DNA of 64,000 bases, taken from Holothuria leucospilota (lineage: Eukaryota). The notes below the pieces were generated by a model. It saw only the letters and a list, made by a program, of their open reading frames with translations. It did no database searches and had not been told where the DNA came from. The position numbers and the translations under genes were made by a program. How positions within the stretch are numbered: position 1 is the first letter of the stretch; each line of letters opens with the position of its first letter. Below are positions 1 through 64,000 of the stretch, piece by piece. The DNA lies in NCBI GenBank assembly GCA_029531755.1, contig CM055969.1, positions 23,751,285-23,815,284 of the forward strand, written 5' to 3'.

Positions 1-3000
1 ACTTGAGTAAGTTTATTACAATCAAAGGTACCCAAAATTGACCAATTTTATAGAATTGAAAGTTTGAAAGCAAGCAAGAAATCCTACCAACAACCATAGC
101 ATAACAAGCCCAGTACTTCAACTTTTTGACTTGTCTACCATATCTATAATATTTAACTCTCCTCAACTTCTTGACTTGTCTACCATACTAAACATTGAAC
201 ACAACTGCACCAACACTGTTACACAGCGCAACACATGAACAAAGTACTTAAAAAACAGTTAATCGCTTAACACTTGTTAAATTTCTATATATCAAAGATT
301 TGCAACAAACCTCCACAAACTCTGACAAGGTCTGCGTACAGGAGTGTTCTAGCTGAGATTTGTTTTTCCAACGAACCAACCTAAGGCCTCCTCTGTTAAG
401 ATCATCCAAAGCTTTACTGGCATCAGATGACACAATGGATGCAGATGGTTCATTGATAGCTTCTTGCCAGACTAATGCAGGACACTGACCAATCAAATGC
501 AAGCATTTAGAAACAAACTTGCTATAAGTCTTCACATCTGTCAGGGAAGTGAATTTCTCCATCTCTCTCAAGTACATCCTAGATGGATTGACCACTTGCC
601 CAGCTACATGGTAGCAGTCCAGCAGGTGTGGGGCAATGCCCAGTCTACAGCATGCACAAATGTAGTGGAGATTGCACAATACACTTTTCAATTCGTGGAA
701 GAGACCAGCTTGAGTGAGGTGGTATGGTAGCTCTGAAATGCCACGCAGCTGTGCTCCTTCCAATAAGCCATTACCATGAGGGTCTGCTAACTTGGAGAAG
801 AAACCTGCAGAATTAAAGAATTGTCAGAAATAATGGATTACTGATATGGTTTCATGCCCTGACTTAGTAAACAATGCAAGCTACTGTCCAAAATATCCTA
901 ATATTTTCAAAAACATGCAATCAATGTTTTGAAGGCAAATAGTGTTATACAAATCCCATGGGGGTGGGGGTTGGGGATAAGGAAGGAGGAGGGGGATTCT
1001 GCCTCTCAGTGAAATCTCTTCAACCCCACTTTCCTTCTCCCTTCCTGTCATTTCTTAAACCATTATGCTGCAGTACTGGACAATATATTATGCATACGTA
1101 CTGGAATAACCCCCTATAATTTCATCTGACTCCAATTTCATCATACCCCATTTCCCTCCTCCCACTTTCTAAAAATCCTTATGCTACTGTTGGCCAACTA
1201 AAAGAATGACATCTTGCACATTTACATAACAATGTTTTGAGACTAAAAAGATCTTACCTGCCAAGAGGATATGCATCTGTACTCTCAAGTCAGCTCCTGT
1301 CCCACGAAGGTAACGATGAGTGATGGCTTCCAGAATTAAATTGCTTCCAATCCTTAGTCGAGAGCTTGTATCAAAATGAAAGCAAATACATTTTCAGGTT
1401 AAAGGTTTAAACCAGACAAAACTCTGTAAGAGATTACAATGGAAATGTACTTTTTGTGGTTAGCCCCATGGGCATTCTCCCACCTGATGAAAACTGTTAG
1501 GGCACCAAGTCAATATAGTAAAGCTGCACCTGCCTCATCCAAGCTGCAGCCATGCTTTGTTTTGATACATATTATCAATGGCAGGTTTGAACTAGTCCTG
1601 CACCTGTAATGCCTATAGAGGGATTTCATGTAACGTCACGAGTAATGGATTCCCATGCACTGAAGGGCAAAAAAAACACGCAATAAGCAAATTTACAGCT
1701 CACGCGCACGGCATAACCATAGATACTACTGTGACACAATGGACACGTGCCATTCAAAACCAAACAGACGTGCGATCTTGCCCTTCAAAACAAAAACAGA
1801 CACGCGATCTTGCCCTTCAAAATTGCATCTAGTTGGTTTAAGTCACGTGAAAGAAATCCCTCTATAGGAACATCATATAACTGCAGCCCCTACAGCTTGG
1901 CTGAGGCTGATGCAGCCTGACATTTTGATGGTGCCTAAAAGGGTTGAAAAGCTACACTACAGGTATTAATGCATATTGATACTATATATGTTAAACAACA
2001 TCAACTGAATCAGAATACATTCCCCTGGCTTACTTGATCAGTCTCTTGCCTAGCCCTCCCTCACCTATTTTCTACCCCTGGATTAGTTGGCCAGTCTTTT
2101 GCCTAGCCCTCCCTCACCTGTACCCTACCCCTGCATTAATTGGCCAGTCTCTTGCCTAGCCCTCCCTCACCTGTACTCTACCCCTCCCCCTCTCTCTCAC
2201 CTGTACTCTACCCCTGGGTTGATAAGAGTCTTCACACTCCTGATGAGTCTTGCAAAGATGGCAGATGGAATAAATTCTGGTGGCGTCAAAGACAAACCTC
2301 TTACATCTTGGTATGTCAATTTTTTATTCTTGAGATGAAAGGCTAAACTAAGAAGGTGATGAAGTTCTTCCTCCTCCAGACCTGATGATGTTACAACAAC
2401 AAATGAAAGAGAAACTCAATCAACATAACTATAAAGAGAAATGTTCTTTGAAAACTGTCATATATCAAAATGAAAACACTGTATGCATGCAGATACAAGG
2501 TCAAAATTTTATTTCCATTTTTCAAGGGCTCTTTTCAAATGATTTGGGGGAAACGATCACTCCCTAAAATACTTTACAGGAGATATTTGAGGTCTATGCC
2601 AACTATCGTTAATATTTTTTGGACAATTACCCAGAAAATTCTGGATGCTGTGAGGGCAAACTGCCTGTTGTCCCTGTACATTTTATATGCTCACCAGATC
2701 ATTCCATACCTGCAATAACTGTTTTCTATGCTAATATGCATTATTTAGGAATCTCAAAATTGACATTATAAATTATGTTTTTCAACACGGGTCAGCTGTA
2801 TGCACAGTTAATATACCTTTGGGTATCTAAGACATAACGATGTACACAACATTATTTTTTGCAACCTTAACTTTAACCACATCTAAGACATTGCTACATC
2901 CAATTATGACAGAACTGTCATACCATCCCTAGCACAAATCAGCAGTACAAGCAGCTCTTTAATCATCTTATCATCATATTCTTTCTCAAGCCGGCTGATT

Positions 3001-6000
3001 ATCTCCTGCAGCAAGGCATCGACGGTGTGAGAGAGGGCTTTCAGCTTGCCAGATACCTGCATAAAAAGAAATTGAATCGCCAACTTACACATAAAATCTT
3101 ACATTAGAGACAAATCTCAGGTGTGACATGTGTCAATAAGTGGAGAAGGTCCACTAGAGATAAAAAAAAATTCTGGTTAAATGCCAAAATTGAGGTATAA
3201 AATGTACTATCAATTAAATTATGCATTGTGCACGTTGTCTCTAAAAACTCTGCATGATACCTTCCTACAGACAAAGCTCACCTCCTCAAAGACTCCAAAC
3301 ATTCTGATTTCTTCACAGGCCAGGCTCAGAAACAAGGCCAAGTTAGCTTGTCTCTTTGATACAAGAAGTTTCATCTGCAAGGGGAACACAAAAACAAAAC
3401 TTTTCAAAAATTCTCTTTGTTGTTTCCCATGCTTAAGGAGACAAAAGAACCTTAATTGTGAGTTACATGTCTGTAGTATCAAGGTGACTGCTGACTCTCC
3501 ACTCAACTTTTTGCAATGATTAAGTCTAGATCAAGTCCTGGCCTTTGTAGAGTGCATTCCCTTATTTTCAAGTGTTTGCCTATTTTTGTGCAGTATACAT
3601 AAACAGCATTAAGTTTACATTTGACTCTCGGCAGCATAACTTCATAAAACTACTAGTCTCCATCCTAGTATATCTCTGCCAAACCTGCAGCTGGGGTATT
3701 CACATTAATAATTTTTAATTTATTATTTTCTTCTGACAATGCACCACCCTCCCCAAAACTACACACAATCTTCACATCTCCTGATTCACGGAACTGATGG
3801 TAGATAGGACACCTTGCCTATTCAGTGGTTATCTCGAAGGGAGATTTGAAACTGGAGTGTGTCTGATTCCACACATCAGAATACGCCTACAGTCCTTTCT
3901 ATATGGGGGTTGTCATGTAATAAGTTTAGGGTCTTTACGAAAGATAAATCTTTACTTTAACACATATCCAGATTTATGATAAGAGCAGAGAAAATTAGCT
4001 AACATTCCATATTTGGAGAGATCCTTACTTCTTTCAAGCTGCAATTAATTCACAATTGATAACACGTTCTCACCTGATTATTGAACGGTGATTCATCCAA
4101 TTGTTTTCTGTACACGCCAAGAATTTTCCTCACCATCTCTGACTTATCCAAGATATCCAAAGGTCCTAGATTGAAGACTGATACATTGTCCCTCCTCTGT
4201 AAGGCCTTGTAGCATTCTTTATTTTCACCACATGATACAACTATGATTACGCTCTGAAAATTTCCAAAGATAGATAAAATACAAAGGTCAAAAAATTCTG
4301 CTTCACAGCAATCCATGTCATTACTGCTTTTTGTCAACACTTTTTCACCTGAGCTACAGACAGCTTCACAAGACCTTTTGGAAACTACTGAACTGAGGTT
4401 TCCTTACACTGAGTATAAGATTATTAAAATACACAAAAAAAACCATGTGGCAATTTGTTCCAAATCCTCAGGTTTTCACCTGTGTTTGTCATGGGTAATC
4501 ACACATATTTTGCATGAAAACCTGTGTTTTCCCTTGACACTGACACAGGTTGGCCAGTTGCCACACTTTGCCATAGGTTTGATGCAGGTTTGCCACAGGT
4601 TTTCAAGCAAAATGTGTGGCAATTAAAACCAATGTTAACAAAGAATTCTGAGACAAAACCTGTTGTTTGAAATTAAAGGCAGGAGAGGTGTGTCAACCTG
4701 TGTCAAACCTGTGTCAAACCTGTGTCCAGAGGGTTCCAAATACGCAGGTCATCACCCAAGAACACACGTCATTTCTTTTGTTTTTTATGTGTGATCACAC
4801 GTGGTTACAGACACAGGTTGACACACCTTTTTTGTAAGGGTCAGTTTGATCTATTGTGGCCCCTTATTTGGAATGGGCTCAAGGGCTGTATGCCCATTAA
4901 TACCAAAATTCTGTAAGATTCAAGAGATCTTATGAATCTCAGAAAAGTGAAGGTTACAACTTTACATCAATATGAAAATTATACCTTCTCTGTTTTCCTA
5001 CCAATGACAAGCTGAACTACTTAAAATCCGATTAGTGAATTGACAATCACATTTGGGACTCTATGAAGGATTTGCAAGGAGCAAGTTTCACTGGTTTTGT
5101 ACAAAGTCAGTAAAGTTGTTTGAAGTGCAAAGCTCCACACTACAGACCAGTGTTGTATTTAAGCAAAAAAGAGCAGCTAAATTCATTTCACACCAGATTC
5201 AAACCTACATAATGAACTGATACATACTCAATACATGATGAACTCGAAGTAAAACTTTTCCTTTTCATTAAAGACACTAAAATAATAGTCATTTTTAGTG
5301 TTTTTCTCATCTTGTCAGTGATGTACTTCCACAATACTTGTGTCTGCTAGAAATGTTTTCTGTGTTTACTCCATTGAATGTCCACTTCCTAATAAACAAC
5401 CCTCTCCCCCAACCCCACCCTCCCCCCCACCCCCAAAAATGGCCATATCCACTTCTCAATAAACAAATCTATTCACGACAAAATTGATGGCTTCTGGTAC
5501 TTTATCAGTATCCTTGACTCGGATCTTCTGTTTTTGTTTTGTAAACTTGCAAAAGCATTGCTGTGACTGTGGCTGACAGAGCCGTAGTAAAGCTGCTGGT
5601 GGATTGAAGGATGGGACATGTAAATTTACATTCTCTGGTCAGAGCCACTCATACAGTGCCTCAAAAATCTTTGTAAGGTCAGAATTTGAAATGACAATTC
5701 AACCCAAATCACAAATATCCCCCCCCCCACCAGCCCCTTGGAAGTTTTAACACCCCAGGGCATTTAATAAATACATATTTGCATGAAGTGCCAGCTTGCA
5801 AGCTCAGGTGCAAACCAGTGCAATTACCACCTTGCTTGAGGATTATTACAATGTATACCATCCAATACAACTCACCTCTGGTACTGATGCTGGCAGCCAT
5901 TCCATACTCTGAGCTTGATGGGATGGTTCTAGTTCATCTAACCCGTCAATTAAAATGACGTACTTTTCTTGACTAACCATCTGACTGGCTTGATCAAGGA

Positions 6001-9000
6001 ATTTAGGCAACTTGTTCATGAGATTTCTTGAAAGAAACAAACAAGTACAAAATAAAGACAAGATGTAAGTAAACCTGTGTAGATTTAATTCACACGTGTA
6101 CTGCCCTTATCAATACTCTCAGTGATATTTATACTGCAGACTTGATGGTATGATGCATTTTTTGATCACATACTTGCTACTGTATGATCAATAGGACCAT
6201 TGGCAACAGTTTTGAACAACTGTGGCGATGTGATATTACATTTGTTATTGCCAAAGAAGGCTGCCAATTGTGTAAGGTCTTTAAATGTTAAATGTTAAAT
6301 TAAATTTCCAAATACAACAGGTTGCAATATTTAGCACTCTTGCTCCAACTTTTTCTGTTAGCTTCACAAATGCTCTAACTTTCTAAAACTTAAATAAGAT
6401 AAACCTACAATGGTGTAATGTCATTGCAGCACTTCATAATAAGGCCCCATAAAAAAAATTACTTGTTTCTCATCACTGACTTCTGAAAAAATCCGTCGCC
6501 CGGTCCTTTTTTATTTTTTATTACCAACCAATTTTCAGTGTGTTCTGTCTGGGCCCTATTTTATACTATATACCATGTATCCGGAGTGTTGTCAAGTCCG
6601 CCTTTCATAGAACATTAAGGAGTAACACTCACTCATCTGATATAACAGTTGTGTGTGATTCAGTATCATTACGGACTTCGGGACTTGTAGCACATTTTAG
6701 TGAATCCACAACGGTCTGTGCACGGCAGAGCATATTGATACAGCAATGATCGCAAGTACGGGAAGAACGTTTGATTGTGGGATTTGGTCGGAGTGATTTG
6801 GGGCAATATATTTATGCAAAAAACGTCAGAAACGATGTCAGAGATCACATTTTCTTATTTAAAAAAAAAATGCAGACATGGAAACGATAACGTCGGCCCG
6901 GGACGTTTTTATTTTTTAATAAAAAATAAAAAAAAAAATCCACCCGGCGTCCAAAATCAGCCCGGCCGGTGATGAGAAACAAGTAATTTTTTTTATGGGG
7001 CCTAAACAGAAATCACATTTTCTTGCACAATTAGAAACAAAGTACATTTGCTACACTTTTTACAGGAGAAAAAATATTCTGCAATACTTTCAAAACATTT
7101 TCTGAGCCTGTAAGCATTAAAGCATGGACACAAGTCTGTCAACATCACTGGCAAAAACAAGCATAAGCAGCTGCTGGTTAAGAAAATTTGAGGTTGTTCA
7201 AGCTAGAGGGTGGGTTTGAAATATTTACTGAAGCTACAAGAATTGAAAAACGGAAAAATTTACTTGTAATCTTCAGGGACATGCATGAAGAGGTTAAAGG
7301 TCAACTTGATGGTCCAGCAGATTCTTGTTAGGACATTTAGGAGTTGAGAGGATCCAGCTGTTGCACCAACAAAGTGTGTGAAGTAGTTATAAGATGAGTG
7401 TGCTTCCACAAATCTTTCTTTCAATGCAGCCTGAAGACAAAATGACACAAAGAGGATGACTGCCTTTCAAACAAAATGCAAATACCTTCTGTTTAGAACT
7501 GACATTAGAAGCAATGATCATTATACTCCTTATTCTTGTTTTATCACACTTTTGAAGCATGCACATAAGGGTATGACTACAACTTCCATGAATAAATTTC
7601 ACAGTAGAAAGTTGTGAGTTACATAACATGGAATCTTTCCTTAGAATTTGAACCCCCGTAGCATTGAACTTCGAGTCTTTAACTTACAATGAAATAAGTT
7701 AATCCCATTACATTGGATTTCCACTTAATTTACATTGAAAGAAGTTAAAATTTACCCAAAATACTGTTAGTGACTACTTCACACTACTTTTAATACTCTG
7801 AGCTGCTATCACAAGTTGGTAGATGATTTCATCAACAAAGTGAAATGACCACCACTATCCCTGTTTAAGAACATAGTGAAATGACCACCACTATCACTGT
7901 TTAAGGAATTCAGCATAATAAAGGGTAAACATCCTCACCATGAAGGCAGACTTTCCACATCCTTGCTGGCCTGTTAGAACAAATATTCTTCCTGCCTCTT
8001 TCTCCATCATTTCTGTAAACTTAATCAGCTGAGATTTCCTGCCAACAAATACTGATGTGTAAGTGTCCATCAGAGCTCTGTGGTGTTCTGCTTCCTCCTC
8101 CAGAACCTCTCTTTGAGAAACCTGAGATGAAGGAAAATGTAGATGATCTCTCCCTCTCTACTGATACACACCTAAGAACTACCAAACTCCATGACAATCA
8201 CTCCCAAACTAGGGTCACAAAAACTGAACAAGGGGTGCAAAGTAAGAACAAACAAAAAATATTATGGAAGAAATCAGCCATGCAAAAACAACATGACAAG
8301 AATGAACACAAGGACAATCATAATTTAATAAAGGAACTAATAAATATTACTCATCCCTGTCAAGAACAATTTGACTATCATAAAATGGGGGCTACTAGCT
8401 ACGATGTCAACCTCCCCCTTCCCAACAGTGAGCATTCATTATTTTATTGGACAAGGTTAGGCTTGAAAGAGAACAAGCCATGGGAAGTTTTTGAACCATT
8501 GCTGTAAGAGTCACAACAGTTTTCAAGAGGAGGTAACAAATATTACTTCTCCAAAAGGGTATGATAGATTTTTATCATGATGCTGTGTTTTCAACTTGTT
8601 TTATGAGGCTGGTAAATAACTCTTTGTAAAGTCTTTCACAAAGGGGCATATACTGAATTCATCATACATATAAATACAAAGACATACTCAAAGGTCTAAG
8701 TATATACTTAAAGGTAAACCTGCATCTCCTCCAATGCCACTTAATGAAACCTAAATGATGTTTATTTAAATAACACTCTATACAACACTGACATCTGCTA
8801 CATACTTGTCACTGGTGACATAACCATCTACTTGACTCCATTTTTCAGTTGAAAACACCTTGAAAATATCACCCTGAAACTGCATCATTGTAAAATCTTG
8901 CAACTATTAACCACTTTTAATTGTCTTACTTTTTACCCAAGTCTGACAAAAACAGATCAGTCTTCATTTACTTTTACATGTAATCAGGTCTGTGAAACAT

Positions 9001-12000
9001 CCTTTCATAAAGTGGACATAACATACAGCACATTATTAAAAGACAACAATTTAGGTTAAACAATATCTTTTAACTTACCTTTGTGTCAAAATCACAACTT
9101 ATTTTGGTCCAAAGATTATTCAACACTCTTTCACCAAATTCCTCCAAGCCTGCTGTGATGGGTTTGCCATCAACTAGACCTCCCCAGTAGCAAGAGTAAC
9201 TTTATTAAACAAACAGAATACAAAATATATCTGATGAGCCACAAGACTGAAAGATATGTTAACTTGGAAAAAATAAAGTATCTATATTCAGTTGAAGGTC
9301 AAACATTCCAAGAAGATATCATCAAAACTGAAAATAACTACAAGTCAAATGATCGGCATCAGTGAATTGATTCAATTGAATGTCGACTGACCAGTTGATC
9401 AATAGATGAATCGATCAATCAATCTATCAATCATAATGTACTTATTTGGAATTAGACAAACTGTTTTGCAGCAACTTTGCCCTGCGTTATCTGCATTCTA
9501 CACAGAGATCTGAAGATGATCAATTCTGAAAGTGTCATGCAAAAATCAGATACTGCATTCCTTTAGATTCACATCTCACACTGTGTGGCATTCTCACTGA
9601 TACAGTATACGAGCATTCTGAAAGCGGCAAAACATTTCTTACCATGAATAATTTTGCACAGTCCAATTTAATCTAACACCAACACTTGAAAACCTGGTTC
9701 CTTAATTGTCTTCGTACATTTCTACATACTAGATCCTTTATTTAAATAACTCAGTTCCAGATAAAATCATAATGTCTTGAAATATTTAATTTTAGAAACA
9801 ATACACTCACTTGTTGAATACTTCAAATCCACTTTTGAGAATCCCATCTTTCAAATTCATCAGCTTAGAATGGCTTGCATCTGATTCTGCCTTAAAGTTC
9901 TTTTTCCATTGACCAGGAACATCTCTGTGATATTAAAACACCATGTAAAATTTTTAAATAATGCAGTTTGTTTACTTGATACTCTTTGGAGGAAAAGGTG
10001 GCAGGGCAAAAAGTTTCTTACTTTATGAATTCAGACCTTCACAGCCTTAGAGCAAATATTTCACTACACTAAACATTACACACTGGGATGCTAATATGAA
10101 CAGGTTAACATCTGATTGCTTCCAATTATGCATAGAAAAAGTAAGGAAGTTGGTAGCCTCCTCCCTCAGAAATTTGGGTATCTGGAGAGAAACTGTGGCA
10201 ATCAGAGGAAAATTTACCCTTGTACATGGAAGTCACAAGTTGTGAAACATTTGACTCCCTTCACTGCAGGAAATAAACATTTCTTCCAGCCCTGGAGCCT
10301 TCCAATTTAAAAATATTAGCCCCAATTTGGACTCTTTTCAAATCAAGCCAGTTAACATGGGTTTCTACGGAAGCGTAGAAGGGACACTGCATTGACGAGT
10401 TACCGACATGGCAAAATGACAAAAATCTGCAAATTGTATTGCTGTATTACTATATCACTAAGTAATGGCAATTCCTCACATGGCCGTTAACTCAGTAGGG
10501 GAGCAGGGTTAGTTTCCCTCTAGAAAATTGGTATTATTATTATTTTTATCACATCGGTCTGTATAAATATTTCAGGTTTTAAAATAGAAAAAAAAACATT
10601 TGGATGCAACTTGTAAGTTACGGGATGTGCCATTTTTGGCAACATGGGAAAAATCATTCATGGTAATAGTTTGCTTCTAGAGTTATGTGCCAATTTAGGT
10701 TGGCGCGCTTCTTACAAAATCTCCTCTTTATCGAGAAGTTTCTTGTTGAGTAATGTACAAATCATAGGCGTAGGAAGCTTTTCGAGATGGGGGAGGGGGG
10801 CTAAACTTTTTTTCGGAAAACCGTCCTGGGGGAGGGCTCTAAGGAGGGGGACACACCCCTCCCCTTTTGAAAATTTCTGAGTATTTGGGGATCTTTAGAT
10901 GCAATTTGATGCAACAAATTGGGAACATTTTAAGAAAAATTATTTCAAAGTTTTGACATTTTTATACACGCAACAAATAAGGTGTTTTCATCCTTAGATT
11001 GAGGGGGGAAGCATAATTACGCCCCTCCACATTTTTGACTAAGGGGGCTAAAGCCCCCTCCCCCGGCTTCCTACGCCTATGGTACGAATTAAATTATTGC
11101 GCGTACTGCAAAGTGTTTTCATGTCAAAATACACTACTCAAAGTCTGCGTGTATGCTTCAGGTGACTTCGAACTATGTATCATGTAAGATGACGAGGGTT
11201 CTTTTATTTAGAAGTTGAGGGTATTTTCTCCTTTCCCCTACCTGTTGAAGCCCTTGCTTCGCTGTTAAATGGGAGGCTCCGCGTTCCTGGAGAGTCGTTT
11301 ACATATTTCAAATTGGGATTCCCCCTTTCAGACAAACTTTCTGGCTCGTGTTCGGCCCGCGAAATTTTCGTGATTAAAAATGTGGCTCGCCAACGAAAAT
11401 AATTAAGAACATCTGCTTTAGAGAGACACAAATTGTCACGTCCTCATGTTTATTTTTCATGCAGTATGACTCTCGAAGTGCCTAGGGCCAGTCGAGGCCA
11501 GGCCGACATATGTAATTTTTTTATTGTCGTATTTTTTGGGGGTGGGGATAAACAGGGGGCCATGGTCCCCTTGTGCCCCCTGTCTACCATGGGCGGCGAT
11601 CCTGGGGGGGTGGGGGATATATCCCCCCCAATATTTGAGAAATCGCCCATTGACTTTGATTTTTCACACAGTAAATTATTGGAAATTCTGGTCATATCCC
11701 CCCAATATTGAGAACAAATCGCCGCTCTTGCTGTCTACGCCAGTGCCACGGAACAAACTTATCTGTAAATCAGCAAGAGTCCTCTACCTTGGAATCCATT
11801 GCTCCATTGCTCCTCCGGGAGTTGTTATCACAAAGTATTGATGAAAAGCATGACACTGAGTTGGCTTGAAGCGTGCCGAGCGCACAAAAGGTTTGATAGT
11901 TTTCAAAACACTTAAGTGAATTCTGATAGGTTGAAAACCATTTGTGCTATAACGTGATTAAATAAATCCATCAATCTGTCAGAAGTACACCTTACCCTAC

Positions 12001-15000
12001 TCCTTACGAAAATCTTTCACTTGAACGCCTTTTGCGATTATTTAAAATCAAAACAAACAAAAATCCAAAAATCGATTGGAGAGGGACTATCCCCCCTATC
12101 CGGCACACACACGTCTTGCACACACAAACGCGCGCACACATTTTTTCTTTCCTTCTTTTCTCTTTCTCCCCTCCTCTCTCCCTTCTCTTCTTTTTTCCGC
12201 TTTTATTCTATTTTATATTCCCTCATTTTCAATGGGTGGCATGGCCTGTTGCCCCCGCCCCCAGGATACGCCACTGAGCCATTCACATCAGATTTTATAC
12301 AATGTGAAATGATATAAGATCAACTTGACAGAGTAACTGGAGCCGATTTCTGCACCCTTAATATACAATATTGCGAGAGCTCCGCGGAGGGGAGGGACTT
12401 CGCCCCTTGGACCCAACTTTGGCCACGCCCCTGGACCTCCGCCAGGGGCACTTACACAGTCCCTTGACCCCACGAGAAATATGTCCTCAATGTAACAAAT
12501 TATTGCAAATTGTTAGTTTGTATCTTTGTGATGTCATGGCATTCATACGCTTCCGTAGAAAGTTGATTCATCGAGCGTATCCACAACCTCGGCAAAATGT
12601 CAATTTTCTGCATTTAGTCATTTTGACGAGATACTAACAACTGTGCAACTCACCAATTTGCAGAAAATTGACTCATTAACGAGATCCAGCATCTCGTCAA
12701 AACGTCATTTTTCTGAATTTTGTCATTTTGACGAGATACTAGCAACTGTGTAAGTCGTCAATTTGCAGAGAATTGTTGCATTGACCAGATCCAGCATCTC
12801 GTCAAAACGTCATTTTTCTGAATTTTGTCACGTTGCTACGTCGTCAACTCGTCAATTTGCAGATTTTTGTCATTTTGCCATGTCGGTAACTCGTCAATGC
12901 AATGTCCCTTCTACGCTTCCGTAGGTTTCCATAGAAAAATTGATTGTTCTTGTCAAAACTGCAAGAGAAAAGGACACCTAGCTTTCCACTGACCATGTTT
13001 ACTAACACATTCAATGGCAATATAAACATATCAAAATTGCACTCACTCAATGAAACCAGAGTCCCTGATGTAGAAGAAAGCTCCTTGGTCATCAGCATGG
13101 TCTTGTAGAGCTTGCTGGACTTCCAATTCAGTCATGGATCTGCCACTAGGATACTCTGCCAACCATTCAAACTTACTTCCCAACATGGCAGGATAAAACT
13201 CTGGTACAAATCCATACCTCTCACCCAGGATACCGATGAAGTAATCACAATGTGCAACTTCTGACAGGCAGACTTCAACAGATCTGAAAGCACAACAGAA
13301 TCATGGCAATGATAAGTCTTCTTGCATTGCAGCTTTGGAGCATAAAAGATTAGATTTCTTGAGCAAACATGAGCACTTGTTTGGTGGAAAGTTTGGCAGG
13401 TTATCTTTGCTTTGGAAACCCATAAAATATTAATAACTTTGTGTCATGATTTCTTTGGAATCATTTAATCTTCCAAGCAGTGTTAAGGCTAGTTGGATAA
13501 AAAAGTGGCATATGAAACAAAGGCTCCCCCATCAAACTGGACCCCTGTGATTGCTATATTGTAAACCAACTCATACTTGGAATGTTAGGAACCAAATCAT
13601 TTAGCAGCTATAAGATTCATGTTTGATTCACAGCCAGGTCACAGTAAGGTGGGTTTTTCTTTCTTTTTTCTTTATTTACATTTCATACAACAGAGATAAG
13701 CAGTTTCCAATAAGAACTAGCTATCAAAAGGAAACAAATTCAAATTCTATATTTCAGGTTGAGTTGGTAAGCCACTCAAGAAATTTTCATGAAAGAGACA
13801 CAGGCATCATATTGTACAGTACAATACAATACAATACAATACAATACAATACAATACAATACCAATACAATACAATCAATGCCTTTGCACTTACTTTATA
13901 GCCATACTCAAAATTTGATCCAGTTGCAAGCCCTGACAGGTAAAAATCTGCTAAGGGGCTGTTTGAGAATGTTTTCTGATTTGATTTACTCAAATATGAA
14001 ATCAAAAAATGGGAGAGTACCTGCAGACTCCTCATGACTTACATAATTTACAACTACGTCCAGGTATACTTGCTTATAGATTTGTTTGTTGAAGCTGTAA
14101 AACTGAAGTACAGCCAGTATGGGGGCAGGCTTCTAGTTGCAGATGTGTACCTTTATGTGCCATTTTGAAATTAAATTGTAAATGACTGCCTTTCAATGCT
14201 GGAATGAATCTTTTCACATCCCTTTAATGCCATACAAAGTAACTCAACCACTACTACATTCCAAAAGATAGCGAGACGAAAGTTTTATGAAACACTCACT
14301 TATGCTGTTTTGTTTGTTCCTCTGTCACTCCCCACCTTAGATCAACCTCCACGATATTCAAAAGAAGACGCCTAGCTCTCGATCTCAGCTCTGGGAAAAC
14401 ATATCGAGTCAAAAGGTCACGCTCCCCATGCATGTCTTTGAAAGTTGATGAAATGAATACACGAACAGTTCTCCATCTGAAAATTGATCAAAAAACATAA
14501 AAAATTTGCTATTGTATTTGGCTCAAACAAGAATCAGGCATGGTCCATGGCTGGTATTTGTATTTTTAAACATCTTGAAATAACCATTTTGATGCCCTAA
14601 TCAACAGGTATGAAAATGAAGAAAACTTTAAGAAGTTTCAAAATGCTTTATAATATAATATAAAGGTGTTACCTTCGAACGGGAGGTCCCTCAGGAATTC
14701 TGAAATGGACAGCTGTAGTTTCAATCCGTTTTTCCAGCTGTAAAATAGTGTTAAAAGAAAGAGTAAATGGACTTACAAATGAAGTCAAATCATTGCCATT
14801 CACAAAATGAAATGAGGTTGTGATAAAGCAGTAGATTGTTCCTCCAAACCCTATGAAGTGTAGATACTATAAGCAATTGCATGCAGACTTATAACCTTTT
14901 ATACAACACCTTAATTTCTCTTCATTTGATTGGAGGATTGGTGGTCACATGCCATGGGTGATTTGGCACTATCATCACAGTCGTGTGTTGTCCATCGTGT

Positions 15001-18000
15001 AACAGTCTAGTATAACGCAGGGTCGTGTGTTATACTAGTATAACACACGGCTGTGACGTCAGCTATCATTGGGATACATACAAACTATGCCGTAACTCAA
15101 TAAATCGATGCAGCTTTGAGGATCCAGGATCCGGGATCACACACTGCATATCGTACGCAAGTAATAGGTACATAAACGCGTAGTTAGCAAACGAAAAACC
15201 ATGGAGTTACCACACGGACAACCACGAACCATAGTGACCAACGAAATACAAATTTTCTGAACCAACAACTAGATCAGGTCAAAGTTATAAGGTGTTATAT
15301 AAAACAAATAATGGATGTTTTTCATTCGTACCATAGTATGAAAAATTTCATTCGTTGAAAGACTTACGGTTCTATTAAACTCAGCTTCGCCTTGTTGAAT
15401 AGAATGTCCAATCTTTCAACTCTTGAAATAGTTCATACTATCGCACTCATAAACATCCATTATTTGTATAATATTTACTTAAATCATCACACAAAGAGCT
15501 ACCAAGTCAATCGGGTAAACAACTTTCCCATTCACGGTGAACTCACTATTACTTTGAGAAGAACACATCCTATCATGCCTACCTACCACTAAAATTTACA
15601 ACAAAATGATGAGCACGTACTACACTCATCACTCACTGTTTTTCTCTCTATAGAAAACAACCTAACCTCACCCACCACAACTGAAATTCTTTCGATCAAT
15701 TCGTTTATATATATCAGTCACGTTAATGTTTCAATCCTAATCAAGATAGGACAAGTGTGTAGCATTACTTACATTGACATCTTTCAATGAATAACACTTG
15801 TCAATGTTTTCTACATGGTTGAGTTGCCCCGTATCTCCTCTCTCCGCGATAAAGCGAAGAATTTGGTCGCTAAAACCAGCAATGTAGATATCATTTGGAT
15901 GTTCTTCAGAAGAGAATTTATTCCACACACTGTTAAGAAGAAATAAGGATTACATTACGAAATAAGCAATTACGTTATATGCTGTATAGTTAGGGCAGCG
16001 GTATTTGGCAGTGGCCCAAGATATGTTCACTTGATATTTTTGTACGAATTGTGCATTCATTCCCCTACAACGGGCGTGCAAAATAAGACCCATTGAAGAA
16101 TTCAAAACATGCAACAGATATAACTCCATAAAGACTCAATGAACGTAACATGGGAAAGTTATCCCTTTTTGACTCTAATAGTAGTAACCAGCGTCACGCT
16201 AACAAAAACGAATAACCTTGATCATCTTCAGCGTTATTCGTTTTTGTTAGCATGACGCTGGTTACTACTATTAGAGTCGGAATGGCTAATTCTACCAATT
16301 GGCAATCTCGACAATGACTCTATCGCAGGTCAATAAAATTCTCTTCAGTTCTAACTTCTCCCTTTTCTTTGATAGTCTTTCAACCACAGATAGTACATTA
16401 CCACAGTCAGTTGTTCAAGGCCCAGTAGAGCTCAAACAAATCCTCCTGACACTTTTCCTTGTTTTAAGTGAAAAGTTGGAAGCTAAATTTTAAAATCCAT
16501 TCAGAGGTTTTTCGAAGAAATGATGTTCCTTTAATATACAGTGCAATCACACTGAATGAACTGCAGACAACCTGCTAAATTTGTGTACAGAGTTTTACTA
16601 ATCACTCAGTTCGACCAGATCTTGTAAGATCATGGATAACAAGGCTTGTTCTCAAGAAAATCCAACAAAATTACACTCGCAGTCAGAACAAAAGCATAAT
16701 AATATTTCAATTTTTGCAAGGTTGGAAGGTGCTTAAAAGTTAAGATGAACAAACTCAGGAAGTTGCATTCTATTAAGCAATTAAACTAAAATTGGCTGAA
16801 TACTCTTCAGGATCAATGGAGGTGATATTAATGACACCTACAGTACTCAAGGGTGAGAATATTTCTGTATAACACTTTTTGGCAGTTTTGTGTGTTTTTG
16901 TGAGTGCTGTTATTAATACCCCACATGCTACTATTTAGTAACAATATTCTTTGTACTTTACTACTGATCTACTTGTGAGCTAGGCCACACTTATGCACTA
17001 ACCTACATTCTGCAAGCTTGTGTGGTGTTGTTTGGGAAACAAGCTCACAGCACCATATCACTGCTCACTGGAACAATTTGCTGTAATATGTGCACTGTAG
17101 TCAAATGGTCAATTTTTTTCTTAATCAGTCTAAAATTATTTTAAATCCATGGAGCATGTTATCAATTAAAATGTTTCCCAAAGGGAGCCTGCATGGTCAG
17201 GTGGGTTGGCTAATTATTGCTAGGCAACCCAAAGCTGCACGGCAAACAAAGCAATGAATAACCACTGCATGCAAAAAGTATTCAATGTGTTTCAATTTAC
17301 AGCACAATAGACAATGTAATGTACACTGTGTACATACGTGTGCATATTTCCTGTGACTGTTTGCCCTACACAAAAAGTAGTGCATCACTTAATTTGACCA
17401 TTTCAAGCTTCCCATTGTATATTTTGCCTTTGACTATAATTGATTTTGCACAATTTCGCAACTTACAAACACATTTATCAGTACCACTATGCTAGTCTTT
17501 TAGTGGCAAAACTTTTTTTTTGCTAAACATTAGTTCCAACCCATTTACATGCTTTCCTGCAGTACCGCTACATATGCATGCATACTACTCTTAAAAAGCA
17601 AAATTTTTTCAAGGTAAGCCTTCCATTTTGATGTCTGCTACTTACCAAAGGGCATTATTCTTCAGTGCTATGTTCACAAAGAGCATATTACGATTCAGAA
17701 GGTGGCGGTATGTTGCAATGCTCTGTCTAAGATTCTCTGCCTGCGATGACCGTACCATCCATCCTTCTGCAAGTATCACTATGGTATCAAACTAATGACC
17801 GAAGAAAGGTTTCAAAAAGAATAAAAAACAGAAAATATTCAACCATTACGGCAGTACCTTTCACCTCACTAGTGTTAGAAGATTCCACTAGCCTTTAAAT
17901 GGCCTCTTCAAAAAAATAGTACACCATAAGGTGTCTTACAAACATTCAGAAAACCTTATGAAGGACATAGTGGGTTGATTTCTGCAGACGATCAAGTTTA

Positions 18001-21000
18001 CACACCTTTCATTTGTACAAAGATGTCTAAAGGATATATGCAGTTATTTGAAGCCTATATGTAGACACCAGTGTTGACTAGTCCACAGTCTACTGACTAT
18101 GTTATAGGTTGCCTTACTACTTCCCATACTGAGCCAGCACCAAGTTCCACCATAAAGTTGGTCAACCTAGTCTTCAAACAATTTGGTTTTGATCCTTTTC
18201 TAACATATAATCCCCAGTCATTGATCCACTTGGGTCCTGTGTGTTAATATGAAGACACTTTTATTTAAAGTACTTCAATTTAGTTTTCTTAACATTTCCA
18301 AAATAACGAATTTTGTGATCGATGTTGATTCAAGTTCCTTGATAAGCTCATACATCTTCTTGCTATTTTTTTTTTTTACAAAGTAGGTCAATGGGGTTTC
18401 TACCCTCCACGAAAAGAGAGCAAAATCACATCCTTAAATTTACTTTGTCTTGTGAATGTTTTCTTTTTCGGAATTGTGTAAAGTAAGGGTAGGGGGTATC
18501 ACCATCTGATGTCACCTGACAGCCATTGAACAACACTGTTTTGGGAAACACCAGTCATAAATGTGACTCATCCAAAAGAAATATAGGATTAATAAATTTG
18601 CTGGGGGTTGTACAACAAAAAATTTTCACTGTGGCTGTGAAGGGCTGGTAGGTCTAAAGTACTTTACTTCCCCTTTTAAAGGTAGCAGGGTATGAGGAAA
18701 TGTTTGATTCTTATGATGAGCTTTGATCATAAGAATAAAAAATTTCTTTATAACCCCCTGCTACCCCCACACTTACAAGGGGAAATATAGTATTGATAAC
18801 CCACCAGCCCTAAAGAGCTGTAGTGGAAGAAAATTTTCTTACAAACCCCAAATTCCCACAAAAACCCACAAATTCATAAAGCCTGTATTTCTTTCACGAG
18901 TCACATGTATGACACACCTATCCTAACTTAACTCAATTTTGTTGAATATTTATTCTTCCTTTTGGTTCTTTCATATGTAAATTTTAAGAGTGTGCCATAT
19001 GTACTAAGAACAACATGGAATTCCTGTTAATGTTTGCAAGTATCATAACCATGATTGCAGCTGATAGCTGAAGAGGTAAAACACATCCATGGGGTGGGGG
19101 AGGGGGCACCACCTCTCTTGAAACTTATTCCTATTTTATAAACTCTGGCTCTCTTTAATAATATTAATCAAAGTGCCTTGTACTGGCAGTTACTGGTCCA
19201 TACACAGAAGGAACAAACGTGTGTCCTTACATTGCAAGCAGTAAAATTTGCACAAGTGACTGTTTACTCAGATAAACCTTTCATGCTAAGTTGTTCACAC
19301 TATTAACTAACAGTCAAGCAGCCAAATATTTTCTTAAACAAGACACAGATAAGAGAAATGAAACATGTATACTCCATTGCAATGTTAAATTACTATTGTG
19401 ACAAGGAAAAGACTTATTTCTGGTAATAAATGCAATTTGAACATTTCATACCTCCTGACGATTCCGTATGACTTCCAAGAGGACGCTGTTCATCGAATGA
19501 TAGCTGGAGATACCAGACAACATATTCTACAGATAAAGAACCATCAATATAAAACACTTTGAGCGACTGTTAACTTTCTTTCCACAATTGAACATCTACC
19601 TTTTCAACCTTTATGGTCAAAAATTAGGGATTCATTAAAAAAGAACTTTTCTTTCAAAAGGAATTCTCTCTGACCCATGACTGATGTTCAGAGAACCATA
19701 ACTTTAAGATAAAAAATTGCAGGTGCTAATACAAAAATACTAATCTTACATCAGCAGTCTCTGGGGTGGTACAGCTTCCTTCCCAGCATGCATTGTATAC
19801 CAAACTTGTTTTCTTCCATCTGTTACTACAGGCCACCTCAAACTCTCACTTAAAGTCTTTCTAATCTCACCCCAGACAGTAGCAATTCTCCTTTATACTA
19901 AGTTTATTTTAAGCCTCTCCTCCAATTTAAACCAAACCACCTGTCTAGTACACCTCCAAGAGAGAGCCACAGTAGCCTGCACTGAGTTTAAATTGCTTGA
20001 GGCAATATTGTCACAGAAGTGTGTGTGAGCTTAATTGGGAACACTGCTGACTGTACAAGTCATTGTTGACCAAGCAGAGTGAAGCTATACTGTTTGCAGG
20101 AATTTCAATCAAAGTGTAGTCATCAACTGTATTTAGACTTCTAGGGATATTTGCAAATATGTTTGGGCAGGGAGTTACTAGCAGGTCCCTGGTTTGGGAG
20201 ATACATCCCTTTTACATGTATTTTGCTTCCATGTCAAAACCTAAAGGCTCTGTGAAGAATAGGATTCCAAGACTTTCTCCAAGATGTTTTACAAAGTATC
20301 GTTTAGTCTGCTTATTGCTAGAAAGGTTTTTACTAGAAATCCCTCAATTTGAAGGCTGTGAATGAATTAAAAGTTCCAAAAAGACAGTAAGTTGACTTAC
20401 ATACATGTACGGATAGAACAAACCATAAGCATTCTCTCTTTCAAGATCATCTCTTCTCAAACCAAAGTGCCTTCCCATTTCACACCAACTAAACCACACA
20501 GTACAGGTCAGCTCTTGCAATTAAGGTCAACATTTAGTTGCTTACATTAACAATAACTTTGACCAAGATTACCAAAAGTTTAAAGTAATGAAAATATTTT
20601 GAAGACCAAGATGGCCATTACTCAGATTCAAGAGTAAAAAATTATTTTGGGGAATTTTTTTTCATTTGTTTAGGATGTAGTTGTCATGATCTCATAAAAA
20701 TACTTTTTGACTATAAGAAGCCTGAATCTACGGCGGAAGGTTAAATTCAGTATTGTAATAGCTGTCATCGAGGGTAAACCAATGGGATGTAATACACGCT
20801 AGCATGTGCCCACCACCCATCACATTGCATAGTGTACTGTAAACTGAAACACATCAAATACTGCTGTGAATTTTTGCACCAAGGTTATGTATACAAAAGT
20901 ATATTCATGGCTTGTTTGCCACGTAATACTTGGTTACCTAGCAACAGTTAGCCAACCCACTTGACTGAGCAAAACCCTTGTATTTGTACTTTCTGTTGTC

Positions 21001-24000
21001 GGAAGTACAAAACGTGAATGTGCTCAGTCAATTTAGAGGTGTTTGTAAAATTCCATACTCTTCAAAGTTTATTGTTGTGAACATATTTAAAATGCCCAAC
21101 ACACTTCGCACAGCAAGAGACTGGCTTCAATTTCAAGATGATGTGTCAATATTTCCAGACCAATCACTCAAAAATTAAGGATGTTTGAGACCACGAAATA
21201 CAGACTAGACTTTTTCAATTTGTTATTTAGTTACATGAGATTTAACAACACACCAACACAAATGTCTTATATAGTGTCAACTACTGTAGATAAAAAGGTA
21301 ACGTTTACAGTTTCAAATACGGTTCAAGTTCCAGTTTGGTTTCAAATACAGCTCAAATACGGTGCAAGTCCTTCCCTTTAGTCGCCTCTTACGACAGGCG
21401 GGAAATACCATGGGCATATTCTACAACCCCCAGCCCACAGGGGGCTATAGAATTTTTCAAGGAAACTCCCACTCTCCCTGTAGCATGGGAATGTCACTCT
21501 GAATAAAATAGGTTAGACAGTACAATTTTGGCACAAATCTTACCGTGGCTAGCTGAATAACACTCTCCATATTGTCCAAGATGGTGCCTTCTTCCAATTC
21601 CACCTCTTCATGACCTTTATAGTCACAGAGAAGGAAAGAGCAATCCTCGCACGAGTACTTGCACATCAGACCAAGGAGTACTCCAACCTCTAGGACCTAG
21701 TGAAATAAGATTAACACATCATTATGTCTAATGACATCCAACTGTTCATGGGATTCTTTGATATACTATACAGAACTTGGCAGGGTGATAGCTTGAAAAT
21801 ACTAGTACTGTACCGGCCAACACTATCCAACTGGAAATTTGTTGTAAAAACTGGTAAGCACCCATCCCTCAAAAATATAAGAAATACAAGATTGGTCATG
21901 AATATCATTCTAAACTTTTTACTCCTAAATGCTCTTAGTTTCTACCACTTACAGATTTTGGTTTCCCAAGACCCCTTGCCTTTGTACATGACTGCCACAT
22001 CATTTCCGTCAAGCTACACAAGATGAGGGTTTTCCCGCGAATAGGCTTCACATTGTATGCAGTGGCAATCTTCACTGCTGTGTCCAAAGCCTTGCGGTAA
22101 CGTGCTAACAGCTCAGCATCATAATTGTACTCACACCTGTTGAAGTAAAATAAGAACATGACATATGCATGTTTTCCATTGCATACAAGCAAGTTCTTTC
22201 TGTACCTAGTGCTATTATTAAGCCAGGACATCAGATCAGAGGGGTCTTCAGCCCCCTAATAATTTTCAGTTCAAGTTCTTAAAAAAATTATTATTAGCTG
22301 TAGCTGAAAATTGAGGGTCAAAACTTAGGGGAATGCCACAGCTTAGGAGATAAAAGGTTTCAGCCCCCTTGCCCCAACAACAGAAACCTTCTGACTGCCC
22401 TGTGAGCCCAAGTTACAATCCATATAGCTGAAGATATCCAATCATGAAAGCAAAGGAAGCCATCAATATAGTGCATCTTGTTAATACACAGTAACAACCA
22501 TGAAATTGTGAAAGATGTGGGTAAGGGACCAGCCATTAGCAAATGCAGTTGCCCCACCCTGGCACTGAACTATCACTTAAGCCATCACAAACCCTTTTGT
22601 ATACTTATGTGTCACACATGGGTCTTCCCAAACCCACTCCCCCAAACCACCCAATGAGGGCATCCCCCTTAAAAACTCTACACAGGTACAGTACATCATT
22701 AAACTTTTAGAATAACACTTACAACGGCTTTTCAACTTTCTTCTTCCACCAAGAAGCTGCTCCAGATCCACCTCTGCCTCTCCCACGTCCCCTACCCCTA
22801 CCACGTCCTCTGCCCCGATATCCACTGGAATAATTTGCTGCACTGGAAGTTTCTTCCCGTACTATAAAGAACAGTGGAACACATATGAGGGTGGTTAATC
22901 AACCATAAATAATCCAGTCTCTATATTTGCCTGTAATTAGATGTCTGTGACTTGTTTTGAGCAGATTTTAAAACCTTAGTGAACCCCTCCTTCCACAATT
23001 GTTAGAATTCCTTAAATTCTTGGTATTACATCTTAAGAATTCTGCAAATACATTAACATCATACAAAAACATAACTGCCATTCAAAAAAAAAAATACTGC
23101 TGCTGTAGCTGAGTGAAATGTAAAGGTATTTTACAGTAAAGTGACGAGCTCTTGAAGCCTTGAGGATCAGTATTTGATCCCCCGGTGTAACAGAATGGTG
23201 GACTTTCTCATAAAAGCAATCCACTGCTTTTCCATCTGAACTGACCCTTCTGAGTATGGGGGGTTGTCTTCATAATTTTTCATTTTCACAAGAGTATGAA
23301 ACATGCTCTTTATTAGACCCCCATCCCCTTCACAGGGCATACTTTTGAAAGTGAGAAAAGTTATGACTTTTTGGCCAAAGAATTATTGCCACCTGTAAGA
23401 CTTGAAAAAGCATACATGGGAATTTATCCCCCTCCCATGATGAAAGGGTGGGTGATACCTGAAAAGAATCCAAATTCTACATGAGCAGTGTTGTTGGGTA
23501 GCAACCTAAAAAAAAATGTTACTTAAAAGCCAAAACCTCTCAAATTGTGACACTAAAGAAATGGGCTCCCACACTGGAATTATTTCATCCACTTGAGACT
23601 TCATTTCAATTGTTGTAGGCAAACAGCTCTCCTTATCTTAGATAAATTTAAAACTGTGCGGGTAGAATCTTACTCTCAGCTTTTTCTCGTTCTTCTTCCA
23701 TGTCATCAAGAACCTGATATGCCGAGAAAAACCTAAAAGGAAACTGCTTGCTGTTTGTAACGGAGCCTTCATCCGTCAACTTCTTTATGACCCATGTATG
23801 ATGCTTTTGACTGATTCCAGCTGCAATCATGTTCCTCAAGTTACGGAGCATGGCCATGAAAGGCAACTTCCTATTATCTGTTGAGAATTACACAATGGAA
23901 AAGGACATGAAACAGTAAAATTTTCACTGAAATTAAACAACAAAAAATACATAACATTTCAATTTCGTTCTTAACATAACATCACAACCACAGCTGTTCT

Positions 24001-27000
24001 TTAGTATTTCTCATGGAAAAAATTTGACTAAAACTATCGTTTGGAAACAGCTAGTTTTAATACCTTCTTTCAAAGACTATCTGGAAGCTGTAACATACGT
24101 GATATCCTGATATCATAAAATAAGGCATTGTTAGTAGTATCAACGGTTCCACCCTCCTCGGGAGCTTTTACCATTGCAGAGCTGTAGAGCCACCTACATA
24201 TACACTATATATCACACTTGAGAAAACCCCATTACAATGCCAAACAACCAACTTACACATCAAAACAACTCTTCCCACTCATATTATTTCACATTTGCAT
24301 AAAATTCCTATCTTTTATTTTCACTAAAATATCTATCCTACAATGATGAGAAGACAGCTGATCATTGGTTAGCAGCCCTACTAGCCTAGTACAACAGCAG
24401 TACCCACAACACCCTGTTACTTGACACAACACAACACAACACTAAATGAAATGATGCCACACTACGCTACACCACACTCAGTCTGGTAAGTTCTGGGTAC
24501 ACATGCACATCTACTATTTATCGTGTAATGATTGTCTTATAGCATCATTATATTACATCAGAGTGTCTACTACAATATCTTGATTACAGAATTACCATCC
24601 CAGCCCTATCATGAAGGGTTAGAGTTAGATGATGTTTTACGGCTCAGTTTCTAACCAACTGGTTTAAGTCAGGCTGGCCACGGCCTTTTCTCCAGTTGTG
24701 GCTCACTGGCTTGTTTTCCCTACTCCATTACTTATGCTGATCACCCAGCACAATGGCAGTAGGTTCCATTTTTAAAGTCTTTGGTATGACCTGGCCAGGA
24801 GTTGAACCCCAGACCTTCTGGCTGCAAGTCGGATGCTCTAACCACTTGACCATGCAGTCAGTCATGAAGGAAACTAGGCTCACCAGCATGTTGTTTGTTG
24901 TTGTTTTTTGTTTATTTTTGTTTTGTTTTTATTTGCCTTTCCCTCATGACAATGTGATTTAACTCACCTATCAAGGTCTCCCAAGTTTCAGCTTTGTTGC
25001 CTTTCAGAGAAACCTGAGTTTCCCAGGTTTCTGGGGTGGGTAGCTTCATTCGCTTACCAGCCCGGTCTGATTCCCATGTACCAGGCAATCGGCTTTTGTA
25101 GAATGCTTCCAGATCCTCAGGATACCTGACAAAAAGAAGGCAAAATAGAAAGAATTGTGAAAAAAACAAAAAAAGAAAGTCAGTAAATAAATGTACACTA
25201 CAACCGCCAAGAATAGATATGATGAAAAAAGGAAATGCACAACTGGCAAAATCATCCAATCTCCTCTCAGCCTGAAGATGACAAGACTTTTAAGATTTCA
25301 ACAGAATCTCCCTTGTGTGCTACTTGTCTTCTGGCCTAAAAAGCTCTCTGCCTGAATGTAAAACCTTTTTCTCTGAACCAACCACTCAACCCAACCTTAC
25401 CATAATGCTTCCTTCACTTGTCAAGCAATTTTTTAATTTTGTATTTCCATAAAATTTCACAAGGTACAGTAAGCATTTTGAGTTTCTGCTTATGACTATG
25501 CGCCCCTAGTTCGGCCATTAAAACTTAGTTTGGCATTCAAACAGGTATGGACCAATAATTACAGCTTCCTAGATAAAATACCCAAGAAATACTCGAAGGT
25601 TCTCAGAAACTGAATGGTATTAAAAGTTTCCATTTTTCATTACTTTTTGCCAATAAGACACATGACATGCTCCACAGGGTCTGTGATGTGAAGTTTTCGA
25701 ATCAGTTCTTTCAAGTTGAACGAGCGTTTCTCTATGTCCTCCGTCTCTTGATCTTCCTTCTCTTCATTACTATCACTATCTGCATCCTCCTTGGCTGCTG
25801 TCTTGGCTTTCTCTTTTTCTTTCTTCTTGTCACTCTGTTTCTTTTGCTTGTTGTATTTTGCTGCAACACATAATTTGAGGGGCTTACAGAGTTGGCTCAT
25901 GAATTTCATGATTTTTTTGCCACACTTGTCGCTCAAGCTCTTAAGCCCATAAAAACTTACAATTTTCCATGTTTTTGGTAACTACAGGAAGTGAGAAATG
26001 GCTAATGAGGCTAATTAGAAGCATTGTCAGCAATAATTTCCTTAAAAATTGTAACAAAATATTCAATACCAACTCGATAAGCCCTCTTAAATGTTACACA
26101 AACTCTGTACAGAAAGCAACACTTTTTTTCCCCATTTCTCCTTTCTTACAAAGCTGGGTTACTTATGAAAGCTAAAAGGACAAGACATTTTGTGCATATA
26201 AATGATTTCACTTTGGAGGATTCCTACCAATGATGTAGGAATTTCACAATTTCCTGTCCTAATCTTTTTGGTTCCATTTGGATTTTACTTTGAAATATGG
26301 CCATGAGAATACAAACATTCACAATCTGCAATCATATTGACTCAGACAAAAGTTCCTTTCAAAGAGATAACAATGAAAATACATTATGACTATTACTACT
26401 ACCAATTTCTTTTCTACAATAACATACTATTATAATATATACCAAAGGAAAAGTACACAAAATTTATGATCATAAATCGTCCCCATTTTTTAAGATGAAA
26501 TCATAATCCACTTACCATTTTAAGTGAATAAAAAAAATAACCTTTATCATTTTTGATACAAGATGGTCAAATTGCAAAATGGAATCAAATGCAATAATGT
26601 GTACGTAACCCTAGGTTTCCAACCATGCTATGCTAAAGAACTATCAACAAAAACTCAAACTTGGCAGATGCCACATGTTAATATTCAATTATTCACTGAT
26701 TTACAGCTGATAGGAAATCATATAGAAACCTGAAAGCTGGGAAGGAATGTGAAAATTCCTATGTCCATTTCATAAATTATGCAACATGCCACTTTTTGTT
26801 ACCATGGTCATTACTGTAGTAGTGCAGAAAACTCTTCCACAGTTTTCAACGTATTTCACTACTAGCCCTCTTTGCTGAATATACTTTTTTAGAACTGTAT
26901 GTAAGTTACAGTGTATAGTAAAGCCAACCTTTCATGAGAATGGTATAAAACGCAAATCTTTGATGAAAACCATATTTAATTAATATAACCTTTAATAAAG

Positions 27001-30000
27001 ATGAGTAATTGGTTGCAAAGCTAACCAGTGTCCACTTACCCAGTTGATATTTATCAAATTCAGGAAACTTGGCAATCATAACTTTACGCAGGGCTGAGGG
27101 CAGTGCACCAAAACTGATTGAGTCATCATGAAAAGTCTGTGTGTGGAAGAAATTAAAGCCATCGAAACAAATCACTGAATGCACAGATGAAAGTGTCAAC
27201 ATATCTTTTCCTGCCACACTTTTTGATTTCCAAAAGGCAAACTATGACAATAATACTTGCCAATGACATTTCCAAATCAATGGTACCTTACCATCTTCAC
27301 AAGTGTCATGAACTCTGATAAGTGCATTCTCTGGCATTAAAGAGATTTGCCAGAGACAAAATTCAATGAGTTCAAAAAATGCAGCAAAGTTTTCTCTGTT
27401 AGGAGGTGAAAACTGCATCTCAATAGCTTCTAGCATTTGGAAGATATTAATTTTCAAAGAAATGCACTTTTTTCTCAAGATGAAGTGCATTAAGGGAAAT
27501 CTGTGATGTCATCCCAGCACATTACTTTGACACAGAACTGAATTTCTTTAAGATATTGATGCCGCTGTAGGGGATATTTAGCAACTTTGTTAGTTATGCC
27601 CTACATATGGTGTAGATTTGTGCTAAATATACATGGAAACATATTCAAACATTCCAACAGTATCAAATATCAAGGACAAACAGGACATTCAATTATAAAG
27701 AAAAACAAAAGGAATCTGAGGCAATATGCCCACTTTCTGTGACCTTGATAAAAACTGGAGGTATTTTTTGACAAAAATGAGTAATCTCTAATATGAGGTA
27801 TTTTGAGTTAGAAAAAGAGTATTGCTACAGGATTTGGTGGGCATTAACTGGAATTTTGTTCTCTTTCATATGAGACCCTTGTAAAAAGCCACTGGAAAAT
27901 GCCTTTAAGCAGTAACACTAGAGTACATGAAGCCTAAAGCAGGGCACTCCACCTAGATACCAATCACTTAAATTTTGGTACAGTAGGTTTATAGGTCAGC
28001 AGGCACAGACAATTTTGACAATTATATCACTTTTCAAAGGAAATAAACTACAGTATCCACCCACTGCATTTATCAGGCAGATCATATGTATTTATCAATG
28101 GAATGACTCACCACACTTACCCTGAGCATGGTCAGTCAAGGGTGGGTCATTGACAATGACAATGTGACTCACATGTACATCACTGTACCAATATTGTCAG
28201 CTCCCAAAGTGACTAAGGAGTGAGTCACAGGCCTTGAGTTAGATTTTGCAGGTGTGCTACAAATGACACTCCTCAGGATATCAAGGAGTGTGGTAGGTGT
28301 GCTGTTTTATTAAACTTTAATAGATTTATCTGTGTTTTAGGTGTGCAAAAAATAGCACTCCTCACAGTGATTTGAGGCAAGTGGTGGTGTGCGATCGCAC
28401 TCGCATGCCTCAAAATTCAAGGCCTGGAGTCACTTAATTACTAACCCTGTGTGAGTCATTGTCAGCTATTACACTCAGTACAGCAATGTAGGAAAAATGT
28501 CAGTCATTACAGTAACTGACATGTCAGTCAAAAATATACACTGTGCATCAAATTTGTGACTCAGGTGTGTGTCACTTTACACAAGAGATCAGTTACAGTT
28601 GACTGAGGGGGTGTGTCAATGTGCACACTTATGTGTGCAATTATTGACCATGCTAACCATGCTGACCATGGAGGTATGTCATTCAACTGTTAATTCCATA
28701 ATACCTGTACTTCACTGGTAATAGGCTACACAGCAGAACAGAAATTGTTCATTTAGTAGCTTACGCTTTGCTCAAACCTTCCTAAATTCAGAAAGCCAAA
28801 TAATAGACAGCCCAATGTCCACTTTGCAGGCTTGTAATATGCAATATCATGGCTTTTATCCAGGAAATATAATTAAAAAGAGTTTTGACTGCATGCAAAA
28901 GAGATGTTACATACATACATACAGTACATATAGTATTTATAATGCACTTAAACACAGATACAAGCACAATACAAGCACAAAAAAGAGCTAAGACAGAGAG
29001 AAAACCACTTTAAGCAAACCGGCAGTTTTTAAATGCTTCTTAAACAGTACCAGTGAGGGGCTTCTCTGACTGATTGTGGGAGAGAATTCCAGAGCCGTAG
29101 GCCTGCTACACTGAATGCATAATCACCACTGGATCTAACTGTTTTCGGAACATGAAGCCAAGCATGTTTCAAACATGTACCAAAATTTTCCTATTAAAGT
29201 GATCAAAGAAATACATCCTGATTCCCAGTATTTCATTACAAACTTTCCTGACTTTTCCTGATAAATGTTCAAAATTTCATATTATTTTTTTGGCTTATTC
29301 CCAGTTTGGCATGTATTCTTGCTAAATGAATAAACATGGGCAAAATACAACCAGACTTAGGACTACCTTTTCATTTGGGTCAATCCAATGTGCTGGTTTT
29401 TCCTTGATTTGAGGCATTTTTCTCAAATTTTCAAAATTTTTCCTCACTGAGAAAGAAGAAGCTCTTTTCCCAATTTTTTATCTTTCCAGGATGACTGAGA
29501 ACCATGATACAATGACTGTTAATAACTGTACATGTTTGTCACTTCTCAGCATACAGCTACACCACATCACACTAACTTAATAACCTCCTGTAGTTCTTAG
29601 TCTTGAAATGTTACTTCTATTTACAGGCATACTCCATACCAAATAAATCTCAGCGACTTCAATCCAATCAGAAGGCAGTGCAATGCTTTTCTGGAAATAT
29701 TTCTTCAAGAATGGACGGCATTCCTTATGGTACGATGCAAATGCAAGCAGAAAATTGGCAGTAGTCCTTATATTAAGCTCCTTTCTGGTATACAGTGCTA
29801 CCTGGAGACAGAAAGACAAAAAAGAAATGAATTGTTCAACTGAATGAATACGTAACTACCATAAATATTGGATGTAATATTCATAGACAGGGAGGCTCTG
29901 TTGCAAGTTGGCAGTGATACAGCTACAGTAGGCAACAGGGTTTAGAGACCAGGGGGAGTTGAGGGGAGGCAGCAAATTTGCAGAGATGAGTGGGGCAAGA

Positions 30001-32571
30001 TAATAATGTCAACTGTAAATCTGAAAAACGTTCTGTCATTTCATTTAAGGGGCAACAGGCTAAATGATCCCCCCCCCCCTCCATCCATGACTATATGTCT
30101 GAGGGATTGTACTGTAGATGAGTAAAGGCTGCTTCAAGTTTCCAAATTTTCACATGCTATAAAGATAAAAGAACCATATATGGTCATTCCTTGCTCTTAC
30201 AGGCCAATCACAGACAAAGCTTAGAGTTGAACAGTGTTCAACTTTTATAGCTTTATAGCGCTATACTGATCTATGAACCAGCCTTAATAACACTGTGTAC
30301 GTGCAATCAATATTATAAAATGACTGATATTAGCCTTGGCCAGAAACATCCACAAAGCAGATTTTATTTCAGTATTATATTAAATGTTGTAAAGACTTAT
30401 TTTTAAAACAGAGTTGTTCTTATGACCCAGAAGCTCAATCCCCCCCCTTCCCCTCCCCCTCCCCCTCTCACACTCTTATCTCTCACAAAGGTTTGCTTTA
30501 CAGTGTAAAGTAAGAGGTAAGCAGATTACCTTTAAGATAAATTCTGGATCAAAATCTATTATTTCTGAAGCTGCTGCAGAAATGTCTACCCTATTAGCAT
30601 TTTCAGCATCATGAAAATCTGCATTTCCAATCAGCGAAGCACTCACAGAGTTGATGAAATTTTGCTACAGAAAGAAAAAATTTCAAAGCAGTTATTTAAA
30701 ATTTTATACTGTACCCAACACACACACACACAACACACATAGCATATAGAGAAGTACTGTAAATGTTCACCACAAAATGCCTTCCTGTTAATTATTACAC
30801 CATGGCAATGTAACAAAAGTTCTCAAAAAAAATTACCCACTTCCATTCAAAAGGAAGCCAGGGCAAGAATATGACAGTGCCCTGTAGTTACAGGGGGTAC
30901 AAAAAATTATCAGGGGAAGTCCCTGAAATTTTGATCAAAATTTGATCTGATGTTACGACAGTAAGTGAAATGAGGGAAAATTTTGAATTCGACAGCCACA
31001 ACATAGTGTTGACGTATGAAATTCATACTTTATGGCCAAACTCTTCCTCAACATGGCCAAATTCAGGATCTGCTACTGTATACTGTACCTCCATCATTGT
31101 AGGGAAGAATATGTCATGGCCAAATGACTACTTTTCATGCCCAAATGGCCATTTTTAATGTTAAAAATAAGGCCAAATTGGCAATATTTGGCCATAAAAA
31201 TGGTCAAATGGCAGCCCTGCTACTAAAAGACATGGACAGCCACAAGGATACAAATACTGGTGGGTGCAACTAATACACAACTGTACATTGTATTCTTGAC
31301 AATGACATACTGTACTGTATGTATGGTGCAACAATTCCAACAATTGAGCATTATGAATGAACAGATTTACAATTACACATAACTTGCTCTACTATTACAC
31401 CTATTACAAAGCCTCCTAAAAAGTTATTTAAAAGGAAATGAGAGGTGAGAAGAGTTAAGAATGTTGTTTTATTTCCTTTTTTAAAATAAATTTTTAGGAG
31501 GCTCTGTAATAGTTGTAATAATAGAGCAAGTTATGTGTAATTGTAAATCTGTTCATTCATAATAGTGTATTGTTGGAATTGTTGCACCATATGTTATCAT
31601 CAAGAATACAGTAAAAACAATTGAATAGTATTCTAGAATGTGAACAATTTGTCATCAACACATGTCACATGATTAAAACAGTTAAAAAGGTTACATATCA
31701 TTCACAAGCAATGCATTCAGGTAACTCCAATGGGGGAAGATGGCTGTGCCACTTTTGCCCTCAGGATATCTTCATGCATATTTGCCATACTGTGCTTTCT
31801 TAATCCTCTTCCCCCACCTCCTGCCTCAACAACAAAAAGTCCCATACACCTTTATACTGAATTTTTACAAACCTTTTGTTTCTGGAACATCCAAGCTGAT
31901 TCCTCTTCCAGCTTTTCTTCATCTTCTTGCAACTGGAGCTTTTCAAATGTATTCTCATCCTTTTGACTAAGGTCATCATCTATCACCATAGATAAGTCAT
32001 ACTCCGGGTACGCAAAGTCAGATGAAATGGTCCGCTCCCAATATGGAATGGCATCAAGGCCAATCTCCTGCTCTGTCCATCTCTCCGTCGTACTTGCGGT
32101 TCCATGGTGGTGGTGATGAGAGCTAGTTTTAAGGGCATGACCAGATCCAAATTGTTCCTCACTACCAGCAAGCAAGCGTTTCTTACTTGCGCTTGTCTTC
32201 TGGCTAATCAATGTGTCCCCATATGATGAAATCTGAGGAGTGCTATCTAGAGAACTGGAAGGAGAGTACTTTACAGCAGCCTTTCGTTTCAGGAGGAGTG
32301 GTCGAAGTGAAGAGTCTAAAAGCAAAGGGTTAGTCAGTCTTGCAGCTTTGTAGGTGGAGGATGCCTCTCCTTTTTCCCCCACAGAGGCAGTTGAGCCTTT
32401 CTGGGACAAGAGTGAGCTCACCTTAAGTGATGAGCTCTTCAAAAGTTTGTTCTCTGTTGAAGCTAAGCCCAGAGATCCCTTAGACTTCAGTGAAAGTAAG
32501 GGTGACCTCAAGGATGAAGTCAAGCGGGGGTTGGACAAGTTTTTACTTCTGAGATCCATGTTTAACACCAC
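1..32571 (-). CDS. TEP1: TEP1-like (telomerase-associated protein 1 family) multi-exon gene with TEP1_N-like repeats, TROVE, RGG box, DUF4062 and NACHT NTPase. The start codon is at 32571 and the 3' part (post-NACHT, expected WD40 region) runs past the window start
   Basis: Translating the minus-strand exons in order gives several recognisable modules. N-terminal: LTSSLRSPLLSLKSKGSL-type repeats. TROVE-like: QNFINSVSASLIGNADFHDAENA, VALYTRKELNIRTTANFLLAFASYHKECRPF...LPSDWIEVAEIY, RMKLPTPETWETQVSLKGNKAETWETLI, KLPFMAMLRNLRNMIAAGISQKHH. DUF4062: VFISSTFKDMHGERDLLTRYVFPELR...VDLRWGVTEEQ, CDYFIGILGERYGFVPE. NACHT: VLTGQQGCGKSAFM (P-loop) and YVILIDGLDELEPS (Walker B). All exons have GT..AG boundaries with polypyrimidine tracts. 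The family assignment comes from recalled motif knowledge, not a database search. Confidence 0.7.
370..804 (-). CDS. TEP1: TEP1-like exon (post-NACHT). The 3' boundary is uncertain, with a possible donor near 370; otherwise the frame stays open to 248
   Basis: Acceptor aattctgcag| at plus 805-811. It encodes GFFSKLADPHGNGLLEGAQLRGISELPYHLTQAGLFHELKSVLCNLHYICACCRLGIAPHLLDCYHVAGQVVNPSRMYLREMEKFTSLTDVKTYSKFVSKCLHLIGQCPALVWQEAINEPSASIVSSDASKALDDLNRGGL... Confidence 0.55.
1259..1364 (-). CDS. TEP1: TEP1-like exon
   Basis: Acceptor ttttgatacaag| and donor TGGCAG|gtaaga. It encodes SRLRIGSNLILEAITHRYLRGTGADLRVQMHILLA. Confidence 0.55.
1612..1868 (+). mobile_element. MITE family A, copy 1 (~257 bp, TIR cctatagagggatttc...), inside a TEP1 intron
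   Basis: Its termini cctatagagggatttcatgtaacgtcac and gtcacgtgaaagaaatccctctatagg are inverted. It is the reverse complement of 48919-49144. Confidence 0.65.
2030..2215. repeat. Minisatellite, ~62-bp unit x3 (cttgcctagccctccctcacctgtac.ctacccctg...)
   Basis: Direct repeats are visible in the sequence. The ORF track shows the repeated peptide MASLLPSPPSPV. Confidence 0.7.
2924..3056 (-). CDS. TEP1: TEP1-like exon (NACHT-associated helical region)
   Basis: Acceptor tttttatgcag| and donor GGGATG|gtatga. It encodes VSGKLKALSHTVDALLQEIISRLEKEYDDKMIKELLVLLICARDG. Confidence 0.65.
4074..4253 (-). CDS. TEP1: TEP1-like exon (NACHT, sensor region)
   Basis: Acceptor aaattttcag| and donor AATCAG|gtgaga. 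It encodes SVIIVVSCGENKECYKALQRRDNVSVFNLGPLDILDKSEMVRKILGVYRKQLDESPFNNQ. Confidence 0.75.
5888..6026 (-). CDS. TEP1: TEP1-like exon (NACHT Walker B)
   Basis: Acceptor tttctttcaag| and donor CCAGAG|gtgagt. It encodes NLMNKLPKFLDQASQMVSQEKYVILIDGLDELEPSHQAQSMEWLPASVPE. Confidence 0.8.
7264..7429 (-). CDS. TEP1: TEP1-like exon (NACHT, between Walker A and Walker B)
   Basis: Acceptor ttttgtcttcag| and donor GATTACAA|gtaaat. It encodes AALKERFVEAHSSYNYFTHFVGATAGSSQLLNVLTRICWTIKLTFNLFMHVPEDY. Confidence 0.6.
7939..8121 (-). CDS. TEP1: TEP1-like exon (NACHT P-loop / Walker A)
   Basis: Acceptor ttttccttcatctcag| and donor TTCATG|gtgagg. It encodes VSQREVLEEEAEHHRALMDTYTSVFVGRKSQLIKFTEMMEKEAGRIFVLTGQQGCGKSAFM. 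Confidence 0.8.
9072..9198 (-). CDS. TEP1: TEP1-like exon
   Basis: Acceptor ttaataaag| and donor ACAAAG|gtaagt. It encodes YSCYWGGLVDGKPITAGLEEFGERVLNNLWTKISCDFDTK. Confidence 0.55.
9811..9923 (-). CDS. TEP1: TEP1-like exon
   Basis: Acceptor atatcacag| and donor AACAA|gtgagt. It encodes RDVPGQWKKNFKAESDASHSKLMNLKDGILKSGFEVFN. Confidence 0.55.
10365..12925. mobile_element. Non-autonomous TIR DNA element (~2.56 kb) with 70-bp terminal inverted repeats, within a TEP1 intron
   Basis: 10365-10434 (ctacggaagcgtagaagggacactgcattgacgagttaccgacatggcaaaatgacaaaaatctgcaaattg) is the reverse complement of 12856-12925 with one mismatch. The interior has no long ORF. It holds poly-G/C tracts plus segments similar to 52190-52370 and 50340-50420. 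Confidence 0.7.
12590..12900. repeat. Subterminal tandem repeat (~110 bp x ~3) inside the TIR element
   Basis: Repeated gacgagatactagcaactgtg...cagcatctcgtcaaaacgtcatttttctgaattttgtcat units. Confidence 0.65.
13047..13283 (-). CDS. TEP1: TEP1-like exon (DUF4062 C-terminal half)
   Basis: Acceptor ttgtgctttcag| and donor TTGA|gtgagt. It encodes SVEVCLSEVAHCDYFIGILGERYGFVPEFYPAMLGSKFEWLAEYPSGRSMTELEVQQALQDHADDQGAFFYIRDSGFI. Confidence 0.7.
13818..13877. repeat. (TACAA)n microsatellite, about 11 units
   Basis: tacaatacaatacaatacaatacaatacaat run. Confidence 0.9.
14290..14466 (-). CDS. TEP1: TEP1-like exon (DUF4062 N-terminal half)
   Basis: Acceptor caattttcag| and donor CATAA|gtgagt. It encodes WRTVRVFISSTFKDMHGERDLLTRYVFPELRSRARRLLLNIVEVDLRWGVTEEQTKQH, the hallmark DUF4062 motif FISSTF.DM..ER. 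Confidence 0.75.
14673..14738 (-). CDS. TEP1: TEP1-like exon (short, precedes DUF4062)
   Basis: Acceptor ttttacag| and donor CGAAG|gtaaca. It encodes LEKRIETTAVHFRIPEGPPVR and joins in frame to the next exon to give ...PPVRRWRTVRVFISS. Confidence 0.6.
15025..15061. promoter_or_regulatory. Perfect 24-bp palindrome gtgtgttatactagtataacacac followed by the CRE octamer TGACGTCA (15054-15061)
   Basis: Read directly from the sequence. Intronic, so any function is unknown. Confidence 0.4.
15773..15929 (-). CDS. TEP1: TEP1-like exon
   Basis: Acceptor tttcttcttaacag| and donor GTCAAT|gtaagt. It encodes VWNKFSSEEHPNDIYIAGFSDQILRFIAERGDTGQLNHVENIDKCYSLKDVN. Confidence 0.5.
16171..16278. repeat. Near-perfect hairpin or foldback mini-element (44-bp arms, 20-bp loop)
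   Basis: 16171-16214 is the reverse complement of 16235-16278 with one mismatch. Confidence 0.75.
17646..17791 (-). CDS. TEP1: TEP1-like exon
   Basis: Acceptor cggtcattag| and donor TTTG|gtaagt. It encodes FDTIVILAEGWMVRSSQAENLRQSIATYRHLLNRNMLFVNIALKNNAL. Confidence 0.45.
19452..19516 (-). CDS. TEP1: TEP1-like exon (short)
   Basis: Acceptor tctgtag| and donor CAGGAG|gtatga. It encodes NMLSGISSYHSMNSVLLEVIRNRQE. Confidence 0.45.
19560..19830. repeat. Interspersed repeat family copy, related to 56860-57110
   Basis: Shared blocks agcgactgtt..ctttccacaatt...aaaaagaact.ttcttcaaaaggaaattctct.tgaccca.ga.tgatgt...cttccttcccag.atg.attgt.ta.c. Confidence 0.5.
20411..20498 (-). CDS. TEP1: TEP1-like exon (short)
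   Basis: Acceptor gtggtttag| and donor TGTAT|gtaagt. Open frame WCEMGRHFGLRRDDLERENAYGLFYPYMY. Confidence 0.45.
21534..21696 (-). CDS. TEP1: TEP1-like exon
   Basis: Acceptor tttcactag| and donor ACG|gtaaga. It encodes VLEVGVLLGLMCKYSCEDCSFLLCDYKGHEEVELEEGTILDNMESVIQLATV. Confidence 0.55.
21953..22135 (-). CDS. TEP1: TEP1-like exon
   Basis: Acceptor cttcaacag| and donor AAATCT|gtaagt. It encodes CEYNYDAELLARYRKALDTAVKIATAYNVKPIRGKTLILCSLTEMMWQSCTKARGLGKPKS. Confidence 0.6.
22722..22852 (-). CDS. TEP1: TEP1-like exon encoding an RGG/RG box, (GR)n run
   Basis: Acceptor ctttatag| and donor CCGTT|gtaagt. It encodes VREETSSAANYSSGYRGRGRGRGRGRGRGRGGSGAASWWKKKVEKP. Confidence 0.6.
23675..23870 (-). 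CDS. TEP1: TEP1-like exon (TROVE, FMAMLRNL motif)
   Basis: Acceptor cagataatag| and donor GAGA|gtaaga. It encodes KLPFMAMLRNLRNMIAAGISQKHHTWVIKKLTDEGSVTNSKQFPFRFFSAYQVLDDMEEEREKAE. Confidence 0.7.
24590..24858 (-). mobile_element. tRNA-derived SINE with a tRNA-Lys-like head, in a TEP1 intron
   Basis: The minus-strand head gcatggtcaagtggttagagcatccgacttgcagccagaaggtctggggttcaactcctggccagg has tRNA A/B-box-like segments. Its anticodon stem is not paired, so it is not a functional tRNA. Confidence 0.55.
24968..25125 (-). CDS. TEP1: TEP1-like exon (TROVE, KLPTPETWE motif)
   Basis: Acceptor ctttttgtcag| and donor GATAG|gtgagt. It encodes YPEDLEAFYKSRLPGTWESDRAGKRMKLPTPETWETQVSLKGNKAETWETLI. Confidence 0.7.
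25649..25859 (-). CDS. TEP1: TEP1-like exon with a Lys/Asp/Glu-rich linker followed by FNLKELIRKLHITDPVEHVMCLIGKK
   Basis: Acceptor ttatgtgttgcag| and donor near GGCAAAA|gtaatg. Long open frame in the ORF track at 25640..25936 (-). Confidence 0.55.
27040..27210 (-). CDS. TEP1: TEP1-like exon (TROVE module)
   Basis: Acceptor gtgtggcag| and donor CTGG|gtaagt. It encodes KDMLTLSSVHSVICFDGFNFFHTQTFHDDSISFGALPSALRKVMIAKFPEFDKYQLG. Confidence 0.6.
27292..27440 (-). CDS. TEP1: TEP1-like exon (TROVE module). The 5' boundary is approximate
   Basis: Open frame ...QMLEAIEMQFSPPNRENFAAFFELIEFCLWQISLMPENALIRVHDTCEDG ending at donor GATG|gtaagg. The acceptor is not resolved. Confidence 0.45.
28130..28670. 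repeat. Inverted-repeat structure, MITE-like
   Basis: Internal inverted segments 28215-28235 against 28405-28425 (caggccttga.ttttg), with ends that share catggtcag in inverted orientation. Confidence 0.35.
29640..29801 (-). CDS. TEP1: TEP1-like exon (TROVE module)
   Basis: Acceptor tctgtctccag| and donor TTG|gtatgg. It encodes VALYTRKELNIRTTANFLLAFASYHKECRPFLKKYFQKSIALPSDWIEVAEIYL, which matches the Ro60/TEP1 TROVE signature (R..anfllA...h..crP...lPsDW). Confidence 0.7.
30530..30664 (-). CDS. TEP1: TEP1-like exon (TROVE module, N-terminal part)
   Basis: Acceptor ctgtag| and donor AAG|gtaatc on the minus strand. It encodes QNFINSVSASLIGNADFHDAENANRVDISAAASEIIDFDPEFILK. Confidence 0.65.
31300..31600. 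repeat. Hairpin-forming MITE in TEP1 intron 1
   Basis: 31300-31400 is the reverse complement of 31500-31600 (arms ~100 bp, loop ~100 bp), for example gaatgaacagatttacaattacacataacttgctctactattaca against tgtaataatagagcaagttatgtgtaattgtaaatctgttcattc. Confidence 0.7.
31874..32571 (-). CDS. TEP1: TEP1-like exon 1 (first coding exon). ATG at 32571, N-terminal Ser/Leu-rich repeats, poly-His, acidic tail
   Basis: The six-frame track shows a 239-aa open frame MVLNMDLRSKNLSNPRLTSSLRSPLLSLKSKGS...HHHHH...EDEEKLEEESAWMFQKQK. The donor CAAAAG|gtttgt lies at plus 31872-31877, which is revcomp. Confidence 0.65.
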
Positions 32572-33300
32572 ATCTCATTGATGGTAGAATGTCAACTTCA
32601 GGAATTCTAAGAAAGCAATTGAAATTTCCCTAATTAGCCAAAGAATAACCAGATTGGGCAGAACAAAGCATTTTCTTCTCAAATGTTGAGAGTACCTAAA
32701 ACAACTATTAAGCTGGTAAAAATGATACTTACTGTAACATAAATTTATCACATTTAAGAGTAATTCCATAAGCCCACAGGAGTAGTTTGTACTGCAGGTG
32801 TACTGTACATATTCTGGCTTCCGTTGTCATGTAGGCCTAACTTAGGTATTAACACTCCTCACTGAATTCTTTACTTTGTTGCTTGCATTGTTTTCAGGAC
32901 ATTTCAAGGTCATTAGCACCTGCATGCATTAATTGAGTAGTTATTGTTCAATGATGTACAGTATGTTGCATGGTCCAATAGATGAGGCAGAGAATTGATT
33001 TAAGTAAAACTGGGATTGTTTATTGTTGTTCTGTTCTTGGAGGAATTACACACACGCGAGTACCTGGTAGGTTCACATGACAAGTAGCTGACTATTCTGT
33101 GTGAGCATGCATATCACGTAACAATGTATGAATGACATGTCACTCGCAGTGTTCACTGTTAGACTAATTTCCAATTCTGAGTTTGTAGCTAATTGACAAA
33201 ATAGCCTCCTTTGTCTCACATAAAAAAGTCTCACGTCTTTTCCATTCACTTAAACATTTTTGAGCCTGAACACAGGTCTTTGAGTCCTATACCTGGGGCA
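32572..33300 (-). promoter_or_regulatory. Putative 5' UTR and promoter region of the TEP1-like gene
   Basis: Assigned from position only, as the region immediately upstream of the first ATG at 32571 on the minus strand. I did not identify a TATA or Inr element. Confidence 0.25.
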
Positions 33301-34204
33301 ACAAAAGGTCATGGCTGATCCATTCCCACTGGGACTTACATCAACTCAACTGTACAGTGTAGGTTCCCAATTCAAGCACAAGCAATTTCTTAGGTTCAGA
33401 TCAAGGAAACTTTCCCTCCAAGTCAGTGACTTGGTTTTTTAGCTCCTGATGTAATGACAGGAGCTGAAATGATGGCTTTTGGACTCGGTTCTTCCGAGTG
33501 AATTTCTGCCCTCATCCTACCAAGTTCTGCTCAAGCATCTGGGACCCCCATCATAAGGGACATATGTACAGTATATGTAAACTTGAGGAAGTTTAATGCT
33601 GAGCTGCTAGATTCCTCCTCAATGACCAAAGATGTAAGAATAGTGTCTCATCCATGTTGGCAGAATTAAATTGGTCTATAGATAGTGGAGGAATGCAGAG
33701 CCATAGCAAGATTGACCCTACAAGGCAAGTTATCACCATGTGGCCGTAGATCTAAACCTCTTTTTTACAACCCTGCTAGAGAGCATATCTCCACACAGAA
33801 ATCATATTCCATCTGTAAAACTTTTAGACCTATGTAGGTTGAATTTTGCAGATCAGATTGAAGCAACAAAATTTGCACTTTTTTGTTTCTTTTTTTTTGG
33901 GGGGGGGGGGGCTATAAAAACATATTTTTTTGGACATTTGTGGTTCTCTAGCAGACACATACTGTACAACCCCACAGTAGGCCTATATCCCACCTGTGGA
34001 AAACTATAATTTACCTATTTACAGTAGAACAGACCCAGAACCAGTTACAGTATAACACTGCTGTTTGAACAGTACTGTATGATCGAACACGGAAAGGTAC
34101 AGCATGCAGACTTACATATGCTACTCTTAGCCAATCACAGAGAATGTTATATGTAGGATTTAGCAAATAATGAAAATTGGCTTTATTATGCATTATGAAC
34201 TTTT

Positions 34205-35000
34205 GTTCTTTTACTGCACTTCATCTAACACTTTGTGTTTTGTGAGAAAGACGGCATGGATATAGGTGCCCAAGCTACTATCATCTGTAATTGCGGGCTG
34301 TAAAGTGTGACTGGACAATGTTGTCTGCATCAAACATTATTTGCACTTCATCTTACAGTGCGTGTTTTGTGAGAAAGACGGCATGGATATAGGCGCCCAA
34401 GCTACTATCATCTGTAATTGCGGGCTGTGAAGTGTGACTGGACAATGTTGTCTGCATCAAACATTATTTGCACTTCATCTTACAGTGCATGTTTTGTGAG
34501 AAAGACGGCATGGATATAGGTGCCCAAGCTACTATCATCTGTAATTGCGGGCTGTGAAGTGTGACTGGACAATGTTGTCTGTATCAAACATTTTTTGCAC
34601 TTCATCTTACAGTGCGTGTTTTGTGAGAAAGACGGCATGGATATAGGTGCCCAAGCTACTATCATCTGTAATCGCGGGCTGTGAAGTGTGACTGGACAAT
34701 GTTGTCTGCATCAAACATTATTTGCACTTCATCTTACAGTGCATGTTTTGTGAGAAAGACGGCATCGATATAGGTGCCCAAGCTACTATCATCTGTAATT
34801 GCGGGCTGTGAAGTGTGACTGGACAATGTTGTCTGTATCAAACATTTTTTGCACTTCATCTTACAGTGCATGTTTTGTGAGAAAGACGGCATGGATATAG
34901 GTGCCCAAGCTACTATCATCTGTAAACGGCATGGATATAGGTGCCCAAGCTACTATCATCTGTAATCGCGGGCTGTGAAGTGTGACTGGGCAGTGTTGTC
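34205..35000. repeat. Satellite with a 127-bp unit, about 6.2 copies
   Basis: gcacttcatcttacagtgc.tgttttgtgagaaagacggcatggatataggtgcccaagctactatcatctgtaattgcgggctgtgaagtgtgactggacaatgttgtctgcatcaaacattatttg recurs with a 127-bp period. The ORF track shows the repeated peptide MIVAWAPISMPSFSQN. Confidence 0.9.
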
Positions 35001-36136
35001 CGCATGAATATGAGTGTAAAAAAAGGCCATTTCTTGTTTCCTGTGGAGAAGTGTCCTACTGTACTGTACATTGTATTAGTATATGTATAGTTTATTGTAT
35101 ATGCCACTGAGCATTCCATGTCAGGCCCATGCCGAAGTTACGCCAAGAAAAACAATAGAAAACATAAGGAAAATGCCAACTCCACGCCGAAGATCTTCAG
35201 ATCGGAGTGCATGGAATGCACCCTGGTGTATATGTAATATAACGCTGAGAACATCTGTGGCCTTGCCTAGTCTCAGTTCCACAAGCGTCCGGAGGGGGAA
35301 TGGGGGCACCCAATTACGCTTTTTTCAGGAGTAAAAATGTCCCCTGGTTTGGTCAATTAAAAGGTTTGCTCTCCCCCCCCCCGAGAAATCAAAAACTGGA
35401 AAAAAAAACTTGAAGAAAAAATAACATCAACATTTTTTTATGATATTGCTAGAAAATTTCCAGAACATGAGCTTTCAAAATAGAAAATAAAAAGATGCAA
35501 CTCACAAGGCTTGGGAAGTGCCATTTTAAGCGATCTGGGAGACATTTCGGCCAAAATTTTCTTGGTGCTTTGCGCCAAACTATGGTGGCGCTATGCTTAG
35601 ATAGTTTGCCTAAATGTTTTGCCCCCCTGGCAAATTCCTGGCTACAGCGCCTGTAAAAGGCACCAACATTTAGCAATTAAGCTCTTTTCTGGGAGTAAAA
35701 AGTTCCCCTGGTTTGGTCAATTAAAAGTTTTGCTCTCCCCCCCCCCCCCTTAAATATTTTTCTGAGGATGCCCATGCCCCAGTTATCATTATTACTGCAT
35801 GCAAATTTGTACAGTAACTTACAGAACTTTTTGTACCGTCTGAACCATGACTAACTTTTGTAATGTGGCATGACAATTAAGCAAGCTCAAATTGGGGAGT
35901 CAGCCAATTACACAACAGGTTTAATGACATGAACAGAATTAACGCCTAGAGTAGGCATGGGCACAGGCCTACACTGCATTTTGTCTGTTGTGTGTCATCA
36001 TTGGTGATGTACCTTTTGCCTAGCTTAGTGAAATTAGGGTACCTAATTAGCCTAACCAATGTTAACACAATACTCAATAGGCTCCTAGGCCTAGGTCCAA
36101 TATTATACAAATAATGAATGTTCATGAGTGAGATCA

Positions 36137-37929
36137 GGGTTGGGAAGTTACGAGTTACAAGTAACGCCGTTACTGTAACAAGTTACATTTTGTGTAACAC
36201 AACTGTGTAACGAGTTACATTAACATCTGTAACAGAGCAGGTACTGTAACTAATCAAAATTTTGGGTCAAAATAACTGTAATGGACTCACTTTTTGGTTC
36301 CGTTGCCTTTCGTTAAAATAGTCACAATAACCACAAACTACATTTTCTCTATAAAAGTAAAAGAAAAATTTCAAACTGATGGCAGTTTGATGGTGCCATG
36401 TTGTCGGATACATTTATCAGTCATCTCTTTTATCGTCTTCATCCCCACCCAACATTAAATTTTCTTCACGATTTATAATCACAAGCTGTTATGTACAGTA
36501 CAGGCTTGCACAGTCACTTGATTTTCCATTGGTGAGGTATTGGACATGCCTCTTTCTCCATATAGTCATTCTTGTACAGTAACTCAGTTAAAACTTAGTT
36601 TATGCACCGAGTCATTAATAAAACAAAACCATATTTTCTGTCCATGAGGTGTATTTCAAAATTATGCAATTCAATGTAAGATACTAAATGATCCTGGGTA
36701 AGTTTTTCCCTGTGTCAGTGACCCAGTGTTGTAACGAGTCACTCAATTTCGCAGTCGAGTCATTAACTACTTTCAACATGACTCGAGTGGAGTCAGTGAC
36801 TCAGGCTTCGACAAATTCTTTTTTCACTACTTGTCCATCGGGCAAGCTGTTCTCTTAGTCTACTTGTCTGCATGAATATCTACTTGACCACTTTTAATAT
36901 GCCTTTAAACTCCTTTGTGGAGGAGACTTCGTAAGTACTTGCCCGGCGTGCTATGAGATTGAACAATGCAATTGCCCGAGTAACTTTTTACTTGTTCCGG
37001 ACTGTCGGGCGGGGGATTTGTCGAAGCCTGCAGTGGCTCGAGTCATTGTATTATTTCTATGAGGAAAATTATGATACAGTTGTTAAAGTCATTTCCCTCT
37101 TGAAAATTAGTGGCTCGAGTCATGACTCGTTACAATATTGCAGTGGCCTGATTTTTTCATGCTTTCCCAGACCTTCAGAGGACAAAGTATATTAATACAG
37201 TATTACACATGAGAACGGTTTAACTTCAGACAAACACAGCCAAACACTACACTGGCTTGTTTTAATCATTGCCTCTTGTGACTTAATACCAAAAGCCGCT
37301 GTCTAATCGGAGATCAAGTAAATTCCGATTTCCTATTTCCGATTTGGACCTTTACTTAATCTCCTGGGGATGGGGAATATATCCACCCACGAAATCAGAT
37401 GAGGGATACTGTGCACTACACGTAGCTACCGGTATATCCCCCCTGAAATCAACCTGACAGATTCAGAAATCATGTATAAAAGTTAACTTTGCTATTAAGA
37501 AAACTTCTTAAGAGAACAGAAAAATTTAAAGATCTGACAATTGTCATAGTATCACGTTGAAAGGCCTGGAAAGGGCCATTTCCGATGACCGGGGGGTGTC
37601 TTTGGCCAAAATAGTGGTGCTCCACTCAGACAGTGCCACTGACTATACTTCCCCCCCCCCTCCCGGCCCACTTTCAAATATGGATTGTGGCACATGGTAT
37701 CTGTTACCAGCCCCCCCCCCCCCATCTTGGATGGAGTTGACTGTATCTTCAAGTGAAAGTAACTACTGTAGTTGCTTTTGAAAGGTAACTAATTACTTTT
37801 CAGGCAAATGTAATTGTAACTAGTTACTTTTTCAATATTGTAAAGTTCTAGTAAATGTAACAAGTTACAAGTTTATGGAAATAACTGTAATTATAACGAC
37901 TTACTTTCAAAATGTAACGGGCACAACCC
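36137..37929. mobile_element. Non-autonomous TIR element (~1.8 kb) with gttac/gtaac-rich terminal inverted repeats. It contains a nested ~430-bp sub-element (36718-37150) with cagtg..tgtaacgagtca TIRs
   Basis: The start gggttgggaagttacgagttacaagtaacg pairs with the reverse complement of the end ...gtaacgggcacaaccc. The nested element starts cagtgacccagtgttgtaacgagtcac and ends gactcgttacaatattgcagtggcc. Confidence 0.55.
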
Positions 37930-38099
37930 TAAGTGTGATACTATAGTATGAAGTAATTTCATGAGTTGAGAAAGACTGAGAGTTCCATTCAATCAGGCAA
38001 AGCCAAGTTGCATAGAACGTTCATCTTCTTCTTCTTCTTTCGAATACAGTGAGACATCCAGTTAAGGACATTAGTACAAGGCATATGTGCAGTGAGGTC

Positions 38100-38560
38100 A
38101 GTCAGACCCTCTGAGAATTGATAAGCTCTACAGGCTTAGGGTGACTAAAAGCCCCCTCAATAAGGCTGCCAGGGAGATCATTCCAATCCCGAATTGTGTT
38201 TGGGATAAAACTATATTTAAAGCAATTAGTCCTAGTAGAGGGGGTGGGGGGGGGTGCGGTAGTGCAAAGCATGCACGTTAAGAGTAATACGAGTAGGTTC
38301 ACAAAGCCAGACAGAGGGATATTAGCTTGACCGTGGATACCTTTGGCGAGGATTTGAAGCCTACAACGCCTATGGGGATCAGATAAAGTGCCGAGACCAA
38401 GATCTTTCAAAAGGGTAGGCTAGTCACTGAACCAACTTCACAGGAGTACTCGTTGGCAATAAACCGAACAGATCTCCTTTGTACTCCCTCTAGCCTAGTT
38501 TATACTGAAGTTACGCCTGATATGGAGCCCAAACGGAACAAGCATACTCCCCAGATTGGA
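38100..38560 (-). mobile_element. 5'-truncated CR1/L2-like non-LTR retrotransposon fragment (ORF2 C-terminus, frameshifted)
   Basis: Minus-strand frames encode LEGVQRRSVRFI, LGLGTLSDPHRRCRL and NCFKYSFIPNTIRDWNDLP. These correspond to the CR1-clade RT C-terminal motifs VQRRATR, LGLxSLExRR and FSxRVVxxWNSLP. Confidence 0.6.
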
Positions 38561-39146
38561 AAGTATGGCACTTTTCGCCGAGATCTTGGGTGTGCACAAA
38601 AAGAAATGAAGTGCACAGTGTGCAACAAGGTGTCAAATGCACACTTCAAGTGTGCACATGAAAAGTCAAGTGTGAAATAAATACTTGAGAGCAATATTAC
38701 ATGGGATCGATACTGGATCATAAGTTCCAAATATGCTTCACTTCAGGCCAGGGGTCTTGGCCAAGTGATGGCCAACACTGCATACTGTACATCATCCAAT
38801 CAAGTCATCGGCATGTCATGATCACAACTTGTGATCATCCAATAGGCTAGGCCAACTTAATATAACATATACCTACCTAGGGTTATACAAGGCAATTGCC
38901 ATCGGCTTAAAAAATCAGGTGTGCAATGTGAATTTTCAAGTGTGCAATAAAAATCTAGAAAAATATCTCGGGTGTGCAATTGCCATACTTTCCATGCTGG
39001 CATACTCCAACAAAGGCCTATGAAGCAAACCTTTATAGCCTAGGCTGCCAATTTAACTTCCTTAGAACAAAAAGAATGGTTCCTACATAACAAGCCGAGG
39101 ACCTTGTTTCCTTTATTACAAACAGACTGTATGTGATTTCCAGACT

Positions 39147-39432
39147 GGAAAGTTTGCCCTGCGCAGGGGATTTATCCCCCGCGCAAAAATATGAATTTAG
39201 AAGTTGCCAGCCACGCAATTTAACAAATGACAATTGCAACCGCGCAAACTTGTTGGCAGCAACCAAGCAAGTTGGCTGGGAAAGGCAATTTCCTGCAATA
39301 TCGGAGGTAGTTTTGGCTTAAATTTTCTTGCTATGTTCCGTGCCAACTCATGGTGGCGCTCGGCTTAGATAGTATCGGCCGCGCAATTCTCTTGGCCATT
39401 ATTAATATCCCCGTGCACCATTGCAAGCTTTC
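39147..39432. mobile_element. MITE (~285 bp) with ggaaagtttgc TIRs
   Basis: The start ggaaagtttgccctgcgcagggg pairs with the reverse complement of the end ggaaagcttgcaatggtgcacgggg. Internally similar to 35540-35610. Confidence 0.55.
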
Positions 39433-39649
39433 CAATCTGGTGTGATTTCCCCAACTGAGATTCTATTTCCCTAATTGAGATCTTTCAACGAATGAAATTA
39501 TTCATACACCCACACGAATGGAAAACATATTCATTATTTGTTTTATATAACACCCAACTTTCTAAATAGGCTAGGCCTAGGCCAGATTTTGGTCAAAATT
39601 TGATTCAAGGAGCAGATAGGGCCAGACACCATGTGTTAATTATTCTAGA

Positions 39650-40560
39650 CTAGGCCACAGGCGCCCCTTAACATTGTACAGTATACCATATACTATGTAG
39701 TATATATAGACGGAAAGGTATGTCACAAATCTCCTAGCTCGAACCACAGGCAGTTCTAGCGTTATATAGTACATACATATATATAAATAGACAAGGTAGA
39801 GCACTTCTTCCACACAAAGGCGTTCAGTAGCCAGATTTGGCCTATTTGGCTATATATGCACGAGTACATGGCCAAGTTAGTAAACAATTTGCCAGTTCGG
39901 CCAAAGCATTTGAGGATTTGGCCATATTAGTGCATTGCAGCCAAATCTGGCTACTGAACGCCTTGGTGTGGAAGAAGTGCGCTACCTTGTCTATTTATAT
40001 ATATGTATGTACTATATAACGCTAGAACTGCCTGTGGCTCGAACAAACAACTTTAAGTTTCTTTCATAATTCCTGCACTTTTCTCACCAAAATTGTCTAC
40101 ATCGAGACTGTTGGTCATAAGGTACCTGAAAGCAGTTCTTTTTCCCGAATAATTTCACGTGGCATTGTCTGAAGGATGAAATTTCGATGAAGTAACAGTT
40201 TGAGGATGGTAGCTGCTGATAGGAGAGCATTCAACACTTCCACACTATGTAATGAAATACTCCTAAAATATTCTCTAAAGTTCCCTTAACTTTCAAGATT
40301 TCTTTTAAATTTGTTAATTATGGTTTACTTTTTATTATTACAAATCTTGCAGATATCTATTAGCATGAATATGAACGATTTTTGAACAATGAATTTCATA
40401 AAATTTGAAAAGCTTTAGAAAAGTGGAAGGGCTAGCATTTCCTACAAGCATTTGTGGCAGTTGAACTGTAGCTGTTTCACAGTCTTCAGCTGCTACAAAT
40501 GCTCATATAGTACATAGTATACGGTATACTATACAATGTTAAGGGGCGCCTGTGGACTAG
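39650..40560. repeat. Foldback-type element with nested inverted repeats. Inner arms (39735-39840 and 39935-40040) are about 105 bp and perfect; outer arms are 39650-39700 and 40505-40560
   Basis: cgaaccacaggcagttctagcgttatatagtacatacatatatataaatagacaaggtagagcacttcttccacacaaaggcgttcagtagccagatttggc and its exact reverse complement, separated by about 95 bp. Confidence 0.8.
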
Positions 40561-41454
40561 GCTACCCCATGTTGGACAACACACGACCATGTGATAGCCT
40601 AGTGCCAAATGTAACCCATAGCATGTGACCACTGACCAATCCTCCAATCGGCGCCGTAGGCCTAGGCCAGAGGAATATGGTCAGTGTAAATATTTAGGCT
40701 AGGCCTAATATCAGTTCACATTCTGTACCTAGGCCTAGGTATATGTCAGTTTACTTGAATTTGTTCCTAGCGTTAGGCATTGGCTTAACTTATATGCCCA
40801 ACACTCAACAGCTAATCCTTCCTTCCTTCCATGCATACCTGCAGGCTGCACACTGACACTGGCAGACCCAATTGTTTGAAAGGGCCAAGTGCTTGATCAG
40901 TACATCGACGAAACTGAGTTCAAAAGTACTGGAGTAAAGTCTGGATAGCCTTGCTAAGTTGCTATGCAAGCTTCTTCGTTTGAGCTCGTCTTCCTTGTCC
41001 TCGCAGCTGTAACCGGCCGATGAATTGATAGTTTAAGCATAAGTACTGTACTTGTTACAAATAGCCTACAACTGTTTTAAGTCAGTTACACCACTCAGTG
41101 CAAATGTTGCAGGAGATTCCAGGATTTACACCCAGTCTCCCAGCTGGTGCCCGGACAACCAGTTTTTATACGCACAGCCGAAAGGTGCATCAGTACTTCC
41201 ACAAGTTAAACCCAATTTACAGGAAAAATTCAAACATTTCCTTTGCCTTATTACCTTGCATTTAAATTTCAAGTCCTCATATTCAACTTTTTAAGACATT
41301 TAAAAGAGCATTTCAGTACTTTTTGTCGCTAATAATTTTTGGTAAAAAACATTTCCAACCCTTTTCGATGTAAAGTATTCATCAATTTTAAGGAATTTTT
41401 TTACAAAGTGGAAGTGAAGCAATTGCAACATTGGTCGCAATAGCTGGCTTTAAT

Positions 41455-42280
41455 TAATCATTGCACTCGTCACCCCAAAGTATATTTTTGGTGTGGGTAC
41501 ATCAAAATTCTCAGGTGGTTACTGCTCTTTGACTGACATCAAAGTTTGAAAATTCAAAAGAGGCAGAGTAGCTCATATTCCACAGAATGCAGAGAGAGAG
41601 AGTGCTTGGATTACACTTTGTAGCCTTGTATGCTCACCAGGACATGGCCTGAAGGCTGAAGCAATAAAATAGGTTTGTATCTGCACAAGGAGGAGCTTTA
41701 CACAGTTATGGGAGGAGCTACAAGTTGGGAGAATTGGAACAGTCTGGGATGATGAGAATTGCCCTTCAAAGACAGTCATCACCTCAAAGTAGGCCTATAT
41801 TTTTAGTGTAGGGGTATAAAAATTCTCAGTTGGTGACTGTTCTTTGATGGATATCAAAGTTTGAAATTTTGAAAGAGTGCAGAGATGCATTCCACACAAG
41901 GCAGAGAGAGTGTTTTTATTACATTTTATAGACTAAGTTGTTTGTTCACCAGGACATGGCCTTAAGCAATAAAACAGGTTTGTTCCTGGAATTTCTATCA
42001 TCCCAGACATGCAGTTCCAGTTCTCCCAACTATGCAACTTCTAGCTCCTCCCATAACTGTATGAAGTTCTTCCTTGTGCAGGAATAAACCTGTTTTATTG
42101 CATGTCCTGGTGAGCATACAAGGCTATAAAATGTAATAAAGCACTCTCTCTGCCTTGTGTGGAATGTGAGCTACTCTGTATCTTTCAAATTTTCAAACTT
42201 TGATGTCAATCAAAGAGCAGTCTTCAACTGAGAATTTTGATACCCCCACACTAAAAATATACTTTGGGGTCATGACTGTC
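41455..42280. repeat. Foldback repeat family. One copy spans 41455-41790, and a full hairpin copy at 41790-42280 has ~230-bp inverted arms
   Basis: 41800-42000 is the reverse complement of 42040-42275, and the same sequence recurs at 48415-48725. The ORF track shows mirror-image ORFs. Confidence 0.8.
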
Positions 42281-42650
42281 TGTCTTTAAGCTAGCCATAC
42301 ACTACACGACTTAGCACACCGCAACCCAACTCGATTGTCGGGTCGCCAACAGTCGTGAGGTGTACAAGAGTTTAAGACGTGACTGCGATTGGCAGTTTTA
42401 AGCAGTGTTGTAACAAGTCAAGTCACTGACTCGAACTCGAGTCGCATATTTGACTTGACTTGACTTGACTTGGTCATCAGCCAAAATGACTTGACTCGAG
42501 TCTGGAACCCTAAATGACTTGACTTGACTCGAGCCATCACCTAAAATGACTTCACTTGACTCGGACTATTGAAGACTCGAGTCAGGGAAAGTAACTCGAG
42601 TCTCCTTCTGCGACTCGAGTCCTTTGATGCGACTCTGATGTTTGTAAACG
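42265..42650. repeat. Left arm of the large inverted repeat, containing (gacttgacttg)n and gactcgagtc subrepeats
   Basis: 42265-42400 is the reverse complement of 48290-48420. The partner arm is at 47990-48420. Confidence 0.75.
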
Positions 42651-45579
42651 TACCCAGTTTTGGACTGTGCACCTCCTTATCAACTCTGATGGGAGTGGTT
42701 TAGTCCTCACTAAAGGCATGTGTATAGCTGGTCGCCGACAGCTCCCTATATATACACGGTCCTTACAACGACCCATTGGAAATCCGGAGTCTTCGACCAG
42801 CACAGTGCTGGTCGAGATTGATTTTTTCCTTATAGCAAAGCTAAGACCTTAAGTCCTTATTTTCTGCAGTGCAGTAACTTTTCCTTTCCAACTCTGTAAC
42901 TAATATTGAAGTTGTTTTTGATCACTTTAAACCTCTGAAAAGTTCCGAAAATTTGAAATAGGCCTAAAATCATTAAAGTGGACCTAAAGTCTAGAGTTAC
43001 AAGAATATATATTTTAGAGGTTGGAAAATGAATTCCATTCATCCAACTCCCATCTTCATAGCTTATTCCGTTGCTGAGATATAAAATATTGAAATTTATT
43101 CACCTAATTTGAAAAAGTCAATTGCGCAATAATTTGTGATGCCCTTCTTGTACAACTCACATTACCCGCTTTTGTTTCCTTATGAAATTAATATGTCGGT
43201 TTATATGACCTTGAAACATTTACCGTTCCCTTGCATAGCATGTTGTATGGAGAGGGCATTAATAGCCAAGTCACCCTATAACAGTAAGAAAGTGATCCCA
43301 TTTTGGCACAAGGTGCAGTGGCTTTCGAGAAAACAAAGAAAAACAAGACCGTAATTTGAGTAGTACAAGAATGACATCACAAATTATTGTGCAATCTACC
43401 ATTTCAGATTGAGTGAATAAGCTTAAACATCTTATATCTCAGCTCAGGAATGTCCTGTGAAGATGGGAGTTGGACCATCTGGATCCATGTTTCAAGCTTT
43501 GTAACATATATTTTTGAAATTTTAGACTTTAGGTACACTTTAACTTTGTTACTTTGTAAAATTTACTGTAGGCTGTAGCGTTCGATATATTTGTTGATAT
43601 CAGAATGCCGTGTGCGTAACATTGACATCACAAAACATTTTACTACTGTAGTTTCTGTACATACTCATGACAATTGCCTCTGCAAACATTCCATACTGAC
43701 GTAAGAATGTAGCTTATTAGCATACTGATGTAAACAACGTTCCTTAGTCACACAGTAAATATTACGGCACGAAAAAGTTGCTAATTTCATTTCAAGCTTT
43801 TGGCCCTTTCAAAAAGATCTCAGTGATCAAAAACAAAACTGTAATACTCCTGTAAGAACTGGAGAAAAAAGTCATGGTAGAAAATTAACATTTTACGTCC
43901 AATATTTGCTGAGAGAAGAAAGTCAATTTCAACCATTATAAAGACGGCCGACCCCCCCCCCCCTCTCTATTTTCAGAGGTCGTTGTAATTGGGGAAAGTA
44001 GGAATTTTTTTAATGCAATAAACAATTATACTGCATTTAAAACTAAAGAAAAACAATAAGCAACAATTAAACACCTCAATATGTTTTCTTCGGCGCGCTT
44101 CACCCGTTTTAAATATTGTTTTGGGATTCCGGGTTACTTCCCGTAGAACATCTCGCTTGTCGTATTTTCGTACAAACTAATTCCATTATCATTGAAACCC
44201 TTGATTTCCCCATGGCCTTACGCAGTGGAGGGAAAGTTTCCCCTCCCCAGAAATTTTCAAAGCAAAATTTTTATCACCATCGATCTGTGTAAATTTACCG
44301 ACTTTTTGAAGATTGTTTAGATGCAAGTTGTAAGGGGCGAGAAAGTGCCATTTCCGGTACTGTAATATGAGACAGGCGCTTAGCGAAGGGGGTGCAAGAG
44401 TCCTCTCCTTGAGGGTACTTTTCTTAGCTTTTTTATTACTCATATCGCTAAAAGTCTAAAAAATGCGATTTTTCAGCGGGCTTCGCGCGCACCTCTCTTG
44501 AGTTGTAGATCTCACATTTATAAAATAATTGCTACAAAGTCCCGGCCTTCGGCGCCGCTTGGCAGTCCACAAGGGTTTGCCCCCTCCCCACACACACTTT
44601 CAGACATCAAATCCCCCGTCGTAGTGGCCATTTTTATTCGTTATTGACGGAGAGAGTTTATTTCCGAGAGTTGCACAGTGCTACTGCTAGGTCGTTGACT
44701 ACTTCGTTCGATTAAAGCAGTGGTTCCCAACCTTTTCCAGCTCATCGCCCCCTTTCACCATATAGGGGTGGGCAAACGCCCCCCCCCCCCCCTTCCATGT
44801 CCCTTCCAAGTACTACTATAAATGAAACGAAAAAAGTTGAAGCACATGTTGAAATGAAAGGTGCGAATTCATCCTTTGCAGGTGTGGGCCCAAGGGAGTA
44901 CAAACAGACAAAAGCGGTACCGAGTCTTCCTCTTGTGATGGCAAGTTGAAAACCCGCGATTAATTTAGAAAGGGTGTGAAGCCTTAATCGGAGTCAAGGG
45001 TGAAGAAACTTTTTCACTAAAAGAGAGAAAGATTTTGGGGATTCCACAGTATGAAGTGTTTCCCATGGGCAGGGAATCTAGAGGCCCTTCTTAGCTGCTC
45101 TGGGGCATTGCCCTAGTGGGGGACCAGCGGCGAAGTCCCCTGAAGTTCTGCAGTGTTCACGAAATTGTCAGCACGAGAACTATAATAAAACATTTTTAAT
45201 CACACTTTGACCATTTGCCCTTGAGTGGTAACTAATTGAAGGTTTCTTTCATTCTGCGGTTTGCTTGTCTTGTGGGTGGGAAGAAGGATGATAGTGGCTG
45301 CATGGGGCTTTGGAAGACGTATGTTACTCAAGGTGTCCTACACCGGCAATTATTACAGATCGCCCAAATTCTCACTCCAAAATATAGCATTTTAAAAGAC
45401 ATTTTAATACCCTACTTCCTTTTGCATTGCCAACGTTTTCTGTTATATTTCAATTATCTACAATTGTCGATTATGTCAGTATGTGCTTCTACGAACAGCA
45501 AGGCAAGAGTTACATTTGAGATTTAATTGGCACGACAACTTTGACCTATGGACCCCATAGCCCCCCCCCTTCACCGCCA

Positions 45580-45900
45580 CTGATAAAGGCAATGGGGTCC
45601 TCACAAAGAATATTTTTGAATTTCAACACTGTTTGATGCGATTTCCTGGCAGCTAGCAGATGAGATAATTCACAACTTTGTAGTGACCCTAAAGAATGAA
45701 TGTTAGACATACCTGACTTGTTAACTCGAGCTATTTTATTGCATACTTATCTGAAAGTTCAACTAGAGGAAAACACTTGGTATCTTCTGCAACCCCGTTT
45801 AAATTTAGTTTAGTATAATCTTATTTCTTCAAATGCTCTCACTGCCGCCCCTTGGCTCTTATCCCCCTCAGTTGCGAAATAGCCTTCAGGAGGCGATGCC
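45580..45900. repeat. ~330-bp dispersed repeat, copy 1 (copy 2 at 46905-47245)
   Basis: Shared blocks tggggtcctcacaa.gaa.atttttgaa.t.caacactgtt..atgcg.tttcctggcagct.gc.gatgagataattcac.aactttgtagtga.cc.aaagaa.gaa.gttagac.tacc.gacttg. Confidence 0.7.
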
Positions 45901-46904
45901 ACCTGATAGGAACAACTGATCTGTTAGTAAAGATACGAGTACAAAACTCATTGACACATACTTCCAGCTACTGTTTGCTAAATGAAGTTAACCTTTTACA
46001 ATCCGTTTATCAAACTTTGTAAGATTATGTCTTCATTACACATATTATATTGTGGAGAATAACAAAACGAGGGAAGTATTTACGTAGCTGGGAATCATTC
46101 ACGTAAAACAACATGAAAAAAAATCTGATGAATACTATTTCCAGAATTCGTGGTGAGGTTAGGAATGATAAAATCCCTGTCTTTCCTGCTTTACTAATGA
46201 ACGAAATAACAAAATTATTATTTCAAAACTTAATTAATAATTTTTTGCAGATTTTTAAGGGATGCGGATAATCTCTAATTACAAATTTGTTACAACCTCC
46301 AAGTTGTTTCCTGCAAGCTAATACACATGATTAATTTGACAGCTCTTGCCACAAATCCACTTTGCCTTTTGCCAGTAAGTTACATCGTGTCTTCAAGGAA
46401 AAGACAGGGAGTTTAATAGGGCAGACTTCCTCATTTCAAAGGCTAAGAAAGCAAAAGCAACATTTTAACATCTCCCCTTATTTCAATTTCTCCAACCACA
46501 AAAAGCTTTCTATTTCGGCAGGAGCAATCTCCCATGGGCTGCACTCCTTGGCTGATCGGTCACTTCAAACATATTATCTGGTCTTAGCTCTAGTACTCAG
46601 CCGAGCTATTGTTATATTACTTATGCTGCTATAGGCCGTGTGTATGAAACAATGTTATAGTCCAAACCTCAGTATCCGAGACCGAGACTATCCCTTCCGG
46701 GACCAAGACACCGCTTCATAAACCGGGAACTTTTCAACGGAAGTTCTAATCGACTGTTAATAAAATTAGTTGTATCATAGCGCTTTGTTCTGCAACACAG
46801 GCCATCCGTAAATTCAAATCTCAAAATGCTGATATTGCATGAAGTGTTGCCTTTCACAATTTTCATTGTGATATCGTTCATGACTGTGTAGTAGCGTACA
46901 CAAC

Positions 46905-47245
46905 TTCATCATGGGGTCTTCACAAGGAAAATTTTGAAATGCAACACTGTTAAATGCGGTTTCCTGGCAGCTGGCGGATGAGATAATTCACCAACTTTGT
47001 AGTGAACCAAAAGAAGGAAAGTTAGACCTACCCGACTTGATGATTCCATTTTATCTCCAATTTATTGCATACTAATTTGAAAGTTCAGTTAAAGGAAGAT
47101 ACTTGATATCATTTAAAGCCTCGATTAAATTTAGTATCTCATTTTTGCAAACGCCCCCCTGCCGCCCCCTTGTCTCTGATCGCCCCCCCCAAGTTGCAAA
47201 AATGACCCCAGGGGCGAAAACGCCCCTGTTGGGAAACACTGAATT
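46905..47245. repeat. ~330-bp dispersed repeat, copy 2. Ends gttgggaaacactg, inverted with respect to cagtggttcccaac at 44722
   Basis: Direct repeat of 45580-45900. The inverted termini 44720/47240 may define a ~2.5-kb TIR element, though confidence for that is low. Confidence 0.6.
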
Positions 47246-47379
47246 GAAGTGTATTTTACACCATGGCCTCGTCATCTGTGGATTCTAGGGCGACGACATC
47301 TAACTTTACACAACTGCCTCCAGGGCACCCTTGGGCAATGTGCACCTGTATTTGCCCAGTGCTTTTTAAGTGTTGTTGC

Positions 47380-47560
47380 CTTTGGACGTGGTGTTGCCTT
47401 CGGGCGTGGTGTCATCCTCGGGCGTGTGGTAGCCTTTGGGCGTGTGGTTGACGGGTGGGACTTTGTTTTGGGGTGGTTTGTGGTTTTTGGGCTAGGGTGT
47501 TGTTTTGGGGTTGGTTGCAGTGGCAGTTTCTTAATTTCAGTAGTAACAAAGACTCTTTTG
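47380..47560. repeat. GT-rich minisatellite (ttgccttcgggcgtggtg-like units)
   Basis: Direct repeats. The ORF track shows VAFGRGVAFGRGVILGRVVAFGRVV. Confidence 0.7.
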
Positions 47561-47989
47561 TTCCCTGTTGCATAGTGTGTATAGTTTTTTTTGGCATTGT
47601 GTTTGTGATCCGACAGGGTTTTTGTTTGGGTTTGGGGTTCTCCTTTAGTTTCTCAGTGCCTGTTTCTACGTACTTCAAAAAGCTAACTTTAAGACTTCGT
47701 CGCAAAGTGAAACTGAGATTGTGCCACGGCCAGCAGATATACATTAAACATTGTTTGCTTGAGTAGTTTTAGCATTCCGGTGTTGGGCGCAAGCTGCGTG
47801 TGGTACCGCATGTACAGCGTACTCCTGGCAAATTGCGTGTAAAGTTATGTGAAAACAATGTACCCTTAGCATACCATAGTAAAAGACTGCAGTCAGTGAC
47901 AGGTACACTTCAGAAGAGGCAGAAAGCAGAAAGGAACCAGTTGTCTCAAGGTCACACCAAATGTGATTATATAGGCCAAGTGTGACTTG

Positions 47990-48420
47990 CGTTAACTTGA
48001 AGCTAGACACATCAACTGACTCGAGTTGACTTGACCAAAATGTCTGACTTGACTTGCCTTGGCTTCTGTCATGACTTGACTTGAAAATGTGCTTGGCTTA
48101 ACTTGACTTGACTTGAGCAATGTGACGAATGACATGACTTGACTTGCGACTCGACCACCGTTGACTTGACTTGACTTGCGACTCGACCTAAGGGTGACTC
48201 GTTACAACACTGGTTTTAAGTCACGACGACTTCAGTCGGGAAGAATCAACATGTTCGTTCTTCCCGACTGAAGTCGGCGCGACTTAAAACTGGTTCTAAA
48301 ACTTCCAGTCGCAGTCATAAACTCATACACACTATACGACTGTTGGAGATCCGACGATCGAGTTGAGTTGCGGTGTGCTAAGTCGTGTAGTGTACGGCTG
48401 GCTTAAAGACAGGCAGTCAT
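47990..48420. repeat. Right arm of the large inverted repeat, a partner of 42265-42650. It carries a 64-bp palindromic insertion at about 48236-48299
   Basis: Reverse complement of the left arm. It also contains (gacttgacttg)n subrepeats. Confidence 0.75.
48236..48299. mobile_element. 64-bp palindromic micro-insertion flanked by a TTAA duplication, present in the right arm only
   Basis: The right arm reads ggttttaa[gtcacgacgacttcagtcgggaagaatcaacatgttcgttcttcccgactgaagtcggcgcgac]ttaaaactgg. The left arm at ~42395 reads continuously cagttttaagcagtgttg. Confidence 0.6.
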
Positions 48421-48725
48421 CACCCCAAAGTATATTTTTAATGTGGGGGTATCAAAATTCTTAGTTGGTGACTGCTCTTTGATTGACATCAAAATTTGAA
48501 AATTTAAAAGATGCAGAGTAGCTCACATTCCACACAAGGCAGAGAGAGTGCTATTATTACATTTTATAGCCTTGTATACTCACCAGGACATAGCCTTAAG
48601 CAATAAAACAGGTTTATTCCTGCACAAGGAGGAGCTTTATACAGTTATGGGAGGAGCTAGAAGTTGCATAGTTGGGAGAATTGGAACTGTCTGGGATGAT
48701 GAAAATTACCCTTTAAGGCATGGGG
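48415..48725. repeat. Foldback repeat family copy, the same family as 41455-42280
   Basis: catcaccccaaagtatatttttaatgtgggggtatcaaaattcttagttggtgactgctctttgattgacatcaaaatttgaaaatttaaaag..., nearly identical to 41460-41780. Confidence 0.8.
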
Positions 48726-48918
48726 TGTAAACAATGGGTTATCTAAACTTGTTTATTCTCCCTGTTCCTTTGATCCCTTGGGTGCATTTGAGCAATGAGT
48801 AAATTCTGCTATTTATTGACTAGAGACCAAAGTCAAAATGGCGGAATGTCCCATCCATGGAGGCAAAGCTAGGTTCAAACATAGAGCAGGATATAGGAAC
48901 AATATCCTGATCTATGTT

Positions 48919-49144
48919 CCTATAGAGGGAGTTCAGTCACGTGACTTTAACCAACTAGACGCAATTTTGAAGGCAAGATCGCGCGTCTTTTTGGTTTTGA
49001 CGGGCACGCGTCCATTGTGTCACAGTAGTATCTATGGTTACACCGTGCGAGTGAGCTGTAAATTTGCTTACTGCGTGTGTGTTTTGCCTTTCAGTGCGTG
49101 GGAATCCATTGCGCGTGACGTCACATGAAATCCCTCTATAGAGG
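48919..49144 (-). mobile_element. MITE family A, copy 2, in inverted orientation relative to 1612-1868
   Basis: Reverse complement of copy 1, with TIR cctatagagggagttc...gaaatccctctatagagg. It abuts a palindromic junction at 49125-49160. Confidence 0.65.
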
Positions 49145-49244
49145 CTTTTCATATGACGTCATAATACTCCCTGGCGCCATGTTGGAGTACATGTTACTTC
49201 GTAGTACACCACACTCGACGTACTTGCTCAATGAATGTGTACAA

Positions 49245-49440
49245 ACCGCGTATAGAGCTTATGCACCTACGTCACGTTTCTCTATTTTTCCATCCAGGCG
49301 TACGTTGTGCAACAATTGTTACTAAGGTGCTGTCGTGAGCGCGTATCTTTAACACACCTACTACGTATGGCAGTTCCATCCTGTAAGCCAAATTGAAACG
49401 CGCTGACGTCACGTGCATAAGCTCTATATGGCACTACGAT
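49245..49440. repeat. Inverted repeat arm (~195 bp). Its partner is at 50465-50660
   Basis: gcgtatagagcttatgcacctacgtcacgtttctctatttttccatccaggcgtacgttgtgcaacaattgttactaaggtgctgtcgtgagcgcgtatctttaacacacctactacgtatggcagttccatcc... is the reverse complement of 50465-50660. The arms flank the 49975-50445 MITE. Confidence 0.8.
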
Positions 49441-49974
49441 ATTATTGTAAAGAAGCCAGTGCTCACTGGCAGTTTAGGCATAATCCTACCGCCCTAAGTT
49501 TCTAAGGGCCAAGTTCTCAATACTATATGCTCTAAGGGCCATGTGATGGCATGATTTTGACATAAATGCATAGGTGCTAGAAAGCAGAGAAAAATCTCTC
49601 CCCCTGATTCGTTTCATTTTGCAAGTTACTTCACTTAACATGTAATGACAGTCGAGGTGTGGATAAACTGAAATAGCAAGGCTATAAAATAGGTCTGTCA
49701 TGAAGAGAGAAATTTAGGGAGTAAAGAACGAAAAAAAATCATGAATAAAAGAATATGTTCAAATATGTACAATGTTCAAATATACCGTACGAAAAGGGTG
49801 AAAATGAGAAAGGCATTACGAGCAACATAACAAGTCTAAGGCACCAAATAGATCTCCGCCATCAATAAATCTCTTAAATATTTCTTAATCTGGTAAGGTA
49901 AAGTTAGTAGGGTCTAATAGATGAAAATGAGTACACGTATTTTTAAAGATTTTCTACAGACTGATACTAGTTGA

Positions 49975-50445
49975 TAACAGGGTGGCTCCAGGATTTGCCC
50001 GAGAGTGGGCCCATTCTCCCCGACAAGGGGCCAGCAGCCCAATTAAAAGCCCCGACAAAGGCGATGAGTTGACAAAAGGATGTGGAGCACAAAATTTCGC
50101 GCGCCGAAAAATATTTGGCTGTGTGTACAAAAATTGAAAATTTGGGACTTTTCTTAAAGAAATTTTGAAAAGTGTGGATTTTATGGAAGGAAATTTGAGA
50201 AGTTTGGGGTTTTAAGGAAAATTGGAAAGTTCGGGGTCTTTACTTAAGAATATGCCCTTCCTATGAGCAAAATCAAGCAGATCGTCGGGGCGACTGAAGA
50301 TTACTGGGATCCTATTTTATCGTACGGATTAAGGCCCCCGGACAAAATTGGAAAATTTCCCCGACGGTGGACAGCCTTCTCCGACGGGGATCCCCTGCCC
50401 CCCCCCCCCCGGGCGTCACCCTTGCTTCATACTCTTGCTACCTTT
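49975..50445. mobile_element. MITE family B, copy 1 (~470 bp, TIR caggggtggcgccagg-like, with an internal poly-G/C tract)
   Basis: Shares more than 80% of its blocks with 51513-51965, for example ccaggatttgcccga, gccccgacaaagg, ttgaaaat.tggga.ttt, gcccttcctatgagcaaaatcaagc, and ccccgacgg.g with a poly-G run. Confidence 0.7.
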
Positions 50446-50464
50446 ACCTGTAATCAGCATACTT

Positions 50465-60479: not shown

Positions 60480-61760
60480 TATCGATGGCAACGTCATCGA
60501 TGGTAAACGCTATCGACGGTAATGCTATCGACGGTAAACGCTATCGACGGTAAACGCTATCGACGGTATACGCGAACTATGTCAACTCAATCGATGGTTT
60601 ACTTAATTGATGGTGGCGGTGTACACGCTATCGACCAAAGATATTACAAGCATAGATTCCAAACTTAAAATGGCGCGTTGACTCCTCATGGAGGCCAATA
60701 TATCGGGGCGGAAGTGCTGATCATTGCTCAGTCGTTTTGAAAACAAACAGGCAAATGAATGTATTACAAAAGTATAAGTACTTGTTATTTCGGAATGTTG
60801 TTGACTGGAGAAGTACTACGCCTCAATAAATTCCACTTAAACAAGAATAACGTATTTCTTCAACACGGCATTCCACGTATTTACACTTGAACATGAACGC
60901 ACAATGACTGGTTTTGCAAGTTCATGGACATTCATTGGTCAGTTTCTATGGTATCTTCAAGTGACGCACTTTTACATGCGCGTTCAATTACTTACGCGCT
61001 CATAACGTGAAGGCAACTAGCGCGTTTGTTTCCAGAGCGCGCAGAACTGTGCGTCAAGTATTCCGGATAGTACAGAGAGAAATGTATTCTGCGCGTATAG
61101 AATGCGTTGTAAAAGTGCACGCACGCTAACATCCTTTAACAATGAAATTTTCTGTGACGCGTTCTTATTTTTGTACGCAGATCGCGGAATATAACGGCGC
61201 ACATGTCAAATTTACACTTCCGCCCCGACATATGCGTCTCCTTGAGGAGTCACTGAGCGTAACAGTGTAGGTATAGGAGTTTGGAATCTATGCTTATAAT
61301 ATCTTTGCTATCGACGGTGTACGCGAACGATGGTAACTCAATCGATGGTTTACCTAGTCGATGGTATACGCGAACGATGGTAACTTAATCGATGGTTTAC
61401 TTTTTTGATCGTAGCGGTGTACACGCTATCGACGGTATACGCGAACGATGATAACTCAATTGGTGGTTTACTTCATTGATGGTGGCGGTGTACACGCTAT
61501 CGAAGGTACACGCGAACGATGATACCTTAATCGTTGGTTTACTTTATCGATGTTAGCGGTGTACACGCCAGCGGTGGTATACGCAAACGATGATAATTCA
61601 ATCAATGGTAAACGCTATTGACGGTAATGCTATCGTGATAGACGCTATCGACGGTAAATGCCATTGACGGTAGCGCTGTAGGTGGAGAACTCGATCGATG
61701 GTTAATAACTCGGTCGATGGTTAACACGGTCGATGGTCAACGCGATCGATGCTACACTCC
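60480..61760. repeat. Tandem array of a ~62-bp unit (ggtgtacacgctatcgacggtatacgcgaacgatg.taactcaat.gatggtttactt.attgatggtggc), split by the X copy R insertion
   Basis: Array segments lie at 60480-60636 and 61309-61760. An inverted copy of the array is at 63340-63960. Confidence 0.8.
60637..61308 (+). mobile_element. Element X copy R (672 bp, 28-bp TIR aaagatatta.aagcatagattccaaac) inserted into the tandem array, with a 9-bp flanking duplication gctatcgac
   Basis: The start aaagatattacaagcatagattccaaac pairs with the reverse complement of the end aaagatattataagcatagattccaaac. The flanks read cacgctatcgac(c)|X|gctatcgacgg. Confidence 0.7.
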
Positions 61761-63339
61761 ATCGAAGGTGGCACACTGCATGGTCGATTTTTGTTGCCAC
61801 GGGGTTAAGGACAAATCGCTTTGAACGAATTTGAACAGCTAACGGAAGTTAAGTAGAGCAGGTGTTAACCGTTACACAAGAGTATAATCCAATACGGTAG
61901 TTCGGAATGAACACAAGGAGCGAAGGTCAAAGGTCAAATGAGGGAACCTGCAGGGAACGGACGAACTTTTTGCCACCGTCACTGTGTAGCTAGAGCATAT
62001 ACACAGCCAATGAGAGCCGCTACGCAGACACTCGGCTGATGGCGGGATGTAAACATTCAAAAATTACATGTACGTACATGTAGGTACGAGATACGCATAG
62101 TGTATACTGTACACATAATTGTATGATTGTGCACGTACAAAGCGTTATTGTGCAGAGACAGGTAGCTAGCTGCTACTGGACTCACAAGCCTCACAGTCAA
62201 CAGTAGTCTGCAGTCTGCTGACCTAGTATTTGGGAAGCTTTGGGGCTTCCCATACTAGGTCAGCAATATACCCATTGTCAAAATTGGGCTACCGCGACTT
62301 CAAAAATTTTGAATGGTCTCGATCTTTCTCAAATTTACGTATACTCCTACATAATTGACCTCTACGGGGCCTTATATGTTTAAGACCCTTCACTCTAAGA
62401 TTATTAGCACTTAGTGTCCAAAAAAAGACCAAAAATTTTGATTTACACAAACGATCCTGTTTTGTTTTTTTAACATTCTATGAAACTGCCAAATCGTGTA
62501 ACTAGGACGTTCACACTATTGTATGCTAGATAGCACGCACTGCTGTTTAATTGTGACATAGTCCATAGCTATAGTTACGTTCATACACGCGCATACGCGT
62601 ATATAGCAACAATCACTGCAGCAACGCACGCAGACGATATTACTCTCACAGTAATACGCGGTCAAAAGTTTGTGTTGCAATAGCCTAGGCCTAGTTCAGG
62701 GAACAAAGTGTACGTCAGAACTAGGCCTAGGTACCCTAGGCTAAGTCAACAGTACTCTGATCGATCACGTTAGCAGTTTAGGGAAGGTTGCAATGAGTTA
62801 GGCTCACAAAATCTAGGCTATTGAGATTAAAGAAGATGATGATGTATCTACACATTTAGTTTGATAATGGTGAGTCGAGAAAACGGGGACTTAAACTAGC
62901 TTCGCTCTAAGTTCGTTAAGTTAGTCTAACGTTAACGTTAGTGTTTGCCACAATGAAAATGCCCGAACTCGAAACGCTACCGTTAGGCCTACAACACATT
63001 TCCATTTAGAATAGAAGAAATGCGTGTGATAATGATCACTCGAAAATATGGTAAAGAAAATAAACTACGATTTCCCTTCACTAACCTTGTAGGCTATACT
63101 TGATGAAGTTCTCTAGCGTCACCCTACCCACACCGGCTAGTCAGTCTGCATGTGCATGTGTGCTGCATTATAATATCTGCCGTATACTAGTTAGTACGTA
63201 CGTACATGCCCTGCACTAGAGCTGAGGTACGTGCGAGAAAAGAGTACGTACGCTTCGGTAGCTATGCAGAAGACATTCCACATATGTCTCCTTACAATTC
63301 CATGTATTTAAAGAAAATTTCCTGAAATAGACACTAAGT

Positions 63340-63960
63340 TCGATTCATTTTAGAAAGTATTCCATGCACTATTCCATCGATAAAACTATCAACGTTTGCG
63401 TATACCATCGATAGCGTGCTCACCGCCTCCATCGATGAAGTGAACCACCGATTGAGTTATCAACATTCGCGTATACCTCCGCTGGCGTGTACACCGCTAC
63501 CATCGATGAAGTGAACCACCGATTAAGGTATCATCGTTCGCGTGTACCTTCGATAGCGTGTACACCGCTACCATCGATGAAGTGAACCACCTATTGAGTT
63601 ATCAACATTCGCGTATACCGCTGCTAGCGTGTACACCGCCACCATCAATTAAGTAAACCATCGATTGGGTTGACATAGTTCGCGTATACCGTCGATAGCG
63701 TGTACACCGCTACCATCGATAAAGTAAACCATCGATTGAGTTACCAACGTTTGCATATACCGTCGATAGTGTGTTCACCGCCACCATCAATAAAGTAAAC
63801 CACCGATTGAGCTATCATCGTTCGCGTATACCGTCGATAGCGTTTACCGTCGATAGCGTTTACCACCGATGACGTTGCCATCGATACCTTCAGTACCTTC
63901 CACCACCTTCGACGACTGTTTGCGTGATTGGCGCTCCAATCGTTCCTCGTCCTTAATATC
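63340..63960. repeat. Inverted copy of the ~62-bp tandem array plus its flanking sequence, uninterrupted by X
   Basis: 63880-63960 is the reverse complement of 60440-60520, and the array units at 63340-63900 are the reverse complement of the 60480-61760 units. Confidence 0.75.
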
Positions 63961-64000
63961 AGTTAAATAACCATAGCAATTGCTTCACGAACTCGATGAA

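Follow-up and report, generated by a model that had tools for sequence, protein, structure and literature searches.

The first 32,571 nucleotides of a 64,000-nucleotide stretch of Holothuria leucospilota DNA (hereafter the window) raise the question of what protein they encode, and whether a conspicuous arginine-glycine repeat in this region genuinely belongs to it. The original prediction had placed here an intron-rich gene of the TEP1 type, combining TROVE, DUF4062 and NACHT modules with an RG-rich box. Both the Pfam profiles and the best named database matches agree with this description. The segment very probably carries, on the minus strand, an intact protein-coding orthologue of TEP1 (telomerase protein component 1, a minor vault protein) as one gene, of which it covers the 5′ two thirds.

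Coding signal within positions 1 to 32571 is confined to the minus strand; tblastn comparison with 120 homologues produced 22 colinear blocks on this strand and 0 on the plus strand. Exons were placed with our own spliced aligner and BLASTP scoring of alternative junctions, the choice between junctions being made by a phase-tracking dynamic programme combined with local BLASTP scoring, and boundaries being taken as the consensus across 20 guide proteins. Because a low intron penalty created micro-exons in poorly conserved linkers, the penalty was raised and the 20-guide consensus adopted. The resulting model, arrived at independently, has 27 exons, as many as had been counted before, and runs from 32559 down to approximately 305 with all introns of the GT-AG type. 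Its span exceeds 32 kb, again as predicted. Joined together, the exons give an uninterrupted frame of 1,635 amino acids (4.9 kb of coding sequence) with no in-frame stop or frameshift, in line with the proposal that the segment holds the N-terminal part of a TEP1-type protein. Every splice junction in this model is deduced from homology and consensus sites, and four boundaries are ambiguous: the donor of exon 7 (23674 or 23655), the acceptor of exon 8 (22861 or 22852), the existence of exon 14 and the donor of exon 27. With a TEP1-like locus of oyster (L001), this gene has intron positions and phases in common, those of the RG exon included. The predicted protein consists, in order, of a disordered N-terminus, a TROVE domain, a vWA-like domain (DUF5920), DUF4062, a STAND/NACHT-type P-loop NTPase, a winged-helix region and an APAF1-like helical domain.

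Exon 1 (31873–32559, residues 1–229) specifies a Ser/Leu-rich, low-complexity N-terminus containing the run of five histidines (32118–32104) and the ensuing acidic tail that had been recognized earlier. The ATG at 32559–32557 has an A at −3 and a G at +4 and is preceded, 15 nt upstream, by an in-frame TGA; the open frame measures 240 codons and the exon ends in phase 0 at the donor AAG/gtttgt. The assignment of the start codon is provisional; in the oyster gene, the large N-terminal exon, which also ends in phase 0, is preceded by a short coding exon. The TEP1_N-like repeats that figured in the original prediction were not recovered: Pfam TEP1_N (PF05386) gave no match at E ≤ 1, whether with the whole protein or with exon 1 alone, and exon 1 has one weak internal similarity only, the score of which was reached in 8 of 500 shuffles. 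Such repeats are a feature of mammalian TEP1 and are not known as one of the family at large. Exon 1 alone produced nothing significant when compared with the N-termini of homologues. When joined to exon 2, it yielded alignments to shark and spider TEP1 that span the junction (model residues 172–274, E down to 1e-9), and the Pfam TROVE match begins in its last 19 codons.

The TROVE domain itself is unambiguous, as had been claimed: in the assembled protein the Pfam profile (PF05731) matches residues 211–634 over its positions 2–442 of 442, with E=6e-108. The ring starts in exon 2 (30530–30664, residues 230–274, …DPEFILK), whose donor at 30530 is agreed by 8 guides and whose acceptor (ctgtag) directly follows an in-frame stop; its oyster counterpart is a 135-nt exon of equal size and phase. 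Exon 3 (29640–29801, residues 275–328) has boundaries agreed by 8–10 guides, matches Pfam TROVE as a fragment (E=1e-17) and corresponds to a 162-nt oyster exon. Exon 4 (27040–27136, residues 329–361), on which 11 guides agree, is matched by an oyster exon of 97 nt. Exon 5 (25644–25860, residues 361–433; 11–12 guides) also matches the TROVE profile as a fragment and includes a Lys/Glu/Asp-rich low-complexity insert, the equivalent of which (residues 459–510 of an oyster model, see below) is disordered. The most conserved TROVE exon is exon 6 (24968–25125, residues 433–486), with up to 83% identity to oyster and amphioxus proteins and a 158-nt oyster counterpart in the same phase. It is followed by exon 7 (23674–23877, residues 486–554, …LPFMAMLRNLRN…FPFRFFSAYQVL…; Pfam TROVE E=1e-20), for which the donor GAGA/gtaaga at 23674 is preferred over the weak site at 23655, the position and phase of this intron matching those of oyster.

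The RG repeat lies in exon 8 (22723–22861, residues 554–600, …SSG-Y(RG)8G-SGAASWWKKKVEKPL), which is bounded by the acceptor ttctttatag/ and the donor /gtaagt and through which four guides align. An exon had been proposed at 22722–22852; the exon stands, most likely at 22861–22723, position 22852 having the same phase and a weak acceptor. The repeat, Y(RG)8G, occupies positions 22820–22767 and comprises eight consecutive RG dipeptides (residues 569–584) followed by WWKKK. By the definitions that Thandapani et al. reportedly gave in 2013, a tri-RG motif contains at least three RG dipeptides with 0–4 residues between them, and di-/tri-RGG motifs (the classical "RGG box") contain two or three RGG triplets, likewise with 0–4 residues between. 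The run qualifies as tri-RG and falls outside the di-/tri-RGG classes, having a single RGG, at its end. Thus the poly-RG run described as a (GR)n RGG box is present, but "RGG box" is a loose name for it, and "poly-RG" or "(RG)8" is accurate.

Could exon 8 be spliced in optionally, as a cassette, or be a pseudo-exon, and not a constitutive part of the protein? Joining the weak donor at 23655 straight to exon 9 would give an in-frame mRNA that lacks it, a 120-nt form (22842–22723) would be frame-neutral as well, and homology scoring favours inclusion slightly (22412 vs 22208). With the strong donor at 23674, however, skipping of the 139-nt exon shifts the frame, and the splice sites of exon 8 are the best in their neighbourhood. 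In oyster TEP1, the RG box likewise occupies its own exon, flanked by introns of the same phases, and is included in the annotated protein. Furthermore, the Arg and Gly codons of the run are heterogeneous, both here and in oyster, which argues that the run is not a microsatellite and that it is the amino acid sequence of the repeat that is being kept. On this evidence, optional use of exon 8 is unlikely and we regard it as a regular exon of the gene.

Exon 9 (21953–22136, residues 600–661, …YDAELLARYRKALDTAVKIAT…) completes the TROVE profile and encodes the entry helix of the vWA-like domain; its oyster counterpart is a 181-nt exon in the same phase. The RG box lies in the linker that joins the last long helix of the TROVE ring to this entry helix. 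Pfam places the latter domain (DUF5920) at residues 665–834 (E=5e-12), covered by exon 10 (21544–21696, residues 662–712), exon 11 (19452–19526, residues 713–737; donor agreed by 7 guides and part of the best-scoring combination), exon 12 (17646–17791, residues 738–786; 10–14 guides) and exon 13 (15779–15929, residues 786–836), where the domain ends and which matches DUF5920 as a fragment. This domain was absent from the domain list of the original prediction.

Evidence on the fold comes from the AlphaFold model of the oyster orthologue, used as a proxy for the present protein. In this model the TROVE ring and the vWA-like domain have pLDDT values above 90, and the ring is followed by a domain of alternating beta and alpha elements, matching Ro60 and vWA structures. 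The best PDB matches of the model are to Ro60, Rsr and TROVE structures, with E values from 1e-12 to 4e-8. The RG segment has a pLDDT of 48–59 and is predicted to be disordered between two confident helices. The succession of TROVE ring and vWA domain is that of the RNA chaperones Ro60 and bacterial Rsr, which differ from the present protein in being devoid of the NADase-NTPase-WD40 part. At the sequence level the resemblance is marginal (phmmer E=1e-6) and restricted to the TROVE-domain proteins 9kop and 9l5y. The description of PDB entry 9l5y names it as a Ro60 dimer from Thermus phage phiLo.

The stretch connecting the vWA-like domain to DUF4062 is poorly conserved. It is assigned to exon 14 (14673–14737, residues 837–858), a short linker exon and the least certain of the model: it has a good acceptor and donor and gives the best BLASTP sum, and its exact boundaries are used by 1 of 20 guides (P0111). 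The frame is equally preserved when an alternative donor of exon 13 at 15753 is spliced straight to exon 15. Given such poor conservation, one could imagine two adjacent genes that appear fused by colinearity, with a p80/Ro-like TROVE-vWA gene lying upstream of an NWD-like DUF4062-NACHT-WD40 gene. Many database homologues are indeed TROVE-only or DUF4062-NACHT-only, and the annotation of amphioxus TEP1 divides it between models P0013 and P0093, which share a contig. This division, however, cuts through TROVE at the position of the RG linker and so looks like an annotation break. Against the two-gene reading, either join across the boundary preserves the frame; transcriptome-derived and other homologues contain TROVE, DUF5920 and DUF4062, in some cases with the NTPase, in one polypeptide (e.g., P0004, P0186, P0123, P0177 and P0145); and the C-terminal half best matches TEP1, not NWD1 or NWD2. 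Two separate genes are thus highly improbable, and exons 1 to 27 are treated as parts of one TEP1 gene.

DUF4062 (TeTIR/NIR), also among the domains originally proposed, is matched by Pfam at residues 863–975 (E=4e-16). The corresponding region aligns to the TIR-like domain of human TEP1 (PDB 11gz_A) with E=2.6e-61. TEP1, previously a puzzling accessory protein of vaults and telomerase, has now been demonstrated to be a TIR-like NADase, akin to bacterial anti-phage effectors, in 2026 preprints (10.64898/2026.05.01.722283; 10.64898/2026.09.21.753143), which also describe the roles of individual residues in the human domain. Its first half is encoded by exon 15 (14300–14476, residues 858–917; 14–16 guides), in which the human F902, R908 and R914 correspond to F865, K871 and R877 and the RWG loop to residues 905–907. 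Exon 16 (13047–13283, residues 917–996) supplies the second half of the NADase core, with C922, R939 and the catalytic Glu971 (codon 13123–13121) as equivalents of C959, R976 and E1008. Hence F902, R914, RWG, C959, R976 and E1008 are conserved, and R908 and R954 are replaced by Lys, both being conservative Arg-to-Lys changes. A human R908A variant retains considerable activity (10.64898/2026.09.21.753143). In the alignment, every residue known to be essential for NAD+ hydrolysis in human TEP1 is kept in the sea cucumber protein. A C-terminal extension of the TIR-like domain is contributed by exon 17 (9811–9924, residues 996–1034; 11–12 guides), and the domain ends in exon 18 (9079–9199, residues 1034–1074, …CYWGGLVDGKP…GLEEFG…; donor AG/gtaagt), both exons lying within, or being backed by, the 11gz_A alignment.

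The STAND P-loop NTPase follows at residues ~1099–1253. It starts in exon 19 (7939–8121, residues 1075–1135), which carries the Walker A motif GQQGCGKS (7971–7948), continues through exon 20 (7264–7430, residues 1136–1191; 6–7 guides) and exon 21 (5876–6026, residues 1191–1241), which carries the Walker B motif VILIDGLDE (5959–5933), and ends in exon 22 (4074–4253, residues 1242–1301; 7 guides). Both motifs are canonical, as the earlier NACHT assignment had stressed, and Pfam NPHP3_N scores above its cut-off (35.8 vs 24.8 bits); the Pfam NACHT profile proper stays below its own (23.8 vs 26.7 bits). Beyond the NTPase are exon 23 (3282–3374, residues 1302–1332; 5–7 guides), exons 24 (2924–3056, residues 1333–1377) and 25 (2201–2381, residues 1377–1437), which form the winged-helix region (a weak HTH_NWD1 match of 20.5 bits, below the cut-off of 27), and exon 26 (1258–1364, residues 1437–1473; 4 guides). 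Exon 27 (305–804, residues 1473 to ~1639) encodes the APAF1-like helical domain (Pfam APAF1_C, residues 1498–1602, 23.1 bits vs a cut-off of 22.8) together with the opening residues of WD40 blade 1. Its donor lies somewhere between ~317 and 272, the frame reaching a stop at 250–248. Guides that contain WD40 repeats align to 302–305 and then continue into WD40 sequence unmatched in the window, which places the WD40 sensor region beyond the window start, as anticipated.

A few of these observations might suggest a decaying pseudogene or a non-functional TEP1 paralogue, namely the sub-threshold score with Pfam NACHT, the substitution of R908 and R954, and the incompleteness of the gene in the window. 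This is scarcely credible for a gene that maintains 27 exons in an open frame with GT-AG introns throughout, with both Walker motifs and all of the essential NADase residues intact, and in which the two substitutions exchange Arg for Lys.

For both halves of the protein, the best named matches are to "telomerase protein component 1" of oyster, amphioxus, Lingula, Octopus and Centruroides (by genus, the named matches are to Lingula, Octopus, Centruroides, Saccostrea and Branchiostoma), and the names NWD1 or NLR are found in neither match list. Thus the alternative affiliation that would have spoken against the original prediction, a best match to NWD1 or NLR proteins or the lack of TROVE, was looked for and TEP1 came out first among the named matches of both halves. 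The highest overall identities, ~47–51%, are to environmental sequences; with tetrapod TEP1 fragments, overall identity is ~33–38%. Human and mouse TEP1 resemble the present protein in having TROVE, vWA-like, DUF4062/TeTIR NADase, NACHT-type NTPase and helical domains in the same order, encoded by a large multi-exon gene. They differ in that the gene described here has no TEP1_N repeats, its N-terminus being unrelated, Ser/Leu-rich and acidic with the His5 run, and in that it has a poly-RG linker, whereas the sampled tetrapod and fish TEP1 linkers are without RG repeats.

In NWD1, NWD2 and NPHP3, as in prokaryotic DUF4062-STAND defence proteins (Avs-type, Swarozyc, Vulcan/Vesta), a DUF4062 TIR-like domain likewise immediately precedes a NACHT-type NTPase that is combined with WD40 or TPR repeats. 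The prokaryotic proteins match the C-terminal half with ~28–37% identity over up to ~90% of its length, and an NADase effector logic has been described for proteins of the DUF4062-STAND type (10.64898/2026.05.01.722283; 10.64898/2026.09.21.753143). None of these, however, has the TROVE and vWA RNA-binding module, and the best matches of the present protein are to TEP1. Extrapolating from published work on human TEP1, the TROVE module would bind small structured RNAs of the vault type, and the protein would sit inside vault particles, where TEP1 is reported to be required for the stability of vault RNA and for its association with the particle (PMC2193651). Association with vaults, binding of vault and telomerase RNA and NAD(P)ase activity are established for the human and mouse proteins. 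By the same reasoning, the protein would hydrolyse NAD(P)+ to ADP-ribose and nicotinamide, and its NACHT/WD40 part would act as a regulatory or oligomerisation scaffold.

How widespread is the RG run within the family? The closest named relative with an RG box is the Saccostrea cucullata protein "telomerase component p80-like" (P0005, from the oyster locus mentioned above). Its RG region reads RGGRGRGRGRGRGG…WW…K-rich, compared with Y(RG)8G…WWKKK here, and exon sizes and phases match. The two proteins differ in about half of their aligned residues (53% identity to the first row of the alignment); the oyster gene has extra introns, its N-terminal exon is without detectable similarity, and its record is incomplete, breaking off within the vWA-like domain. 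The linker was then compared among 99 homologues by means of alignment anchors (regex anchors had caught only 36 of 121 sequences). Basic residues usually prevail in it, and about ten homologues, those of microbial eukaryotes, are RG-rich at this place. Besides the sea cucumber, the lineages with the RG loop comprise one bivalve or more and several amoebozoan-like protists. A cluster look-up named a single additional source organism, Gocevia fonbrunei. RG repeats were not seen in the linkers of the fish, shark, tetrapod, arthropod, octopus and rotifer homologues sampled, in agreement with the earlier remark that the box is not a vertebrate TEP1 feature.

A protein search with the RG exon and its flanks was swamped by RG-rich proteins, returning 11 TROVE fragments and no new named taxa. 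In a PDB search the run aligned to the (GR)n tail of SmD1 (E=1e-4). The C-terminal tails of SmD1 and SmD3, like the RG/RGG motifs of RNA-binding proteins, show the same uninterrupted alternation of Arg and Gly; the run described here differs from the tails in being internal, within a structured RNA-binding module, and in having one RGG triplet. A literature search did not find an RG-run version of the TROVE/vWA hinge linker described. Other TEP1s have the RG box too, so it is no peculiarity of this gene. It represents a lineage-specific form of a variable linker, basic in most homologues and predicted to be disordered in the oyster model.

Most plausibly, the RG run would add non-specific electrostatic RNA affinity beside the TROVE ring; it may also be a substrate for arginine methylation. 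A more elaborate scheme would make the poly-RG loop a methylarginine-regulated second site for RNA binding or Tudor docking at the TROVE/vWA hinge, controlling, in the lineages that have it, the choice of RNAs loaded onto the ring and hence, via the STAND scaffold, the timing of NADase activity, with its recurrence at one hinge of distant lineages reflecting repeated selection and not compositional drift. We consider this scheme quite doubtful.

The introns contain a handful of hairpins and other repeats, making "loaded with MITEs and hairpins" an overstatement. Intron 1 has one hairpin with arms of 112 nt; the introns also hold one hairpin with 58-nt arms, a few short tandem arrays and one 72-nt inverted pair, 99% identical, that flanks 2.4 kb. 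An Rfam scan of the window detected a single tRNA, and neither vault RNA nor Y RNA in it, and the ten longest ORFs between 32.6 and 64 kb gave no Pfam match.

In other respects this is an ordinary TEP1 orthologue; genes of this sort already receive the right name from annotation pipelines in other invertebrates. The only unusual feature of the gene is the short arginine-glycine repeat, in a loop that the oyster model predicts to be flexible. The analysis adds a complete-looking invertebrate orthologue of TEP1 in which all catalytic residues are intact, and it identifies the hinge that joins the vWA-like domain to the TROVE ring as a variable linker that in some lineages carries a long poly-RG run resembling the tail of SmD1. 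The RG loop offers a cheap, testable handle on a possible modulation of TEP1 by arginine methylation or by additional contacts with RNA.

With a GC content of 34-46% the window is AT-rich, and an ORF scan found no long ORFs in it. The minus strand carries many short open segments from 1 to 32.6 kb; several of them individually match Pfam TROVE, DUF5920, NACHT/NPHP3_N or APAF1_C, and crude concatenation of the open segments retrieves "telomerase protein component 1" and TROVE-domain proteins from invertebrates, fish and protists, at approximately 35-60% identity. A tblastn search with 120 listed homologues placed 22 colinear blocks on the minus strand; the plus strand yielded none. Exons were modelled with a purpose-written protein-to-genome dynamic programme, which allowed GT-AG introns in all three phases and used 20 guide proteins. 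Most boundaries are common to 5-16 of the 20 guides; ambiguous junctions were settled by frame tracking, by the summed BLASTP score against all homologues and by splice-site context. The model, whose splicing is predicted from homology and consensus sites, comprises 27 coding exons, all GT-AG, which form an open frame 1,635 residues long. The original prediction had arrived at the same exon count; its Walker motifs are exact. Small coordinate changes were needed. Four points are less certain. For the exon 7 donor, 23674 is preferred, with 23655 as a possible alternative; for the exon 8 acceptor, 22861 is preferred over 22852, a weak site that keeps the same phase. The other two are exon 14 (14737-14673), a short linker exon, and the donor of exon 27.

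The presumptive start codon (ATG at 32559) lies in a good context, with an in-frame stop 15 nt upstream. Exon 1 alone has no detectable homologue. When exons 1 and 2 are joined, alignments with shark and spider TEP1 cross the junction (model residues 172-274, E down to 1e-9), and the Pfam TROVE match begins within exon 1, at residue 211. There may be a further coding exon upstream of this ATG, as in the oyster Saccostrea cucullata. Mapping the oyster protein (P0005) onto its own genomic locus, at 100% identity, revealed a close correspondence in exon sizes and phases. Exons of 135, 162, 97 and 158 nt have oyster counterparts of identical length, and those of 184, 153 and 146 nt pair with oyster exons of 181, 147 and 143 nt. 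In both genes the N-terminal exon is large and ends in phase 0. These findings support both the gene model and the orthology.

Pfam analysis of the assembled protein identified a full-profile TROVE match (residues 211-634, E=6e-108) and DUF4062 (863-975, E=4e-16), two of the modules originally proposed, as well as a vWA-like domain that had been overlooked (DUF5920, 665-834, E=5e-12). The proposed NACHT module is borne out by Walker A (GQQGCGKS, 7971-7948) and Walker B (VILIDGLDE, 5959-5933) and by an NPHP3_N match above cut-off (1108-1236; 35.8 bits against 24.8), whereas the Pfam NACHT match itself falls below its cut-off (1120-1253; 23.8 bits against 26.7). HTH_NWD1 (1341-1458) matches weakly and APAF1_C (1498-1602) at cut-off. 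The supposed TEP1_N-like repeats found no Pfam TEP1_N match at E<=1. The alignments of guides containing WD40 repeats reach 302-305, beyond which the guides run into WD40 sequence absent from the window, indicating that the WD40 part lies beyond the window start, as anticipated. When the C-terminal half was searched alone, TEP1 of Lingula, Centruroides and Octopus ranked first, followed by prokaryotic DUF4062-NACHT-WD40/TPR proteins; neither NWD1 nor NLR names occur among the matches listed. Neither sequence-based outcome named as contradicting the prediction, best hits in another NACHT family or a missing TROVE match, was therefore seen. The observation is confirmed and its interpretation as a TEP1-type gene supported, with corrections; the gene is an additional member of the well-known TEP1 family.

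Exon 8 encodes …SSG-Y(RG)8G-SGAASWWKKKVEKPL, the RG run lying at 22820-22767. Its splice sites are the strongest in the neighbourhood, and 4 of the 20 guides align through it. The eight Arg residues use four different codons and the Gly residues all four GGN codons, which rules out a microsatellite. A PDB search aligned the run with the (GR)n tail of SmD1. By the usual definitions we take it to be a tri-RG/poly-RG motif rather than a di- or tri-RGG box. The RG-repeat exon first noticed is real, and poly-RG is a more accurate label for it than RGG. At the equivalent place the oyster protein reads RGGRGRGRGRGRGG…WW…K-rich, also in an exon of its own; both flanking introns are equivalent in position (within one residue) and in phase, and no DNA similarity was found between the two RG exons.

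Among 99 homologues with a delimitable linker between the TROVE ring and the vWA-like domain, this segment spans 0-152 residues, typically with 20-35% Lys+Arg, and is strongly RG-rich in about 10: oyster, the amoebozoan Gocevia fonbrunei, an MMETSP protist transcript and several proteins from short metagenome contigs, probably of microbial eukaryotes. None of the sampled fish, shark, tetrapod, arachnid, octopus or rotifer sequences has an RG-rich linker, in keeping with the suspicion that the box is not a vertebrate TEP1 feature. Judged from these sequences, the RG box also occurs in other TEP1s and is therefore not unique. In the AlphaFold model of the oyster orthologue, the ring and vWA-like domain have pLDDT >90 (top structural matches: Ro60, Rsr and phage TROVE structures), and the RG segment has pLDDT 48-59; this segment is bounded by helix 654-684 on one side and, on the other, by the helix before the first vWA strand. 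We read the RG box as one version of a basic, flexible hinge that varies between lineages. The box could plausibly add non-specific RNA affinity and might be a methylation target. A full-text literature search returned no paper mentioning RGG together with TEP1; the hinge is a small feature, described in none of the literature searched and of modest interest.

An RG-less mRNA stays in frame if the weak donor 23655 joins exon 9 directly; skipping exon 8 (22723-22861) from the strong donor 23674 shifts the frame. This arrangement (23655-23674, 22723-22861) allows for a regulated pair of RG-plus and RG-minus isoforms. In amphioxus (Branchiostoma floridae P0013 and P0093, whose contigs have the same length, 34,247,348), the annotation appears to divide TEP1 between two gene models, with the break exactly at the variable linker; the low-complexity exon probably misled the annotation. 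A second low-complexity insert lies within TROVE, in exon 5 (25644-25860; residues ~365-410), and consists of a Lys-rich run and, after it, an Asp/Glu/Ser-rich one; its oyster counterpart (459-510) is interrupted by an extra intron and predicted to be disordered.

The introns had been described as loaded with MITEs and hairpins. The elements found there are real, but modest in number. Intron 1 holds a near-perfect, MITE-like hairpin (31322-31591; 112-nt arms, 92% complementary, 46-nt loop), and another intron one with 58-nt arms (16164-16285). Within intron 16, at 10365-12924, two inverted 72-nt copies with 99% identity flank 2.4 kb that include a 105-bp tandem repeat (12557-12766). This resembles a recent insertion of an element bounded by terminal inverted repeats; no transposase-like ORF was seen in it. 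The introns also hold a few tandem arrays.

The remaining half of the window is rich in repeats; its ten longest ORFs contain no Pfam-detectable domain. A 127-bp satellite (34215-34925; 5.6 copies, 96% matches) lies ~1.7 kb upstream of the TEP1 start codon. A complex palindromic block (59201-63938) contains mutually inverted 71-bp tandem arrays (61358-61609 and 63387-63847) and nested inverted repeats with arms of 180-290 nt (e.g., 59201-59458 with 61052-61309, 94% complementary). Three dispersed pairs were found: 1613-1789 (inside TEP1 intron 25) with 48965-49141, 42140-42378 with 48314-48552, and 49251-49428 with 50479-50656. The copies (177-239 nt, 89-97% complementary) have ORF-like translations in common, which suggests an interspersed element family. 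A tRNA-Ile with anticodon TAT, called by Rfam (55.9 bits) and ARAGORN, sits on the minus strand within a repeat-rich block (58757-58831); no other Rfam family reaches gathering score in the 64 kb.

Three 2026 preprints (including 10.64898/2026.05.01.722283 and 10.64898/2026.09.21.753143) identify DUF4062 as a TIR-like NADase, named TeTIR or NIR. In reconstituted vaults, human TEP1 hydrolyses NAD+ and NADP+, releasing nicotinamide and ADP-ribose (or its phosphate); E1008 is catalytic, F902, R914, C959 and R976 are required, R908 is less important and R954 lies in the BB loop. The solved human domain (PDB 11gz_A, offset by +893 to the published numbering) aligns to residues ~864-1072 (E=2.6e-61). 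F902, R914, the RWG loop, C959, R976 and E1008 are all kept, the last as Glu971 (codon at 13123-13121), whereas R908 and R954 are replaced by Lys. From the conservation of the essential residues we infer that the protein is an active NADase. By analogy with the mammalian protein, TROVE would bind small structured RNAs, and the NACHT and WD40 parts would form a STAND regulatory scaffold; vault RNA depends on TEP1 both to remain stable and to associate with the vault particle (PMC2193651). Six bacterial and archaeal DUF4062-NACHT-WD40/TPR proteins (P0119, P0127, P0129, P0156, P0210 and P0211) match the C-terminal half at ~28-37% identity over 85-96% of length. The prokaryotic matches fit a recently reported connection of TEP1 with the NADases of prokaryotic defence.

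Follow-up and report, generated by a model that had tools for sequence, protein, structure and literature searches.

A non-autonomous hAT-type transposon very probably nested within an older palindrome in Holothuria leucospilota

hAT elements generate 8-bp duplications and have terminal repeats of 5-27 bp (PMC3517528). Ac/Ds-type non-autonomous hAT elements (maize Ds; Drosophila Mar, hobo-derived MITEs; PMC3260210, PMC3517528) possess short terminal inverted repeats (TIRs) starting with CAG, an 8-bp target-site duplication (TSD), a repeat-rich subterminal region of about 200 bp and no coding capacity, and their members share only their ends and vary greatly in length and content, all of which also applies to the element described here, H1. 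Functional precedent for subterminal repeats as transposase binding sites is provided by Hermes, Tol2 and Ac; hAT transposition requires about 150-200 bp of each end, and the BED domain of Hermes binds AAGT subterminal repeats (bioRxiv 10.1101/2022.09.16.508221). Foldback elements (Drosophila FB, Galileo, Tetris and sea-urchin TU; PMC3573991, PMC4079207) are characterized by long inverted arms with repeats inside them, by hairpin potential and by coding sequence that is scarce or absent, features that the present locus shares. A further comparison is offered by fold-back inverted duplications, which are attributed to template switching or hairpin-capped break repair.

The locus, at 41455-48725 of the window (the whole stretch of 64,000 nucleotides analysed), belongs to the repeat-rich DNA that flanks a TEP1-like gene. 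The first-pass annotation regarded it as a single structure of about 7 kb with long inverted arms. It very probably consists of two nested, unrelated elements, namely the hAT-type H1 and, around it, an older palindrome of about 0.9 kb (Table 1).

Table 1. Features of the H1 locus and of the related small element H2, in window coordinates
Feature	Position	Strand	Evidence or remark
H1, the actual mobile unit, assigned as a non-autonomous hAT-type transposon	42403..48212	+	5,810 bp; TIRs, TSD, ends shared with small-element family
H1 left TIR, CAGTGTTGTAACAAGTCA	42403..42420	+	
H1 right TIR, CAGTGTTGTAACGAGTCA (minus-strand reading)	48195..48212	-	
H1 TSD, left copy, GTTTTAAG	42395..42402	.	8/8 identical to 48213-48220
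H1 TSD, right copy, GTTTTAAG	48213..48220	.	8/8 identical to 42395-42402
H1 left subterminal region: runs of the pentamer GACTT(G) with GACTCGAGTC palindromes (three), putative transposase-binding short repeats	42421..42635	+	Motif counts, TRF; homology to L005, L008, L010, L011 and other copies stops here
H1 right subterminal region: GACTTG runs, (+) like those of the left region	48014..48194	+	Motif counts, TRF, homology
H1 interior: non-coding mosaic with further repeats, absent from small family members	42636..48013	.	No homology to L003-L011, no Pfam domain
Palindromic element nested in H1 interior	42973-43543		
CAGTGGTTCCCAAC...GTTGGGAAACACTG pair in H1 interior	44718-47241		13/14 inverted termini, flanks matching 6/8
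Direct repeat in H1 interior	45592-45919 / 46911-47242		75%
GT-rich minisatellites in H1 interior	47370-47516		TRF
Host palindrome, left arm	41990..42402	-	A unit in minus orientation 41990-42278, b 42279-42402
Host palindrome, left arm, final 31 bp, pushed right of H1 by the insertion	48221..48251	.	Continuous alignment after removing 42403-48220
Host palindrome, right arm	48252..48708	+	b 48252-48414 and A unit, A running on to 48725
Two more A units in tandem	41464..41989	+	Full copy 41464-41778; copy 41779-41989 ends at unit position 211
H2, small element with H1-type terminal repeat (right repeat 2 mismatches)	36724..37140	+	417 bp; 8-bp duplication CAGTGACC/CAGTGGCC at 36716-36723 and 37141-37148, 7/8

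The TIRs of hAT elements typically start with CAG / YARNG. The termini of H1, CAGTGTTGTAAC[A/G]AGTCA, form 18-bp inverted repeats with 17/18 positions matching, a length within the range of the superfamily, and are bracketed by an exact 8/8 direct repeat. Duplications of 8 bp, matching at 7/8 or 8/8 positions, also flank five relatives; at least 7/8 matches at a fixed position would arise by chance at ~4e-4 per element (our own calculation, with equal base frequencies). The core CAGTGTTGTAAC occurs at exactly three sites in the window, 42403 (+), 48212 (-) and 36724 (+), and the last of these bears out the earlier remark that a small element at about 36.7-37.15 kb has the same terminal motif. 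The motif does not lie at the inner ends of the arms, as had been described, but in the middle of each "arm", where two different kinds of sequence join.

Six complete frames of 42403-48212 contain no Pfam family at E <= 1, including those of a hAT transposase (BED zinc finger, RNase-H-like core and C-terminal hAT dimerisation domain), as would be expected of a non-autonomous copy. Since no transposase was found, H1 is assigned to the hAT superfamily, as a non-autonomous element, from DNA hallmarks alone. The earlier proposal of a non-autonomous DNA transposon survives insofar as a non-coding element is present, but its unit, limits and class had to be revised, because only 42403-48212 is mobile, with short 18-bp TIRs and a hAT-type 8-bp TSD, inside the long inverted repeat. 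The usual size quoted for hAT elements is "<4 kb". Unlike the Ac/Ds-type elements, H1 lies beyond this range with 5.8 kb, and also well above its complete relatives (103-427 bp); because of its length of 5,810 bp, it is not a MITE (under ~800 bp, non-coding, with TIR and TSD, multicopy). Moreover, the target duplications of the H1 family, n = 6 only, fit neither the Ac (nTnnnnAn) nor the Buster (nnnTAnnn) consensus.

Short GACTT(G) and GACTCGAGTC repeats crowd about 200-235 bp at each end of H1, and the subrepeat runs that had been noticed in both arms are these (42403-42650 and 47990-48212). All ten copies of GACTTGACTTG and all three copies of GACTCGAGTC in the 64-kb window fall within these two intervals, the latter, a 10-bp palindrome, at the left end only. 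On the plus strand, GACTTG is present in 7 copies at the left end and 12 at the right, compared with 3 in the 5.3-kb interior, while its complement occurs 2 and 0 times at the two ends, respectively. Relative to Ac/Ds-type elements, this subterminal sequence is unusually regular, with a (GACTT)n pentamer run in addition to GACTCGAGTC. The repeats are presumed to be transposase-binding sites. Read on the other strand, the unit AAGTC contains the AAGT core recognised by the Hermes BED domain, so that similar binding in H1 may be suggested by analogy; Hermes, too, has its repeats clustered close to the tips and, again like H1, laid out in one way at one end and in another way at the other. The likeness to Hermes and hobo is, however, limited to a 4-base core, and the terminal repeat sequence of H1 presumably differs from those of both elements.

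Nine external loci, all on metagenome contigs with different flanks, carry the H1-type terminal repeat, and they are considered to be eukaryotic nuclear DNA because one contains a kinesin motor exon. Small copies with 8-bp duplications are found on four unrelated animal-derived contigs, L003 (103 bp, duplication 7/8), L005 (427 bp, 8/8), L006 (201 bp, 8/8) and L008 (294 bp, 7/8). External copies, each read in a single orientation, match the two ends of H1 without any reversal. The left end of H1 resembles that of the family (83.6% to L005), the right end of H1 resembles the family right end (78% to L008), and this homology stops at 42635 and 48014. No A or b sequence of the host palindrome was found in the nine external loci, nor are there outer arms beside H2 or the four small copies. 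The first-pass idea that the arms are the termini of one element is, in spirit, overturned by these copies, which show the GACTTG ends to be those of a common small element with different flanks.

The region between the arms was said to have no coding ORF, and indeed no Pfam match was obtained for the H1 interior in all six complete frames; the GT-rich minisatellite reported there was also recovered. Comparison of 42636-48013 with the loci L003-L011 found no homology. A less likely history with the same nesting is that an L008-like element of about 300 bp entered the palindrome and that the 5.4-kb interior of H1 grew by later nested insertions, H1 never having moved as a 5.8-kb unit. Complete family members measure only 103-427 bp, the two ends of H1 together cover L008 end to end (654-774 corresponds to 42396-42529, and 757-961 to 48014-48219), and at least two interior structures, the nested palindromic element and the CAGTGGTTCCCAAC...GTTGGGAAACACTG pair, resemble later insertions. 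However, these candidates account for only ~3.1 kb of the 5.4 kb, and a search at 42635/48014 gave no clean junction bearing a duplication. In addition, the family members L009, L010 and L011 hold at least 0.4-0.9 kb of other internal sequence, and L010 shares the left end of H1 to 42635 and marginally to ~42840, with a score reached by 1/200 shuffles.

As for the sequence around H1, in silico removal of 42403-48220 restores a spacer-less palindrome of 901 bp (41990-42402 plus 48221-48708), whose arms align continuously with 404/461 identities (87.6%) and 0 nt between them. Its predicted DNA fold energy is -441.8 kcal/mol, compared with -95 +/- 7 for shuffles. Each arm is composed of a ~300-bp repeat, "A", and ~160 bp of another sequence, "b". 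The foldback copies described earlier do belong to a common unit, with four A copies at 41464-41778 (+), 41779-41989 (+, unit positions 1-211), 41990-42278 (-) and 48415-48725 (+), of which the two in the palindrome are the most alike (94.7%, versus 82-89.5% in other pairs). At a second fold-back junction, 41989/41990, the shortened A copy abuts an inverted A unit with a single-copy loop of ~77 nt (unit positions 212-288), and the A units are arranged +,-,+ through the two inverted junctions. The spacer-less palindrome and the second inverted junction are like those of fold-back inverted duplications, although this structure measures no more than hundreds of bp and its arms have come to differ by ~12%.

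It is doubtful that this 0.9-kb palindrome is itself a mobile foldback-type MITE with arms of A and b, that is, that one transposon lies within another. The window has many hairpin-type repeats, 100-300 bp long and with short spacers (15297-15474, 16171-16278, 31322-31591 and 39739-40042), and a weak collinear relic at ~19845-20149 (E = 0.012 and 0.077) suggests that A is, or once was, a dispersed repeat. On the other hand, no duplication borders the palindrome at 41990/48708 (the two flanks have no word of at least 7 nt in common within +/-25 bp), its left edge is a break within an A unit with another A copy directly adjoining, and within the window b is confined to the palindrome and strong A copies are all clustered at this locus. 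Neither the b core nor an A core pattern turned up in viral, metagenome or prokaryote-genome collections, while the metagenome set yielded nine loci with the hAT ends. A single bacterial match to a 21-mer of b does not extend and was rejected as chance.

Three further proposals are that long perfect palindromes persist in this genome only once a transposon has split them and supplied a stabilising spacer, that this hAT family is drawn to hairpin- or cruciform-forming DNA, or that A-b-b-A is the first copy seen of an undescribed foldback-type mobile element without target duplication. We regard these readings as very unlikely. It is highly improbable that 41455-48725 as a whole forms a single large non-autonomous transposon of the foldback (FB) or long-TIR type with arms of foldback units and a (GACTTG)n satellite. 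A real inverted repeat does bracket the region, as originally observed (41990-42400 versus 48297-48707, 88.6% over 420 columns), repeat-rich sequence lies just inside both arms, the interval has no coding capacity, and other hairpin-type repeats are common in the window. The two sides are nevertheless reverse complements only over 41990-42402 versus 48297-48708, whereas the satellite-bearing parts share in inverted form only the 18-bp terminal repeat, and the outermost A units (41464-41778 and 48415-48725), which had been taken as inverted, are direct copies. The GACTTG arrays point one way on both sides, as counted above, the perfect 8-bp duplication and the inverted termini sit inside the "arms", and nine other contigs have the satellite-bearing ends but neither A nor b. 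No word of 7 nt or more is shared within +/-25 bp of 41455/48725, 41464/48716 or 41990/48708; outside 41455 and 48725, where a TSD was to be sought, the sole shared word is the 6-mer CTTTAA, which is at chance level, 42% of random window pairs sharing some 6-mer. In contrast to foldback elements, the long arms and the short tandem repeats of this locus come from different elements, the tandem repeats keep one orientation on both sides, the outer ends have no duplication, and the arms are not known to be multicopy. The suggestion of a target-primed palindrome likewise found no support. Finally, long-read libraries are known to give rise to artefactual inverted duplications and spacer-less palindromes, but an assembly artefact (a fold-back chimeric read or collapsed repeat) is almost certainly not the source of the inverted arms, because an artefactual fold-back would yield near-identical arms, and these differ at ~12% of positions with several indels, one being interrupted asymmetrically by a transposon with an intact duplication.

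Under the nested arrangement of H1 in an older palindrome, a fold-back (inverted) duplication, local to a small group of clustered A repeats, would most likely have produced the palindrome. From what is established for hAT elements, a transposase of this superfamily, supplied from another site in the genome, would bind the 18-bp TIRs and the subterminal arrays of about 200-235 bp per end, through the short repeats GACTT (AAGTC on the other strand) and GACTCGAGTC, excise the element and insert it at a target site opened by cuts staggered by 8 bp, which would leave the GTTTTAAG duplication. The target would have been the pre-existing spacer-less palindrome, entered 31 bp left of its symmetry centre, so that a hairpin-prone palindrome became an inverted repeat with a 5.8-kb spacer. 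The apparent 7-kb long-armed element would then be the split palindrome together with the repeat-rich ends of the transposon itself.

Such nesting is a routine arrangement of repeats in an animal genome. The inverted arms (~88% identical, with a longest exact match of 42 bp, 5.8 kb apart) may act as a weak but possible substrate for inversion. The region should be annotated as a non-autonomous hAT element (42403-48212) within a palindromic repeat of greater age, rather than as a foldback element of 7 kb. As well, a hAT family is defined by the termini CAGTGTTGTAACRAGTCA with (GACTT)n / GACTCGAGTC subterminal repeats, a definition that can be used for genome masking and for hunting the autonomous partner.

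The interval 41455-48725 holds a transposon, H1 (42403-48212, 5,810 bp), whose insertion point lies within an older palindrome, 31 bp to the left of its centre. The left terminus of H1 (42403-42420, CAGTGTTGTAACAAGTCA) and its right terminus (48195-48212, complement CAGTGTTGTAACGAGTCA) form an inverted pair matching at 17/18 positions. Each is directly flanked on its outer side by the same 8 bases in direct orientation, GTTTTAAG, at 42395-42402 on the left and 48213-48220 on the right. When 42403-48220 was removed in silico, the flanks joined as one continuous spacer-less palindrome with 0 nt between its arms (the left arm joined from 41990-42402 and 48221-48251; the right arm spanning 48252-48708), and the arms matched at 404/461 positions (87.6%) in an alignment running continuously through the single remaining GTTTTAAG. 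The matching termini, the identical 8-bp repeats and the restoration of the palindrome on removal therefore identify H1 as an insertion in an older palindrome. Folded as DNA, the restored 901 nt formed one hairpin with 412 pairs at -441.8 kcal/mol, compared with -95 +/- 7 for shuffles.

According to a previous study, the hAT superfamily is recognizable at the DNA level by an 8-bp duplication, short terminal repeats starting with CAG and subterminal regions rich in repeats (PMC3517528). The six complete frames of H1, searched with stops masked, matched no Pfam family at E <= 1 and H1 is thus non-autonomous, namely a Ds-like hAT element nested in the older palindromic repeat. In Hermes, the BED domain binds an AAGT core at subterminal repeats (bioRxiv 10.1101/2022.09.16.508221); the H1 pentamer GACTT reads AAGTC on the other strand, and by this analogy the AAGT core in the H1 ends may offer a lead on end recognition. 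A literature search with the terminal repeat string returned nothing relevant, and the target duplications of six copies gave no consensus allowing assignment to Ac or Buster.

The first-pass annotation had treated 41455-48725 as one ~7-kb foldback-type or long-TIR element, bounded by long inverted arms carrying a GACTTG satellite. The repeats it described are real, and all 10/10 GACTTGACTTG and 3/3 GACTCGAGTC of the 64-kb window fall in 42403-42650 and 47990-48212; however, GACTTG has the same (+) orientation left and right, numbering 7 and 12 copies where its complement numbers 2 and 0, so these satellite stretches of the arms do not form an inverted repeat. The motif CAGTGTTGTAAC, which was placed at the inner ends of the arms, sits in the middle of each and occurs at only three sites in the window, 42403 (+), 48212 (-) and 36724 (+). 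The outermost copies of the ~300-bp A unit, which were taken to be inverted, instead lie in direct orientation relative to one another. The proposed non-autonomous DNA transposon is present, while a single 7-kb foldback or long-TIR element is unsupported.

The small element noticed at ~36.7 kb with the same terminal motif was correctly recognized. This element, H2 (36724-37140), is built like H1, with an identical left terminus, two mismatches in the right terminus and the flanks CAGTGACC/CAGTGGCC. By eye, its interior also contains an inverted pair, GGCTTCGACAAATTC / GATTTGTCGAAGCC, at 36806-36822 and 37013-37030, which possibly represents another small element nested within H2, or else a hairpin.

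A metagenome collection was scanned for the terminus followed by TCGAGTC, which yielded nine short contigs, L003-L011 (records JAAUXV01... and JACSEG01...). The left end CAGTGTTGTAACAAGTCAAGTCACTGACTCGGACTCGAGTC... is common to 9/9 loci, and four of the nine are complete small elements, which also end in the matching ...GGGTGACTCGTTACAACACTG on the right and are flanked by 8-bp duplications. In BLAST comparisons with these loci, homology of the window was confined to 42401-42635 and 48014-48212, precisely where the formerly proposed arms carry the satellite, and the left and right ends of H1 aligned to the left and right ends of the family, respectively. Neither A nor b, the ~160-bp sequence that accompanies A in the palindrome, was present in any of the nine loci, and the flanks differ among all of them. 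Homology restricted to the ends, loci without A or b, and differing flanks together indicate that the GACTTG-rich sequences are subterminal regions of a dispersed family and are independent of the long inverted arms.

A kinesin motor exon in L009 (235-516) and a sulfatase-like exon with a sulfatase C-terminal domain in L007 (216-947) mark these contigs as eukaryotic nuclear DNA, and the "metagenome" contigs are animal host DNA. The presence of this hAT family in them shows that the samples contained DNA from a related animal. Viral contigs gave one isolated match to the terminal-repeat 18-mer (L002), which by our own estimate is the number expected by chance.

The H1 interior, 42636-48013, is not common to the small copies and is a mosaic, in which the interval 44718-47241 is possibly another hAT-like element. 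It is possible, albeit doubtful, that H1 was a small element enlarged by later nested insertions after it had landed: the two ends of H1 span L008 end to end, so H1 may be a small element that grew. On the other hand, L009, L010 and L011 are longer members of the family, and in L010 the sequence shared with the left end of H1 extends to 42635 and, marginally, on to ~42840.

Feature coordinates in the window, with complete small elements in external contigs
Feature	Position	Strand	Details
APAF1_C helical domain, TEP1-like exon	251-823	minus	
TROVE domain pieces, TEP1-like exons	21938-22255 and 24915-25289	minus	
A unit copy	41464-41778	+	
A unit copy	41779-41989	+	unit positions 1-211 only
A unit copy	41990-42278	-	
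A unit copy	48415-48725	+	
Palindromic MITE-like element inside H1	42973-43543		209-bp arms at 77%, 153-bp spacer, TTAA at both edges
Inverted termini pair CAGTGGTTCCCAAC / GTTGGGAAACACTG	44718 and 47241		13/14; 8-bp flanks GATTAAAG/AATTGAAG, 6/8
330-bp direct repeat	45592-45919 / 46911-47242		75%; repeats right end of the possible 44718-47241 element
GT-rich minisatellites	47370-47516		
Hairpin-type repeats	15297-15474, 16171-16278, 31322-31591, 39739-40042		arms 46-121 bp, 77-98%; spacers 13-98 bp
Tandem array	34215-35008		period ~127 bp, ~six copies, 93-97% identity
Dispersed repeat	48914-49141 vs 1613-1873	inverted orientation	79% over 261 bp
Inverted repeat	49251-49428 / 50479-50656		178 bp, 96.6%, enclosing ~1.4 kb; termini start TATAGAGCTTATGCACC
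tRNA-Ile (anticodon TAT), ARAGORN prediction	58757-58831	minus	
Inverted repeat	59201-59822 / 60688-61309		623-bp arms, 92.6%, 865-bp spacer; adjoins satellite-like arrays 61307-63868
Small element in L003			103 bp; flanking duplication GGCACTGG/GTCACTGG, 7/8
Small element in L005			427 bp; flanking duplication CCTATCAG, 8/8
Small element in L006			201 bp; flanking duplication CATGTTGC, 8/8
Small element in L008			294 bp; flanking duplication TTTTTAAA/CTTTTAAA, 7/8

An inverted-repeat scan and self-BLAST detected the host palindrome as one long, strong inverted repeat pairing 41990-42400 with 48297-48707 (88.6% over 420 columns), and each palindrome arm comprises an A unit and ~160 bp of b. 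The same two analyses revealed four A copies in all. The strong A copies of the window are all clustered at this locus, and the two within the palindrome are the most similar pair (94.7%, compared with 82-89.5% for other pairs). The left limit of the palindrome is a breakpoint: an inverted A copy (running from position 288 to 1) directly adjoins a forward copy truncated at position 211, which makes a second fold-back junction whose loop, ~77 nt, is single-copy. No target duplication flanks the palindrome, b was not found elsewhere in the window, and the sequences preceding the first A unit and following the last resembled b no more than shuffles did. We infer that the palindrome arose locally, by fold-back (inverted) duplication inside a small cluster of A units. 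An origin as a foldback-type MITE is conceivable, given the many hairpin-type repeats of 100-300 bp in the window, but we consider it improbable. With ~12% divergence and indels between the arms, an assembly artefact is unlikely.

Outside the window, a b-core 21-mer had 0 matches in viral and metagenome contigs; its occurrence in one bacterial genome has unrelated flanks and was attributed to chance. The A-core pattern had 0 matches in prokaryote-genome and viral contigs, and no predicted protein from other A/b copies was matched by a chimeric query of stop-free frames. Rfam, applied to 41000-49200, gave only weak microRNA-precursor-like matches, at the central hairpin 48209-48295. The old palindrome centre is a 78-nt hairpin, with MIR1432 at 37.7 bits vs a gathering score of 90, and mir-7131 also sub-threshold (plant/animal families); these matches probably reflect generic hairpin resemblance.

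The window is eukaryotic, with GC ~0.40 and without long ORFs, and carries minus-strand exons of a telomerase protein component 1-like (TEP1-like) gene. The APAF1_C exon has a sole match, a Logan contig from SRR29906530 (93%), while the best match of the TROVE exon reaches 75% (Logan/ENA contigs) and its one species-named match, an annelid (Ridgeia) protein, 68%. The repeat-rich, non-coding 41455-48725 region lies beyond the highest-coordinate TEP1-like exon found, the TROVE piece at 24915-25289, and therefore upstream of this minus-strand gene. At 19845-20149 (minus), nhmmer aligned the A-unit profile weakly and in collinear order (E = 0.012 and 0.077; best stretch GGAGAATTGCTACTGTCTGGGGTGA), and this is possibly a very old A copy in a TEP1-like intron. 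The window is also rich in MITE-like foldbacks, and its four hairpin-type repeats show no sequence kinship among themselves or to A/b. Directly right of the 41455-48725 region, 49251-50656 resembles a young TIR-bearing element, and the predicted tRNA-Ile may represent either a gene or a repeat derived from a tRNA.

Finally, the empty sites reconstructed for the other five copies have no excess structure (z -0.6 to +1.7, against -18.4 at the H1 site). Hairpin-directed targeting is thus unsupported, and the landing of H1 in the palindrome looks incidental. After insertion the arms lie 5.8 kb apart, the longest exact match between them is 42 bp, and the split arms would be a weak inversion substrate at best.
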